Source: Carcharhinus amblyrhynchos (taxonomy: Eukaryota). From it: a stretch of 64,000 nucleotides of DNA. The notes beneath the pieces were generated by a model. The model saw only the letters and a list, made by a program, of their open reading frames with translations. It did not search any database and was not told the origin of the DNA. Numbering within the stretch: the first letter of the stretch is position 1; each line of letters begins with the position of its first letter. The stretch covers positions 63,550,001 to 63,614,000 of the forward strand of contig OZ336885.1 in assembly GCA_965287045.1 (NCBI GenBank), in the 5' to 3' direction. A program made the position numbers and the translations under genes. Positions 1-64,000 of this stretch are shown piece by piece.

Positions 1-693
1 ATATAATTTTTGCTGTCTCCCTATTTCTGTCTCAAAGCCTACCTTTTCAGGTTAAGTATAGTATTACAAACCTTTCCCATATTACTACCGATGTAGGTAA
101 AATAATTCATGTTGTTTATAAACAGCTCAAAAACCTGAGCTTGCAATTGTGACACATCAAACTTAGAAATAACCAAATTGACCTTCTATGTCCATGCAAA
201 CTGTCACATTCCTTTGTAATAAAAAGTTTCTCCACCAAATCTAATAGGCTAATTCCTGTAAAAATACTAACATGCATATTTACGTTCTTTTGACAGCAGG
301 TTTTTGACAGCTTTTATAAATTTCGCACGAAAACAAATCAATCGATTATCCTTCTTGTGATCACTGTAAGCATATCTTAAACGAATTGTTCAGAAAATTC
401 TCAAACTATCTGTCTTCTGCAAATCGTGTTTAGCTGCCCTGTGCATATTGTGTGTTTCAGTCTTTGATTTTGAAAACGACTTGCGTTCCCATCATTCCAC
501 TGATTTTTCTAGTTATCTCACTCTTTTGATACTTGAACAATGTTTTAATTTTTTACAGTTGCAAGTTATGCTGTTTCCAAATGAATGGAATTTTGTAAAG
601 TTAGCACCAGCACATCCACTATTGCATTTTGACCTACAGACTATAAGTTCAAAGGATGTGTCGAATCTGATACAGTTACGTTTGTCTGGTTTA

Positions 694-993
694 GCCATGG
701 TGGCACAATATTTAGTACCACTGCCTCACAGCGCAAGGGGCAGGGATTTGATTCCAGGCTTGGATCACGGTCTGTGTCGTGTCTGCACGTTCTCCCCGTG
801 GCTGCGTGGCGTCCCCCCCACCCCGCGTAGTCCATTTTCTTCCCACAATCCGAAAAAATGTGCAGGTTAGGACAATTTACCATGTTGAATTCTCCTTCAG
901 TGTCCCCGAACAGGCGACTGAGGATTTTTCACAGGAGCGTTTTTGCAGTGTTAACATAAGCCTACTTGTGATTAATAAACGAACTTTAAACTT
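694..993 (+). mobile_element. tRNA-derived V-SINE, diverged, with non-CR1 tail
   Basis: tRNA-like head (tggtggcaca...gatttgattcc), V-domain-like 'tctgcacgttctccccgtg', tail 'gcagtgttaacataagcctacttgtgattaataaa' shared with the copies at 33281, 53684 and 59163. Confidence 0.8.
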
Positions 994-1637
994 GTTTGTC
1001 AAGTGCGTTCTTTATCTTTGGCTGTTAATGCATAATACCGTGAGGCTGCGTTGCAGGCATCACGCCCTTTAACTCTGGTATGGAGCTCGTATCTTCCACT
1101 TCCAAATGGAGTAAAAAAAATCCAATGTATCTGCCACTTCCAACTTTGATATGATGGTTTCGCGAATTCCAGTTGATGTTTCCACAAATGGCACAATTCA
1201 CATCTGGTTCATATGCGCACTATAGGTCTGAAAATATTATATCTTGGCTGTAGCATTATTTTGTCAATTCTTTTATGTTTAACAAATGTCTAATATCCCA
1301 TATAATTTGTCTAAATGATTGCAATTCTCAAAAATGTTCTTGTCTACAAGAATTACTTGTGGGTCGAATGACCTGTTTGTGTTGTAGTCTTCTAATATAA
1401 TTATAGTTTAATACTTCATTGTTATTATCCTAATAATAGCGTGCTCATATTCTGGTGTCTGTTGATATAGAATATCTTTTGGAAATAGAGGAAACAGGAT
1501 CACTGATACATCCACTCGATATTAAATTTCCATTTGTATCAACATTACCATTCAAAGAGCAATCGTGTTCCAAGTTAATACTGAGTATTATATTGGAAGA
1601 TTGCTTTTGTTTCCGTATGCATGTAATGAATCCTCAC

Positions 1638-1673
1638 CTGAATCATTAGATATTTTCTTGCGAACTTCAGGTT
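1638..1673 (-). CDS. micro-exon 20 of the minus-strand coiled-coil gene, 36 nt, phase 1-1, (Q)PEVRKKISNDS
   Basis: ttttcttctttcacaccttag|aacctgaagttcgcaagaaaatatctaatgattcag|gtgagg; strong acceptor and donor; an internal AG gives an in-frame 27-nt form (1638-1664). Confidence 0.7.
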
Positions 1674-1825
1674 CTAAGGTGTGAAAGAAGAAAACTACTC
1701 GTGCATTACAGCACAGGAAATATTTTGCATAAAGACGATTTTCCCTTTCAACAAATGTTCATATTATTGACCAAAGTTGTACTGCTTTTAAAAACATAAG
1801 TATATCTCATGTCTCTTGAAATACA

Positions 1826-1826
<1 letters not shown>

Positions 1827-1875
<49 letters not shown>

Positions 1876-1877
1876 CA
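1827..1877. repeat. (CA)n microsatellite
   Basis: direct reading. Confidence 0.97.
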
Positions 1878-3784
1878 ATGTGTGGTAACGGTCATTATTG
1901 GCATTGAAAGTAGGAAGAGGAATGAACATTCTCCCCACCGAAAATATTTTCAAAAGCGAGTTAAACGTCATTGCTTATGCTTTTGTCGTCATAAGTTTAC
2001 AATTACAATACGATTGCATTGTCAACTGAATTGCAGAAAACCTTTGCAGTAAGTCTTTTCATTTCAAAATAACGGATGCAAAAAAAACTAAGGAGCGTTT
2101 ATGCTTAATGTATACATTAACATAGTTCAAATAAATAACTAAATAATGCATATCGAGCAATCCTGGATTCATTTTCTTTTAACCATCACGTTTATTTATT
2201 TTTAATGCCATTTTGTTGCATTATGTTAGAAACAATCCCTTCAGCAATGATTGTTGCGACGGTAGTGTTATATTGAGAGAGAGGGGGTTTGCTGAATCAC
2301 TCACAGCTGTATTTGCGTCTTAAAAGTAAAGTTGAAGATCTGTTAACCGATTCCAAGCCAGTTAAACTAAAAGTGGTCTAATAGATCTTAACTTCGCTAA
2401 AGAAGTTCTGGGGGCTGAATATGCTTCGCATATTAGCGAATACATTTTACAATGACAGAAACAATACGACACCTGTTGAATTGACAAAGAGGCTTAAGTA
2501 GGGTTCAACTGGGGGCAATAGGGAAGATGAAATTTAAACGGAATTAGTCAAGTATTTAGCTGTATCAGAGAAAAAGTCAGGTGTAGTGTAAATAGAAATA
2601 AAGCAATTGCAAATGAGGCGATCTGTGCTTGAACTTGATTTACTGGTATTAACTACTGCCACTCGCAGTACAGAATCGCATTCAGATGATACGGATTTTG
2701 TTGAATCTGAGAAGAAATTTAACAATGATACAGTACTAAAGGAATGGAACAGGATTGTGATCTATCCACCTCATAAAAAAAAAATGAAATTGCTACAGTG
2801 CCGCAATGACCGATGTACAATGAGGAGTCTCACAACCAGGTTAAACAATGGTTAAAGGCTCATCTCAGTCGCCAAGTACCAACAGAAAATAATGGAAGCA
2901 GAAGGTAAAACATGTAGTATAATCCAAAAAAATCAGTAATTGTTGAATTTTGGATGTGACAATGTTGTTTTAGAAGTGTTAGTTGCATTTATCTAACAGC
3001 ATTTCGTTAGAATATTGTTCTATTCAGTTTGTTAATAGTTAGTTAGGCTGTTCAGAGTTAGTCCAATAAATGGAGTGTGACATCTTGCTTTTGCAGACAA
3101 AGCCTCGGTGAGTTATTTTTTATTTAGCCAATAAAAGTTGCTAAAACGCAGAAAGTACGCCTGCTCACACATTCTTTAACATGTTATGAGGAAGCTACTC
3201 CTCTGTGAGTGGCTGAGGATTAGTTATCAGAGAGCAGATACGTCGCCCGCATCCCCCACAAGCCCTCACCACTGCACCCCCCCCCCCCCCCGATCATCGT
3301 GAACAAGAAGAATGTCGCAATTCCAGGGATTTTTGTCTTCATAATTAGACGTATTAAAAAATAGATTACATGCAAAATGAGAATGTTACTCCAAACAACA
3401 CATCTGGCAACGCAATGTGACTGGCATGTATAGCATATGGGTCTTTTTTTCAGTAAAGGAAAATATATCTTCCTCTGGACAGAAATGCAACAATTGTCGA
3501 TGGATGAAAATCCATGCTTGCACAAAACCATGAATTTCGAAGAGCTGCAACGTGTACTACGTTTGTGTCCTACTACGAGCAGCTTCAATGTAGTTTTCAG
3601 TGAAGAAGTATTTTTGAAACTGGGATGTATATGTACTTTGCCTGAAATCTCAGAACGTTATGACGACACCATTATCAGCTAAGTATTTTAAACCTTAAGC
3701 TGGGAGGAGAACATCAACCAATTCAAAAAAGGTATGGAGACGCATGATTATTGTCAACATCATTATTCCTTGCACAACATTATT

Positions 3785-4382
3785 CCCGCCTGTATACGGC
3801 ATTGGTGAGGCCGCAGCTGGAGTACAGTGCGCAGTTTTGGGCGCCGTACTTACGCAAGGATATTTTGGCCTTGGAGGGAGTGCAGAGGAGGTTTACTAGG
3901 CTGATGCCGGAGTTGAGGGGGTTGAGCTATGAGGAGAGGCTGAATAAACTAGGCTTGTAATGGTTAGAGTTTAGAAGAATGAGGGGAGATCTCATTGAGA
4001 CGTATAAGATGATGAATGGGATGGATAGGATAGAGGAGAGACTCTCCCCGCTTAGAAAGGACAGTAGGACTAGGGGGCACAGCCTCAAGATAAAGGGCGG
4101 GGGGCGGTTTAGAACGGAGTTGAGGAGGAACTTCTTCACTCAAAGGGTGGTGAATCTCTGGAATTCTCTGCCCGTTGAAGTGGTGGAGGCTACCTCGCTA
4201 AACATTTTTAAGACGCGGGTTGATGGGTTTTTGATAAGAGAGGGGATTAAGGGTTATGGGGAGAGGGCGCGAATGTGGATCTGAGCCACGACAGATCAGC
4301 CATGATCTTATTGAATGGCGGGGCAGGCTCGAAGGGCTAGATGGCCTACTCCAGCTCCTATTTCTTATGTTCTTATGTTCTT
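3785..4382 (+). mobile_element. young CR1 LINE, 5'-truncated 3' end (copy 1)
   Basis: ORF2 C-terminus LVRPQLEY...RRNFFTQRVVNLWNSLP with one premature stop; (TTCTTATG)n tail. Confidence 0.95.
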
Positions 4383-4627
4383 TTGTTCAACCCCAATGTT
4401 AGTCAATTTCAATCCACACAGAACTTTGGAGCATGTAAAGAACACATGAAACTAATGTATCCGGCCGGTGAGGACCCAAATGACCGGTTGTATTATTGAT
4501 AGTTTATTACCTTGAAGGGCAAAAAGACGGATTACGGTTTGCAATTAAACATTTCAATGCGGACTTCAGTCCTTTCAATTTGCTAATGAAATGTGCAATT
4601 TTCAATAGTGAACAGTTAATACATTAC

Positions 4628-4654
4628 GCGCAAGACACTGACTCAATCTGTCTC
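4628..4654 (-). CDS. micro-exon 19, 27 nt, phase 1-1, (R)DRLSQCLA
   Basis: ttttctgttcttttcttttacag|gagacagattgagtcagtgtcttgcgc|gtaatg; paralogous to 50160-50186 (DDKLNRCLK); donor weak. Confidence 0.75.
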
Positions 4655-5451
4655 CTGTAAAAGAAAAGAACAGAAAATGATTGAAGGAATGGAATAACAA
4701 ATTAAATAATTTAGATCCTGTACACAACAATGTACTCTATAATGTGTGAACTGATCGAAACTTGCAGACAATGTGACATAGAAAATGTGTGTTTCCAATT
4801 CGAGCATGGATTATCCATTATCAATATTTAACGTACTCACTGTCCATTCTAACTGCAACCTTTAATATGCATTCCATCATTGTGTACCATATATCCGCCA
4901 TTTAGCGTCAATCAATATGTCGTTTTTATTGCACGACTAGATGGCTTAATCAAAAATAATTGCCCAGGAATGTTATCCTGAATCTGCACAAATAATACTG
5001 TGAAGATAACTGTTCCAAAATAATACCAAAATGCACTCGCGTCTTTTTTTTTGTTTCCTCTCTGTTCTGCTCTTCTCAAGAGTTGGAAAAAATTTGTTTT
5101 TTTTTCAAGTCTATTTCGTTCGCCTTCCAGCCCCTAATTGGAACACTTATCCGTCGTAAAACAAAAATAAAGAAAATGACAGATAACGTTCAGTTCCCCC
5201 GACTTACAGAGTATCTTCAAACATTATCATGTCATTTCGTTTATACAAATATTATGCAATCAGTCGTTCACTTTATTTCGAGCAGACGAGCACAGCGTTT
5301 ACATATGTTCATTGTGACTGGAAATGCAGAAGATATTTACATTCTAACAATTAACAATGAAATTTAAGACAATCCCAAAAAATGCGTATATCGGAATTAC
5401 TGCATCAAGAGAAATAGTTGTCAATGTTTTTTTTAAAAGAACTATGCTCAC

Positions 5452-5478
5452 TATGTTCGGCAACCCTTGTCTTTATCT
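5452..5478 (-). CDS. micro-exon 18, 27 nt, phase 1-1, (E)IKTRVAEH
   Basis: tttatctttcag|agataaagacaagggttgccgaacata|gtgagc. Confidence 0.72.
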
Positions 5479-6773
5479 CTGAAAGATAAATATCAGCAAA
5501 ATTATGGGAAGAAAACAACTGTTGCAACAACAAAATGTCTGCTAGATTATCGTACATTGCCACGCTTGAGTCATACGCTTATTCAGGAAATGCAAATTAA
5601 ACGGACAAACTCAAATCAACTTAAGTAGTGGACGTGAGAACACACACACTGGCGGGAAGTGCACAGTTTCACACATACCCCGATATGAGCAATGGAGATA
5701 ATGGGAAAGTTGATGCTCGACGAAATTCCCGATTTAGAGCACCAGTCCAGTTCAGGGAATTCAAGAAATTACTTATTCGACTTAAAACTTGTTGTTTCCC
5801 AAGTGCAGAAAAATATTTTTCGGCAGCTTAGTGAGGCACTGATAAAATATTTCAGAAACTACACAACACTGTCAATGGCAAAACGACATTGTTTTGAATA
5901 CCAACATAAACATCATTGCTGACAGAAGCACAATGTCTAAACGTGAAAAAAAGGCAGATTAGATTACACTGCAACTGTTTTCCGCGACATCCACTCTTCA
6001 ACCCCTTGAACACAATATTCTAATGATTGTCCCAGGTTTCATCAGGTATGACGAACATTTTCGTAAATGTCACACTTCTTCACTCCTTCCCTGTAAAATA
6101 AGGAACAACTGTATAAAATATTGTCAATACGTTATGAGACAAGCGCCTTTTGAAAACAAAACAAAGATATAAGTAAGTGTCTCTGGGGAAAAAAGAAAAA
6201 AAGAATCAATGAATGGTAAATGGACAATGGACTTTTCATGCTCTGGTAGAACCCAATGTTTCAGTGTTAGGCAGTTCTGCAGTTAATAGGTCAGAATGGA
6301 AAGAGGAAAACCCAACTACATTTTTTTTTGTCAACACGTAAAGGTTTTCACAAGCCGCTAGCCTACTTATCTCCACAAATATTGGTGGTCTATTGAGTGT
6401 CAGGGCAGTAGAAACGCAAAATCATTTTAGGCAGTTAGGTTCGAGGTCATCTGTTCAATGTTGTCTAATATATTACGGTATGCATAAGTGTTTCTTTGCA
6501 GTTATTTATCAAGTTGTCCACGAGGAAACTTGAAACAAAATAATATTTATTTAATGGCCTTGTTAGGTTTGAACCAACATAACTGGCATAGTTTTTTTTT
6601 TACCAATAACAATACTTAGGCGTAGCAAAATAGAATTCCTAACAGCCAGCTAGTCCTGTTGATCCAAATTAAATTCCCCCACAAAGATATATGGACTGCC
6701 TTCGAGTAATGTAGAATGCCTTCCTGACACTGGTGTTTCAGCATTAACAAAAAACTTCTGGATTCTTTTTTTT

Positions 6774-6775
<2 letters not shown>

Positions 6776-6845
<70 letters not shown>
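6776..6845. repeat. (TG)n microsatellite
   Basis: direct reading, about 35 units. Confidence 0.97.
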
Positions 6846-6848
<3 letters not shown>

Positions 6849-9078
6849 TTTCCACACACACAAAAAAAACACTCACATACAGCAGAATCTCCATAAATGA
6901 GTGTTTTTTTTCTCGAAGTAAATGTGAGACTTCAACTTCAGAGAGGGGGAAAAAGAAGTTCATTCTCTGACTTAGAAAAACAACAACTGAGGATAAGTAT
7001 TCTGTGTATGCCCATCATCCCTGACGCATAAACACACGTTCCATTCATGACAATCCATCCCCACCCTGGAGCAATTATAGGGTAAAGGAATCGATCAACA
7101 TTGGATTCGATTGAACTCAGCATTCTTGCCATTAGAATCAATTATGTTGTTGTTGTAACAATGCAGGATGCCGGTATTCAGGCCAGCTCTGAGTGTCTAA
7201 ACCTGCCACAACAGATCCTGCAGAAAACATTTCTTACAAAAACACTATTGGCATACCTCTCACTTTAAAAAAAAACATCGTTCTGCATAAACGGCTTTTT
7301 TGTTTTAATTCTTCATGTTTGACACTGTCAGTAAGCTACAATGTATGCATTTCATAAAATCTAGATTCATTATTGACATTTTTGTGGGGAGCAATAAGAT
7401 TATGCGTAAACCATTTTGAACAGGGAGGCCAATTTTTGATGGGATAGGGATACCCCATTACACGGGGCCGACATTGAAGTTAAAATGAGGCAAGGATCAC
7501 ATCATTCATATCGCATCAGATTTAAAGAACAGTTCAGGTTTCTCCATGTCTCGCGCAAATTCTTAGGTAAACTAATACCTGCCAGCTGCACTCCAAACTA
7601 TTCATCACAAAAAAAAGCAACAATATTCTCCTGCACTCACTGTCACTGGAACTCAACGAACGTGTCATATGTATAGTATGCACATATTAAACATACAGGC
7701 CACACCGGTTAATAATTGCAAATTGCTGGTCTGCTGGAATAAAGGATTTAGAACCCACAATAAGCATGTCAGCGAAGCCTACAGATCTGTATGATAACGA
7801 TGATGAACATGATGAAGATGATAATGAAATTAATAATTACAATATTCGTAAACATATGCAATTCTGCACTCTTTCCATCCTTGCACTTCTGCAGACGATT
7901 TTCTTAGTAATACCAAATGTATTTTATTACATGCATAAACATGCATAATGCTATGTATATTTTTCAGTTGGGATTTATGTGTAAACAATTTTCACACGCG
8001 CCAGATATACGTATGTATTCCATAAAGAATAATTGATTTTTTTTGTGTTATAGAGTTGACCACTTATTGCAACATGTAACAATTATTAATTAATGGCGTC
8101 TATGCTAAAAATACATTAGCACCTGTTGCTGCACTTGTAATGCGCTGGGGTGACACTTAGGCTTCTCCCGTTTACAATCCCGAATTCGGCCATAATATGA
8201 GGCTAATACAAAATAATATTCCGAATTGATCGTGACAGCTTCAATTTTCATCATAATGTCGCAACAATTACAACAATATCTATTCTTCAGGCTTTCATCG
8301 TTTGCATTTGTAAACAATCCACGGAAGATTGAGAGCAAGTGAATTGTTTCCAGCTCAAGTGTGTACTGCTTCCGGATGCTCTAGGAAAATACAAGACATA
8401 TTGAAAAAAAAACATCTCTGACAGACAAAGTTGAAGAATTACAGAGGGATGCCAACAAACGTACAAAGAAGCCGTGAATAGAAGTACCGTAAGAATGATG
8501 TACGGCAAGAACGAACATTATATAAATCTGGGATGAACGGAGCAGTAAGCAGCATATGCCTGGAAACCAATGATTTGCAAAGGTTGGTGTGAATGTGTGG
8601 AGTAATGGGAATACAATTTAGCAACACTGAACCCTGCAGAAATCCAGGCCACCGTGTGCGTCAGCTATACAATTATCAGTAAAAGTTTAAAGAGTTATTG
8701 TCGCCTGTTGCAGTCAGAGGGCTTAGAGTGCAGTGATGGTAGATTGGTATGTCTGCACAACCTCCAAAATGAGTTGATTTCGACGGACAGGACATATTGC
8801 ATTTTGCGGTTGGGAGAGCCAAGAAGAAACGTGTGGAAGTTTCAAGGCTGCAAACGAAGATGAAAAATGTAAGTTATGTTAAATTTGTAAGAAGTTATCC
8901 CTGGAAATGTCTCCTCGGAACGGTGGAATCTAAATTAGAAATATCCAGGCATATGTTGAGAATGCAAAGAGATTTCTTTTTAATTTGTATTCTGAAATTG
9001 TGATAAAATATGTCATATATATTGAATATTCACGCATGATTTGCGATTAGGTGTAAACGTTTTGATGGCTATGCAAAC

Positions 9079-9114
9079 CTGCGTCTCGAAAATCTTGTTT
9101 TATTTTTGCTATAT
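9079..9114 (-). CDS. micro-exon 17, 36 nt, phase 1-1, (D)IAKIKQDFRDA
   Basis: catttctgtctcaatttcag|atatagcaaaaataaaacaagattttcgagacgcag|gtttgc; positional and length paralog of 51577-51612. Confidence 0.7.
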
Positions 9115-10301
9115 CTGAAATTGAGACAGAAATGCACAATTATTCCTTTGAAATATTGCCAGTGCAATAGTTGTCGGCATGTGCAATACTAATACATATA
9201 TCATCAGAGCGGACTCTGGCCGTTCGCTGATTATTTACTCTCGGGAAAATTAATCTGCCGTGTTCCAAAAGCTCAAGTAATACAATAAAAATGAATGGTG
9301 CTTAAGAGAACCAATTATAAATCTAATAAATGCGGTTTTTTTTTTGTAAATTCTTGAACACGTCTGTTCTGTCATTCATTTTCTCTCTCTCCGACTCTTT
9401 CTGAACCTTCCCTCATCCACTGCTCCTTTCCTCGACAGGTTATTAAATTGGAGACAATATAACAAATCTTTGAAGCGGCTCCTATTACACGGTTGTTTCA
9501 ATTCTCAGCCGGAATCCTGTCGAGGTCATTACGGTTGTAATTAAAATATGGCGTAGCACACTCTCCTTACAGTTTGCACGGCAGACACAACTTAGAATGC
9601 AGTTCAAGTGCGGCCTCGCCTGTTTCTTCAGGTTGGGCATTCACTTCAAAAATTATATAAGGCATTCGACTGAAAATTACAGTACATTAATTCTAATTGA
9701 TTAATTGCCATTGATTAGTGAATGTTGGGATGCATTTCTTTTAACGTCGCCAACTTTTTTTTAATAAATAGCGTTTTTACATTTCTTCAGCTCGTATTCT
9801 ATGATAGACAATAATTTCTTATTGATATGGACAGTTGAATAGATCAAGTGCTGGCGGTTCAACTCACAATTTTTGATTGTTGACTTTTGCAAACAAATGA
9901 ATTATTCACTTTGTCATTTTTTAGCAATCATGCAAGGCAGAAGTTTTTTTTTGCAGAGCAGCATTTGAGTTCGCAAAATAATTGAGGATTAATACAGACT
10001 AATATTCTTAACAAAGATAAATAGCATCAAAACAAGTATTTAACGATGATCGGAAATGCTTAGCGATTGATCAACCCGCAGACGGCATGATGCCATTACC
10101 TAGGAAATAAATATTGGAAACTATGGAAACACACAAATTGGCCTGGAACCTCTTCCACGAGCAGCAGCTTTCATTTCATAACAGGCACTGAACCGCTCAC
10201 CAGCCAGAAGTTTGCAGCTGTGCCTCTGCGTGGCTAAGACATTGCATGCATTCCAGATATTTGCGTTATATTTTGCACCAATAGCACTCAGAGTTCTGGA
10301 T

Positions 10302-13000
10302 GAACAAAGAAAAAAGAAAATTGCAGCATAGGGGCAGGCCTTTCGGCTCCACAAGGCTGTACGGACAACGCTAAACTGAAATCCCCTATCTTTCCCGGGA
10401 CCATACCCCTCTGTCCTCATCTCTAAATGTATTTGTCGAAAAGCCCCTGGCAACTAATTATTACATTTCCTTCCACCTCCTCCCCCAGCAGAGAGTTTCA
10501 GACAACCACCTCCCTCTGTGTAAAAAAGAAGCCTCACACATCTCCATTAAACTTATCCTTCACACCGTCAACTACCCCAGTAATTGACTCTTCCAACCGT
10601 GGAAAATCCTTCTGACTATCCGCATTGTCCACGTCCCTCATAATCTTCCAGACTTCTATCAGGTCGTCCTTCAACCTCTGTCGTTTCAGTGAGAACAAAC
10701 CAAGTTTCTCCAAAGTTGTCTCATGCTGCCTGGACGTCCATGCCAGGCAACATCCAGGTAAATGTTTGATGTACCCCCTACAAAGCCTTCACAGACTTCT
10801 GGTTGTGTGGCGACCAGAATTGAACAAGGTATTCCAAATGCAGTCTAACTGAAGTTCCCTAAATCTGTAAAATGACTTGCCAATGCTAAAACTCAATGCC
10901 CCGGCCAAGGAAGGCACGCACAACATATGCGTTCTTGAGAACTTCTCCACCTCTGTTGCCACTTTCAGTGACTTGTTTACCTCTACACCCAGATCCCTCT
11001 GCCAATCAGTACTCTTAATAGTTCTGCCGTTTTCTGTATATTTCCTATCATTATATGACTTTTCAAAATGCGTTAAGTCGCATTTTTCCGGATTAATCTC
11101 GATCGGCCATCTCTCCTCCTAAGCCTCCAACTGGTCTCTACCCTGCTGTTTCCCCTGACGTTCGTCATTACTGTCCACAAATCCCCTAACCTTTGCGTCA
11201 TCCACAAACTTACTAATCAAACCAGTTGCATTTAAAAAAAAACATTTCGATATATTTGAAGCAGCAAAGGACCCAGCACTGATCCACAAGGTACGCCACT
11301 TGTCAAAACCCTCTATTTTAAAACACACTCGTCCAGTGCTACTGTCTGTCTTCTACCACTGAGCGCGTTCTGTTTCCACCTTGCCAGCTCACCTCTGATT
11401 ACATGTACCTTCATCTTCTGCAACCATCGCCACGAGGAACCCTGTCAGAAGCATGACTGGAGTCCATGGAGACAACACCCACTGCTTTAACTTCATCAAT
11501 CATCTTTGTCACTTCCTCGAATAACGCAATATGTTCGCGCGACACGACCTTCCCTTCGCAGAATCATTTTGCCTCTCACCAATATGTCCACTTCGTTCCA
11601 AGTGCGAGTAAATCCTGTCTCGGAGAATGTTCTCCAATAATTTCTTTACCACTGACGCAAGCCTCACTGGCCCGTAATAACGTGGATGATCCTCACTATC
11701 TTTCTTAAACAAAGGAACAACATTGTGTATTCTTCAATCCTCTCAGACCCCCCTTTAGTCAGTGAGGATACCAATATTTTTCTTAAGGCCCCAGGATTTT
11801 TTTTTCTTGCCTTTCGCGTATTTTGTGACATACTGCATCAGGCCGTGGGGACTTGTCTACTTTAATGTTTCTCAAGAACCCGAATACCACCTCCTTTCTG
11901 ATCTCAACATGACCCAAACTGTTTACACACCCTTTCCAAGATTCGTCATCCACCAAATCCTTCTCTTTGGTGACTAGTGGCACAAAGCCCTCAAATACCT
12001 CGTCCGTTTTCTCTGGCTCCATGCATAATTTCCCTAGTCTGTCCTTGAGGGGGACAACCGTCTCCTTCTCTATCCTTTTGCTCTTTATACGTGTGTAAAA
12101 ATCCTTGGGATTTTCCCTAATCCTGCTGGCCAATGATATTTCATGATAACTTTTCGCCCTCCTCACTCTTTGTTTAAATTTCTTTCTATTTTTTTCTTGT
12201 ATTCCACACTTGTTTCATGCACTTCCAGCTTCCTAGTTTTAACAAATGTTTTCTCTCTCTCTTCTCTCTCTCTATCTCTCTCTCTCCCCTTGACTGGGCT
12301 CACAATATCACTCGTTATCCAAGGTTCCCAAAACTTGCCATACTTACCCTACATCCTTACCAGCATGTGTCTGAATCTCTGTCAACCTTAACTTGAATGC
12401 TTCCCACATGCCAGATGTTGATTTGCCTCGAACATCTGCCACCAATCTGCATTCTGCTGTTCCTGCCGTCTACTGCTGTAATTAGCCTTCTCCCAGATTA
12501 GCACCTCAATTTGATGAATACTCTTTTCCTTATCCATCAGTACCTTAACACTTGCTGAATTGTGGTCTGTGTTCCCAAGCTGCTCCCTTACTTAAACGTC
12601 GACAACCTGGCTCATTCCCCAATTCCAGGTACAGTGTGGTCCCTTCCCTGGTTGGAATATCTGCATACATTTTCAAATACATACAATTTCAAGAACCCCT
12701 CCGGGATGCTTTTTACAAACTCTGCCCCATCCACAACCCTAGCGCTAAGTGAGTCCCAGACAGTATGTAAATTGAAATCTCCCACTACCACAACACTGTT
12801 AACTTTACCAAATTTACCACTTTGCCAAAATCTGCACTACACATTTTTTTCTATCTCCTGCTGGCTGTCGGGTTGCCTCTCGTAAACGCCCAACATTGTG
12901 ACTATACCCCTCTTATTCCTGAGCTCCCCCATATTTCCTCACCTTACGAGCTCTCCATGCTATCTTCCCACAGTACTGTTGTTACATTCTCCTTAAGCAG
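10302..13000 (-). mobile_element. old degenerate CR1 LINE (endonuclease-RT remnant plus 3' tail)
   Basis: frameshifted fragments RIRENPKDFY, KVDKSPRPD, YGPVRLASVVKKLLE, ISKFVDDAKV; tail gaacaaaga...caggcctttcggc at 10302. Confidence 0.9.
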
Positions 13001-15879
13001 AATTGAAATGGGACCTGTAGACTGAGTGTCATTTCAGCACAGATTGCTTTTGTGCCGTGTAGTAAAACTGAACTTAAAGACAACATTTATATAAGCCTTG
13101 AGAGAAAAATTTACAAATTGTGAATCTGCCGTCGGTTGTGTGTAAAACAGTTTCTTAGGAGTTACCGCACAAAAAAACGGCCAATATAATGCAAACATTA
13201 CAACCCGAAATAAAAAAAAATGAAATTAAATGCGACATTTCCCTTTACAATCAAAGCTTACAAAATCAGCATTAAGTTATCAGTAATTTTCCTGGACTAC
13301 TTGTTTTTATGATTTTGGTATATACAGTTGATTGCGGCATCAGTTCTTGCACGCATTATATATCTACTTTTTTTTTATCTTGCCACTTCTAAATAATTGA
13401 ATGGTTAATCTAACAACACTGGTTATGTTCGCTTAGAAAATTGCCTAGTCGTACTTCCTTGAGCAGGGATTGCCTCGTAGTCCTTTTCATGAACAGGAGA
13501 TCACAACAATGGTAAAATTTAAATGTACTAAACTCGAAACATCATTTCTGTTGATCAAACCGCTGCGGAATGTAATCAGGTCTACAGTGCTACGTTCTCC
13601 TGCCTCTCCAAATTATGCCGACATCATTTCTTAAACAAACGTCATATCAAAGATATCTGAATAAGTCAATATTTCCATTATGTCACTGCAGGTTTTAGCT
13701 TTTAGAGAATATATATTCTCTACAACACTATTGGAGGAGGGATTTGTATCTATTTAATACATGCTTCTCAAAGGACAGCGGACATGCATTCTCATGCAAT
13801 ATGATATTCTTAGCATTTGATGTAACATTTTTAAAGGACTACAGATTTTAATAAAACCTGTGGTTGGTTAAACCCTTGCAGATCATTTAGATGCTGTTTT
13901 CGATATCCATCATCAAATTTGTTTTGTGCTTGCCCAACCGTTTTTGTTCCCTCTATCTTCAACCTCGCTTTGCTATCTTTAGTTTGAAGAAAAACAAATG
14001 CACTGCTTCGCACCATTTTTTTTTCATATAATATTACTTTAAAAAACAGACGTGTTTACATATGGGTACTGCAACATTATGTGTAGACGTCACCTGCATT
14101 ATTTATAATATAATAGAAAATGTATCATTGATGCAAAATATCTCATTCCTTTATTTTGTCTGTGGTGCAGCTTAGGAGTCCAGCGGGAAAACTTATCAAG
14201 GTCACGTTTAAGATATTTCTACGTAAGAAAAGGTTTTTTTAGTAGCTATACTGACTGCTAAATAAATTGAATAACTTCCCCGCTTCAGTCAAAACACGTT
14301 TACAAATGTTATGCCTGTCATTCTTCAAACAACACTATGCTTAAACTTGCGCGATTTCTAAAATGATGTTTGGTAATTTTAAGTTTGCAAAGACTGTGTT
14401 TTTCAATGGAACATATGTAACATCGGAAATCAAAATTTCTAAAGTTCCAAAGGAAATCAGATTGTTCTAAACCTCCATCAATATGTATCTATGGAATACA
14501 AGCGGATTTACAACAGATAACAATGTTGTGCTATGCATTGTTTAGTAGAAGCAACAACAAAACTTCGCATTTCTGATAACATACGTGCGAAATGAAAGTT
14601 GCAAATGGAATCTTTTCTCTCAGAATGAATTCTAATTGTGTTGTTGATAGATGACAAATGCATTCATTGTGGAATAATTTATGGCCGTATATTCTCCAAC
14701 TTTATAGCATTGCAATTGTTTTATTTCCTTTTTTTTTAATGCGTACATTTACCAATTTGAAGTAGTTGAGATAAGCCAGCTATTCCAATAAATATTGTAC
14801 TTATATGGAGGATTTTTCAGTGACCAGCGTGCCTCCTTGGATAATTGTCTTCTTCAAAGTCGTCACAAACTCAGAAATATAATTGATTGATGGACCATAT
14901 TAAATGACATGAGTGGCTTTACAAAATATTCAACCCTTGTTTCAGGAACACAGCTGACAATGTGAACTCAGCGAGTAGGTGATCAGCATTCGCACAATTC
15001 ATTCTTTCTGAATACGTGTTTCTTCAATTTGAGTGGTTTTCTTTTCGTGATTTTTTTCGGGGGAATACTGCGGTGAAAAGTTCTTATGTAGCAGATCTTC
15101 GTGATTAATTTGTAAAAGTGTTTGATAAAATTGCTTATTTAAAATGTTCTGACATGTCAAGATACAAAAAGCAGCTAACCTTCCAGGTTTTCGTATATCC
15201 ACACCAAAAATAAGTTTGCATCATTTCGACGAAAAGGCATGAGACAAGCGCAACAAATGAGCATTGGATATTATAAATAAGTTGCTAGTAGTATTAGCTT
15301 TTATTTTCTGTAAGGAAAATATAAATTACCAACATAGCTAATTTATCTAATGGAAATGATTGTGTTTTAGTTAATAACATTCGATATTATATATTCATGC
15401 CAACATCTGGAAGCGCGGGAAGTGAACAGTATAAAACGTTCAGCTCAGACTTTTAAAGATATAGAACATGCTGAGTGGCATGATGCAGCATGAATGTTAG
15501 TAAATTTTACAAATGAAGTCGAATATGCATTGCAGGAGTAACACCTATGGTGAGTTGCAAGTGTAAACAGAGAAATAAAACAGATTCTGTGACGTTTTAC
15601 AGGAAAAAAAAACAAGGCTGTCTTTGTTCAGCAGAGGCGATGGCTTCATGCCACTGGGCTTGAAGCACCTGCATTGGAAGCAGTAATTGTCAATTCTACG
15701 AGTTCTGCTTTATTGTCAGGTTGAGGTGTTTTTGTTCTCGATTTTCCAGAACCGGCAGCAACATTGTCATTTATTTTCCTGTCATCGCATGCTAAAATGA
15801 GACACGGTTATATCGGCATCGTTTCTTGAATGTAATGCTTTAAAGCGTTTGTTAGTAGGAAGCGAATTGTACACTATCG

Positions 15880-16400
15880 TTGTGTCAAGCTTGATAAATC
15901 AATTTATATCATTATTGGACACAACACACAATCTCGACTTTGAGTATAAGAACAGACAGGTGTGGTGGAGATGTCAAGAACGCTGGTTCGGCCATGTGTG
16001 GAGTACTGTGCGCAGTTCTGATCGCCACCTTAGTTGAATGAACTGATTATACAAGAAAGGTTGCGCAGCAGATTCACCTGGATCGTGTCTGGGCTTGAGA
16101 GTTTCTGTCAGCGAGAATCACGGATTGACTGTGGTTGTGTTGACGCAGGGAAGGGGGCGAATTGTGATGCATCAAATTATGAGGGGCATGCATGGCGTGG
16201 ATTCCAGGTGTTAATGGGACGTGAGCGAAAAAAACAAAAACATTTTCACGCCGAGACTGGAAGGAATCTGGCCACTTTGTCTTAAAGAGTGCAAGAGACA
16301 GAAACACTCATAACATTGAAGCATAATGAGATCCTCACTGGAAATGCCGTAGCATACAATGCTAATGGACAGCTACTGCAAAATCGGCTTAGAATAGATA
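15880..16400 (+). mobile_element. highly degenerate CR1 3' fragment
   Basis: gagtataagaacagacagg...ctggttcggcca...gagtactgtgcgcagttctgatcgcc resembles EYKS...LVRP.LEYCVQFWSP; boundaries approximate. Confidence 0.7.
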
Positions 16401-17009
16401 GGTACTCCATTACTCCTGCAACCGTTGCGATGAAAATGCCTCAACGGCTCCATAGCAAAAGCATTACTCTCCCCATGACAAAAATATCGGATGAAAGTTA
16501 CAACGTATTTAGAAACATGTTTCCACATGACGACGACAGGGAAGGAAATTTTAGTTGCAAAATCGTCCACAATTGTTTGTCTTAAAACAATGGAAGCACG
16601 GGTGGGAGGATTTCAAGCTCAGGGTAAAATAAAGGAAACAGATTTCAGCTTCTACCATTTTCAGCAAAAAAAAGATTGTGATATAGAAGTTAACCAAAGT
16701 ATCCGAAAAAAAAAACAAATGTAAATGACAGATAATTTCAACTGTTTCTTCATCTTAATTTATTTAATTACCATTTTGCGTTACTTTTCATTAAAGAAAG
16801 GTGAGTTCAATACATGAAAACATGTTTTAAAGACAGACCGTACAGGGATGAATCCACGAAAGAGTTTCTGCCCAACTGTGCGTTCATTAGAACACTGTTG
16901 TTTTTGTAATTTTGGTAAGCATGATTTAGTAGGTCTATTATGTGTTGAAAATAACATCATTCAAGAAGTCGTATACGCATATTATTGCACTTTTTTTTCA
17001 ACATAGAAA

Positions 17010-17410
17010 ATGCAACTGAGGGGGGAGAGGTACAACACAGATATTAGAGGGAGGTTTTTCACACAGAGGGTAGTGGGGGTATGGAATGCTCTGCCAAGTA
17101 AAGTGGTGGAGGCAAACACACTAGAGTCCTTTAAGAGTAACTTAGACAGGCGCATGACTGAGTTGGTGATGGGTGGATATAGGAAAAGTTTAAAATAAGG
17201 GTCATGAGCATTGGGGCGTCCCTGGTAATGTAAATGGGTATAGTATGATGATAATGTTTTTTCTCTTTTCATTCACAGGTTTTAAGTCGGCCCACCTCGT
17301 GTCCAACGAAGGGCATACACACAATGGGTCGTACTGGGGCTGCGCTTGGTCGTTCCAGATTGGCCTAGTGCTTCATGTCCTGAGTGTATGCCTAAACTGG
17401 ACAAGATACT
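17010..17410 (+). mobile_element. CR1 3' fragment of a different subfamily, with probable 3' UTR
   Basis: RGERYNTDIRGRFFTQRVVGVWNALPSKVVEANTLESFK; the extent of the 3' UTR is inferred. Confidence 0.8.
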
Positions 17411-17735
17411 GGGCAAGACGACAGCTCAGTGACTATCGCTGATTGCTGTGCAGACACATGGATTTGGGCCGGTGTCTGTGGGAGTTTGCGCATTCTCCCC
17501 GTGCTTGCGTGGGTTTTCTCCGAGTGCTCCGGTTTCCTCCCACACCACAAAGATGTGCTATTAGGCTGATTGGCAGGAATAAATTGTCACTAAATCAGTT
17601 TCCCTCAATCTGGATGGCCATAAAACATTAGACGGGGTCGTGGGTAGAGAGGTGGACTAGTGATGTTGAGATGGCGGCGCGGGCTCCTTAGGCCGAAGGG
17701 CCTGTTTCCCGGGCTGATTTTGTTCGTTGTTCTTT
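17411..17735 (+). mobile_element. HE1-like V-SINE with CR1-type tail
   Basis: V domain gagtttgcgcattctccccgtg...gctccggtttcctcccac; tail ggccgaagggcctgtttcc. Confidence 0.85.
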
Positions 17736-19720
17736 ATTTTACCTTGACATATATGTATCAGTCTCCTAAATTCTGAATTTAGCACAAACATAATTTGTGT
17801 TCTGTTTGACCTCGATCACTTCTTCAATATCGCATTGCTGCTTCCACTGATTATTGAACGTCTACCAGCCGAGAAAACAAAACGAGCTTCATTGTTTTCG
17901 TTGCCCTTTTTATGTAGCTCTTGATATTATCTTTCATTTCAGTTCAAATGTTCTGTGCTGTTTTAAAAATGGTTGTTCATTCCTGTCATGTCGGCATTGG
18001 GCACGTCATAGTTCAAGTGAAGTTTTTAGTTGCATTTATTTATTTTGAGGACTCGAGACCTGTATCACGATCATAACTGGCATAAGCTCAGCTCTACGTC
18101 ACGGAAAGGTTCGCATATCGCCTGGCAAATGAGAAAGATTTCAGAACCATTGTGTTTGCTGATAATTCTCGAGATTTTGACTTTCTATAGTGAAAAAAAA
18201 TAGCCTGAAGTCATTGGCATTGGTAAACAAAAACTACCGAATCAATACTCTCTCTGGGCTTGGCTTTCGTGCAATCTTTGACGAAGTTTTGCGACCAGTT
18301 CACACCTTTGGCAAAAGCAGACTTTACATTGGAAAATGCAGATTTTAAATTATTCCGAACGAGGTGTCATATATTAATTAGCATCACAATTACATTCTGC
18401 AACGCCAGGGTATTATTTCAAATGAGTTCAGTACTTTGGTTTCTACAGATCCACCTAAATATAATATTCTTAAAATTCATTGAAAAAAAGTCTCTGAATG
18501 GTTTGGGGTTTTCATTAATCTCATTCTAATCAATAGAAATACACCTTCTTCATTGAAGGTAAACTTACACGTGGACATTTTGACGTCAATGATTTTAAAG
18601 TGGGCCACTAGATTTAGCAAGCGCATTCCTATTTCAAAAGCAATCTCAACATCTGAATGCAATCAACAGTATACAGGTTTTCACGAATTTACCATTCCAT
18701 TGTCAATGGAGGAGATCATTTTCTCGGATTATTTAACTCTTTTCGCTACAGAAGCTTTCGAATATAACCCTCATATGCTATATCCAGGGAAACATTTCAG
18801 AAAGTTCCTGCATCATAAATTTCGATCAGGAAACATGGGCACTAATTTAAAAGCAAAGGTTCGCTCTTCAGAACCAACCCTGAGATCCAACTGCGTTGGA
18901 CAGGATATCAAATCAATTTCATTCCTAGTTTCACTGGAGAGAGATAGTCGCGATACGAGCTTGTCAAACGGAAGTCTTTTTTTAAGCAAATTGGGCTGCC
19001 TAAACAAATTGTGGACCTTAATATAGCTAATGCGCATTCAATGGGGTAAATGAGTCTGACTATTGCTGGCCTAATCGTGTTAATATCTCTTCCAGGAAAA
19101 CAATCATCACTGCAGTATTGAGTCAAGGGTTCGGAAAACGATTTTAAACAGTTTTGGTAATTATGCAGTATCATTCCAGGCCCGGAAATAAACATTTTTT
19201 GCGTGAGCGACAGCTATTGCCACTGCTTGCATGTTATGAGACTGCAGGCAATCACAAAACAAATACTCCTTTCAAGATGTTGTTTAACTTACAGAACATT
19301 CTCATTTCATCGTAATGTTTTAATAAATAGGGTTAGGATTTCTCCAGTGATATTTTGGAATAACATGTGAAAAATGTTCCCTACTTCAGTACATATTATC
19401 TTGTGATGGTAGTTTGCGTAATTTTCCCTCCCGTGGATCGATTTTCCTGAAATTCCAGCTCGTATGTGTACGATGAAGCACACACTTAAAAACGCGGTTA
19501 ATTAAATCATATTTACCTGACTCCGAGAAACGGTTGTTCTTTTATATTCCATAATCAAAAATAGAAGTATAAGGTGGGAAGCGATTCGTCCAAATATGCA
19601 TACACATCTCACCCACACCACACGTTTTATTCTCGTGAAACTCATCCACAACGATCACCACTGTTCTGGTAATGCCTCCGATATGCCTGCCATATCAAGT
19701 CTCCTCCGAAAACATACACA

Positions 19721-21297
19721 CATAAGAACATAAGAACATAAGAAATAGGAGCAGGAGTGGGCCATCTGGCCCCTCGAGCCTGCCCCGCCATTCAATAAGA
19801 TCATGGCTGATCTGTCGTGGCTCAGATCCACATTCCCGCCCTCTCCCCATAACCCTTAATCCCCTCTCTTATCAAAAACCCATCAACCCCAGTCTTAAAA
19901 AATATTTAGCGAGGCAGCCTCCACCACTTCAACGGGCAGAGAATTCCAGAGATTCACCACTCTTTGAGTGAAGAAGTTCTTCCTCAACTCCGTTCTAAAC
20001 CGCCTCCCCTTTATCTTGAGGCTGTGCCCCCTAGTCCTACTGTCCTTTCTGAGCGGGAAGAGTCTCTGTACCTCGATCCTATCCATCCCATTCATCATCT
20101 TATACGTCTCAATGTGATCTCTCCTCATTCTTCTAAACTCTAACGAGTACAAGCCTAGTTTATTCAGCCTCTCCTCATAGCTCAACCCCCTCAACTCCAG
20201 CATCAGCCTAGTAAACCTCCTCTGCACTCCCTCCAAGGCCAAAATATCGTTGCGTAAGTACGGCGCCCAAAACTGCGGCCTCACCAATGCCCTATACAGC
20301 CGCAGCAAGACCTCCCTACTTTTATATTCAATCCCCCTCGCTATGAAGGCCAGCATCCCATTAGCCTTCCTGACCACCTGCTGCACCTGCAAGCTGGGTT
20401 TTTGCGACTCATGCACAAGGACCCCGAGGTCCCTCTGCACCGTCGCCTGCTGCAGTTTTTCTCCACGTAAGTAATAATCCTTCCTACCATTATTCCTACC
20501 AAAGTGGACCACCTTCCATTTGCCAGTTCCTGGCCCATTCGCCCAGCCTATCTAGATCCTTCTGCAGACTCTCCATACCCTCCGCACAATTTGCCGTTCC
20601 ACCAATCTTGGTGTCATCAGCAAATTTCGACACCATACACTCGGTTCCCTCCTCCCGATCATGTACATAAGTGGTAAATAGCTGAGGCCCCAGCACCGAC
20701 CCCTGAGGCACTCCACTAGTCACCAACTGCCAATCCGAATAGCACCCATTGACCCCCACTCTCTGGCTCCTATTTGACAACCAGTCCTCTATCCACGCTA
20801 ACACCCTACCCCCATGTCCCCTGACCTTCTGCAATAACCTCTTGTGAGGTACCTTGTCAATCGCCTTCTGAAAATCAAGAAAGACCACATCCACCGGCTC
20901 TCCTCTATCCACCGCCCTAGACACATCCTCATAGAACTCCAGTAAATTTGTCAGACACGACTTCCCCTTAACGAAACCGTGCTGCGACTGCTCTATCAAA
21001 CAATTCCCCTCAAGATGCCACGCTATTTCCTCCTTGATGACGGATTCTAACTTTTTACCTACAACAGACGTTAAACAAACCGGCCTATAATTCCCCGCAT
21101 TTTGCCTGGCACCTTTCTTAAACAACGGCGTAACATTAGCCGCTTTCCAATCTTCCGGCACTTCCCCGGAATCCAGCGACGTCTGCAAAATAACCACCAA
21201 GGCATCCACTATCACCTCTGTCATTTCTTTCAGAACTCTCGGATGCATTCCATCCGGTCCTGGCGACTTGTCCACAATCAGCCCCTCCAGTCTGTCG

Positions 21298-21299
<2 letters not shown>
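19721..21299 (-). mobile_element. young CR1 LINE, 1.6 kb, 5'-truncated, RT domain pseudogenised (copy 2)
   Basis: KSPGPDGMHPRVLKE, NYRPVCLTSVV, QHGF, LDFQKA, GVPQGSVLGP, KFADDTK; small deletions and a frameshift; (TTCTTATG)n tail. Confidence 0.97.

Positions 21300-21331
<32 letters not shown>
21300..21331. repeat. (CA)n microsatellite abutting the CR1 5' end
   Basis: direct reading. Confidence 0.95.
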
Positions 21332-21333
<2 letters not shown>

Positions 21334-24300
21334 TCATCACTTCTCTGATCGTTGTTTTCATATAAAGTTTGTTTACCATCTTGTATTGATGGCAAGAACT
21401 ATGTGAGGGGTCAGTCCATTTGTATTCATCAACGGAGAGGGCGATCACCCAGTATTCGATGTCATGCTGCAGGCAATTAATGTACGAAAACAAGACTCCC
21501 GAATCCTTTCAGAAATCACCATTCACTTTGCAGTTCTAACGGCAGCCGTCTCTTTGTATTAACTGCTTGCAAATGGTTATTCCGCTTTCCACCTTCTTCT
21601 GCATTCTCATACACAACGAGAACATTTACCTGCCTTCACATTCTGAGTCACTGACAATTCAGTGCTAACGCAAGGATCAACAAACTTCCCTGCAGCTCAA
21701 GCGATAATGATCCTTACTCGTGTGTTTGTCTCACTACCATATTTAAATACACAGCCAACTACTTACTCCTCACGTAACTTCAGGTCACTTGTCACACCAT
21801 AAAACCTGCTTTAGTCGCATGGCATACAGTATGGTTCGAGCGGCACAGACGAGGTAAATTATGTCTGACAACGTTACAACTTAATTCGCGGGTGCAATAC
21901 AGCATACACATCTTCTTTTCAACCTGTTCTAGGCGGTCTTGGAGCAAAATTGAGATCGTTCTGGTTGTTCCGATACTATATTATTGTGCAATTACAATAC
22001 GTACAGGTTGCGACAGGTCACTGTGTCAGTTGGATTCCATGTTTCTTCGTTTAGGAAGACAGAACCAGGGAGCATGCTTGAGCAACGTAGTGTGCAGTTG
22101 AACACGGTATTTACAGATTGACAGAGGCCAAATATCAGAGCGTAATGTTGACTACCTGTCACAATTACTCAATTTGGCGGTGTTAAAAAGACAGTCCAGG
22201 CATCATTTCAACCGTAGTCTCAGAAACTGCATAGAAGGAATGCATAACAGTGGAAATTAACCTATATACATAGAGTATGCAACACGCTGTTCAATGTGCA
22301 CACATGCTGATTGGGCGCTATATTTTCAACCTGCAGCGTTTGATCAACCCCACTCATTAAAATAAAATGGAGTTCCCTTTACATTTGCGTTCCAATTCAT
22401 TTGCCATGAACCTGGACTGCTCTTCTCCATCTCACTGTGTTGCGAAATGGTTGGAATGATTGGAAGGACATTTAGACAGATTTTGGACGAATTATGGATC
22501 TGTAAAATTCTTATGCTAAAAAAAAGCATTCTTCAGATTGCGAAATATATTGTGGGAAATAAGGTTTTGGTAATTGACTACATCAAGGGAGAACACACAT
22601 TCAAAACAAAATTGAGATGAACATGAAATATAACTTTGAAATTAAACCCGACTTTTCCTCTGATCAAAATGTTGCAAAAAACTAATAAAATTGTACACCA
22701 TGCTCATTGGTACATTAAGCTCTTGAACTCTTAAATACGTAGAATTCGCCAGTTGGTAAACGGGCCACGAAAGGTAGGTTAGAATGTTGCTTTCGTCCGT
22801 AGGTTTCATCCGCTGTTCCCAAAAATGAATATATGCATCCAATTGTGCTACATCCTGACGATGCCAATCATAGAATCACAGTCATGCTGCATGAATGACG
22901 GTGGGCACCGCCTTAGTGCCTTGAGGGTTGGTAGGAACAATTACTGATGATAATTCTGCTGACAGTTCTTTCACAGGTAGATAGTAGCACATGGAAATGG
23001 AAAAAAGGATATCGAAAACATGTGCGTTCTGAATGATGTGCAAAAACTGCTTATATCTCGAAACACACTGACGTTATAAGGAGAATTGAGTCTGGCAATG
23101 TTCCAGGCCAGGAAAGAACATTCCCTTTTTACAAATGACTCAAAATGTGAACTGAATTTTTAGCTTTGTTTTAGAGAAAATAAGATTATGTCTTTAGAGA
23201 TTCGTGATTGTTTAAACATTTATTTTTAAGCCTTATGCGCATTTAAATTGATTGCATTTACATTAAGGGACAGGCATTGACTCTGGCAGTGGCTGCATAG
23301 TCTGAAGCAATCTTAGTTTCAACTAGACATTAAATTGAGCAAACGTTTGCACCTCATCACTCCTTCACCCACAAACTTCCAATGTTATAAAATTAAGCAT
23401 AGTTTATCCATGAACTCATGGACTCAATTTGTGCTTTCAATTTTAAACAGCATTCGTTGCAAAAGGGCGAAAGTGGCGCGATTGTTTCATTTGTCAATTC
23501 CGACACTGTAAACCTCCTCTTGATCGGACAGTCATAACACCTCACTCTTCCATATTTATTTGAATTTGCCATGCGTGGCCGCTCACTGACTTACACAGGC
23601 CTGATGCTTTGAAACTGATAACGTTATCCCCAAGGTTATGCTGAGATGGAAAATGTACAATGAACATTCCCACACAGGCAACAGCATATTAGTACGAATC
23701 CCTTCATTATATCAGATTGATCCTTCAGATGTATTTCATTGAGCAACTTGCAGAGCACATTTCAGATAGTTTAACCTACTTCGTTGCTGAATTCTGGTTG
23801 ATGCATGTGTATTTAGTGTGTTCTTTATTCATCTAACGTATCGTTTTCAATCTGCGTTATTAATCGAGTTGAGCATAATTTGCCACAATGATCGGAAATC
23901 AAATATTACGGATCCAAAATGAAACAATGATTCAGGGGATGATATAATTGGCAGCTCCAACTTGAATTGAAAGTTGAGAATTGAAAGGGGTGATGACAAT
24001 TTGAGACAAAACATTCAATATGCAATTAATTTCAAGAAAAAAGAAGAAAAATGCTGGAAGAATGAATGGGCGCCTTCTCTGTTTGTAGGTATGCCAGATG
24101 TTGCTTGCGAATTTAATTTCAACGGACAATGTATTCATCTTCAACGTATGCCTAGCTTGTAACGGAGTTTACTTTAGAAAGTACAGTAAGTTTGCTGAAC
24201 AAAACTGACACAAATTTCGAGAATTGCCTCAGAAATTCTGTCAATAAGTAATGTAAAAAATTGTTTGTAATACATAAGGCAGAATCTTACCGTGGAGGTA

Positions 24301-25580
24301 AGTATTTGGCAGATGGAAGTTCAGCAACATGGATGAAATGCAATGTGGTAATTCCATATTGTGCTGTTGCTTGGAACGAATGATCAGACACATATTTGGC
24401 AAAATAAGTACAATTGGCTGCACGAAGACCACGTAAAAACTATTGTTGGGCGTACGGATAAACAATGTTGGGGGAAAGAGAACTTAATATGCCCAGGGTA
24501 CGTCAATTAATTAACAGACTTCGTCAGATACTGTTAAGGCTGACACTCAAATCACTTGGTATGCGTATGTGTTGTTAAGAAACGTGGACAGTGTAAAGTT
24601 TTGCACAATGGATGGGAGAGGGATGGAGTTGTGAGACAAGTAATTATTACGTTTTAACCTTTTTTTTCTCCCAGATGTTATCAATCATTGTGATGTCGTG
24701 TGTATGTATGTGCCAACCATTTCTATTTAATTAGCATGCTGAGTTTTGTGAGCAAATAGCAACTTACAATTAAGTTAACTTGAGAATAATGAAGATCGAC
24801 ATGAAATGACATTTCACATTACGAGTAGCAGATTTCGTGATTTAAAAAAAAAGTAAAATATTGCAAGAATTGTATTCTGTTTTCACTGGAAAATGTAAGT
24901 GTTGGAAATAGATGAAATGTTACACCGTTTAAGAACTTTGATCTTTTGCAATGCCTTTGACGGGCATTGAATATGGCATTCGTTTTTTTTTTTGGCCAGC
25001 TTTATATAGCCCCATGAGTTATAATAATAAAGCGGGGAGAAACATCAATGCATACACAAGTGCCAACAGAAAGCTTGTTAGTAGAATTTCGAATTACTTT
25101 GATTGTCATAATATTGACAGTAATATCAAAATTGAAGAGGAAAGACAGGTCTGCTTGTGAACATGTCGATGACACCAATGTCCGCCTAATTTGTCAAATG
25201 ACAGAATTTGATACAACAACTTTTCTTTTTTTTTGAAAATAAAAAAGTCCTCATCATGTCATTAAATGTTTGAAAACAACTTTTGTGAGTATGTCAAAGT
25301 CCTGACGAGAAATGACAGATTGTTAGGTTGCCAATTAAAACGGTGTTCTTTCTTTGAAAGTTTATGAAGTTGTTGGATGTGGATGCATTTCCACAGAAGA
25401 ATAGCCTTTTCCTCCGATCGTGACTAACACCTGTTCCTTGTTTCTTCGCCTTCCTTATATCAGAAGAAGATTTGTACTCGTAACTGGACAGCAAAGGATC
25501 ACTGTGTGGAATTGTGCTCTTATCTGTAGAGCCACGACAGCAGGACGGATGTTGCATTCTACTCACCACCATTTACTTAC

Positions 25581-25619
25581 CAGATTTACCTAATTGAGCG
25601 AGAAATAAGCGTCCAATTA
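25581..25619 (-). CDS. candidate micro-exon 16, 39 nt (or 30 nt via an internal donor), phase 1-1, (L)IGRLFLAQL[GKS]
   Basis: ttgattatttccag|taattggacgcttatttctcgctcaattag/gtaaatctg|gtaagt; occupies the slot of 54020-54046 (GRLF vs GKFF). Confidence 0.5.
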
Positions 25620-25944
25620 CTGGAAATAATCAATCAATCAATAAATAAATTGTTTTGTTTTTGAAAGGTATACTTCAAACATACAATTTGATGTGTTCTG
25701 CCGGTTCGTTATTGGATCTTCGTAGCCTTTTTTTTCATGAAACATTCACTGAACAATTATTAGACACTGATGTGTGTCAAAACGTATATCGAAAATGCTG
25801 CAATTTGCCCTTTCAGATTGCATGGTGCACAGAGCTGCTACTGCAGGATGCCCACAACTTGACAGAAATACGATGGCTGATGACTTCAGGGTGAAGGAAG
25901 AGTCATCCAAATTGGTTAAGTTGAACGTGAAAAAAGAATTTTAT

Positions 25945-26220
25945 GGGCGATAACTCTGAATACTTTATAGGGTTGGAGTTCGATCTCTCTCTCACACACA
26001 CACTTATCTGGAACACATGATCCACTAATGACCATGCAACCATTGCCGACTCTCGAAGAGAACAACCGTTTCACTGATGTCATCTGGGCAAGGAAATCTG
26101 CCGTCCTTACCTAGCCTGGAGTGCGTCTGACTCCAGACCCACAGCAACGTAATAGGGCCGGGGAATAAATGATGGCAAACCAGTGAAACCCATTTTCCAC
26201 GACTGAATATTAAAAAAAAA
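25945..26220 (+). mobile_element. shark SINE of a second family (unassigned), degenerate
   Basis: gttcact-like core 'ggaaatctgccgtccttacc...tgactccagacccacagcaa' and A-rich end, recalled as a common shark repeat. Confidence 0.7.
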
Positions 26221-28120
26221 GATAATAGTAAATAAACCACATCAGAAACCCCCCGCAAGAACTGGAGGGCGAGAATATCCGATCGAAACCGGATTTATGG
26301 CTGCCACGAAGTAGTACAGATTCGTTCCATTAAGGTTATGCAAATGTAACACAATAACTCTTAATATAAGTCATACATGTATTCAGTAGCAGCAAAATTT
26401 CAACCCACCAAAAGCTCGCGTGTCCAGCAAGCTTCCGTGCATAATATATTCACCTGGACTCGTGGAAAACAGTCTAAACACTTTCACTAAAACGTGCGAG
26501 GAAAACTCTGCAAAAAAAACATCGTCTTGTCTTTGAGCCGGGTACACAACATTCGAAAATATTTAATCGAATAAATTATATAATTGTCTTTCAAATTCCC
26601 AATGTGATCGAATAATTTCAACTTGCTTTTATTAATACACAACTGTGTGCACCATGTAATTTTCTTTCAAAAAATGTACTCCAGATCCTGTTTAAAGGGA
26701 AGGAAAATCGGCACCAAATTGTGATTTCCAAGTCACGATCAATGAGATAACATAGAGTGAACAATATCTTACGTGCATGTTCATGGAATTTGTTGACTCC
26801 AGCAACACGGGAAAACTGATGTTTTAGACCACGAAGAATGTCTGAGGGAAAATGTTTAACTTTCAAGTTGGCAGCTATCAGCAAATGATGTGTCTTAAGT
26901 ATTAGTGACAGGGTCTCATCTTTTTATACCGTATATTCATGACAGACGAAAAGTTTTTGTTTTACTGTATATTCATGACTGTAAATATAATTGTAGTTAT
27001 TTGATAACAAGAGATACCTAGACGATAAAAGTAAACGAACAAAAAAATGAGTACTTTCATGTATGAACAAAAATGTAGGCACCATAAGGTAATATTTGGA
27101 TTTATGAAGTCCATAATTGCGATCCTAAATTTATAAAGATAATATACAGCTTATCAGCCATGAAAAGTGCAAATGTTATAATTAAGAGAGACTGTGTTGC
27201 AATTTGATGAAAGGGAATGAATAAAAACAAATGCAACTGACATTTTAGATGTTTGGAAGAACAAGGGAGTGGGGCAAATATTTATTGGGACTACACTTGA
27301 AATGCGTCTGCCAAACTCGTCACAAAGGCGATGATGTTTTTATTTTGGGTTAAGGAATTTTTGTATGCACAACACGAGCAAAAGTTCATTTTGAAATAAA
27401 TCGGGGGAAAGTTTGCACAAAATCATTAGGGATTCTTGAGTGTTTCCATCACCAGTCTTTGCTATACTTTCATCTTAGAACAGACATACTTAACACAACA
27501 AAACTTGAATTCTTAGTCAATAAATACATATGAATAGAAGCTTGTTTGTTAAGCTGAAGTGAAGACTATAGTAGGTTAATATCTCTCGCGTATGTATTGC
27601 AGCCTATTCCTATGCAATGATGCAGCGATCATTTTGTGCTAATGTTCAGCATTTCTTGTTATCCAAGTAAATCTATGCTCCTCCCCAACTTATCTTCTAC
27701 AGTTCTATTGAAAAAAAATGGCATAGTAGGGCTTCTTCAATGAGGCGGATTTGCACTACCAACTTCTGAAGTTATTTTCTCATTCCTCCACTATTTCCTT
27801 GATGAAATAAGTTGCATCCAACCAGAGTTTATTACATTTGACGATTATGTTCACTGTCTTGCAAATGGATTTCAGATAAGGAGCTAATGAATTTTAGTGA
27901 TACTTGGACAGCATGCAAATACGGATAGTTACTGTTCGTCACAGATTTAGAATTTTTTTAAATGAACCGAATACAATTTGCTCAGGCTGCCTTAGCTAGA
28001 GTTATTTTACGTAATGTTCCTGCATTCTTCTGATTGCTAGATGTGGCATTCGTTCAATTTTGCAATTTTGAACAGTAATTGTGCATGCCATAAGTTGGAC
28101 AGCCTTATGATTGTCCTTAC

Positions 28121-28156
28121 ATTTGTTCTCCAACGCTTCCTTTAATTTACGAATTT
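28121..28156 (-). CDS. micro-exon 15, 36 nt, phase 1-1, (E)IRKLKEALENK
   Basis: ctctattttacag|aaattcgtaaattaaaggaagcgttggagaacaaat|gtaagg; 29/36 nt and 10/12 aa identical to 54534-54569. Confidence 0.9.
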
Positions 28157-30991
28157 CTGTAAAATAGAGATCAATTATTACGAAAAAAAAAATGCCATGT
28201 ACGTTCTCCTGTTCTGCATAACGCATCTGCAGTAATTCATCATTGATACTCTCACAAGTTCCAACATACATCGCCATTGTACAATGTCCAAGTTCTGAGA
28301 CAGCCGTGTTGTTCGCAAATACATGGTGAATTTGGCAGTTCGTTGAAAAAAAACAAAATCAGAGCTACGAAAGAAGTACCAATCGAAGGAAAATACGAAC
28401 AGTCAACTTATTATATCGTTATCTCATTTACTTTTACGACATGGAAGGCGAGGATGGACATCAACGCACTGACAATTGAACAATAGATGGGGAAACGTTT
28501 GTATATGCTCATGAATCAATAGCTGCAACAGTGGCATCGTTTTGAAAAAAAAGAGTCCGGTGAAACAAGTATTTGCATTGCTGGCATCATGCTAGTTACG
28601 TCCGAGCGATTATTCAGATTTTTTCTTTAATTTGTCTTTTTTATGGCAGGGAAGCTTTGCACATAGGTGTTACTTCAAAAAGTTCCAGAGTAAAGCCAAT
28701 CACACCTCATCGTGAAGTAATCACGGAACAATGATTTCAACGGAGTGAACAGGGTACAGACTGGCTCGATCCGGATCAGAGTGCAAGGCAGGAAAATTAA
28801 ATACGGACGACGGGAAATCAGGCAATATTATCACATGGCTGAGTAGATTACTTGATTTTTTTTATTATTTTCGGAAAAACGAGCTATAATAATGAAGCAC
28901 TGGAACTTGAAATGCATAATGCACGACGTAGCACATCATTGGAATAAGGCACCAATTGATTATTAAGAAATATTTTGAAGTTTAATTAATAACGAGTATC
29001 AGCACTGGACATTTCTCGCAATTAGCTTGAGTTGCACTGGAATATGTGCAAATTTAACATTGATGTTAACTGCAGCAAATTAGCATGACAAAAAGATTTC
29101 AGTGCAGAAATAATGTAAATGCGTACATTATTGACATCTTGGATTGTCAAACAAAAGGTTTAGCAAAGCTATTCCTCGCGTGGCAGGTCGGTATCTCGAA
29201 AAGTGTGCAATTAAACAGTGTGACGTGAACAACAGCAACCAGAGTTGATGTTATCTGGAAAGGTTGAAGCACCAGCATCTCACAACTTCCGTCATGGAGG
29301 TACAATCACTTGGATCACTAATTTGTTGACAAGCTTAATTCGGTATTTAGTACTATTCAGATACGGACGCCTTTGGTGGTAGCTATGCACAAAGGAAAGG
29401 GAGATATTTGGTGTGATGCAGTTCTCTCTTATGTTCAGTTGTAAATTAATCATATATGAAATGAAACGAGAGGCATATTAAACCATACTCTGAAACGTGC
29501 TGCTTGCAACATCAGGCAGAAAAAAAAACAAAGATAAAGAATATTATATTGTTTGGGGATTCCACGGATGTGAGCCCTTATTTCTGTGGACGTGGGTGAT
29601 TATCACGGGAATGCATTTCCTCTCGGAAGATTGCTGAAGGACAATTGAGAGGCTTCTTCTTGTGTACAGTGAAATAAAAGGTTGAACTCACAGTGGCTGT
29701 TGTCAATATTGGTAGTAAAGTTTGAATCAAAGATTGATGGAAGTAGTAAAATTATCATGGAACAAAAGGTGGTTACTGCTCATCGAGCCACTCTTGGATT
29801 TCTGATTTTCTGCCTCTTCCTTTTTAACAGAGCCTAGCACATGACTTATTTTGAAATTGCAATGCAGTTGGAGCTTCAATTGTTGGGATGAATAACCTCC
29901 AACAACGACAAATGTGTCCATTCCAGATTCCAAAGTTCATTGGTGTTAATACGTATGGTTGGCCAAATCATCTGTGCATTTTCTGTCAATTATTTTTAAT
30001 CCACACTATTCAGTTCGTGGTATGCAGAGCTGTGACATTCCGGCGATTGACTATTCCATCAATCTCTATTTTTTTTTTGTTCTTCTCTAATGGAAACATT
30101 TACAACTTCTACAATTGTTCTTTTAAAACGTTAGTTCCTTATCCCTGCATTCATGCGGCTGAACCTCCAAGACACTCTCCCACATGGGTACACATCATTT
30201 CAAAAGTATTTCTCCCAGCACCGTGCACAACATTCGAGGGAAGGCAGAACCACTTGCCTTTCCAAGTTTAACATAACCTTCTTGAACTGTCGTTCAATTC
30301 CTCCGTGGCAAGCTACATTATTACAAGTACATTCTTCCAGAAATATTAACATCTTCTGAAATGTTTAGAGTACTAAATCATATAAGCGCCAGATTCCAGG
30401 TATTTACTCAGGTTGTTTAGAGCTTTCCCAATGTGTTTAACAACTTACAAATATCTCTGCCACGTCCCCTGTTCCAAAACCACCGCTAATCAAATTTCGC
30501 TCTTGCAATTCAGTTGCAAATTGATAAATACTATTGGCATTTTACATTATTGTAAGTTTTGTTAAACTCGAGGTGTTGCTCTGAGCATCGTAGTACGATA
30601 ACGTAAAATGTCCACAACCAGAGGGAAATCTGCCATAATGGTTCTGCACATTTGGAAAATAACCATTTGTTATAGCTTTCAACTTCTTTTCTCTAAGCAT
30701 TTTTTTTTTCCTCCTGCAACTGCACAATTCCTCTCTCATTCCAAGATCCTTTTTTTTTGAAACTTGGAATATGGACGGACAAAACAGAACGGACAATGCC
30801 GCCTGCCGGCATATGTTTGGAGCTGAAATACAGATAAACAGTGGTAAAACCGATGGACCAATAGACGAGCAAAGAAATGTGTAAATATGTACAGTAATAT
30901 ATTTCTCGAATTATGTGTTAATACACATGCAGAGAAAAACAGATAAAAAGAAAATCAACACGAAAAAACACTTCCATATGAACAAAATAAA

Positions 30992-31991
30992 ATGGTGTGC
31001 CGATAGTGGCGTTGGACTGGGGTAGGCACAGTGAGAATTCTCACACCACTAGTTAAAGTCCAACATTTTTTTTGGTAGCATGAGCTTTCGTAACGCTGCC
31101 CCTTCGTCAGGTGAATAGAGATGTTTGTTCTCAAATAAGGAATCCTTCGACAGAGGCTCAGTTCCAAGATAATGGCGAATGCCAGTCTTGACAACACTCA
31201 ACTCTTTACAGGTGCAAACAATGCTCGTGGAGAGGTTAAACACACGATAAAGAGATATGAATTGTCTCAAGTCAGGACTGCTCGTAAGATTTTGCAAACC
31301 ACGGCAAAGTCCTCGGGGTTACAGATAGTGTAGCGTGTACCGAAGATACATTTGAGGCCGTCGTCTCTATGCGAAACTTGTCTACCAGTTTCTGTTTGGC
31401 GATTCTATGTTGTGTGTTTTGGAGAACACTTGCCCGAACATCAGAGGCTGATTGTCCTCGACGTTAAAGTATTCACCAGGCAGAAGTGTTCTTCAGGCAG
31501 GAGTACTCCCTTTCTGCCGCAGAACACTTTCACAACCTAGGGCATGCGTCATCTGAGCTTCCGGTAAGCGTGCTGCAAGGCGGTCGTCAAGGTACATGAC
31601 AAAGCAAAATCGCCATGCAGAAACTGATAGCGAGTTTCTGCAGACAGGAAGACGGCCTCAACCGGTATCTTGGGTTCATGTCACACGACTTATAACCCCC
31701 ACGAGTTGCCTCGGATTGAAAAATCTTACTCACTCTCCGGGCTTGAGATAACATAAACATCTTTAAGCTGTGCTTAACCCTCTCTCCACTTGCTTTGTCT
31801 GCAAATGTAAACACTTGTTTCGCTATTAAGAATAGCATCCCAACCATCATCTTGTAATTGAGTATGTGTCAAATATGCCCTCTTTGTGATCTCTACTCGA
31901 CGCTCAACTGATGAAGGGACAGCTCTCCGGATGCTCGTGCTAACAAATTAACCCGTTGGAATTTACACTGGTGTTGTGAGACTTCTTACTG
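30992..31991. mobile_element. Penelope-like retroelement remnant: two 3' ends in inverted (head-to-head) arrangement
   Basis: right arm (+) translates EHFHNLGHASSELPVSVLQGG...KLIASFCRQEDGLNRYLGFMSH (GIY-YIG C-terminus); left arm is a diverged reverse complement (SASDVRASVLQ...QKLVDKFR); both carry the gttggactttaac...gtgagacttcttact-type tail; centre near 31490. Confidence 0.85.
31082..31114 (-). ncRNA. degenerate minimal hammerhead-ribozyme motif of the Penelope tail
   Basis: minus strand CTGACGA-aggggcagcgttac-GAAA-gc-TC; core intact, stem II partly mismatched. Confidence 0.55.
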
Positions 31992-32141
31992 AAAATAAAA
32001 TGGCAAAGGGACGGTCACACAAGAAATTAATTAAACAGAAAAAAAAAATGCATGGATCAAAAGTCAGATAGCATTCACATGCAGCGATTGAACTCATGTC
32101 TCCTTTTCCTGGGTGATTCAGGATAAAACAAATAAATCCCA

Positions 32142-35090
32142 ATCGAATCACAGAATCGCAGAAGTACAGTACAATACAATGCAAACAAAAACCTTTAACG
32201 ATCGAGTCTGCGAAGGTGCACGAATTCCCTGACCTGCCCACGTGATCCCACTTGCCAACACTAGGCCCAAAACCTTGAATATTATGGCGCGCCACTTAAT
32301 CATCCAGATACTTTTGAAATATTGTACACATCACGCCTCCACCCGCCTCCCTGACAATCCATTACAGGCGATCGCCACACTCTGAGACGATAGATTTTAT
32401 TGAAATTCCCTTTAAATCTCCGACCCCACTCATTTAACTCGGGTCCTCTCGAAACGGAGGCTCCAACTAAACGGAACAATTACATTCTATTCACGCTGCT
32501 TTTGCCCCTCAAAATCTTAAACACTTCAATCAGGTCGCCCCTCTATATTCTCTACTCCTACCAAAGAAATATCAAGCCTATCCAAGCTATCAGCATGAGG
32601 GAAAACTTCTGTCCCAGACAACCCTGTGAATCTCTTCTGCACCTTCTCCACTGATTTCATGTCCTTCCTGTTATGTGGCGACCAGAACTGCACAAAATGC
32701 TCTAGCTGCCGCCTCATCAGAGCTCTGTGCAGCTCTACCATGACGTCTCTGTCTTTGTGGCCTGTACTCCAGTTGATGAAGTTGTGAATGTCACATGTAT
32801 TTTACACTACCATGTTAATCTGCCTTCCCGCCTTCAGAGTTCCATGAACAACATGCCAACGTCTATTTGTTCCAGAACTTCCTAGTGCCAGATCTATCAT
32901 AGTATGTTGCCTTGTCAAAATACTCTGTCCAAAGTGCACCGATTCACATCTTACTCCGTCAGTTTCCGTCTGCCACTTATTTGACCATTGGGTCATTTCG
33001 TCTCTGTTTCCGTATACAACAAGACATTCAAACTTATTGCTAACCAACCGGCCAAGCTTTGAGCCATCGGCACACTTACTGACCTAACGCCTCAGACAAC
33101 GGTTTCTGCCGTTTATATAAATGAAAAACCAAAGGAGCCAACTACTGATCCCCGAGGCACGCCACTGGTCACTGTTTAATAAAGCAGCAATCTGCCGCCA
33201 ACCTTTGTCTTCTTACCACAAAGCCAGTTATGAATCCAATTTATCATATCAGCCTGTACCCCCTTTGCATTTTCTTTCGTGGACGGCACAGTGGCGCAGT
33301 GACTGACGCTGTTGCATCGCAGCTCCAGGGACTCAGGATCAATTCCCGGCTTTAGTCGCTATCTGTGTGGAGTTTGCATATTTTCCCCGTCTCTGCGTGG
33401 GTTTCCTCCTTTTGCTCCAGTTTACTCCCACGTACTGAAAAAAAAATATGTTGGCTGATGCACTGTCCAGAACAAGCGCCTGATTGTGTCGGCTAGTTGA
33501 GTTTCACACTAAATAAACGCAGAGTTAATATAAGCCTTTCTTGTGACAAAGACATGCAACTTGCTTTCCTTAGAAAAATTGTCCCATGCGAGGCTTTTTC
33601 AAACGATTTGACGAAATCCATGTAAACTACATCAGCCACACTACCTTCATCCACACAGTCGATTACAAGTTCAAAAAAAAGTTCGCAATTTTTGACAAAA
33701 CCATGCTGACAATCCCTGGACGACACTTTCATTCCGAATGGAGGTAGATACTCCCCTCAGAGCCTTCTCCAGTGGTTTCCCAAACACAGACGCGAGCTTC
33801 GCTGGCTTGTAGTTCCCTGTGTTTTTTTTTTCTTCATTTTATTTAAACAGTGGAACTACATTAAATGTTCTTCCTTTCCTCTCGCATCAGCCTACTCATC
33901 AGAGAGAATTAAAAAAAAAACTGGTTCAGAGCCCTTGCAATTTCTTTACTTTCCACACACATCAGCCTGGGACACAATTAATCCTGACCTGGAGATGTGT
34001 CCACTTTTAAGCCCACCAATACCTCCAGTACGTTGTCACGCCCGATGATAGTTTACTCTAAAGCCTCACATTCCCTCCCCATTCCCATGAGTGAAGACAC
34101 ATGTGAAACATGCCTTTAACACGCGTCGAATGCACTCTGGCTGCACCCACGGATTTCCCCCTGAATCCCCAAAGAGCCCTACTCGTTCCTTGGTTATCCT
34201 CTTCCCATTGAAATACTTGCAAAATACATTAACATTTCCTTTACTTTAACCAGTAAGGAATTTCTCAGATCCACGTTTGCTCTACTAATTGATTTACTAT
34301 GTTATATCCTGCACTTCCATTCACTAATGTCTCCACAGACTTCAATCCCCAATACTTCTGAACAGCCTGTTTTTCACACAATTGTGTCTTGAATGTCACT
34401 AGTCTTCCATGGATCTCTGTATTTGTTCGAACGTCCTATTATCCTAAGGGAATATGTTGGGTTTTTATCTTCCACATTTCATCTTTGTAAAAGTCCACCG
34501 CCCATTCCCCCCCCACACCCTCCCCCCAACCCGTCCCCGCCCACTGTTCTTTGATGTCACCACAAGTAATTCGTTCTTGTTTAACTTGGCCAGATCTGGT
34601 CTAATTTCCTTAAAATCTGCTCTCCCCAAAACATTTTTTTTTATTCTGCAACTTCACAATTTATTTGTCGATAACAAATTCGAATTGAAACATGTTGAGG
34701 TCACTAAAACCAAAATGTCCCCCTTCACCACCACCACCAACAAAGTAACCACCTGCCCATCTTCATTCCCAAGAATTTGATCCAACACAGCTCCGATGTT
34801 TGTTGCATCATCTACCTATTGATCTAATACATTTTTCCGGCATACATTTTACGAAACCTACTCCATCTAAGACCTTAATATGTTCGTTAATCCAGTTAAT
34901 GTTGGGATAGTTGAAATCACCTAATAAAAACGTCATCTTATTATTTTACACCATTCTGCGAATTGCACACATATTTTCTCTGCAATGTCCCGCTGACAAT
35001 CTAGGTTTTTTTTTTATAAACATCTAGCAACGTTGCTGTCCCTTTGTTAATCAAAGGCACTACAACAAGGTTTCACTTATTGTTCCCTCC
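32142..35090 (-). mobile_element. old degenerate CR1 LINE interrupted by a SINE
   Basis: fragments LMRRQLEHFVQFWSPH, QHGFVK, DVVYMDFVKSF; tail aatcacagaatc at about 32146. Confidence 0.85.
33281..33552 (+). mobile_element. V-SINE nested in the old CR1
   Basis: ggacggcacagtggcgcagtg head; gtgtggagtttgca...tctgcgtgggtttcctcc; tail aagcctttcttgtgacaaa. Confidence 0.88.
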
Positions 35091-36724
35091 ACATGACAGG
35101 CCATTTGGGTAGCTAGAAGATCCACGCCACAGTTCTTAAATGTTTATTCGAGTAACAGACGGTTCACGTACAGGCCTAGGAATCTGCGCTTGGACATTTT
35201 ATATTCTCTTTGTTGGGCTATTTGGAGATGCAGAGGGACAGCTTGTCAACTGGTCAAATCATATCAACTATATGAAATGCGCAACAAGGAACAAATAATT
35301 TCACAAAGAAAAGAAGTGACAGCTCGAAAAGAAAATTGAGAAGTTCTATCTTTACGGTCGTGATTAGATCGCGAGAAAATGCCAAGAAGAATACAGAGAT
35401 CTGATACTGAAATAGTATTGGAAAATAGCTAACCAATAGCTGCCATGCAGGGCCCGGTCATCAAATACGGAGGAAATGTTTCTTTTATTATTGGCAAGAT
35501 TGCACAGAAGGGTGGTGATGTTTCAAATGTTCTCATTTGAACACACAACTCACAAAAAAAGAGATACAATGTTTTTTGTTCATGGTATGAATTCAATTCA
35601 TATATGAAAAATTATGCTAATCACGGCTAATTCAAAAACTATGTCGGTACAATCCAGGAATTCGGAGCGAAGGCACCCAAAAAATGTACACTGAAAACCG
35701 ACGCTTTATTATGGCTCTTGATTCAATTCGCACATCGAACCCAGCATATGTAATATGACGACTGTACCACCAAATTTGTATCGATGTGAAAGCACAGAAT
35801 GAGCCTCTAATACTATTTGTTTTGAGTATCTCTTGTTATGAATGTGTGTTGTAAATATTAATGACTAAATGCATCTTAACAAGTATTTGAAGAAGAATAC
35901 TTGTCAAGAATACTGTCAACGACAGGCATGTTTTTGCAAATATGTGTATATTTCCTATGAAAGAAAATGTAAAGTCTCTTTATAAACCATGTCAAGTCTA
36001 CAAAAGTGACATAATGATGCAAAATATTATTGGCATACATGCACAAAGTCCCAAGACATAATAAGGTTAAACATACGTAAATTTGTTCCACAAAAAAAGA
36101 CAATAATCTTGAAAGCTGAAAAAGTAGAATTTCAAGCAATTATAGGCAACACATTGGACAGAACGGGATATTGAATTGCTATCTCCTGCTGAAATTACAA
36201 TGAAAGTCATCCGATTTTAAATAATATTAAATGCATTTTCTTATACGACTGATGAGCCTCTTTTGCGGTGCTGATACGCGTATGAGTGTAATATTCTTTT
36301 GCCCCAAGAAATGCATTTGAAATAAATTGCCAGTGAAGAGAGATAGTGGACTGTTTGTGAGTTTCTTTTGCATCTTTTTGCAGATTTATGGCAAATTATG
36401 CATGACTTTTTTTGGCATTGAAAGTCAATGTAGCTAGTCTTCAGTCAGTTTGAATTGAATGGGTAAATATTGCGAAATCCCATGTATACTGGTAAGACAA
36501 CCTGCCTCGTGATATAAATGAATTTCAAAATCAAACGTTCTGCCCTCCGTTTCATTTTGGAAGACATCTGCACAGTTGAGAAGATCTGACTGTCGCAGTT
36601 TAGCCACTATTTATAGTCCATCTGCAAAATACCCTGCACTTGTGGTTCTGCCGTTTCATGCAGAGAACTGTTGGCAAGCATTGATTTCCCATTTACAAAA
36701 AAAAAACTTCCTGCAACACATACA

Positions 36725-36930
36725 TATCGAGTCTCGGCTTGGGCATCTGTCTGTGTAGTGTTTTCATGTTCTCCCCATGTCTGCATGGGTTTCCTATGGG
36801 TTTTCGGGTTTCCTCCCACAGTTTGAAAAATGTGCTGGTTAGGTGCAATGATCCGAACAGGTGCCGGAGTGTGGCGAATGGAAAATTCGCAGTAACTTAA
36901 TTGAAATTTTAATTTAAGCATTAACATTGA
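36725..36930 (+). mobile_element. 5'-truncated V-SINE fragment
   Basis: ttctccccatgtctgcatgggtttcc...ggtttcctcccacag...gaacaggtgccggagtgtggcga. Confidence 0.82.
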
Positions 36931-36944
36931 TTTTACTTAATATG

Positions 36945-37754
36945 TCGACAGATGTTTTGAAGGGGAATTGACAATAGATACTATGATGAATTTGTGTGAC
37001 GGTAATAAGTTCATACTCATTGTCACGAAAACGAAATGGATAATTATCGGCAGGAAGAGTCGTGGAGGCGTGCCTTTGTCTACATCAGCGGGAATGAAGT
37101 GAAAATGTTTGAGCACTTCAAGAATCTAGGTGTCCAGATGACCAGCCGGCTGCCGTGGACCCTCCACGTGAATGTTACAATCAAGATAGCAAAACATTGC
37201 CTATTTCCTGAGGAGGCGATGATAATTCGATGCAACTGCTGCGGCTCTCACCACTTCTACAAATGCACTTTGGAAAGCATTATTTATGAAACATATCACA
37301 GATTATCATGTCTTCTGCAATGATCAGTATGGCAGACAGCTATAAAGTGTTATGAAATATGTTCGGTTCATCAGGCACGGCAGTCTCCAATCCATTGATT
37401 TTTTTTTATTATTTCCTCCTACCTCAAACAAGTAACTAGTACAATCAAGAACACCACGCACAACGGAAATACTTTCTTCTCCCTTCTTCAATGGAGTAGA
37501 AAATACAAATGTCCGAAATCGCTTACCAACTGACAATAGAACAGCGCCTTAAATGTTGCCATCATAGTTTCCAATTGACCAACCAAATGTTCAGTTGCTA
37601 TTTCTCTGAACCTTAGCTATGGTTGTCGCACTACATTCTGCAGTCTCTCCCTACTTCCTCATGAACGGTATGCTTTGTCTGTAGAACACACAGGAAACAA
37701 TAATAATCATTGTTTTCCAATGAATGGAATGACAATAAAACAAAACAAATCAAA
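36945..37754 (+). mobile_element. degenerate Rex1/Babar-like LINE 3' part
   Basis: VYISGNEVKMFEHFKNLGVQMTSRLPWTLHV...FYKCTLESI resembles the Rex1 RT C-terminus; tail tgacaataaaacaaaacaaatcaaa. Confidence 0.78.
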
Positions 37755-37929
37755 CTGCTGACGGTCAAACCAAACCGCTGTTCTTTGGTGTGAACCGTGT
37801 AATATGTGTTATGGTGCATTTTACTGGCAAATGAGCCTTGGTCACATGCATATTATGGATGATGCACTTTGCTACCATTTCATGTCAATTGTGGAGGGTT
37901 TGTCTGCTAAATGTGTTTAATATAAGGGC

Positions 37930-38440
37930 ATAGAAGTGGAATCACATCGTCTTGTTGCCGTCGTGATTTTTAGATTTTCACGAACATGCACTTCGAGTAG
38001 TGTGATCGGTAGAATGGAGGTCAGCAGATAAACTAATAGCTGCAGAATATCCAGTCTCTGAACTGTTTTGTAGGAACAAGAGTTACCTGCTTGATCCAGC
38101 CAGGACAGGTTTTTCCTCAATGCACACTCAAATGCGTTGAGTGAGCACAGAACAATTGAGGTGACATTATTGAATTTCAAGGAGTGATGGTTAATTTCCT
38201 TCTCGTTGGAGTTGGGACACCATTGACACTAGGGTCGGCTGAATATAGCTTTATGCCTTTCGACCCAAACCTTAATGTTGCCCAGGCTTGGCTTCTGAGC
38301 GGTTCATTATCTGATGAGCCAAGATTTTGTTGAACAGCTCATGACTCCAGAACTGAAAATAAAATTTTAGGAATTTCGTTGATGAAAGAATTGAAAAGAA
38401 AAATCGGCCAAGGACAAGACCATGTAGTACTCTGGAGTGC
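37930..38440 (-). mobile_element. ancient LINE RT remnant (L2/CR1 group)
   Basis: QRLDILQLLVYLLT...VR resembles the QRLGILRRV..LLT motif; remnant of the GVPQGSVLGP region near 38400-38435. Confidence 0.55.
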
Positions 38441-38634
38441 TTGGAATGAAAAGGATGATGTTATCTATCTGAATTAATTTATCGGTGCTAATTATGTAAT
38501 TGAAAGGTTTTAATTTCTCTTTATTCCGTTTTGCAAACATGCTGTTCTGCCATCAGCTATCAAAAGTAGTATCATTTCAATGATGTAGACTCAGGTACAC
38601 CATATCCCTTCTGTTCAATACTTGTATTCATTTT

Positions 38635-39597
38635 AGAACATAAGAACATAAGAAATAGGAGCAGGAGTAGGCCATCTAGCCCTTCGAGCCTGCCCCGCCA
38701 TTCAATAAGATCATGGCTGATCTGTCGTGGCTCAGAACCACATTCCCGCCCTCTCCCCATAACCCTTAATCCCCTCTCTTATCAAAAACCCATCAACCCG
38801 CGTCTTAAAAATATTTAGCGAGGCAGCCTCCACCACTTCAACGGGCAGAGAATTCCAGAGATTCACCACACTTTGAGTGAAGAAGTTCCTCCTCAACTCC
38901 GTTCTAAACCACCCCCCCCCTTTATCTTGAGGCTGTGCCCCCTCGTCCTACTCTCTTTTCTGAGCGGGAAGAGTCTCTCCACCTCTATCCTATCCATCCC
39001 ATTCATCATCTTATACGTCTCAATGAGATCTCCCCTCATTCTTCTAAACTCTAACGAGTACAAGCCTAGTTTATTCAGCCTCTCCTCATAGCTCAACCCC
39101 CTCAACTCCGGCATCAGCCTAGTAAACCTCCTCTGCACTCCCTCCAAGGCCAAAATATCTTTGCGCAGGTGCGGCGCACAAAACTGCACACAGTACTCCA
39201 GCTGCGGCCTCACCAATGCCCTATACAGCTGCAGCAAGACCTCCCTACTTTTATATTCAATCCCCCTCGCTATGAAGGCCAGCATCCCATTCGCCTTCCT
39301 GACCACCTGCTGCACCTGCAAGCTGGGTTTTTGCGACTCATGCACAAGGACCCCGAGGCCCCTCTGCACCGTCGCCTGCTGCAGTTTTTCGCCACGTAAG
39401 TAATAGTAATTCCTACCATTATTCCTACCAAAGTGGACCACCTCACAATTGCCAACATTAAATTCCATTTGCCATTTCCTGGCCCATTCGCCCAGCCTAT
39501 CTAGATCCTTCTGTAGACTCTCCACACCCTCCGCACAATTTGCCGTTCCCCCAATCTTGGTGTCATCAGCGAATTTCGACACCCTACACTCGGTTCG
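38635..39597 (-). mobile_element. young CR1 LINE, 5'-truncated (copy 3)
   Basis: 229-aa open segment starting SKFADDTKIGG; frameshift at the G-run; (TTCTTATG)n tail. Confidence 0.97.
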
Positions 39598-39734
39598 AAT
39601 CCATACTGATCAAAGGGATGCTACTCGAAACAATCAGGCACAGCATCACAGCCACGTCTTCCCATCGCAACCGGACATATTGACAGAAAAAAAAACAATC
39701 TGCTGAATTTACAAATTTTTGGAAATGAATTCCA

Positions 39735-39922
39735 GTTTAGCTTGGTTAATCCACCGGAACTTCAATACTTAGACTGGGCTGAAAACGGAGAACGCAGGGG
39801 GAACCGAAACAGACGCGAGGAGAAAACGCAAAGTACAAATAAGCAGTCATCCAAATCGGGGATTGAGCCTGTGCCCATGGATTTGTCAGCAAACAGTGCA
39901 GACATGGTGCCACCATGTTGTG
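39735..39922 (-). mobile_element. degenerate V-SINE 5' half
   Basis: reverse-complement head and V domain (cagacgcgaggagaaaacgcaaa...gtgccaccatg). Confidence 0.7.
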
Positions 39923-42522
39923 CTAATGATCTATGCTTATACTAACTGTGGTGAATGCGGAACTCTGCAACATTTATTAACGGTTCCTGATTAAGCAATA
40001 TGTTCTAGCATTCTCAAAGACGTATATCATCACTTTGCTCATAATCACCAATTTACTCGTGTGATGGTATTTATTCCGGATCAATTTCGCAGACATTCTC
40101 ACCGCAGAGATCCACAGTTCTTTTTGCCAGCCTTAGCTCGTGGACGACGTTGATTAAAATGAACTTCAGCAGCGTAGAAAAGGCTGGCCTTATGAACAGT
40201 GCACCAAAAAGGATAATCAATATCGATGATAGATTCTGCAGTATTCCATTATTTCAGCAGTTCCTTGTAAAAAAAAAACACCTCTGTGAAAACAGATATC
40301 TCTGTTGTACGTGTACAACTTTGGCGGTCTAAGGAAGAGACAAATAATAATACAAAACAGGACACGTTCTTCTGACACACAAAACCTGCACCGACGCATG
40401 ATGTCTTTTTATTTTAGCGACGTTCAGATATTTCTGGAAACTTCTATATTTGGGTTTTCTAATTGATTAGCAATCAATACTGGATGCAATAGGGGAGCAA
40501 CACTTAAATCTGAACTGCTGAATTTAGATTTACACTTCACACTAATACCAGTTTTGTCTGGTGATTGACAAGCTTCAAGTTATTGGCAGTATTTCCAACA
40601 ATTTGAAAGCCCATTGTAAGCCACATTGACGCAGCTCCTGGCATGCACTTCAAAACACTCCTTTAAAACAGGTCGGATACCAAGGCTTGTTTGTATGGCA
40701 TAGCGAAGAATGTGTCATTACAGAAGATTGCATATTGTGGTTGTTTAATATGCTACTGCTCATCGTGGCCAGCAGGGACTTATGGTTCGCTAGTTTTAAA
40801 TTACGCAAATGTTTCCACATCTATCCGATTGATTGAGTTTCCAGACGACAACTTGAATGATATAATCGATGCATACAGTTGAATAGGCAAGAGGTGTACG
40901 GATAGAAACCGGTTAGTAAAAGAAAATGTTTCAAAAGGCTCCAACTGTTGGTGCAGCCCCGTTTGCAGAAGATCGTTCCCCTGTACTGTAATGTTGTTTA
41001 TGTTTTTAAACTATCTTCCTATACAGTTTTGCATAGTAATCGTGTCGAGTAAGACTGTAATTCTCACACTCATTTTCTCTAGGGTGTTTGGTGATGCCAA
41101 ATTAAATAACTTTTGTTTTTCGGCGTTAGACCCAAATTCTTTGTCAATTCTGCTAACTCTATACATTATTATTGTGTTGCTTTTCATTAACCATGTCCAT
41201 GAGGATCGTGCACAGCCATTACATAATGTGCATTTCCTCTGCATGGTGTGGCTTCATAACACTTGATGGATCTGATATTTGTCCTTCGAGGGACGAGGCA
41301 ATTTTAATAAGTGTCATCGAGTTGTGACGCTACATTTGGTATACAAAGGACACACACTGTTTTTTTTTTATTTTGGATAGGTGCGGCATGGACTAGGAAG
41401 CTGGACCCAAATGTCCAAATGTTCCAATGTTGCGTCATGTGGTTGAAAAGTAAAGACGCATTCGGTTCATTGAAAAAAAATTGTTCTGGGTGCACTAAAA
41501 GGAGAAAAAAAGTAATTGTTCAAGGTATAACAACATTCTCAACAAAAATATTTTGGGAATAACATTTCTTTCCAAAAAACTATGGCCAATCCCGTCAAAC
41601 AGCGAGCTGGATGTCTCTGAATTGCGTCCAAATTGCTGTAATAATTCTATCACCTATTCTAATGCTCAATGGAATGTTTTAATGAGCCAAACATGGAAGA
41701 TATTCCCCCTCAAAAAAAAACCTGCAAACATGCTTATTTTGCCATCAACACTTACATTGTAAAGTTCAATGTCAAACATTAAAAATGTAACAGATGTGCT
41801 CCATATATCCTCCTACTCGTTCATACAAAAAGTAACTTTTCACTCTTTTTTTCCCGGTTCCATTCATAAAAAAAGATCCAAGTTTAAACTTAACACACTC
41901 GGGGCATTCTTAGCCGAAGTTTAAACGACTAGTATGTCAATCTGCTTTTATATATTCAGAAGATGGCGCACGTGGAATGGAAATACTGAAATGGCAATGC
42001 CTGTTCTCATTAGAAACCCTCAATCATATTTCTGTTTTTTTTTGGCAAAATGAGGGACCGAAATTATGTTAATATATACTTGTGAGAAGCTATTGTGATT
42101 ACAGCAGAATTTTCAGAATCAACTATGTTTGATATATCTCGGAACTGAGAGCATGTTGGATGTCTTGTAAATTTAATACGACCTAAATCCTGGACAACAG
42201 TCCCTAAAGCACCGCCTGGAGTACAAAGTTTCAAAAAGGTAGCTGAGGCACACGTCTCCATCCATACTAATGGGTATGAAGTTTATTGTGAGTGAGATAG
42301 GAACCCTCAGATCCTAATCACTAATAATAACGAGAACTCGACCATGTATAATAACCTGAAGTGAGACGCATAAATGGCAACTGAGGAAACAATTCAGCAT
42401 TTGTATGACCATCACAATCACAGGTATAGCAGTAGATTTCAAAAGTGATCACAAAGCCCCTTCCTTCAAAAATGCTGACTAGCATTTAAAACAGACCTAT
42501 ATAAAGCCGGTTGTACGTTTAC

Positions 42523-42549
42523 CTTTTTCTTTTGCTAGCAACTTGCTTG
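42523..42549 (-). CDS. micro-exon 14, 27 nt, phase 1-1, (A)SKLLAKEK
   Basis: gttctctttatcattcgcag|caagcaagttgctagcaaaagaaaaag|gtaaac; paralog of 55629-55655 (TSLLLPKEK). Confidence 0.88.
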
Positions 42550-43988
42550 CTGCGAATGATAAAGAGAACAATTCCAGGTTTGTACTGGGAAACAACTGCG
42601 CTCATACTTGCAAGAATCTACACATTCTGTGAAAGCAAAGGCCGATCCGCGGAAGGGAACGATCAAGTGTATTTTTTTTTAATTTTAAATATTTTGTAAC
42701 GCAACGTGATGTTAGTTGAATTATAAAAGCAGAAGACATCAATATGCACTGTGATGTGACAACATAATGCATTCTCGTTTAACCAGCTGATCAAAGATGA
42801 AGAACCTAAAATAAGTAAGCATTTGCAAGTCTCCACGTAAGCTGGAAATGCTAGATCGAGTTCGATATACTCCCATACTTTAATGATGTTGGAAAACTCA
42901 GATAGATAGTGCCTGATGTTTCATCCTCACCTCACATTGTTTTTTTTTGGCCTGGAATTTTTACCACATTTGAATTGCCATTTCAATGAAGAGAAGGCTG
43001 ATCCGCCAAGCCAGAATTTCAATGATCACATATCATGCAAACTCCCTCCAAAATAATTCATTTGTTTCAATTTTTGCAAATAACTATTTTAAATGTAACA
43101 AAATGCATAGCAGAGTATGGCACTCGGAGGAAGTAATGATTAAATGCAACGTTTCCTCTTTTTTTCAGCCTGTATCACTCTGAAAATTGATTTGTTTTTT
43201 TCGCTAGTGTATTCCAAGAGTGAAATACGGACGTCTTCCACGTGTTTGCTTTGAGAAGTTCAATTTTCTCTCTAACTTATTCGACCGAACAGTTACTCAT
43301 CCTGATAGGTGCATTTATTTTAATTAATTTGCGTGTTAAATATTTTGAAGTGGACATGTCCACTTTGAATCTTAGCGTACAGTTGAAAAGATTAACAACA
43401 CATATGACATTGCTACCTCTGCAGAACAAACTATCCAATTATTTTGACTTCACTTCCCTTTTTAGATGAACAATTTCCCTGTCACTTTTTTTTTGTTTTC
43501 AGTTGCCTTTGTTTTACGGATTGTTGGTTGTTGGAATCACAATATCATTCCGGGCATTCATGCTCAGCTGTTCGGCTGAATGTGTTGCCTCTCCCGCAGA
43601 AGGTGATTAACATTGCTATATATAATTCTAATCAATAAATCAACATGGACCCACAACACTCAGGATTCTCGTTTCGTTCATGATAGGAGAAGATTCCAAC
43701 TCTATTGCAAAACCTTCAGTGGTCTGAACTTTGAACAGATTGCTGCTGATGGGACTCTCACGAATAAATGTGTTTTCTTTCTGATATAATTGTTTTTTTT
43801 TTGGTCAGCTATTTGTCAATGTTATGCCTCTTCCCAGTTGTGTTTTTATTATTTGTTATTGATACTTGTTATGTAAAAGAAAATCACTGATTTGAACGTT
43901 TGACAATCTCTAATGATGTATCACACCCGCTGTGTGCCTCACTGTAGAATAGTAAAATGGTGCAAAACGGCAATTGCAACGAAGGGTG

Positions 43989-44539
43989 ACATAAGAACAT
44001 AAGAGCATAAGAAATAGGAGCAGGAGTAGGCCATCCAGCCCTTCGAGCCTGCCCCGCCATTCAATAAGATCATGGCTGATCTGTCTCTGATCTCCCCATA
44101 ACCCTTAATCCCCTCTCCTATCAAAAATCCATCAACCCGCGTCTTAAAAATATTTAGCGAGGAAGCCTCCACCACTTCAACGGGCAGAAAATTCCAAAGA
44201 TTCACCACCCTTTGAGTGAAGAAGTTCCTCCTCAACTCCGTTCTAAACCGCCCCCCCTTTTATCTTGAGGCTGTGCCCCCTAGTCCTATTGTCTTTTTTG
44301 AGCGGGAAGAGTCTTTCCACCTCTATCCTATCCATCCCATTCATCATCTTATACGTCTCAATGAGATCTCCCCTCATTCTTCTAAACTCTAACGAGTACA
44401 AGCCCAGTTTATTCAGCCTCTCCTCATAGCTCAACCCCCTCAACTCCGGTATCAGCCTAGTAAACCTCCTCTGCACTCGTTCCAAGGCCAAAATACCTTT
44501 GCGCAGGTGCGGCGCCCAAAAATGCACACAGTACTCCAG
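43989..44539 (-). mobile_element. young CR1 LINE, 5'-truncated (copy 4)
   Basis: LEYCVHFWAPHLRK...RRNFFTQRVVNLWN; small deletion in the 3' UTR; tail. Confidence 0.96.
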
Positions 44540-45995
44540 TTCTTCCAATCCGGAAGTTTTCACTGAATGAATCAAACAGCACATGTTTTGATTTGGATTC
44601 GTAGAAAATGTGAGTTGAATTGATTTCAATTTACTGGTATTTAATTTGTGAATGGAGATGAGCAGTTTGTGTTCAATTTGTGATCTTATCCAGGCAAACA
44701 CGTGTGTTTGCCATTTTATCAACTATATCCGAATTCATGTTCGTTAACTTTCGAATCTTGAGCAACATCTTCCCCTTTTGTCTCTCATTATTCATTGTAA
44801 TTTTCCATACGCTTACGATCATTAAGCGAAACAAAATAAGTGCTTTCCATCAAATGTGAATGCTCACATTTGTTCTTGCAATTAATTAATATGCTTAGTT
44901 ACACTTAATTAATTTGTGCACGTTACATTGTCACACTGAATCGGGATGTGAAATTGATGGGCAATTAACCTTCTTGTACATGTCATCTATTGGCTTCTGC
45001 TTGCCGACAACACAAGAGTCCAGAAATTGCTTAAGCCACAGGGTAACGATTTTTTTTTCTCTAATCCAGAGGTTATTAGAGATACAGCTTTGAAATTTTC
45101 AGGGGCATCATTTGAGTCTTTGTTTAATTCAAAAAATAAAGAATAATTCGTGCACCATCAGGTTTTATGATGCAGAAGATCAGCAACGGAAGTACTTAAT
45201 GAAGATGAGGACGCAACGGGGGGTGACTACTTTATTTTTGTTGTTTATGCTGTTTGCTCGGTAACACTAACGACTCAGAGACCAGAACTGCAATCGAAGT
45301 AGAGTAGGGGAGGTATCCAAACAAAAAAAAACATTCGATATTTTGTAATTGTGGTGTGCGAGCAACGCTCTTTGTGGAAGCAGTCGCATGTTCTGAAATT
45401 TTCAGCCCATCCCTGATATCCATTTAGAAATAAGGAAATCGTTATGGCATGACCTTACTTATATCACATTCGAGGCCAGCAGAAGATTGCGTAATAATCA
45501 CTTGCTTGCCCTGGGGCATGGCGAACTAATGTGCGAAACATTTGTTCCACCCCTTCAAGTGGCTATTTTGAGTTGAGTTAATGGACTTGCTTAGTTTATT
45601 TTCCCCAAAAATTCGGATTTAAGTGATTGAACGTCCAATGTGATGGTGTGTATTATGATCAGAAAGCAAATATTTTTTTTCCCTGCAAGTGGCTCAGTTT
45701 ATAGCTAAAACAAATTACTTTCATTGTCTATGAGACCACCCTCTCTTAATTACGAATAATGCAGTAGCATGAAGCATAAGTCGTCACTTCCGCTCCACAT
45801 ATTCCCAAGACCTGGGACAAACATGCATTATGTTTGGGAATTTGAATATAATTCAGTCGCATTTTTGAATCTGCAACATAGATTTAGCTCTAAGTAATAT
45901 ATATTCGCTGCTGTTGTTGGCGGAAAGCTTTTCATAAATTGTTATGATAAAGCAAAAGTTAGATTAGACACTTTTTTTAATGGAAATGTCCTTAC

Positions 45996-46022
45996 CTGTG
46001 TTTTCAAGCAAATCTTCGATTT
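45996..46022 (-). CDS. micro-exon 13, 27 nt, phase 1-1, (K)IEDLLENT
   Basis: ttttattattttgaag|aaatcgaagatttgcttgaaaacacag|gtaagg; paralog of 60013-60039. Confidence 0.85.
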
Positions 46023-46396
46023 CTTCAAAATAATAAAAAAAATGCAAAATGCAGAAAAGTTTAGGGTGACACTAAAGTAAGACTGCACGTGCATTTAGCT
46101 GTTCATAGTGAATAAATAGGATGCACGGTAGAAAATTTACTTATAGTTATCAATTTCATCCCCTGCTCCACTGTGCCATTAATAAACAATTATATTTGAT
46201 TAAGTGGAATTGGATATTTGGTTAGTTACAAACTGATTCTGGTAAGACTAAGTTGTGATTCTATGGAATAGTTCAGTACAATAAAAGCATGGCTCAATGT
46301 TTCCCGCATCTTTAACAGTGTTGGTTATCCACATGAGTTGAAGGCAAATTAAATGCACAAAATATGTGCGATAAAATGTCGTTGTTATTTACTCAC

Positions 46397-46423
46397 TTTC
46401 ACATGCACGCTGACTTTCCTCAT
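46397..46423 (-). CDS. micro-exon 12, 27 nt, phase 1-1, (D)EESQRACE
   Basis: ttgtattctcag|atgaggaaagtcagcgtgcatgtgaaa|gtgagt. Confidence 0.78.
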
Positions 46424-46861
46424 CTGAGAATACAATTCCGTTAACAAAAATGTATCGGTTTAACAATCTGCGTTTTACAGTAAGAATTTGTTTCCCAACT
46501 TTAACTACTAAGATAACGCAAATAATTTGATTTTTTCCCCTTAATCATACAGAATGACGTGGCAAACTAAAATTCCAGGTAAAAAGGGGGGGGGGGGGGC
46601 TTCAATTCTATAGCTACAGTAACGTAGACTAGCGGCCATTTTCAGGAACAGTTAAACTGCCACAATTCGATCAGACCATTGGAGATGACCCTTTTCAATT
46701 TCATCAGGTCTCATCACTGCAAGGACATATTCTCGAACCTCCACACCCAAATAAAATGCCCCTTGGAGGAAAAAAAAACTCGGAAAATGTTAATATTCAG
46801 ATGTGCAAGCTTCAATGGCTCTTAACGATAGAGATTCTTCGATTAGACATCCAACACAGTG

Positions 46862-47196
46862 GGTGAATAGTAGCACAGTGGTTAGCACTGTTGCTACACA
46901 GCTCCAGGGTCCTGGGTTGGAATCCCGGTTCGGGTCATTGCCTGTATTTAGTTTGTACATTCTCCTCGTGTCTGCGTGGGTTTCCTCTGGGTACTCCATT
47001 TTTCTCCCACAGTCCAAAGGTGCGCGGGTTAGGTTGATTGGCCATGCTAAGAAATTGCCCCTTACTGTCCAGCGTAGCGTAGGTTAGAGGGATTAATGGG
47101 CGTAATATGCAGGGGTATTCGGGTCGGGCCTGGTGCGATTGTGCTCTGTGCAGACTCGAACGGCCCCCTTCTGCACTGTAGGGTTCTAGGATTCTA
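46862..47196 (+). mobile_element. HE1 SINE (V-SINE superfamily), near full length
   Basis: agcacagtggttagcactg head, V domain, aggttagagggatt, tail ctgcactgtagggttctaggattcta. Confidence 0.92.
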
Positions 47197-48777
47197 CATG
47201 TAAGACATTTCTGACAGATATTATCCGTGAATGCAGTTCGCCTACAATTGTTTTGGTTTTATTTGATTTGCTGGGTCTGAGCTTCCAGAGTCTGCTGAAT
47301 GGGTGTTACAAACATCTAAAGAAAATGCAATAACCTGTTTTTTTTTCCCCTCTGTCATGTTGATGAGATTGCTGATGTTAACATTCCACTGGAAACCTAA
47401 GTTCATTTAAACTAGAAGTTTGTTGATGACATAAAAAATAAAATGACAAAATGTTTAAAGAATTATTATTTTTGTTAAGAATTTTTGTCCTTGCCTTTAT
47501 CTTTCAAATTGTTTTTCAGCTTTGAAATTTCTGGACAGGATATATATTGTTTGTGTTGTTATTTTGATAGTCAACTTCAATCGTAAATGATTTTTGTCCA
47601 TGCTTGGACTGAGGTAAAATATATAACTTGAAAGCATGCAAGGACCTGAGATGACAGGGAAGGAGAGATTGTTCAAATGATGCATGCGACGATCATTGTA
47701 AGACGATGGGAGAAACAGAAATAAAATAATATTATTCTGTGGATTTTCTCTTGCCAGAGACTTGTTCTAATTTGATCAATTTAGTTCACATTCGAACTTG
47801 TTTGGCTAGAAGGATTTTGGCGGGGAAGTTAAATGCTATCTTGATAATAAAATTTTGTATGAATTCAACAACGTCAATACAAGATAACATACCAGGTCAA
47901 GGTTACACGTGCTACCGATTAAAATGTTCCACTAAACCACCAAATGTTGAGGGCAGGTAAATATTTCGTGCAGCACTGTCGCCTTAGTTGAATTAGCTAA
48001 CTTGAAATTGTCCCTGAAACAAATGCCCAAAAAGATATAATTCACATATAGCGCAATCATTGATTATCAATTCATCATGCACGCCCGCCCCCCCCCCCCC
48101 CCCCCCCCGCCCCAAAGAAAACTAGAAATCAAATATGCTTGCATTTGTTTGCCACATGCCAAAAGCAAGAATTTAGGAGGACACGTTTGCACTTCAACTG
48201 TTGTATTACCGCCCCCGAACACCGCCCCCCACCCCCGAAACGTAAATCACAACATACTGCCAAATGAGCTGTACATTGGGAGCAGTTAACAAAACGCTTT
48301 TAGAAAATGAGCCAAGCTACCAATTGTAAAAAGTGAGTGTTGTTTCCATCGTCACTCAAAAATTAAACCGTTTGAGTTACTAATCGGATTCATAAAACCT
48401 ACCAGGGCATAACTTCCTAGAAGCCGTTGACACTCAGTCCAGTGACGCAGAATCCTCAGTTAAACGATTAGTGATGCACATCTGAGGCACTTGTCCTTTC
48501 ATTTTTCATTTCTCCTGAAATCTGAGTTATACTAATGGCTTCGATTTATATTCTTCCAATGCAAAATTCCTTCACTGCTGTGTGAATAACTTCAGTGACG
48601 CTTATGCGTGTTCAAATTCTAGCAATATTTAAGTATGAATTGGAATCAACAGACTGTATCGTTGAAAGTATAAAAAAAAACTACATCTGATCAATATGTG
48701 ACAAAATATAGTGATCTTGCAAGAAAGCTTTCTAAATCTCTTTTTTTTATAAGATATGTTTCAAACAAATTCCTTAC

Positions 48778-48804
48778 CATCTTGTGCATCAAGCAACCTT
48801 TCAT
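48778..48804 (-). CDS. micro-exon 11, 27 nt, phase 1-1, (D)ERLLDAQD
   Basis: catcttcattcgag|atgaaaggttgcttgatgcacaagatg|gtaagg; strong donor, rare GAG acceptor. Confidence 0.6.
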
Positions 48805-49443
48805 CTCGAATGAAGATGTAATGACATATTATGATTTTGTTTTCGATGTGGAATTGCTTTCCTATAAATAGTATTCAATACCTGACGTATGTTTCCATTT
48901 AGAAAAAAATATGTTCAAGCGCCAATTTACAAATCACTTATCAAAACAGGAAGAAAATAACATTCATGTGATTCTTCCGGACCTCAGCATTATATCAATC
49001 TTTTGTTTATATTTAGGAAACGCCTTCCAGAAGCTTGAAACTGCTATATTTTAGGAAAAACCGCGGCACCTCTACTGGGGCAAAATACATCATAATTATG
49101 ATTGAGAACATGAAATGCCACAATCCCTCATTCCCATTTCGATAGATGAATGCACTGTCCAAAATGCAGTTTGCTTCTCGTGTCATAACAACGTCATGGC
49201 ATTTTTTTTGCTATCAGAGCCACATTCATCCACTCTAACATACAGAGTATTTGCGAGATTTTTTTTTTTCAGTTAATTATTCGCTCTTCTCTCTTGTTCG
49301 TCGTTCACCTATTGGGGGTTGGAAGAGTAAGGGCTCTTTTGATTGAACATTTTGATCTAATCACTTATTCACTCACTTCAAATGTTTAAGTTAACCTGAA
49401 AGGAAAGTGCACCAAGAATGGTCAATTTGAAAAAAAAACGTAC

Positions 49444-49470
49444 CATCGGTTTGGCATCTTTTGCTCAGTG
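49444..49470 (-). CDS. micro-exon 10, 27 nt, phase 1-1, (A)LSKRCQTD
   Basis: cgcatctttgcag|cactgagcaaaagatgccaaaccgatg|gtacgt. Confidence 0.75.
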
Positions 49471-50159
49471 CTGCAAAGATGCGATATACACAATCTATCA
49501 GTTGGAATGAGAATCAAATGGCAACCGTAAAATCATAGACATGTTTATAAAAAGACAGAAGTAGACAATTTTTCCAACTGCGTGATTTTCCAATTGCAAT
49601 GCTAATGCAGGCAATGACATACATCGCATTTCTTATACGCGCAACATGCATTATTCATATTCTTATGACTATCAAGGGCACTTTCCAGAAGGCTTGCTTA
49701 GATCTGACTTCAATGACGCCGGTGGCCATACATTCCATTTCCTAACACTATAATGTATTTAAATCGATTGTTTTCTGTTACAAATTGTATAGGCACTCCA
49801 TCAATTCGCCTGAGCATCAGCAGTTTTCTACCAACGGCACGTTTGGAAGAGTAGAGTCTGATTTTTCCTCCTTACAGTATTGGTCAGAGGCATTTTGTTG
49901 GAAAAATATATATTTTCATCACACGTTGCAAGTTGTTCTGATCATCAATTACTGTCAAAACAGGTAGATTTGTTTCATGTTCAAATTGTTGCCGAATTTG
50001 GCTAATCAGCCAATGATATTCAAAATGATATAACTTTCCACATAAATTATGTAAATTCATTTTGATCATCAATGTTAAAATGTCAAGGTGAGACTTCAAT
50101 CAAAACAGGTGACCAATTGCTGAACAGGAAACTGAACTTATTATTCGAAACAAAATCAC

Positions 50160-50186
50160 CTTTCAAACACCGATTCAACTTATCAT
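50160..50186 (-). CDS. micro-exon 9, 27 nt, phase 1-1, (D)DKLNRCLK
   Basis: ttatatttgcag|atgataagttgaatcggtgtttgaaag|gtgatt; paralog of 4628-4654. Confidence 0.8.
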
Positions 50187-51001
50187 CTGCAAATATAATT
50201 AATGCATATTTAGCAGCTTTGACAATAGTTGCATCTTTGGCATATGGTGAGCTAACAATAGACAGATAATCTTCAAATTGCAGAACAAGTAAGCAGCGAA
50301 ACGAAAGGGATTGTCTAGTGCACAGTTAATATTTCGCCTCCATTGTCAGTTATTTCCACAGCATTTTCTGAATAGCGCACTCATTATCAGACATTTTGCA
50401 ACCACCATATAAAGCGTTACACCTCACTGGCAGAAGGCGATGCCTAGCATCCCAGGAACCATTTGAACTTTTGTGCAAATCCAAATTTAGATGATGTTAT
50501 TCTATTTTCTTTTCCTCTGACATTTTATCAGCTTTAATGAACGACACACTTGTTGTAATATATCAGCAGAGGCAATGCGCAATGCTTACAATTTACAGAA
50601 GTCAAGTATGATATTAGTTTCAGGAGAATATACACATGAGCCAGAACGTAATGTAAAGATCTTCTGCACTCTTGTTAATATGTTTAAAACTGTCATCGAA
50701 TCCGGAATTACTGGAGAGAAATGACATTGGAAGCATTTATATAGAGACGCGCAACCAACAGAATTGCCAGAGCAATGTGCGGGTAATTTAATAGCCAAAT
50801 CTCGGAAAGAAGAATTCGAATAACAGAATCGTTTCCAGACCTCCAGAATAACCAACACCATGACACATGTCTCCAAGTAAGGTGTATTTTTTTTTAATAT
50901 AATTGCAGGTTACTGTGAGTAATTCAAATAAACTCGTATTCCCTAAAATATAGGTCTGTACATTGCAGTAACCACTTGGGCGCTGCTTTAAGACATTTAA
51001 C

Positions 51002-51028
51002 CTCGTTTCTTTATTTTTGTTGTTGTTT
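51002..51028 (-). CDS. weak candidate micro-exon 8, 27 nt (39 nt if the upstream AG is used, extending to 51040), (E)TTTKIKKR
   Basis: right length, phase and slot to pair with EIKTRVAEH, but poor acceptor (aaaatcag) and donor (gag|gttaaa). Confidence 0.3.
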
Positions 51029-51241
51029 CTGATTTTGATTCTGCATCATAAGCGGACACATCTGAACTAATTCTCTGAACTAAACATATTTTCTTCTGAA
51101 TGTTTTTGTTTATTTTGACGAACCTAACAACCGCATCTTGCGCAATTAAAATGTCCAACAAGCCTCGAAGTCTCCAATCAAACTAAATGTTACTTATGCA
51201 TGAAAGCACAGTCGTGAATCATTTCTGAAATTCGTGTTTTG

Positions 51242-51285
51242 TAGAATATAGAACACTACAGCACAAACAGGCCCTTCGGCCCATA
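51242..51285 (-). mobile_element. isolated CR1 3'-tail fragment
   Basis: tagaatatagaacactacagcacaaacaggcccttcggccca. Confidence 0.75.
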
Positions 51286-51576
51286 ACTGGCGCCGTTTCG
51301 TCATCCCGTCATTCAGAGTCGGTTGAATCATTACTCCGTGTTATCCAGGTAATTTCTGTTCGTATTTACTTTCAAAAAAAAACAAAACAAAAAGACTGTG
51401 GCTCCAGTTCAGCAGCACTTTTATTTTGAATTTCATTCTGAGGAAGTGTAATGCTGGCCGCTGTCATACGCTCTGTAGGCCAACAACATACTTTTCTGGT
51501 AATTTGCCGAAACATAAATGTTATATGTTATGGTCTCGCTTCGAAATACATGGCACAGAATGCCCTTATTGTTCAC

Positions 51577-51612
51577 CTGTTTCCTTGAGAATATTTTTCG
51601 TGTCGTTTAGCT
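51577..51612 (-). CDS. micro-exon 7, 36 nt, phase 1-1, (E)LNDTKNILKET
   Basis: cttttatttctgtattcag|agctaaacgacacgaaaaatattctcaaggaaacag|gtgaac. Confidence 0.8.
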
Positions 51613-53683
51613 CTGAATACAGAAATAAAAGTTGGCTTACATGAACTTGCGAAGGTTAGAAACGAAAGTTACATCTTGAAAGATCAGCCGAAGTAAGGGC
51701 TAACATATTGTTCCTCTAGTTGCACGTCTAATTATTATTACATTGTGCCCCTTTAAATAAAGTTTCCTCCAAGCGCAGAATGTGAAAAAAAAAGGAATTC
51801 ACCACCTGATTCCAAATCGTATCCTTCAAAGAAATCGCAAGGGCATGGTGAGTTTCTTTGCGAGGATCCGTTTTTTTTGCAGTACCATTAGAGACTGGGA
51901 CCAACATGGCGAATCAAATGATATATGTAAATGTTAACACTGTCGAAGCATATTACTTGAAAAAAAATGTTAAACTCTGTTTGAAATGCGAGGCAATACA
52001 TCGACTTTGCATGTTTTGGGAAGTTGGCAATGCATCACCACACCCCGTCCATTACGTCTGCGTCGAAACGCAGAACGGGCATTGCACACAGCCCTGCCTT
52101 CCGGCACATCCCCTTAACCCCAAACATTTACCATAATAAATCCAAGACTACACAACGTTGCAGATGAAAGCATTTGTTCCTCGGATAAGTGCAGGTAAAC
52201 AGCAGAACTTTTGACTGTGCAGTGAAATTGGATCGGCTGGACAACGCGCAGAGACGGTACCGATGTGCAAACAAAACGCTGAGTTGAAGAAAATCAGAAT
52301 CTCAACAGGGTCTATCACATTCTGTGGTACTAATGATAACTCTCAAGCTCAGTGCTGCTAATGAAACAGCAAAAGAGGCAATGAGAACCCCCTCTACAAT
52401 GTTCATTCAAAATATATGAATTCAATCTGTTGCAATGATGCAGATGGATGACTCATGATGCATAAAATATTTTGGTCATACAATCGATATCACTAAGTAA
52501 ATAACATCTGTTATTACTCATCGTGCTGCTTGCAAGACCTGCAAATTGGCTACCTTGTTTCCCATATTCCATGAGACGTACTGCACTTCACTGACTGCAT
52601 ATCGCAATGGCGAAATTGGACGTACAGAAAATCGATCCCAGTATTTACTACATCGGCGTTCCAATTGATATGGGTTTTTTTTTCTCAGTGAGTCCCCACT
52701 TCTGCGAATATGCCAGAAGCACCTGGCTGAATTGATATCCATATTTTAGTTTCACTGAACGTTTTTTCTTTGCATCTTCATTTTCACAGGAAACAAAATA
52801 ATACGTTTGAAGCATAAAGCAAAAGAGTAACTAGTCTTCATATAGGTCAAATACGTATTTTCCTGTTGGACTTAAACCTGAAATAATTTATGTATTACCT
52901 AAATACTTTAACTATACTTAAAAGAAGAACTAAATTATGCAAATAGGACGACAATCCCTGACCTGCACATAGTATCAAAGTTATACCTCAGCCAAATTGT
53001 CCAAGTGCCTACCCTTGTTTCTTGTCCTGAGCTAGTCTCTTTATTCATTTTGTAAGCGCATACCTTAGGCCTCCTTGATGCTCCATTTCAGCAATTTTTT
53101 TTTCATGTTCTGAAGGGTTTCATTCCTCGTCAATTCAATTTCAGTAAAATGCATTTTTACATTTTTTTATATCGAAACGTCAGTCTCACTTATCAGGATT
53201 CAAAGGAGAAATTGTACCTTTTTCACGTGTCTTAAGCTCTTTGTCTGTGAGGGGGGAAATGTTGCACCAAAGTAGGACAATGTAAAATGCCAATTAAATT
53301 TAGATCAAATGATTTCTCTTATTGTCTACACTAAGTGCAACACTGCGAACCAGAGTTAGAAATATGCGGATTAAATTGTTATTGAAAGTAATGCTTGTCA
53401 CATTATGGGGAGCAATGTATCAGTGTCATTGCACTTCGACAGTCAGACGCAATATTCAGTTCTGATCATCCCAGATTTGTTGGAACACAGGTCAGAGCCC
53501 CTGTAGGGTTCATTTCAGTAAACGAGCCTTCATCGATAAATGGAAATACTGCGTAAGAAAACGTCCTCGAACACATAATGTTTTGTGCGCCCATCTAAGA
53601 TGTTTATTTCTTAAAGCACAGCCGAACTGTTGGTCCATTTGCAGATTTCCAAGGCACTTTTGTTATGATCCAGTTTTTTTTTT

Positions 53684-53970
53684 AGTTTATTTGTTAATGA
53701 AACGAGTGAGCTTACATCAACACTGCAACGAATTTATTGCGAAATAATCTCTGGTCATCACACACCGGTGCCTGCATGTGTATACGGTAGGGAAATTAAT
53801 TCATTAAATACGTCACACAACACGTATTTCGGATCGTGGGAGGGGACCAGAGAAGCCAGAGGAAACCTACCCACAGCCAGGGAGAACGTTCAGACTGTGG
53901 ACAGACTGTCATCCAAGATTGAAATTGAACCTGTTCCAAGGCGCTCTAAGGCAAAAACGTTCTCCATGCT
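53684..53970 (-). mobile_element. V-SINE (same tail family as 694-993), degenerate
   Basis: reverse-complement tail agtttattt...gcttacatcaacactgcaa and V domain ccagaggaaacc...gggagaacg. Confidence 0.78.
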
Positions 53971-54019
53971 CTAGGCTAGATCTACGATCTTGCAACCGCG
54001 GAATGTATGCATTACTCAC

Positions 54020-54046
54020 CATAACTGTCAAAGAATTTTCCAGGAC
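54020..54046 (-). CDS. micro-exon 6, 27 nt, phase 1-1, (C)PGKFFDSY
   Basis: ttttattcaccaattag|gtcctggaaaattctttgacagttatg|gtgagt; needed to avoid a TAG at the exon 5/7 junction. Confidence 0.7.
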
Positions 54047-54533
54047 CTAATTGGTGAATAAAATTCTCGATGTAGTGAATGCGGGCTACGGTTCAATATA
54101 TTTGGAATTATGAACATGTAATTCCGAGAAATAATTATGTTGATATTCATTGACAGCAATGTTTTATGCAAGTATTCTGGACGGAATGTAACTGTGTACG
54201 CAAACTAAAATACTGTGCCACCTGTTCAAATCTGTGCGTGATGGAATTAAATTCCTTGAAAGAATTTGAACGAGATCTGTCGATAAAATATATCTACTAT
54301 CCAATTGTGTATTTTTTCGGATGGAATTAGATATTTAATCTTCAAATATAACTTCCAGAAATGCGTGAAATTCTTTACATTTCTTATATTCATGACATGC
54401 TTTATTCAACAGACAATACGACCAGGAGCCATGAATACTGCGCAAGCAGTATCTTCACAACTTGCAACGGGATACCATGAAATGCAACAAAGTTGCAATA
54501 TGTTAAACAAATCTCAGTGGAAACGATTCTTAC

Positions 54534-54569
54534 ATTTGTTTTCTAAGGCTTTCTTTAATTTGCGGTTTT
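54534..54569 (-). CDS. micro-exon 5, 36 nt, phase 1-1, (E)NRKLKKALENK
   Basis: attttctttttcatattccag|aaaaccgcaaattaaagaaagccttagaaaacaaat|gtaaga; paralog of 28121-28156. Confidence 0.9.
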
Positions 54570-55628
54570 CTGGAATATGAAAAAGAAAATAAATCTTCAA
54601 ATGTGAAATCCGATATCATATCAGTGAAATTAGTATCATATCAGCGATTCTGGTGTCAAATTCTGAAACGGATTTTAGGACCAGAATAGCAATATCCAGT
54701 TTTCAATCTATCTGTTTAGACAAATCATATTATTTCTACCTGCACAAATCGTTCTCTTGCACGCTAAGGGTAGAATACCAACTCACTTTCACGCGCAAGT
54801 ACAGGTGAGACATAAATGACAACACAGCCATAAAATAAACATTTTTATCACTTGCATATTTCAACCCCAGTCCACAGCATTCGCAAATCAATGAAATGGG
54901 GAAGAAGTTTAATTTATGTTGTCATTAATGCAACAGAAACCTCAATTCAGTGACCTTAAAATTGTTCACAGATAAAGACAACTAACGATAGTGATGATGC
55001 CTCGCAAAACATCATTATACGTAAATGCAAGTTCAGCAATGCATTCCCTCCAGGAAACGAATAAATTATTTATCGATGCCTAAAGCGACACATAGCCATT
55101 CTTCTGACTTGTATTGACATTATTATTTTGTCCTTATGTTCAAATACGCATCCTTCAAATTATATACCCATTTGTTATGTCAGTATCGAAAAAATCGTGG
55201 TTGTGCATTAGGCGACAAATTCAAACATCGATGGGCAACGAAAATGAATTATACCATCCCTAAAGTAACGGCTATTGATCTGGATTCGACGGGACACAGC
55301 ACTTCTCTGTAACATTACGCCAACAGATAATAAAATGCCCACTCTAAGCAAATTAACTTGTGAGTAATATGGCATTTTTTTTTATTGTCCAGTGTTTCAG
55401 CAAGTACATACAACTCATCCCTTCTCATTGGGCACAGATTGATAATGTTTTCGCCGCTTCTTCCGTTGAAATCCTCATTTGCTGATGCATTAGTTTCATT
55501 CGCAAAATAATTTACACTGCTTTATATATTGAGCAGCGTTGGTAAGAAACCATTTGCACACACAAAATGATATCAGTGTAACTTTGGAATTGGAGCAGGG
55601 ATTTGGATGTATAAGATATTTCAGTTAC

Positions 55629-55655
55629 CTTTCTCTTTTGGTAGTAATAATGAAG
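55629..55655 (-). CDS. micro-exon 4, 27 nt, phase 1-1, (T)SLLLPKEK
   Basis: ggcatttctttcaag|cttcattattactaccaaaagagaaag|gtaact; paralog of 42523-42549. Confidence 0.85.
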
Positions 55656-55710
55656 CTTGAAAGAAATGCCACAAGCAAAGTGATGGTCATCATAATTATC
55701 ATCAAAATTG

Positions 55711-55901
55711 NNNNNNNNNNNNNNNNNNNNNNNNNNNNNNNNNNNNNNNNNNNNNNNNNNNNNNNNNNNNNNNNNNNNNNNNNNNNNNNNNNNNNNNNNN
55801 NNNNNNNNNNNNNNNNNNNNNNNNNNNNNNNNNNNNNNNNNNNNNNNNNNNNNNNNNNNNNNNNNNNNNNNNNNNNNNNNNNNNNNNNNNNNNNNNNNNN
55901 N
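55711..55901. other. assembly gap (191 N)
   Basis: run of n. Confidence 1.
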
Positions 55902-58900
55902 GTTTCAGAACAAAATTAGTATTTGATTATGCATTAGTACCAAGTCAATCTGACCCATGGACTTTGATAATTCAAAGGCTTAGAGAATTATTCACATGTT
56001 ATTCACTAAAAAGCGGCAATAATAGGACTGATTCAGCCGACATGGTATATTTGTCGCTACAGAAAACGGGAGTGCTAAACTCATGTTTTGTTAAATCGAC
56101 CAAAAACCTATAATGTGCTCACCATCAAGTCTTCATCCCAATACCATTAATCATTGCAAACAATTTCGTGGAAAAAAATAGTAAAGACTTGTTGATTAAT
56201 ACTAATGATGAGGATAACAATAATAATATGATTTTTGTTATCTACATCATTATTGTCTTCATGTAACACCTTTTCTTTTTACATTGTAACATTTTATGCA
56301 TGCAACTACACTCATCTGTCGTTGATGAAAGGCTTCTTTTGTTTAAAAAAATATATAAAAAGATGGGCAGTTGTCAGCCATTCTGTTGGGTGACATGTTC
56401 CACTATTCAGCTAGTTTGCGGACGATCTCCATCAAAGGCATGTTTATTGCTGCTCATATAACTAATGATACGTCTTTATTATCATTTACAAAAAAATGGA
56501 GACGCATCTCTCTTTTGAATGCTTCCAGGATTGAACACCTACAGCCCTCCCAATCGAAGAAAAGAAAACACAAACTGCTTCTCATTGAAAAAAAAATGAC
56601 ATCTCTGTATCTGATAATGTGGATCATGCGTCTAATATTTACAAACAGGGCCTGCGTTATTCGACAGACTCATCACCAGAGCCAAGTGAAAATATGGTTT
56701 GGTACTAAATTATGTTCCCTCATTTATCAAAATGTGCCAGAATAAATGACCTGCCTCTGAACCCTGCGCCAAAGAAGGCATGACAGGCATATTCAGTCAG
56801 AATTTATTGCCCTTCCATTTATGCAAAATGTTTTCCTACTGAAGATATCATGCAAATTTACTGATATGGTTTTATCTGTTATGTCCCCAAGTCTCTGCAC
56901 AGTTGCTGAACCTACTTAATTTAGTCTGAATTTCACCTGAAATGAAGTCAACCATGGTATTTTCCTTCTCCCTTGCCGGTTTTTGACACTGAATCATGAA
57001 CACAATTGCCTCGATATCATCAGAAAGCAACACTTGCCAATTTCTTGTGCGCGAATGCATTTTCTGCATTAGAAACCCCCACCCACCACCCCCGCCCTCC
57101 CCTCCCCACCTGCACCCCCAATTAATTCCACATTATTTTCCAACACTCGGATACAAATCCAATCAACATGTATCATTGAAAAGTATCATCCCTAAATTGC
57201 AGAATTGTATTGCTTTCAAGCCTGCACCAATAGTGGCGTTAACCATGACCTAATTGCTTAAAGCATTATACTTGCTCTGCTGGTCAACCACAGTGAATAG
57301 TCAAACAATCAAATAAGCGCGTTTTAGAGAGTTTGAAAAATTGGGGAAAAAATCTGCATTTTGTTTTCGGCTGGGATTTCAGAGATATCAGAGAAATTAT
57401 TCTTGGGAAGTGTTTTTCGGAGTATGTACAGTCAAATTTTGAGGGATTTTGTTTTTCGTTTTCGTGGGACGGGAGTGCCAGTAGATGCCATACTACATAA
57501 TTCCCATTTCCTCTCCAACCAAAAGCTTTGTCAGTCCATTTCCGAGGGAACATAAAGGACAGACACATTGTTGTGAACCTCGTGTCAACGTAGTTCAGGC
57601 TAAGTAAATGTGTCATTTCTAAGTCGGCCAATGTTATGAGTGAACGTTCTATATTATTAGAAACGTTAACAATCGTCCCATGGTCACGATAAGATGTTTA
57701 ATTTCGGATTTAAATTATTGTGCTTTTTCACGATTGAGTGGAAATGATGTGAATTTTTGGATTCGAACTGCATTGAAAACACCAGTATTATATGGCGTCA
57801 CCTAATCGGGGTGTCTAGGACCATCGGAGGATAAGACAACACTCGTGTATTGCAGTTTTCATGAAAAGCTAATTGTCTGAAAAAGTGATCAGTCTCCATT
57901 TGTTTTTTTATATAACCCGAACAAGCTGAGGAGATTCAGCTGTCGAACAAGTACAAGGCTGATATGGACCCTTTTATGAACTGGAAAAATTCTGATTATG
58001 GACAGAAGGCCGGAAGATCTTTGTAACTTCAGTCATGTCCTAATAACTTAGTCACGCACGATGGATGGGCAAAATTGTCAAGTGTTGTCACTACATCCTA
58101 TGCAATTAGCATCTTATAGTTAAGATCCTTTTAAGAACCTTTCCATTGTTTTCCTTCAAAGCATGGCACCAACAAATTAGTTGCCGGCAAAATGTTTAGA
58201 GATAATGTATTTTGCCCTAACTCAACATTATTGATTCAAATTGTGAATATCTGTGGCCAAGAACTGATCTTTCCACTTTGCACTTCATCAGGGCCTGCAT
58301 GGATGAGAATAAATTATATATTCTGTAACTATTTACTCTAATAATTTCTATTTTGACAGTCACTTCAAACATAATTACACTGTCGAGTTGGAATCGTCGG
58401 TTAAGATTGTCTGAAAGTGAAAATGCACTGTATGGACTGGTTTCTGCTCATTTACGGGAAAATCAAAGCAGACTGAAGTTTTCAACGCAATCGCTTAACA
58501 TTTATAAACTTACGTTGTTACTGCCAAACTCTCCCATTATTTTGTGGGTCAATGTATCACACGCTTAGACAAAGTTGCAGGAAGTTCCATATCGTAGATG
58601 CATGTATAGCAGTTTTTTTTTTCTTCGCGAGTTTCTCGGTGTTGTTCAGGAACATTTCACCAACAGATGATTTTTTTTTAAGTTTGGGTATCTTATGCTC
58701 TGTGTGGAAGCACAAGCTCGTACCACTTGCGGAACAAAACCAGCGTTCTGACAACAACTTCGAGAACAATAATTTAAACTATGCAAAGTAGGTCCTGAAA
58801 TGCGGAGCCCATCATTGCAGCTCATTTGAGGTTATATGGATTCCGATTGGTTACCCTCTGGAGCAACACCGATTCCATATTCTATCACGTTCCCACTACA

Positions 58901-59162
58901 CCACTGATTAATCCACCATTTTTTTTCCACATGCAGTGTCCTTAGTTCGCAAGATTCAGAAAAAGACCTCATAGCATCTGATGGGATTATACTTTTGACA
59001 GTCGTCCAGTTACTGCACACATGTTTATTCTGCAACGTTGCATTATTCACTAAGTCAGAATCCGTGTGCCTGACCAAGGGTACCGCGACATCTTGGCAAG
59101 TGATTTCATGTATTGAATCTATTAAAATATATTTTTGTGCATTCGATGTTTTCAACATGTTA

Positions 59163-59458
59163 CTTTTAATATTGGCGTCACAAGCAGGCTTTCATTTGCG
59201 CTCAATTTTAGTTACTGTGAAAAGCCTCTCGTTTCTGCACTCCAGAGCTTTCGTAAACTCTCTGGTAGAATTAGCATATCCAATGCATCCAACCAGAAAG
59301 TCTTTTGGACGGTGGAAGTGAATCTATCGAATCAGAGGAAACATACACACGCATGGGAAGAACGTGCAGACTCGGCACAGACTGAGACCTGCAAAGAATC
59401 TGACTTGTGTCACAGGTGTTCTTTGGCAGCAACGCAAACCACACTGTGCCGTGCTGCT
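59163..59458 (-). mobile_element. V-SINE (same tail family as 694-993), degenerate
   Basis: gtcacaagcaggct...gttactgtgaaaag tail; gaagaacgtgcagactc V domain; head ccacactgtgccgtgc. Confidence 0.78.
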
Positions 59459-60012
59459 CGAGCTACCATGTTGTCCTACGTTTAAACCATCTAATTTAGC
59501 ACAGACGGAACAACCATCATCTACCTTTTTTTTGGTTATCATTTACGTTAATTTTGTCTTTAGGCTCAGTGCACCATTTTTGTAGTCACACGCTAAAGCA
59601 TTTACTGACGCTGATTGTTTTCTAAAATGTTTTATCTCACGTATTATCATCGGAAAGGAACTGATTTATTACTCACATTTATACATGATAAATTAAGTTC
59701 ATACTCCTCGAAGGTTAAAAACGACGGCTGGAATAGTATGCAAATTAAGTTCGAAAGGTATAAAATGAGCAAAGAAACGATCACGTACAGCCCAATCAGT
59801 GAGAGTTAGTGTCTATTTCAACATGGTGAATATGTTTCGGAACATATCCTATCTAGAATTAACCCTGCAATCATTCATGTGTTAGTTGAACAATTTTTTT
59901 TTGGGGGGGGGGGGGCTTAAGTTCTCCTGGTGTATTTTGATTACAAATACATATTTTATTACACTGTAGAGTACCACTCTCCGCTGCGAGGGAATTACAA
60001 TATGCTACTTAC

Positions 60013-60039
60013 TCAATTTCTCAACAAGATTCTCGAGTT
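60013..60039 (-). CDS. micro-exon 3, 27 nt, phase 1-1, (E)LENLVEKL
   Basis: aattgtttccttgcag|aactcgagaatcttgttgagaaattga|gtaagt. Confidence 0.88.
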   Translation of the reverse strand, partial: NSRILLRN

Positions 60040-60224
60040 CTGCAAGGAAACAATTATGAGTTGGAACTTTTCAGCATTGTAACACTAATAATCATGTGGC
60101 TGTGCCCAACGAAATACCTTGCTACATCCATTCATTTTGCATAAGTCCATTGACTTGTTGTGTATGACATTTCATTTGATATTTGCAGAGTAAGGAGCAT
60201 GCATTATCAGTAGTTTATAAATCC

Positions 60225-60277
60225 AGCACACAGAGACGCCCAATTTGAGTCAGCAGCGCTAACTGCTGTGCCACCGT
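60225..60277 (-). mobile_element. SINE tRNA-head fragment
   Basis: gagtcagcagcgctaactgctgtgccaccgt is the reverse complement of the SINE head. Confidence 0.6.
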
Positions 60278-60632
60278 TTTGACTTTTATATTCCTCAAAT
60301 AAACCTTCATCCTTGGAACCCCGAAATAGTTGACCTCCGCTTTGCTGCGACCAATAACATTATCGGGGTCTCTCGAATGGGGACCGAAGCAGTTGTCTGT
60401 AATTCTCCAGTCTGCAATGCAATGCAAATTCTACATTTCTTTCCATAAGCACATGACTGGCTACCTGCTGCCCTGTATTTTAACCCACATTTCGAATTTT
60501 CACATTGAAATGGAGCGGTGCAGCTGAGTTAATACTTCTAATATTGTGCCGAGAACACCATGTCTGAGCCTTTCAATAAAACGAGAAATGCAGGTGGAAC
60601 ATCCTGTTATTGTTTTAAGTATGTTTTCTCAC

Positions 60633-60659
60633 CTTTGTATTTATTATCGAAGTCATCGC
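60633..60659 (-). CDS. micro-exon 2, 27 nt, phase 1-1, (R)DDFDNKYK
   Basis: attattgcccatag|gcgatgacttcgataataaatacaaag|gtgaga. Confidence 0.8.
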
Positions 60660-60783
60660 CTATGGGCAATAATTAATGAAATGTTATCGATCCACTCGAA
60701 ACGGAGAACAAATCTAAAAATGTTGATGTTGATGTTTCAAGGCAATATGAGAAGTCAAACGTAAAGGAGAGGCATATACTTAC

Positions 60784-60810
60784 GTTTTTCACGACGTGTT
60801 AGTTCATTCT
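60784..60810 (-). CDS. micro-exon 1 (first seen in the window), 27 nt, phase 1-1, (x)NELTRREK
   Basis: gatttattgtag|agaatgaactaacacgtcgtgaaaaac|gtaagt. Confidence 0.78.
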
Positions 60811-61154
60811 CTACAATAAATCACTTCATGAGAAACTGACTAAAATTCAGATGCAACATCTAATGAATAAAAGTAATGACAATTTTGTAAAGAAATGCTT
60901 AAATTTGTATTATATAACTGAAAGCAACAATTTATTAATATCATAACCTCCAGATTTGGAAATAACATGCAGGCACAGATAATGCAGGTAAATATTGCTG
61001 CCACAATAAATGCCTTGATGATCTTGCTTAATAAATATCAGCTGTGTAAATGGATCTGCGTGTAAAACTTTGTGTTTCCTACATCAGTCTTCTGCGGCGA
61101 ACTTAAATTATGAGATAGCATAAAATAGCAGATAATTATTTGGTAGCAATTTTA

Positions 61155-63680
61155 TGAATCACAGGACCTATAGAACAGAGACAGTTTATTCGGTTCAAGT
61201 TGGCACATGCCAACCAAAAAGTACATCTACGCTAAACTCAGTTGCCTTCATTTGGCCCATATCCTTCTAAACCTCACTTTTCCATGTATATGTCTAAATC
61301 CCTTTTAAATGTTGTCAATGTCCCTGCCCCGATTTCCTGTGGCAGCTCATTGCACACACGTGCCACTATTTGCGTAAAATATTTGCACTTCAGTTTACCT
61401 TCTAAAATTACACCTCTGGCCCCTAATTGATGATTATTCCATCCTAGGAAAATATTGAATGCATTCACCTCATTCATGCTTTTCATGATCTTGCAAAATG
61501 CCTACCCTGTCCAATTTCTCCCTGTAACATAATCGCTTCAATCCTTGTAACGTATTGGGAAATCACGTTCGCAGTCTCTCCATGTTTATAGTATGTTTCC
61601 TATTGCAAGTCAACCAAAACTGAAAAAAAAAGAAATACTCCAGGTGCGGTCTCACCACAATCCAATACATCTGTAACCTAATTGCCCAACTTGTATGCTC
61701 AATACTTTTACTGAAGACCAGCAAACTTCATTGTCCTATCTACCTGAAACTCCACCTTTAGAGAACTGTACACCTGAGTTCCAACACACGGCTGATCCAC
61801 AATACTCCCTCAGGGCCTGACATTCACTGTGAAAGTTCTACCTAATTTTAATTTACAAAATGCAACTTCCCACACTTAACTTTATTGCTATACATTAGCT
61901 GTGTTTCGGTTCACTTCCCCAGCTGAACGATATTTTGGTAAGATATTTGATAACACACCGTACTTTCTTACGTACCACCTCGATTTATGTCATCTGCAAA
62001 CGTATTGTTTATGCCCTGTACATTTCCATCCAAATCGTTGACACAGATAACAAACTGCAATGGACGCAGCCCTGACCCCTGTGGCACACGCCGAGTCACA
62101 GGCCACCAGTCGGACAAGCATCCTTCCACCATAACATTCAGCGTCCGACTATCAATCAATTGGGATGGATAGGATAGAGGTGGGGAGACTCTTCCCGCTC
62201 AAAAAAGACAGTAGGACTAGGGGGCAAAGCCTCAAGATAAAGGGGGGGGGGCGGTTTAGAACGGAGTTGAGGAGGAACTTCTTCACTCAAAGGGTGGTGA
62301 ATCTCTGGAATTCTCTGCCCGTTGAAGTGGTGGAGGCTGCCTCGCTAAATATTTTTAAGACGCGGGTTGATGGATTTTTGATAAGAGAGGGGATTAAGGG
62401 CTATGGGGAGAGGGCGGGAAAGTGGAACTGAGCCACGACAGATCAGCCATGATCTTATTGAATGGCGGGGCAGGCTCGAAGGGCTAGATGGCCTACTCCT
62501 GCTCCTATTTCTTATGTTCTTATTTATTAGTTCTCCAAAGATTTCATGTGATCCGATCTTCTGGAGTAGCCACCATGTAGGACTATATCTAAAGTCTGTA
62601 TAGACTTTGTCTACCGCCTTTCCCTCATCAACATATTTGTTAACTGTAACAAAGTCCGAGTCGAATCCTGTCTTTGCAAATGCCTGTACCCCTTACCCCT
62701 CAGAATCCTCTCTAATTACTTACCCACCACATTGTTAGGCTTACCAGTCAATAATTCCCAGGTTTGTCTTTGCAGGCCATCTGAAATAAAGGCGCAACAT
62801 GCGCTACCTCACTTTTTCTGGATTCTCATCCATGGCTAATGATGATTCAAATATCTTAGTCAGGTCCCAGTCAATTTATTTTCTAGCCTCATGCAGTGTT
62901 CCTGGGCGGGAGCAGAAGATTCATCCAACTTCATATATGTTGATACGCCCATCATTTTCTCTATTTTACTGTGAGCTGCCCCGAATATATCATCACTAAC
63001 TTTTCCAGGTGTCAATGTCGTCATGTATTTTTTCATGATGAACACAGTGGAGAGACATTTATTGAAAACCTCTCCTGCCTGCTGCTGCTAAGCATATGTG
63101 TAAGCTCTGGTCTTTGAGGGATCCGATTGCAACTCGAGTTATTTTACTTTTCCCCTATTCTACTTAAATTAGCCTTTTGATTCACCATAAATGTCTCAGC
63201 CAATGTTAAATCGTGCCCCCTGCTGTCCTTCCAAAATCCTTATTGAGAGCATTCCTATGTCTTCTCTCCTTCACCAGGGAACATCCCATGATTCCAGCTT
63301 TTGCTTCCCCAGCCATAACACCTTATTTTTTGTTCCTGTTCGAAGCCTCATTATGTTGTCATCCATGGTTCCCTACTCCTGCGAGCATTGCACTTCAAGC
63401 GAAAATGAACATATGGACCTTGAACTCTTGATTTTTCACTGTTTAAGAACTCCTCCTTTTGCCGTCAATCAGGCTACTTCAGGCAACTTTTCCAAATTTC
63501 TGCATAATTTAGTTACATTTCATCTTGCCCTAATTTAGATTTGCACCAGTTTACCAGTTTTGACCCTTCCGCTAACAACTTTAAAATTAGTGGGACTATG
63601 GTCATTGGTCTCAACGTTGTCCCCCAACATCAATTCAGTCACACAGCCTGCCCTATTCCTCAAAAATAAGTCATGATTTG
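61155..63680 (-). mobile_element. old degenerate CR1 LINE interrupted by a young CR1
   Basis: YFTQIVARVCNELP, WPVTRRVPQGSGLRPLQF...FADD; continues after 62522. Confidence 0.85.
62162..62522 (+). mobile_element. young CR1 LINE 3' end (copy 5) nested antisense in the old CR1
   Basis: MDRIEVGRLFPL...RRNFFTQRVVNLWNSLP; tail ttcttatgttctta. Confidence 0.96.
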
Positions 63681-64000
63681 CTCTTTCACAACAGGGTTCT
63701 AATGATAATTAAGAAATAAACCTGAGATTATTTGGATGACAAACTCCTGAAATTGTTCTCAGTTTCTTAAGTTGCAGAAGTGATTACCTCTGAAAGAAAA
63801 CAGTTCAATGTTTGGAAACAGTTCGCAAAATCGTGCAGAAACACCCATCGTTTTCTCAGATGTTGATGCTCTGACTCAAAGAGAAACATGGTAAGAAATC
63901 TGTTGCAAAGAAAGTCGGTTGACCATGGGGGAAAATTATTTGAACCAAATACTGGTGCACAATGTTCGCAAAGGGATAAAATCTCGTTCAGCAAAACCCT

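Follow-up and report, generated by a model that had tools for sequence, protein, structure and literature searches.

Guinea-pig enterophilins are soluble proteins that combine a long leucine zipper with a B30.2 domain. Chicken BG genes, as characterized in PMC4046983, have 13–36 exons, each 21 (or 24) nt long, together with a single IgV domain and a transmembrane segment, and no B30.2 in the description given there; the same source describes a soluble zipper protein, the tail of which regulates actin–myosin interaction, and reports alternative splicing and variable exon number for the tails of both. Exons of 3–81 nt are described in the MEGs of Schistosoma, genes that encode secreted parasite proteins (bioRxiv 10.1101/2023.06.21.545858).

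Here we analyse a stretch of 64,000 nt (the window) on contig C16. With a probability of roughly 0.6, the window holds 19 exons from the 5′ region of a gene of about 493 kb (gene B) that encodes a rod ending in a B30.2 domain and serves as an intracellular tether.

Micro-exons of the window

A first-pass annotation had reported 18 minus-strand segments between 1638 and 60810, each bounded by AG and GT and open in phase 1-1. All 18 of 18 were confirmed at the coordinates listed below (13 of 27 nt and 5 of 36 nt); spliced in sequence, they give 176 codons with no stop, compared with 14 and 22 stops in the alternative frames. As had been estimated, only about 1% of the array is coding (558 nt in 59 kb), and the segments lie outside transposons, with 0 of 18 overlapping locally repeated sequence in a self-BLAST of 1.38 Mb.

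A generic splice-site scan for segments of 15–60 nt found nine of 27 nt and eight of 36 nt on the minus strand of the window, where the other 44 lengths averaged 1.07 (maximum 4); on the plus strand it found none of 27 nt and one of 36 nt, in line with the lack of enrichment first claimed for that strand. The minus-strand count of 17, which contains at least one false positive (62745–62780), compares with 1.7 ± 1.4 (maximum 7) in 60 block-wise Markov shuffles, a comparison that the first-pass annotation had proposed. The scan gave no excess of 21-nt exons within the window.

An exon profile trained solely on 82 exons of gene A, the upstream paralogue, and therefore held out from the window, recovered 14 of 288 minus-strand candidates at a threshold of at least 5, versus 1 of 194 on the plus strand. 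Thirteen of these 14 are among the 18 segments; the other, 53218–53244, had been overlooked and brings the total to 19 (14 of 27 nt and 5 of 36 nt). In the list below, scores are those of this profile and gene A partners are given as + positions in window numbering.

1–64000, minus strand: entire window, inside gene B
60784–60810, minus strand: 27-nt phase 1-1 exon, the first of those originally reported; score 6.4; gene A partner +558867; the intron after it is 124 nt in gene B and 128 nt in gene A
60633–60659, minus strand: 27-nt exon; score only 2.9; positional gene A partner +558712
60013–60039, minus strand: 27-nt exon; score 12.9; gene A partner +553683
55629–55655, minus strand: 27-nt exon; score 1.1; gene A partner +543106 (5/8 amino acids)
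54534–54569, minus strand: 36-nt exon; score 30.9; gene A partner +530023; internal repeat of 28121–28156
54020–54046, minus strand: 27-nt exon with Pro/Gly, likely a helix break; poor score; gene A partner +529446; similar adjacent intron lengths (487 nt in gene B, 550 nt in gene A)
53218–53244, minus strand: 27-nt exon, previously overlooked; score 11.5; internal repeat of 60784–60810; gene A partner not found
51577–51612, minus strand: 36-nt exon; score 27.5; gene A partner +525628
50160–50186, minus strand: 27-nt exon; score 14.7; gene A partner +521286
49444–49470, minus strand: 27-nt exon; score 9.1; gene A partner +520513
48778–48804, minus strand: 27-nt exon; score 15.7; gene A partner +518913 (6/8 amino acids)
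46397–46423, minus strand: 27-nt exon; score 2.0; positional gene A partner +512502
45996–46022, minus strand: 27-nt exon; score 17.6; gene A partner +512146
42523–42549, minus strand: 27-nt exon; score 22.9; gene A partner +510365 (7/8 amino acids)
28121–28156, minus strand: 36-nt exon; score 28.0; gene A partner +501378
9079–9114, minus strand: 36-nt exon; score 13.9; gene A partner +481787
5452–5478, minus strand: 27-nt exon, less certain; good splice score; profile score 4.1; no convincing gene A partner
4628–4654, minus strand: 27-nt exon, similar to 50160–50186; score 7.4; no convincing gene A partner
1638–1673, minus strand: 36-nt exon; score 10.7; no convincing gene A partner

Four candidates were rejected. 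Two weaker ones from the first-pass annotation found no support, both being without a gene A partner: 25581–25619 (minus strand) is open and AG..GT-bounded but 39 nt long, and 51002–51028 (minus strand, 27 nt) fell under all thresholds applied. The 36-nt look-alike at 62745–62780 is a fragment of a CR1 LINE, and 16078–16104 creates a stop when placed directly after 28121. A run of N at 55711–55901 overlaps no listed exon and may conceal one.

Gene B and its tandem paralogue

Rather than the roughly 20 exons across 59 kb first proposed, gene B has at least 107 detected exons of 27 or 36 nt across about 493 kb, which join into 1,094 amino acids with no stop. Three candidates (16078, −273822 and −395194) were removed before this count, and four (88372, 55629, 54020 and 46397) were added by hand although below threshold. 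Over the span of the gene, the held-out profile accepted 99 of 2,097 minus-strand and 2 of 1,828 plus-strand candidates. The two ends are as follows.

C16:63,642,887–63,642,913, minus strand: most 5′ detected exon, some 29 kb beyond the upstream edge of the window
C16:63,148,851–63,149,363, minus strand: terminal B30.2/SPRY exon, 401 kb downstream of the window

The genomic order and shared strand of these elements suggest that the window exons are spliced onto the downstream B30.2 exon. Searches for the start of gene B revealed neither a promoter nor a CpG island outside repeats, and no exon that could clearly be called the first.

Gene A lies in tandem upstream; of the 18 window exons first reported, 15 have a collinear partner in it. 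The collinear alignment of the two genes scores 771, compared with 354 ± 27 (maximum 433) in 30 order shuffles. The detected exons of gene A join with two stops, so that the exon lists are incomplete or contain false positives, and its 5′ extent is a lower bound, with exons continuing at C16:64.74 Mb. One 36 + 27 pair recurs nearly unchanged in five of nine samples from C16:64.63–64.74 Mb, and a single member of it in two more.

Genes A and B could instead be one transcription unit, with gene B forming an alternative 3′ half and the stalk of gene A being spliced either to its own B30.2 exon or beyond it to the stalk and B30.2 exon of gene B. Strand and phase are identical throughout both genes, the counterparts of gene B are confined to the 3′ ~390 kb of gene A, the first detected exon of gene B has a phase-1 acceptor, and the 92-kb gap between the genes yielded no profile match (0 of 336 candidates), no partner of the more 5′ exons of gene A and no domain exon. 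We nevertheless regard this as unlikely: the most 5′ exon of gene B contains an ATG in a strong Kozak context, short RefSeq relatives begin inside such micro-exon arrays, and the six B30.2 exons of this type on C16 sit on both strands, each with its own array. The fuller form of the idea, in which a unit of ~1.6 Mb would contain far more than 250 micro-exons and end in either of two B30.2 exons, splicing thereby setting both rod length and head, seems quite unlikely. If it were true, rods could reach several hundred nanometres, and cartilaginous fishes would have a previously undescribed system of tethers that vary in length.

Six such genes occupy about 6 Mb of C16 and range, partly judging from samples, from at least 0.25 Mb to more than 1 Mb; a seventh member of the family lies on C9 at 106.38 Mb. 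All 82 of 82 MHC class I matches fall on C9 and none on C16; the C16 cluster lies apart from the MHC class I genes and is not linked to them. PBX genes, a single marker, are on C33, C9, C25 and C41 and give no hint that C16 is an MHC paralogon. A search for MHC class II matched no contig and is uninformative for linkage.

The B30.2 domain and its relatives

The terminal exon of gene B is intact. It scores 42.3 bits against Pfam SPRY (E 9e-11; cut-off 26.3) and has no score against PRY; its best sequence match in the PDB is BTN3A1 (E 9e-17), and its predicted structure (pLDDT 91.9) matches the B30.2 domains of TRIM7, TRIM15, TRIM21 and BTN3A1 (Foldseek E 6e-13). Pfam, PDB and fold thus agree in assigning it to the B30.2/SPRY superfamily, as judged from sequence and model. 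A protein that the first-pass annotation could not place in a family can be assigned to one, a coiled coil with a divergent B30.2 domain.

In an unrooted tree built by a quick method, which left out five outgroup rows of an earlier tree, 16 family rows split from 15 TRIM/BTN rows with an SH-aLRT of 100; in the earlier tree, which included the misaligned row P0171, the remaining 19 rows were supported at 97/56. By this sequence comparison the family B30.2 domains group apart from TRIM and BTN and are not nested among them.

The tree and a 9/12-residue block profile place several RefSeq proteins in the family: XP_042192744.1 (Callorhinchus, 1,697 amino acids), XP_038668997.1 and XP_038672308.1 (Scyliorhinus), XP_055510696.1 (Leucoraja) and XP_069775385.1 (Narcine). 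All named relatives are from cartilaginous fishes, as the suggestion of a possibly chondrichthyan-specific protein would have it. The description of it as unannotated stands only in part, as relatives do carry annotation but in fragmented and misnamed models. These shark, ray and chimaera proteins consist of a coiled coil and SPRY only, most models are short, and their names mislead (‘nuclear-pore anchor-like’, ‘TRIM39-like’, ‘TRIM69-like’ and ‘zinc-binding protein A33-like’). Five tested relatives parse into 9/12-residue blocks with z of 3.6–15.3; for the coiled coils of four TRIMs the corresponding z is −0.1 to 2.1. A single catshark model, XP_038668997.1, unites the peptides of three micro-exons of gene C with its B30.2 domain, and RefSeq isoforms of relatives differ by 9-residue cassettes.

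Among the database proteins fetched, none was a close orthologue of the gene B stalk (best E 2e-5). Word-index searches for longer proteins returned none among 537 candidates with the gene B B30.2 domain alone, one family member among 27 matches with a nine-row alignment, and only itself and its older model with the chimaera stalk. No description of the family was found in literature listings and the openings of abstracts, a scope that stops short of subscription papers and supplements.

Gene B might also encode a membrane receptor of butyrophilin/BG type or a secreted protein, the signal, Ig and transmembrane exons of which were not located. Heptad repeats followed by B30.2 correspond to the butyrophilin tail plan as outlined in PMC8813856. 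The BTN3A1 match, the hydrophobic stretches, possible signal sequences, with which two database relatives start, and the Cys content of the rod (~2.5%) point the same way. We consider this very unlikely, given that none of 117 minus-strand ORFs of at least 70 amino acids between +64,001 and +185,700 (repeat-covered ORFs left out) reached a Pfam cut-off, that SPRY was the only Pfam domain in nine relatives scanned (RING, B-box and Ig in none), and that the B30.2 domains separate from the TRIM/BTN rows. None of 35 matches to PF22705 (butyrophilin-type IgC) is on C16. A V-domain motif matched just 2 short ORFs among 9,649, and 126 kb upstream held two ATG–hydrophobic–donor sites, neither supported, in a search that short transmembrane exons could escape. 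Of the flanking exons first envisaged, the downstream domain is present as an intact B30.2 exon, whereas the signal, IgV and transmembrane exons did not emerge from the upstream searches. These searches also gave no exon encoding Ig, RING or B-box, and gene B is thus most likely neither a butyrophilin/BG gene nor a TRIM gene.

Divergence of genes A and B

Across the 15 window pairs (132 codons), genes A and B share 51% amino acid identity, with pS 0.56 versus pN 0.30, and exon identity is 64% at the nucleotide level versus 29–32% (background) in the flanks. Nineteen pairs downstream of the window are similar (pS 0.52, pN 0.28); the pairs were picked partly on similarity, which biases pN downward. 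Exons had been expected to be better conserved than introns in related organisms. In 341 bp compared with two such organisms they were not, a comparison of low power: in the more distant one, 3 of 54 exon and 12 of ~285 intron nucleotides changed, with no stop, indel or splice-dinucleotide change. The four sequence runs of related organisms that were found behaved as genomic contigs and carried no information on splicing.

This lack of excess conservation in a small sample, and a first exon that was not found, would suit the view that gene B is a partial copy of gene A that is silent or in decay. Such an origin is highly improbable: the flanks can no longer be aligned to gene A, yet 56 exon pairs keep their order, splice sites and open frames, and a long-dead copy would have lost these features together with the excess of pS over pN and the intact B30.2 exon. 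That the segments are chance AG..GT pairs chosen by the earlier reader is refuted by the held-out profile and the shuffle and joining tests, with their strand and length specificity and the collinear paralogue, even if the CR1 LINE look-alike proves that false positives occur.

Predicted rod and proposed role

We return to the reading of gene B as a separate rod-and-B30.2 gene. The long helical rod first proposed is supported by a hydrophobic periodicity of ~3.5 residues, with z 5.0 for the window portion and 11.8 for the portion downstream of it. The 36-nt exon places hydrophobic residues at positions 1, 4, 8 and 11, whereas the 27-nt exon has Leu as its third residue and Lys as its sixth. 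A 36 + 27 pair makes 63 nt, or 21 residues, or three heptads. The window part is irregular (14 × 27 and 5 × 36 nt, with some Pro, Gly and Cys) and so is probably an interrupted rather than a continuous coiled coil. All exons share phase 1-1, and G is the final base of most, so duplication or skipping leaves the frame intact, and the rod likely grew by duplication of these frame-neutral three-heptad pairs.

Splicing is predicted to join at least 107 micro-exons into a coiled-coil rod at least 1,100 residues long with B30.2 at its end. Two chains may form a parallel dimer, ~160 nm long if continuous, probably in the cytoplasm, and the B30.2 domain would bind a protein target without ubiquitin-ligase activity. 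The product is likely to be a long intracellular two-chain tether bearing paired target-binding heads.

The locus appears to belong to an undescribed multigene family of cartilaginous fishes, six of the genes being on one contig and one or more others on the MHC contig. Exons of 9 and 12 codons, which gene finders fragment or misname, make up nearly all of their coding sequence. The locus would be a clean example of protein growth by duplicated frame-neutral exon pairs, and it bears on the origin of the BG, butyrophilin and TRIM immune gene families.

Comparison with known systems

Gene B is best read as a variation on the heptad-exon design of BG and butyrophilin genes, in which a BG-like many-exon heptad rod is combined with a butyrophilin/TRIM-like B30.2 head, Ig and RING having not been found. 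As described for chicken BG and zipper protein, a long heptad-repeat tail is built from many tiny exons (PMC4046983). Unlike chicken BG, gene B has at least 107 exons of 27 or 36 nt over 493 kb and a terminal B30.2 exon, and Ig and transmembrane exons were not found. The order of a heptad region and a C-terminal B30.2 domain, which in gene B presupposes the proposed splicing, is that given for BTN/BTNL butyrophilins, although the heptad region has ~1,100 residues rather than the few repeats indicated in those sources (PMC8813856, PMC12841164); IgV, IgC2 and transmembrane exons were not found, and the cluster is off the MHC class I contig. A coiled coil with PRY-SPRY is shared with TRIM-B30.2 proteins as defined in PMC8813856, but RING and B-box are absent upstream of gene B and in the nine relatives, and TRIM coiled coils misfit the 9/12 block profile. 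Very short exons and long introns recall the Schistosoma MEGs as described, with no homology implied. The likeness to the guinea-pig enterophilins, which are mammalian, is one of architecture alone.

An array of micro-exons extending beyond the window

The feature in the window is real, and the first-pass annotation was right in part. Each of its 18 minus-strand segments (13 of 27 nt and 5 of 36 nt) was recovered where it had been placed, bounded by AG..GT and in phase 1-1; when joined they read through 176 codons with 0 stops, compared with 14 and 22 stops in the alternative frames. A generic splice-site scan of the minus strand returned 9 segments of 27 nt and 8 of 36 nt, with a mean of 1.07 segments for the remaining 44 lengths in the 15–60-nt range, and this total of 17 compares with 1.7 ± 1.4 in shuffled sequence (maximum, 7; n = 60). 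As had been claimed, the plus strand has no such excess (27 nt, 0; 36 nt, 1). One exon had been overlooked, and two weaker candidates are unsupported.

Features of the locus and its relatives (C16, contig OZ336885.1)
53218-53244 (window): exon overlooked by the first pass
C16:63,148,851-63,149,363, same strand as the array: gene B B30.2/SPRY exon, intact, with phase-1 acceptor and stop
C16:63,642,887-63,642,913, minus: candidate gene B start, reading M-G-x-x-x-S
C16:63,735,740-63,736,258 (+185,740), minus: gene A B30.2/SPRY exon, 122 kb past the window's end
C9:106,383,694-106,384,167: B30.2 exon of a seventh family member, which groups as the sister of catshark XP_038672308.1

An exon look-alike at 62745-62780, slightly beyond the annotated range, was rejected as a CR1 LINE fragment. 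CR1-type fragments occupy 19.9–21.4, 38.9–39.6, 44.2–44.7 and 62.6–62.9 kb of the window and, chance frames aside, are its sole long open reading frames (ORFs). A run of 191 Ns (55711-55901) lies 55 nt upstream of exon 55629-55655.

The gene proposed initially, of about 20 exons over 59 kb, is too small. We covered 1.38 Mb of gap-free sequence around the window, which is C16:63,550,001-63,614,000, and additional 10-kb samples, and the array of the enclosing gene (gene B) spans about +92.9 kb to −395.5 kb in extended window coordinates. We detected 107 exons (63 of 27 nt and 44 of 36 nt; 4 added by hand and 3 removed, using a profile trained partly on the same exons), which join into 1,094 residues with 0 stops. 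Exons of other sizes are missed because the profile covers 27- and 36-nt lengths only. For a held-out profile, 82 exons of gene A, the upstream tandem paralogue, were the sole training set; it accepted 99 of 2,097 minus-strand candidates over the gene B span versus 2 of 1,828 on the plus strand, and 14 of 288 versus 1 of 194 within the window.

Downstream, where the first-pass annotation had suggested looking for a B30.2 domain, an intact one follows the gene B array. This predicted terminal exon scores as Pfam SPRY, matches BTN3A1 (E 9e-17) and is predicted to fold (pLDDT 91.9) into a B30.2 sandwich resembling TRIM7, TRIM15 and BTN3A1. That gene B is built as a spliced rod plus B30.2 is, in our judgement, very probable.

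Paralogy with gene A

Gene A lies on the same strand, with 117 exons detected up to +862 kb and further exons, probably of the same array, in spaced samples up to C16:64.74 Mb. Exon-by-exon alignment of the two genes yields 56 collinear pairs (score 771 versus 354 ± 27 in 30 order shuffles). Partners exist for 15 of the 18 annotated exons, with 51% identity across 132 codons. In these 15 pairs, identity at the codon positions is 0.61/0.77/0.56, nucleotide identity is 64% in exons and 29–32% in flanks, and the BLOSUM sum is 332 versus 18 ± 31 in 5,000 random re-pairings (maximum, 136); pS is 0.56 versus a pN of 0.30, the latter biased low because similarity partly guided pair choice. At the sequence level, this paralogy confirms the window exons.

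The expectation that exons are more conserved than introns was not borne out in a small sample: in 341 bp compared between this genome and two related organisms, two exons were no better conserved than their surroundings, and had 0 stops, 0 indels and 0 splice-dinucleotide changes. At window position 60793, the first exon has Arg replaced by Cys in X1, a sequence run from a related organism, and gene A likewise has Cys there. Inside gene A, an intronless minus-strand ORF with IQ-like motifs (C16:64,025,788-64,026,297) resembles a SPATA17-type processed copy.

A predicted heptad-patterned rod

Hydrophobic residues or Cys occupy positions 1, 4 and 8 in 79–88% of the 36-nt exons (n = 91) and position 11 in 47%, and the 27-nt exons (n = 114) favour Leu at position 3 (61 exons) and Lys at position 6 (59 exons). 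The last base is G in most exons (183 of 205), and at the junctions the residue is chiefly Glu or Asp. One 36-nt plus one 27-nt exon makes three heptads. The helical rod originally proposed is upheld by a hydrophobic periodicity of 3.4–3.6 residues (z = 5.0 in the window and 11.8 downstream); the window holds the less regular N-terminal portion, in which a three-exon module occurs twice, with one copy immediately upstream. Upstream in the gene A array (C16:64.63-64.74 Mb), one 36 + 27 pair is near-identical in five of nine 10-kb samples; this three-heptad unit has undergone recent tandem amplification.

Two parallel chains would form a rod of ~160 nm in the cytoplasm, the two B30.2 heads of which may bind a protein target, and the rod could play the part of a tether or scaffold that lacks ligase activity.

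The upstream end of gene B

Signal, IgV and transmembrane exons had been suggested upstream, and between gene B and the last exon of gene A no Ig, RING or B-box exon was found: 0 of 117 ORFs there exceeded any Pfam cut-off, and 0 of 35 IgC matches fall on C16. The candidate start has an exon score of only 4.4, and its M-G-x-x-x-S is an N-myristoylation pattern that is frequent by chance; were it genuine, a lipid would anchor one end of the rod. A gene B promoter and a sure first exon were looked for and not found, so that gene B may instead, less probably, supply gene A with an alternative 3′ half. The full reading, in which gene B is a separate gene that encodes a cytoplasmic dimeric tether, has a probability of roughly 0.6.

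A family in cartilaginous fishes

C16 carries six related B30.2 exons (60.45–66.44 Mb), all with micro-exons of matching strand upstream in the samples. The seventh, on C9, has a 36-nt exon ~28 kb upstream. C9 is also the contig to which each of the 82 MHC class I matches maps.

Among 1.84 billion proteins, the closest named single-domain matches come from catshark, skate, numbfish, basking, whale and epaulette sharks and chimaera, in line with the earlier suggestion of a possibly chondrichthyan-specific protein, and point to a cartilaginous fish as the source of the locus; they are named TRIM39-like, TRIM69-like, A33-like, butyrophilin-like or nuclear-pore anchor-like. In an unrooted B30.2 tree, from which some rows were dropped, 16 rows of this family of coiled coil plus divergent B30.2 proteins separate from 15 TRIM/BTN rows (SH-aLRT 100). 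The B30.2 of one goby protein, retrieved alongside these, clusters with ordinary TRIM/BTN domains.

SPRY is the sole domain in 9 of 9 relatives scanned. The five stalks tested fit the 9/12-residue blocks of the locus (z = 3.6–15.3) and fail to fit when reversed; four TRIM coiled coils score −0.1 to 2.1. Isoforms of relatives differ by 9-residue cassettes, plus one of 6 residues; RefSeq isoforms are, in general, transcript-based. One catshark model (153 candidates examined) combines B30.2 with peptides of three micro-exons of gene C, another C16 member. The relative XP_038672306.1 (P0158) has tandem 9-residue repeats at its N terminus, consistent with duplicated 27-nt exons.

Comparison with known systems

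In the literature outside subscription papers and supplements, we found no published description of a micro-exon family of coiled coil plus B30.2. The first-pass annotation could assign no family; gene B indeed falls outside BTN, BG and TRIM by the defining tests of each, but it does belong to a B30.2 family with shark, ray and chimaera relatives. Chicken BG tails comprise 13–36 exons of 21 or 24 nt, preceded by an IgV domain and a transmembrane segment (PMC4046983). Gene B resembles such a butyrophilin/BG tail, greatly stretched and carrying a B30.2 head.

Follow-up and report, generated by a model that had tools for sequence, protein, structure and literature searches.

Does the run of micro-exons in this window, the whole 64,000-nucleotide stretch analysed here, consist of two tandem copies of a ten-exon super-unit, and to what gene do the exons belong? 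The exon set, its order, its splicing and the 5' end are all predicted from genomic DNA. A single cartilaginous-fish gene of about 530 kb, here called W, very likely contains all 19 segments, as phase-1 exons from near the 5' end of its predicted rod. What the first-pass annotation described as a super-unit appears to be a commonplace duplication of an exon block, eroded and less extensive than claimed. More important is the host gene, whose cluster database models shorten and misname.

Micro-exons in the window

The minus strand of the window carries a curated set of 19 phase-1 micro-exons of 27 or 36 nt that join into 189 codons without a stop (Table 1). Exons are named by their higher coordinate (e.g., 60039 for 60013..60039). 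Six-frame translation returned seven of the ten peptides quoted earlier at their expected minus-strand places. The remaining three are readable only across the splice from an upstream exon with a final A, and this final A was confirmed for exons 60039, 46423 and 5478.

Scanning 464 kb for splice sites without training yielded 28 phase-1 candidates of 27 nt and 27 of 36 nt on the minus strand, against five and four on the plus strand; every other exon length gave at most nine candidates. After training on minus-strand seeds, a scan of 864 kb returned 105 candidates on the minus strand and none on the plus strand. Colinear partners in an upstream paralog, U, were found for 14 of the 19 window exons; the other five, including all four after 28156, are without a partner there. 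The 36-nt exon 47530 had been missed by the earlier reading.

Several candidates were dropped: 49951 (score 6.5, no paralog partner), 51028 and 16104 (scores 3.0 and 3.5, no paralog partner), and the 18-nt candidate 9798, which creates a stop after 28156. Positions 51028 and 16104 are our guesses for the earlier slots 8 and 16, the complete earlier exon list not having been given. A 39-nt candidate at 51040 scores 12, without a paralog partner; if it is real, the copy offset becomes 11.

Table 1. Predicted features of the window, from 5' to 3' on the minus strand. Percentages are nucleotide identities to the partner in the paralog unless stated otherwise; earlier exon numbers are those of the first-pass annotation.
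Feature	Position	Strand	Earlier exon	Details
27-nt micro-exon, slot B	60784..60810	-		score 10.6; paralog 63%
27-nt micro-exon, slot C, preceded by 124-nt intron	60633..60659	-		score 12.7; paralog partner at comparably short spacing
27-nt, slot C; first exon of triplet copy 1	60013..60039	-	3	score 19.8; paralog 67%; z 1.7 to 46022
27-nt, slot D; triplet copy 1	55629..55655	-	4	score 7.5; paralog 70%; z 2.5 to 42549
36-nt, slot A; triplet copy 1	54534..54569	-	5	score 30; 81% identity to 28156, z 3.7
27-nt, slot B	53218..53244	-		score 12.6; no paralog partner; its omission gives a stop at the 54569-51612 join
36-nt, slot A	51577..51612	-	7	score 23.3; paralog 61%; match to 9114 at background
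27-nt, slot B	50160..50186	-	9	score 20.9; paralog 67%; z 2.1 to 4654
27-nt, slot C	49444..49470	-		score 10.5; paralog 67%
27-nt, slot D	48778..48804	-		score 14.9; paralog 74%
36-nt, slot A, GC donor	47495..47530	-		score 20.5; paralog 83%, GT donor; not in earlier length pattern
27-nt, slot B by position	46397..46423	-		score 11; weak colinear paralog partner, 48%
27-nt, slot C; triplet copy 2	45996..46022	-	13	score 27.8; paralog 70%
27-nt, slot D; triplet copy 2	42523..42549	-	14	score 21.4; paralog 81%
36-nt, slot A; triplet copy 2	28121..28156	-	15	score 24.4; paralog 69%
36-nt, slot A	9079..9114	-	17	score 12.6; no paralog partner; 28156 joined to 5478, 4654 or 1673 gives stops
27-nt micro-exon	5452..5478	-		score 9.6; no paralog partner
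27-nt, B-like sequence	4628..4654	-	19	score 11.8; best match 50186; no paralog partner
36-nt micro-exon	1638..1673	-		score 16.4; no paralog partner
Whole window, intron/exon interior of gene W	1..64000	-		W starts near +130 kb; its B30.2 exon lies near -401 kb

A predicted long rod and a terminal B30.2 exon

The 108 scored exons of W (61 of 27 nt and 47 of 36 nt) join without a stop into 1,112 amino acids, a rod of about 1,110 residues. Its hydrophobic period peaks at 3.54, near 39/11, a value that at this length is not cleanly separable from 3.5. A B30.2 exon lies at the end of the array, about 400 kb downstream of the window (C16:63148851-63149342). It matches Pfam SPRY with E 8e-11, and its best PDB match is BTN3A1 (E 5e-14). 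We infer that the rod exons are spliced to this terminal exon. No RNA data set was listed as containing the B30.2 exon, and the one sequencing run listed, about 97% alike, behaves as DNA; neither result has a bearing on expression.

W is one of six members of a cluster that extends over 6 Mb of contig C16. In a B30.2 tree (quick IQ-TREE, 62 of 154 domains, midpoint root, no bootstrap), the six C16 paralogs and nine relatives form one branch with an SH-aLRT of 99 and no Ig or TRIM row. Judged from this tree, the W-type B30.2 is a chondrichthyan clade distinct from butyrophilins and TRIMs.

The 5' end and cellular location

Candidate signal-peptide exons, found with a crude rule, occur at the 5' ends of three of five paralogs, which suggests a secreted rod. 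In W, candidate first exons, including alternative ones, lie at +129-135 kb and a candidate second exon at +127.7 kb; an open frame at +140 kb was considered as a possible start and discarded. A genome-wide search with the second exon of paralog P returned that exon alone. Signal-like two-exon starts make up 2 of 7 candidates in 5' zones and 2 of 76 elsewhere (p=0.034), or, once the donor cut is relaxed, 3 of 7 and 3 of 76 (p=0.007), under a rule written after the candidates of W and P had been seen. With the rule fixed beforehand, none of 14 candidates in two further paralogs passed. No candidate passed in U or in the 63.07-Mb gene. The rule also missed five of seven database proteins with signal-like starts; skate and chimaera models of W's B30.2 clade pass it.

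Alternatively, rod and B30.2 may be intracellular, either in a cytosolic protein or as the cytoplasmic tail of a protein anchored in the membrane, the genuine 5' exons having escaped detection. We regard this as possible, if somewhat doubtful. Chicken BG proteins have cytoplasmic tails built from heptad micro-exons. Butyrophilin B30.2 domains are cytoplasmic too (PMC4046983). The preset signal test failed on two paralogs, and a signal-like stretch is missing from the start of most RefSeq models in the clade, yet these models appear 5'-incomplete. The enrichment of signal-like starts in 5' zones argues against an intracellular rod, as do blank searches for domain and transmembrane exons. Ig-V, RING and B-box were not found in 39,347 open stretches on both strands of 1.47 Mb: an Ig-V profile had no match, and a RING/B-box profile from 37 TRIM N-termini gave nothing below E 0.23. 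A separate motif scan for Ig exons was blank as well. In the W 5' zone, no Pfam domain exceeded the cut-off in the 58 of 217 longer frames searched, and none of six phase-1 candidate exons is transmembrane-like. If the signal-peptide reading is true, B30.2, normally a cytoplasmic binding module, would be displayed extracellularly on a rod exceeding 1,000 residues.

A probable block duplication

The earlier proposal of an ancient block duplication within the gene is supported, by a three-exon match with the same copies in paralog U. Every exon n had been said to match exon n+10. This held for pairs 3/13, 4/14, 5/15 and 9/19, which are reciprocal best matches at the protein level (z 1.7, 2.5, 3.7 and 2.1), and not for the other six: 7/17 (51612/9114), which had been quoted as a match, does not rise above background (z 0.04), and neither do 1/11, 2/12, 6/16 and 8/18; 10/20 are of unequal length. 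Of the 14 lags compared in the window, lag 10 ranks first (p=0.0005 from 2000 order shuffles, about 0.007 corrected). Its signal is carried by the four pairs, namely the triplet 60039/55655/54569 against 46022/42549/28156, plus 50186/4654. The sole significant local block comprises three exons, with p=0.003 in the window and 0.07 against the whole-gene list.

The introns had been described as dissimilar, and flanks are indeed at background in all eight within-gene pairs; blastn of block against block gave five matches, one of them the exon pair 54569/28156 and four away from curated exons. Both blocks lie in one gene: neither a B30.2 exon nor an exon for any other domain separates them. We also rejected an intervening gene, as just one B30.2 was present in 864 kb.

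More copies had been expected beyond the window, and a third copy of the triplet lies at +88398/+86722/+85549, 24 kb upstream. It ranks third among 39 triplets, after the two paralog orthologs, and its own U ortholog ranks fourth (U candidates 570861 and 511192 were excluded from this ranking). The W-U exon alignment scores 865, against 364-436 in 10 order shuffles, and in U the three copies recur in identical order, so the triplet duplication probably predates the W/U gene split. Among quartet sites, 10 are ortholog-type, four gene-type and none crossed.

Slot types in a four-exon repeat, together with one exon-level gene conversion between 54569 and 28156, might produce the same likeness with no block duplication at all, which we consider unlikely. 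Slot types do exist: classes trained on a part of U absent from W predicted 12 of 16 slots (p=0.002). Exons 54569 and 28156 are more alike inside W (81%) than either is to U (64% and 69%), with three gene-type sites and one ortholog-type site, which argues against a simple old duplication for this 36-nt exon, and the block p of 0.07 against the whole gene also fits. However, other triplets of the same C-D-A slots score far lower (0.43 for 49470/48804/47530, against 1.46-2.35 for the matching triplets), and all three copies are found in U too, in unchanged order.

Exon-block duplication could also have produced what was originally claimed, two complete tandem copies of a fixed ten-exon super-unit of about 96 aa in the style of nebulin and titin, whose super-repeats arose from copied exon blocks. 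The offset is common to four pairs, and lag 10 is also the best in U (+500 to +862 kb; p=0.001), where nine consecutive pairs form a run at offset 10. We nevertheless hold this to be quite unlikely, as six of ten slots are at background or unequal and the second copy is a fragment of seven exons. The length pattern 27-27-27-27-36-27-36-27-27-27 does not recur as written: from 60039 to 46022 it is 27-27-36-27-36-27-27-27-36-27, and only 36-27-27-36 follows 28156. This spacing amounts to 99 rather than 96 aa because the GC-donor exon 47530, counted here, was overlooked earlier. Copies are spaced by 10 exons in one pair, by 7-9 in the other (stated as a range because 74372 and 71614, with scores of about 8, were omitted from the curated list) and by nine in U. 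Offsets 3/4 and 6/7 are significant in U as well, and offset 10 there equals 3+4+3 of shorter units; in W the offset of 10 breaks down into 2+4+4 of what is likely an older 36-27-27-27 unit. The higher-order period of W is loose and eroded, whereas those of nebulin and titin are fixed. The remark that 27+36 nt make 21 aa, or three heptads, is arithmetically correct, yet neither length, 99 or 39 aa, is divisible by 7.

It is very unlikely that W is an alternative 3' half of U, with U exons spliced past their own 3' half, or a 5'-truncated relic. The W-U alignment does begin abruptly in mid-U at +88 kb, and U extends more than 1 Mb further 5'. Yet W has candidate first and second exons of its own, and splicing from U would have to bridge about 490 kb of intron spanning the U terminal exon. 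The reading frame of W also stays open and shows constraint similar to that on the B30.2 exon (W-U dN/dS is 0.35 for 67 pairs, 0.37 for the 19 pairs located between +28 and +89 kb and 0.38 for the B30.2 exon, values biased low by similarity-chosen pairs; dS 1.0-1.1 throughout). The paired paralogs appear to record the rebuilding of a coiled coil, exon by exon, under purifying selection.

Relatives and known systems

Butyrophilins such as human BTN3A1 share with W a heptad stretch followed by a terminal B30.2 (PMC4046983). They differ in that no Ig exon was found for W, its rod has more than 100 exons against few heptads, its B30.2 is on a separate branch, and W is likely secreted whereas butyrophilins are membrane-bound. 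Unlike the MHC location of butyrophilins, W's contig C16 carries none of the 80 MHC class I matches, the only class searched, all of which lie on contig C9.

Chicken BG, or zipper protein, likewise has a long coiled coil, encoded by numerous very small exons that have grown and shrunk in number (PMC4046983). As described there, a BG gene includes exons for an Ig-V and a transmembrane segment, has coiled-coil exons of 7 or 8 codons and lacks a B30.2 after the tail. W, in contrast, has exons of 9 or 12 codons (27 and 36 nt, against 21 and sometimes 24 nt in the BG tail), a four-exon unit, a length of about 530 kb, a terminal B30.2 and no Ig-V found. TRIM proteins have a RING-B-box-coiled coil-B30.2 layout, of which RING and B-box were not found for W.

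RefSeq models from skate (XP_055510696.1), Callorhinchus (XP_042192744.1) and catshark (XP_038668997.1) belong to the same B30.2 clade and combine a coiled coil with B30.2, without RING. The automatic names of the chondrichthyan models include TRIM39/58/69-like, A33-like, BTN3A1-like and nuclear-pore anchor-like. Most are far shorter than W, and none was recognised as its ortholog. The downstream W rod matches a Callorhinchus protein (E 9e-8); the window's exons could not be placed in it, blastp of a 24-exon stretch giving no match. Word-index protein searches found nothing among longer proteins with the W B30.2 exon, and self-clusters only with skate and chimaera queries. In the literature searched, mostly within open-access reach, no description of a W-type gene cluster was found.

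Teleost proteins from salmon (XP_045550229.1) and tarpon (XP_036374758.1), compared by layout alone, have a hydrophobic start, a long coiled coil and a terminal B30.2, as is apparent in W. The shared layout may be convergent, since their B30.2 lies on another branch. Guinea-pig enterophilins reportedly also have long heptad rods with B30.2.

Proposed origin and function

Taken together, we think it reasonably probable that W's exons encode a coiled coil of about 1,110 residues with a B30.2 domain and a likely signal peptide, and that the rod grew by copying of small blocks, of which the triplet is one eroded example. Every exon begins and ends in phase 1 and is a multiple of 3 nt long, so that copying or loss of a block leaves the reading frame intact. 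Locally, the ancestral repeat would have been A(36)-B(27)-C(27)-D(27), or 39 aa; for this four-exon repeat, local alignment of the window with upstream U was not significant (p=0.10). A segment of about 8-10 exons containing C-D-A may then have been copied twice before W and U split, and single exons gained or lost later would explain why the copies now lie 7-10 exons apart and why only a fragment of the last one survives.

The protein might serve as a long oligomeric spacer, roughly 165 nm in length if each residue adds 0.15 nm, with B30.2 binding heads displayed most likely in the extracellular space. More tentatively, and at somewhat less than even confidence, we propose that chondrichthyans have a secreted B30.2 rod family of their own, with genes of 0.5-1.7 Mb, a signal peptide and modules of 21, 27 and 36 nt, in which block copying, block loss and cassette splicing act as a ruler for an extracellular B30.2 head. 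Rod length would be set by exon number and cassette splicing. RefSeq isoforms of the relatives vary by 9-residue cassettes, plus one of 6 residues, and runs of 21-nt exons are confined to the 5' parts of the paralogs.

Symmetric micro-exons on one strand

The window is C16:63,550,001-63,614,000 (contig OZ336885.1) of a 2.9-Gb genome. Its micro-exons, 27 or 36 nt long, are symmetric: both ends are phase 1, and each segment has AG before it and GT (in one case GC) after it. An untrained scan of 464 kb returned 28 candidates of 27 nt and 27 of 36 nt on the minus strand, versus 5 and 4 on the plus strand; a scanner trained on minus-strand seeds found 105 versus 0 in 864 kb. Seven of ten peptides quoted in the first-pass annotation are present on the minus strand where expected, and the remaining three match the quotation only after splicing from an exon whose last base is A; the neighbors found fit. 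The curated set of 19 exons (named by their higher window coordinate) holds 189 codons and no stop when joined by script, although a first-block intron contains one N stretch where an exon could escape the set. No well-supported exon was found between 51612 and 50186, although a 39-nt candidate there (splice score 12), which has no partner in the upstream paralog, U, may be one. Of the 171 possible joins, ten create a stop codon, and in each the upstream exon is one of the two that end in T. Thus, not every exon skip is harmless, and exons 53244 and 9114 are tied to their upstream neighbors.

An exon-like minus-strand segment has a good acceptor and no donor at 27 nt, and is possibly a dead exon. 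LINE-type reverse-transcriptase fragments (labeled by eye) make up part of the second block's long introns.

One host gene with a terminal B30.2 exon

The array of the host gene, W, spans about +92 kb to −395 kb and ends in a B30.2 exon. No second B30.2 lies inside it, so both blocks belong to one gene, as first proposed. Its 108 scored exons encode 1,112 aa without a stop. Six close B30.2 paralogs occupy C16 positions from 60.4 to 66.4 Mb. One of them, U, extends from about 65.44 to 63.74 Mb, with 64.41-65.39 Mb covered by sampling only. The exons of W align with those of U from +88 kb through to the gene's end (score 865 versus 364-436 when shuffled); within the window, 14 of 19 find a partner in U. 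For pairs picked by similarity, dN/dS comes to 0.35-0.37 for the rod versus 0.38 for the B30.2 exon, with dS at 1.0-1.1; the rod is thus conserved against its paralog.

The similarity begins abruptly in mid-U, and more than 1 Mb of U's 5' rod is absent from W, which apparently begins with a short 5' part of its own (30-nt candidates are tabulated). One 27-nt exon of U, with splice sites, has two near-identical inverted copies nearby, a recent local duplication. A U intron also holds an endogenous retrovirus-like element whose long open frames, split by stops, resemble gag, pol (its end dUTPase-like) and env (labels by eye).

Coordinates of features in and around the host gene W (signed positions count from the window start)
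Feature	Position	Details
Third C-D-A triplet	+88398/+86722/+85549	
Terminal B30.2 exon of W	C16:63148851-63149342	phase 1; Pfam SPRY E 8e-11; best PDB match BTN3A1
W candidate second exon	+127,741	84 nt, phase 1; completes signal-peptide-like start
W candidate first exons, alternatives	+129,300 or +134,973	pair with +127,741 exon
W 30-nt exon candidates	+120860, +116864, +103451	5' zone, +88 to +135 kb
Possibly dead exon	window 9772-9798	minus
LINE-type fragments	window 19.9-21.4, 38.9-39.6, 44.2-44.7 kb	minus
U 27-nt exon	+219011	minus
Inverted copies of U exon	+221361, +221570	plus
Retrovirus-like element	C16 ~64.252-64.259 Mb (+709 to +702 kb)	minus
First rod exons, 61.08-Mb gene and U	62.145-62.154, 65.418-65.423 Mb	minus
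Head-to-head pairs	C16:62.18-62.22 and 65.42-65.53 Mb	5' ends ~35 kb and ~110 kb apart, or less

The ten-exon duplication is partly real

The first-pass annotation had read the window as two tandem copies of a 10-exon, 96-aa super-unit, exon n matching exon n+10. When the score of every pair is set against those of all confident equal-length exons, lag 10 does rank first among 14 lags (p=0.0005, 2000 order shuffles). The signal rests on four pairs: 60039/46022, 55655/42549, 54569/28156, and 50186/4654. In a list built like the original, with slots 8 and 16 guessed by us, pairs 1/11, 2/12, 6/16, 7/17, and 8/18 score at z −0.7 to 0.7, and pair 10/20 is unequal in length. Exon-level local alignment yields a single significant block, of three exons (p=0.003 within the window; p=0.07 against the 108 exons of the gene, 40 shuffles). 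Two full copies are not supported: the interval from 60039 to just before 46022 holds ten exons (99 aa), and only seven exons follow from 46022 onward. The proposed length pattern also omits exon 47530, which has a GC donor and is 83% identical to a U exon with a GT donor. As had been noted, the introns lack similarity, with exon flanks at background in 8/8 pairs.

The expectation of further copies outside the window was borne out. The three-exon block, or triplet, occurs a third time upstream; this copy ranks 3/39, after the two orthologous triplets of U, and is by itself not significant in local alignment. All three copies are present in U, and quartet sites favor duplication before the gene split (10 versus 4 versus 0). 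The 36-nt pair 54534-54569/28121-28156 is an exception: its members are 81% identical within W, versus 64% and 69% to their U orthologs; it may have been homogenized later, possibly by exon-level gene conversion across 26 kb. The duplication is thus partly real and ordinary in kind, and the host gene family is more notable than the duplication itself.

A probable shorter four-exon unit

In U at +665 to +745 kb, offsets of 3/4, 6/7, and 10 exons are significant, each above 100/100 shuffles, which points to a ladder built on a repeat of three to four exons. Slot classes (A, the 36-nt exon; B after it; D before the next; C between), trained only on the part of U absent from W, predict 12/16 slots in or near the window (p=0.002). 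The ten-exon offset is therefore AB + ABCD + ABCD, and the triplet is a C-D-A block. When the window itself is locally aligned to this segment of U, the result is not significant (p=0.10). Beyond the window, in the downstream direction, W changes to alternating 36- and 27-nt exons (lag 2, p=0.001), and from −61 to −196 kb a longer ladder has offsets of 8-13 exons (19 pairs). Block copying is thus general in W, with no fixed period. Phase symmetry would allow blocks to be copied or lost in frame, and a segment of about 8-10 exons, made of four-exon units, was probably copied twice long ago and then eroded.

Hydrophobic residues occupy codons 2, 5, and 9 of 36-nt exons (79-87%, n=100) and codon 4 of 27-nt exons (63%, n=133). 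By these positions a 36+27 pair spans three heptads, as first suggested, while four exons of the unit add up to 39 aa. The joined peptide peaks at a period of 3.54, close to 39/11, as for a heptad with a stutter, but not cleanly separable from 3.5. The predicted product is an oligomeric rod of ~165 nm bearing B30.2 heads.

Signal-peptide candidates at the 5' end

No Pfam family scored above cut-off in the 58 covered of 217 longer frames of the W 5' zone, where candidate exons complete a signal-peptide-like start; a comparable pair occurs near 65.49 Mb in P, a paralog on the plus strand. Our signal rule, crude and composed after both candidates were seen, passes 4/69 candidates, these two included; it also passes skate and chimaera models, and only 2/7 other proteins with signal-like starts. 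Unchanged, it passes 0/14 in the head-to-head zone of two further paralogs. Less strict inspection turns up, for the 61.08-Mb gene, a candidate just below the donor cut (2.7 vs 3) and another, made of one exon, whose donor is the strongest of the zone; the 63.07-Mb gene has none even then, and U's candidate fails the rule. Pooled, the rule passes 2/7 candidates in 5' zones versus 2/76 elsewhere (p=0.034), or 3/7 versus 3/76 with the looser donor cut (p=0.007). We put secretion of the rod protein at slightly better than even.

The family genes form two head-to-head pairs. The 61.08-Mb gene and U clearly resemble each other in their first rod exons, which in both, unlike in W, are followed by runs of 21-nt exons.

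Relatives among cartilaginous fishes

Among 1.84 billion representatives, the best single-domain matches are skate, catshark, basking shark, electric ray, epaulette shark, whale shark, and Callorhinchus models, named TRIM-like, A33-like, or butyrophilin-like, yet without RING or Ig domains. The annotated isoforms of these database models differ by 9-residue cassettes, plus one of 6. A quick tree of 62/154 B30.2 domains places the six C16 paralogs and nine chondrichthyan relatives on a single branch (SH-aLRT 99) that contains no Ig-bearing or TRIM protein; within it, W and U group with the 66.4-Mb gene. Chimaera members inside this branch indicate an origin before the shark-chimaera split.

The W rod works like the heptad-exon tails known from butyrophilins and chicken BG (PMC4046983). 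W differs from these in the Ig domain and from TRIM proteins in the RING and B-box: a search of 1.47 Mb turned up neither an Ig-V nor a RING or B-box. Our literature search found no description of this gene family.

MHC class I matches fall on C9 (80/80), with none on C16. More than 140 more distant B30.2 exons lie in dense arrays on C9, C41, C46, C53, and C73, many on the MHC class I contig. Salmon and tarpon have proteins with a signal-like start, a long coiled coil, and a B30.2 domain; their names are uninformative, and they belong to another B30.2 branch.
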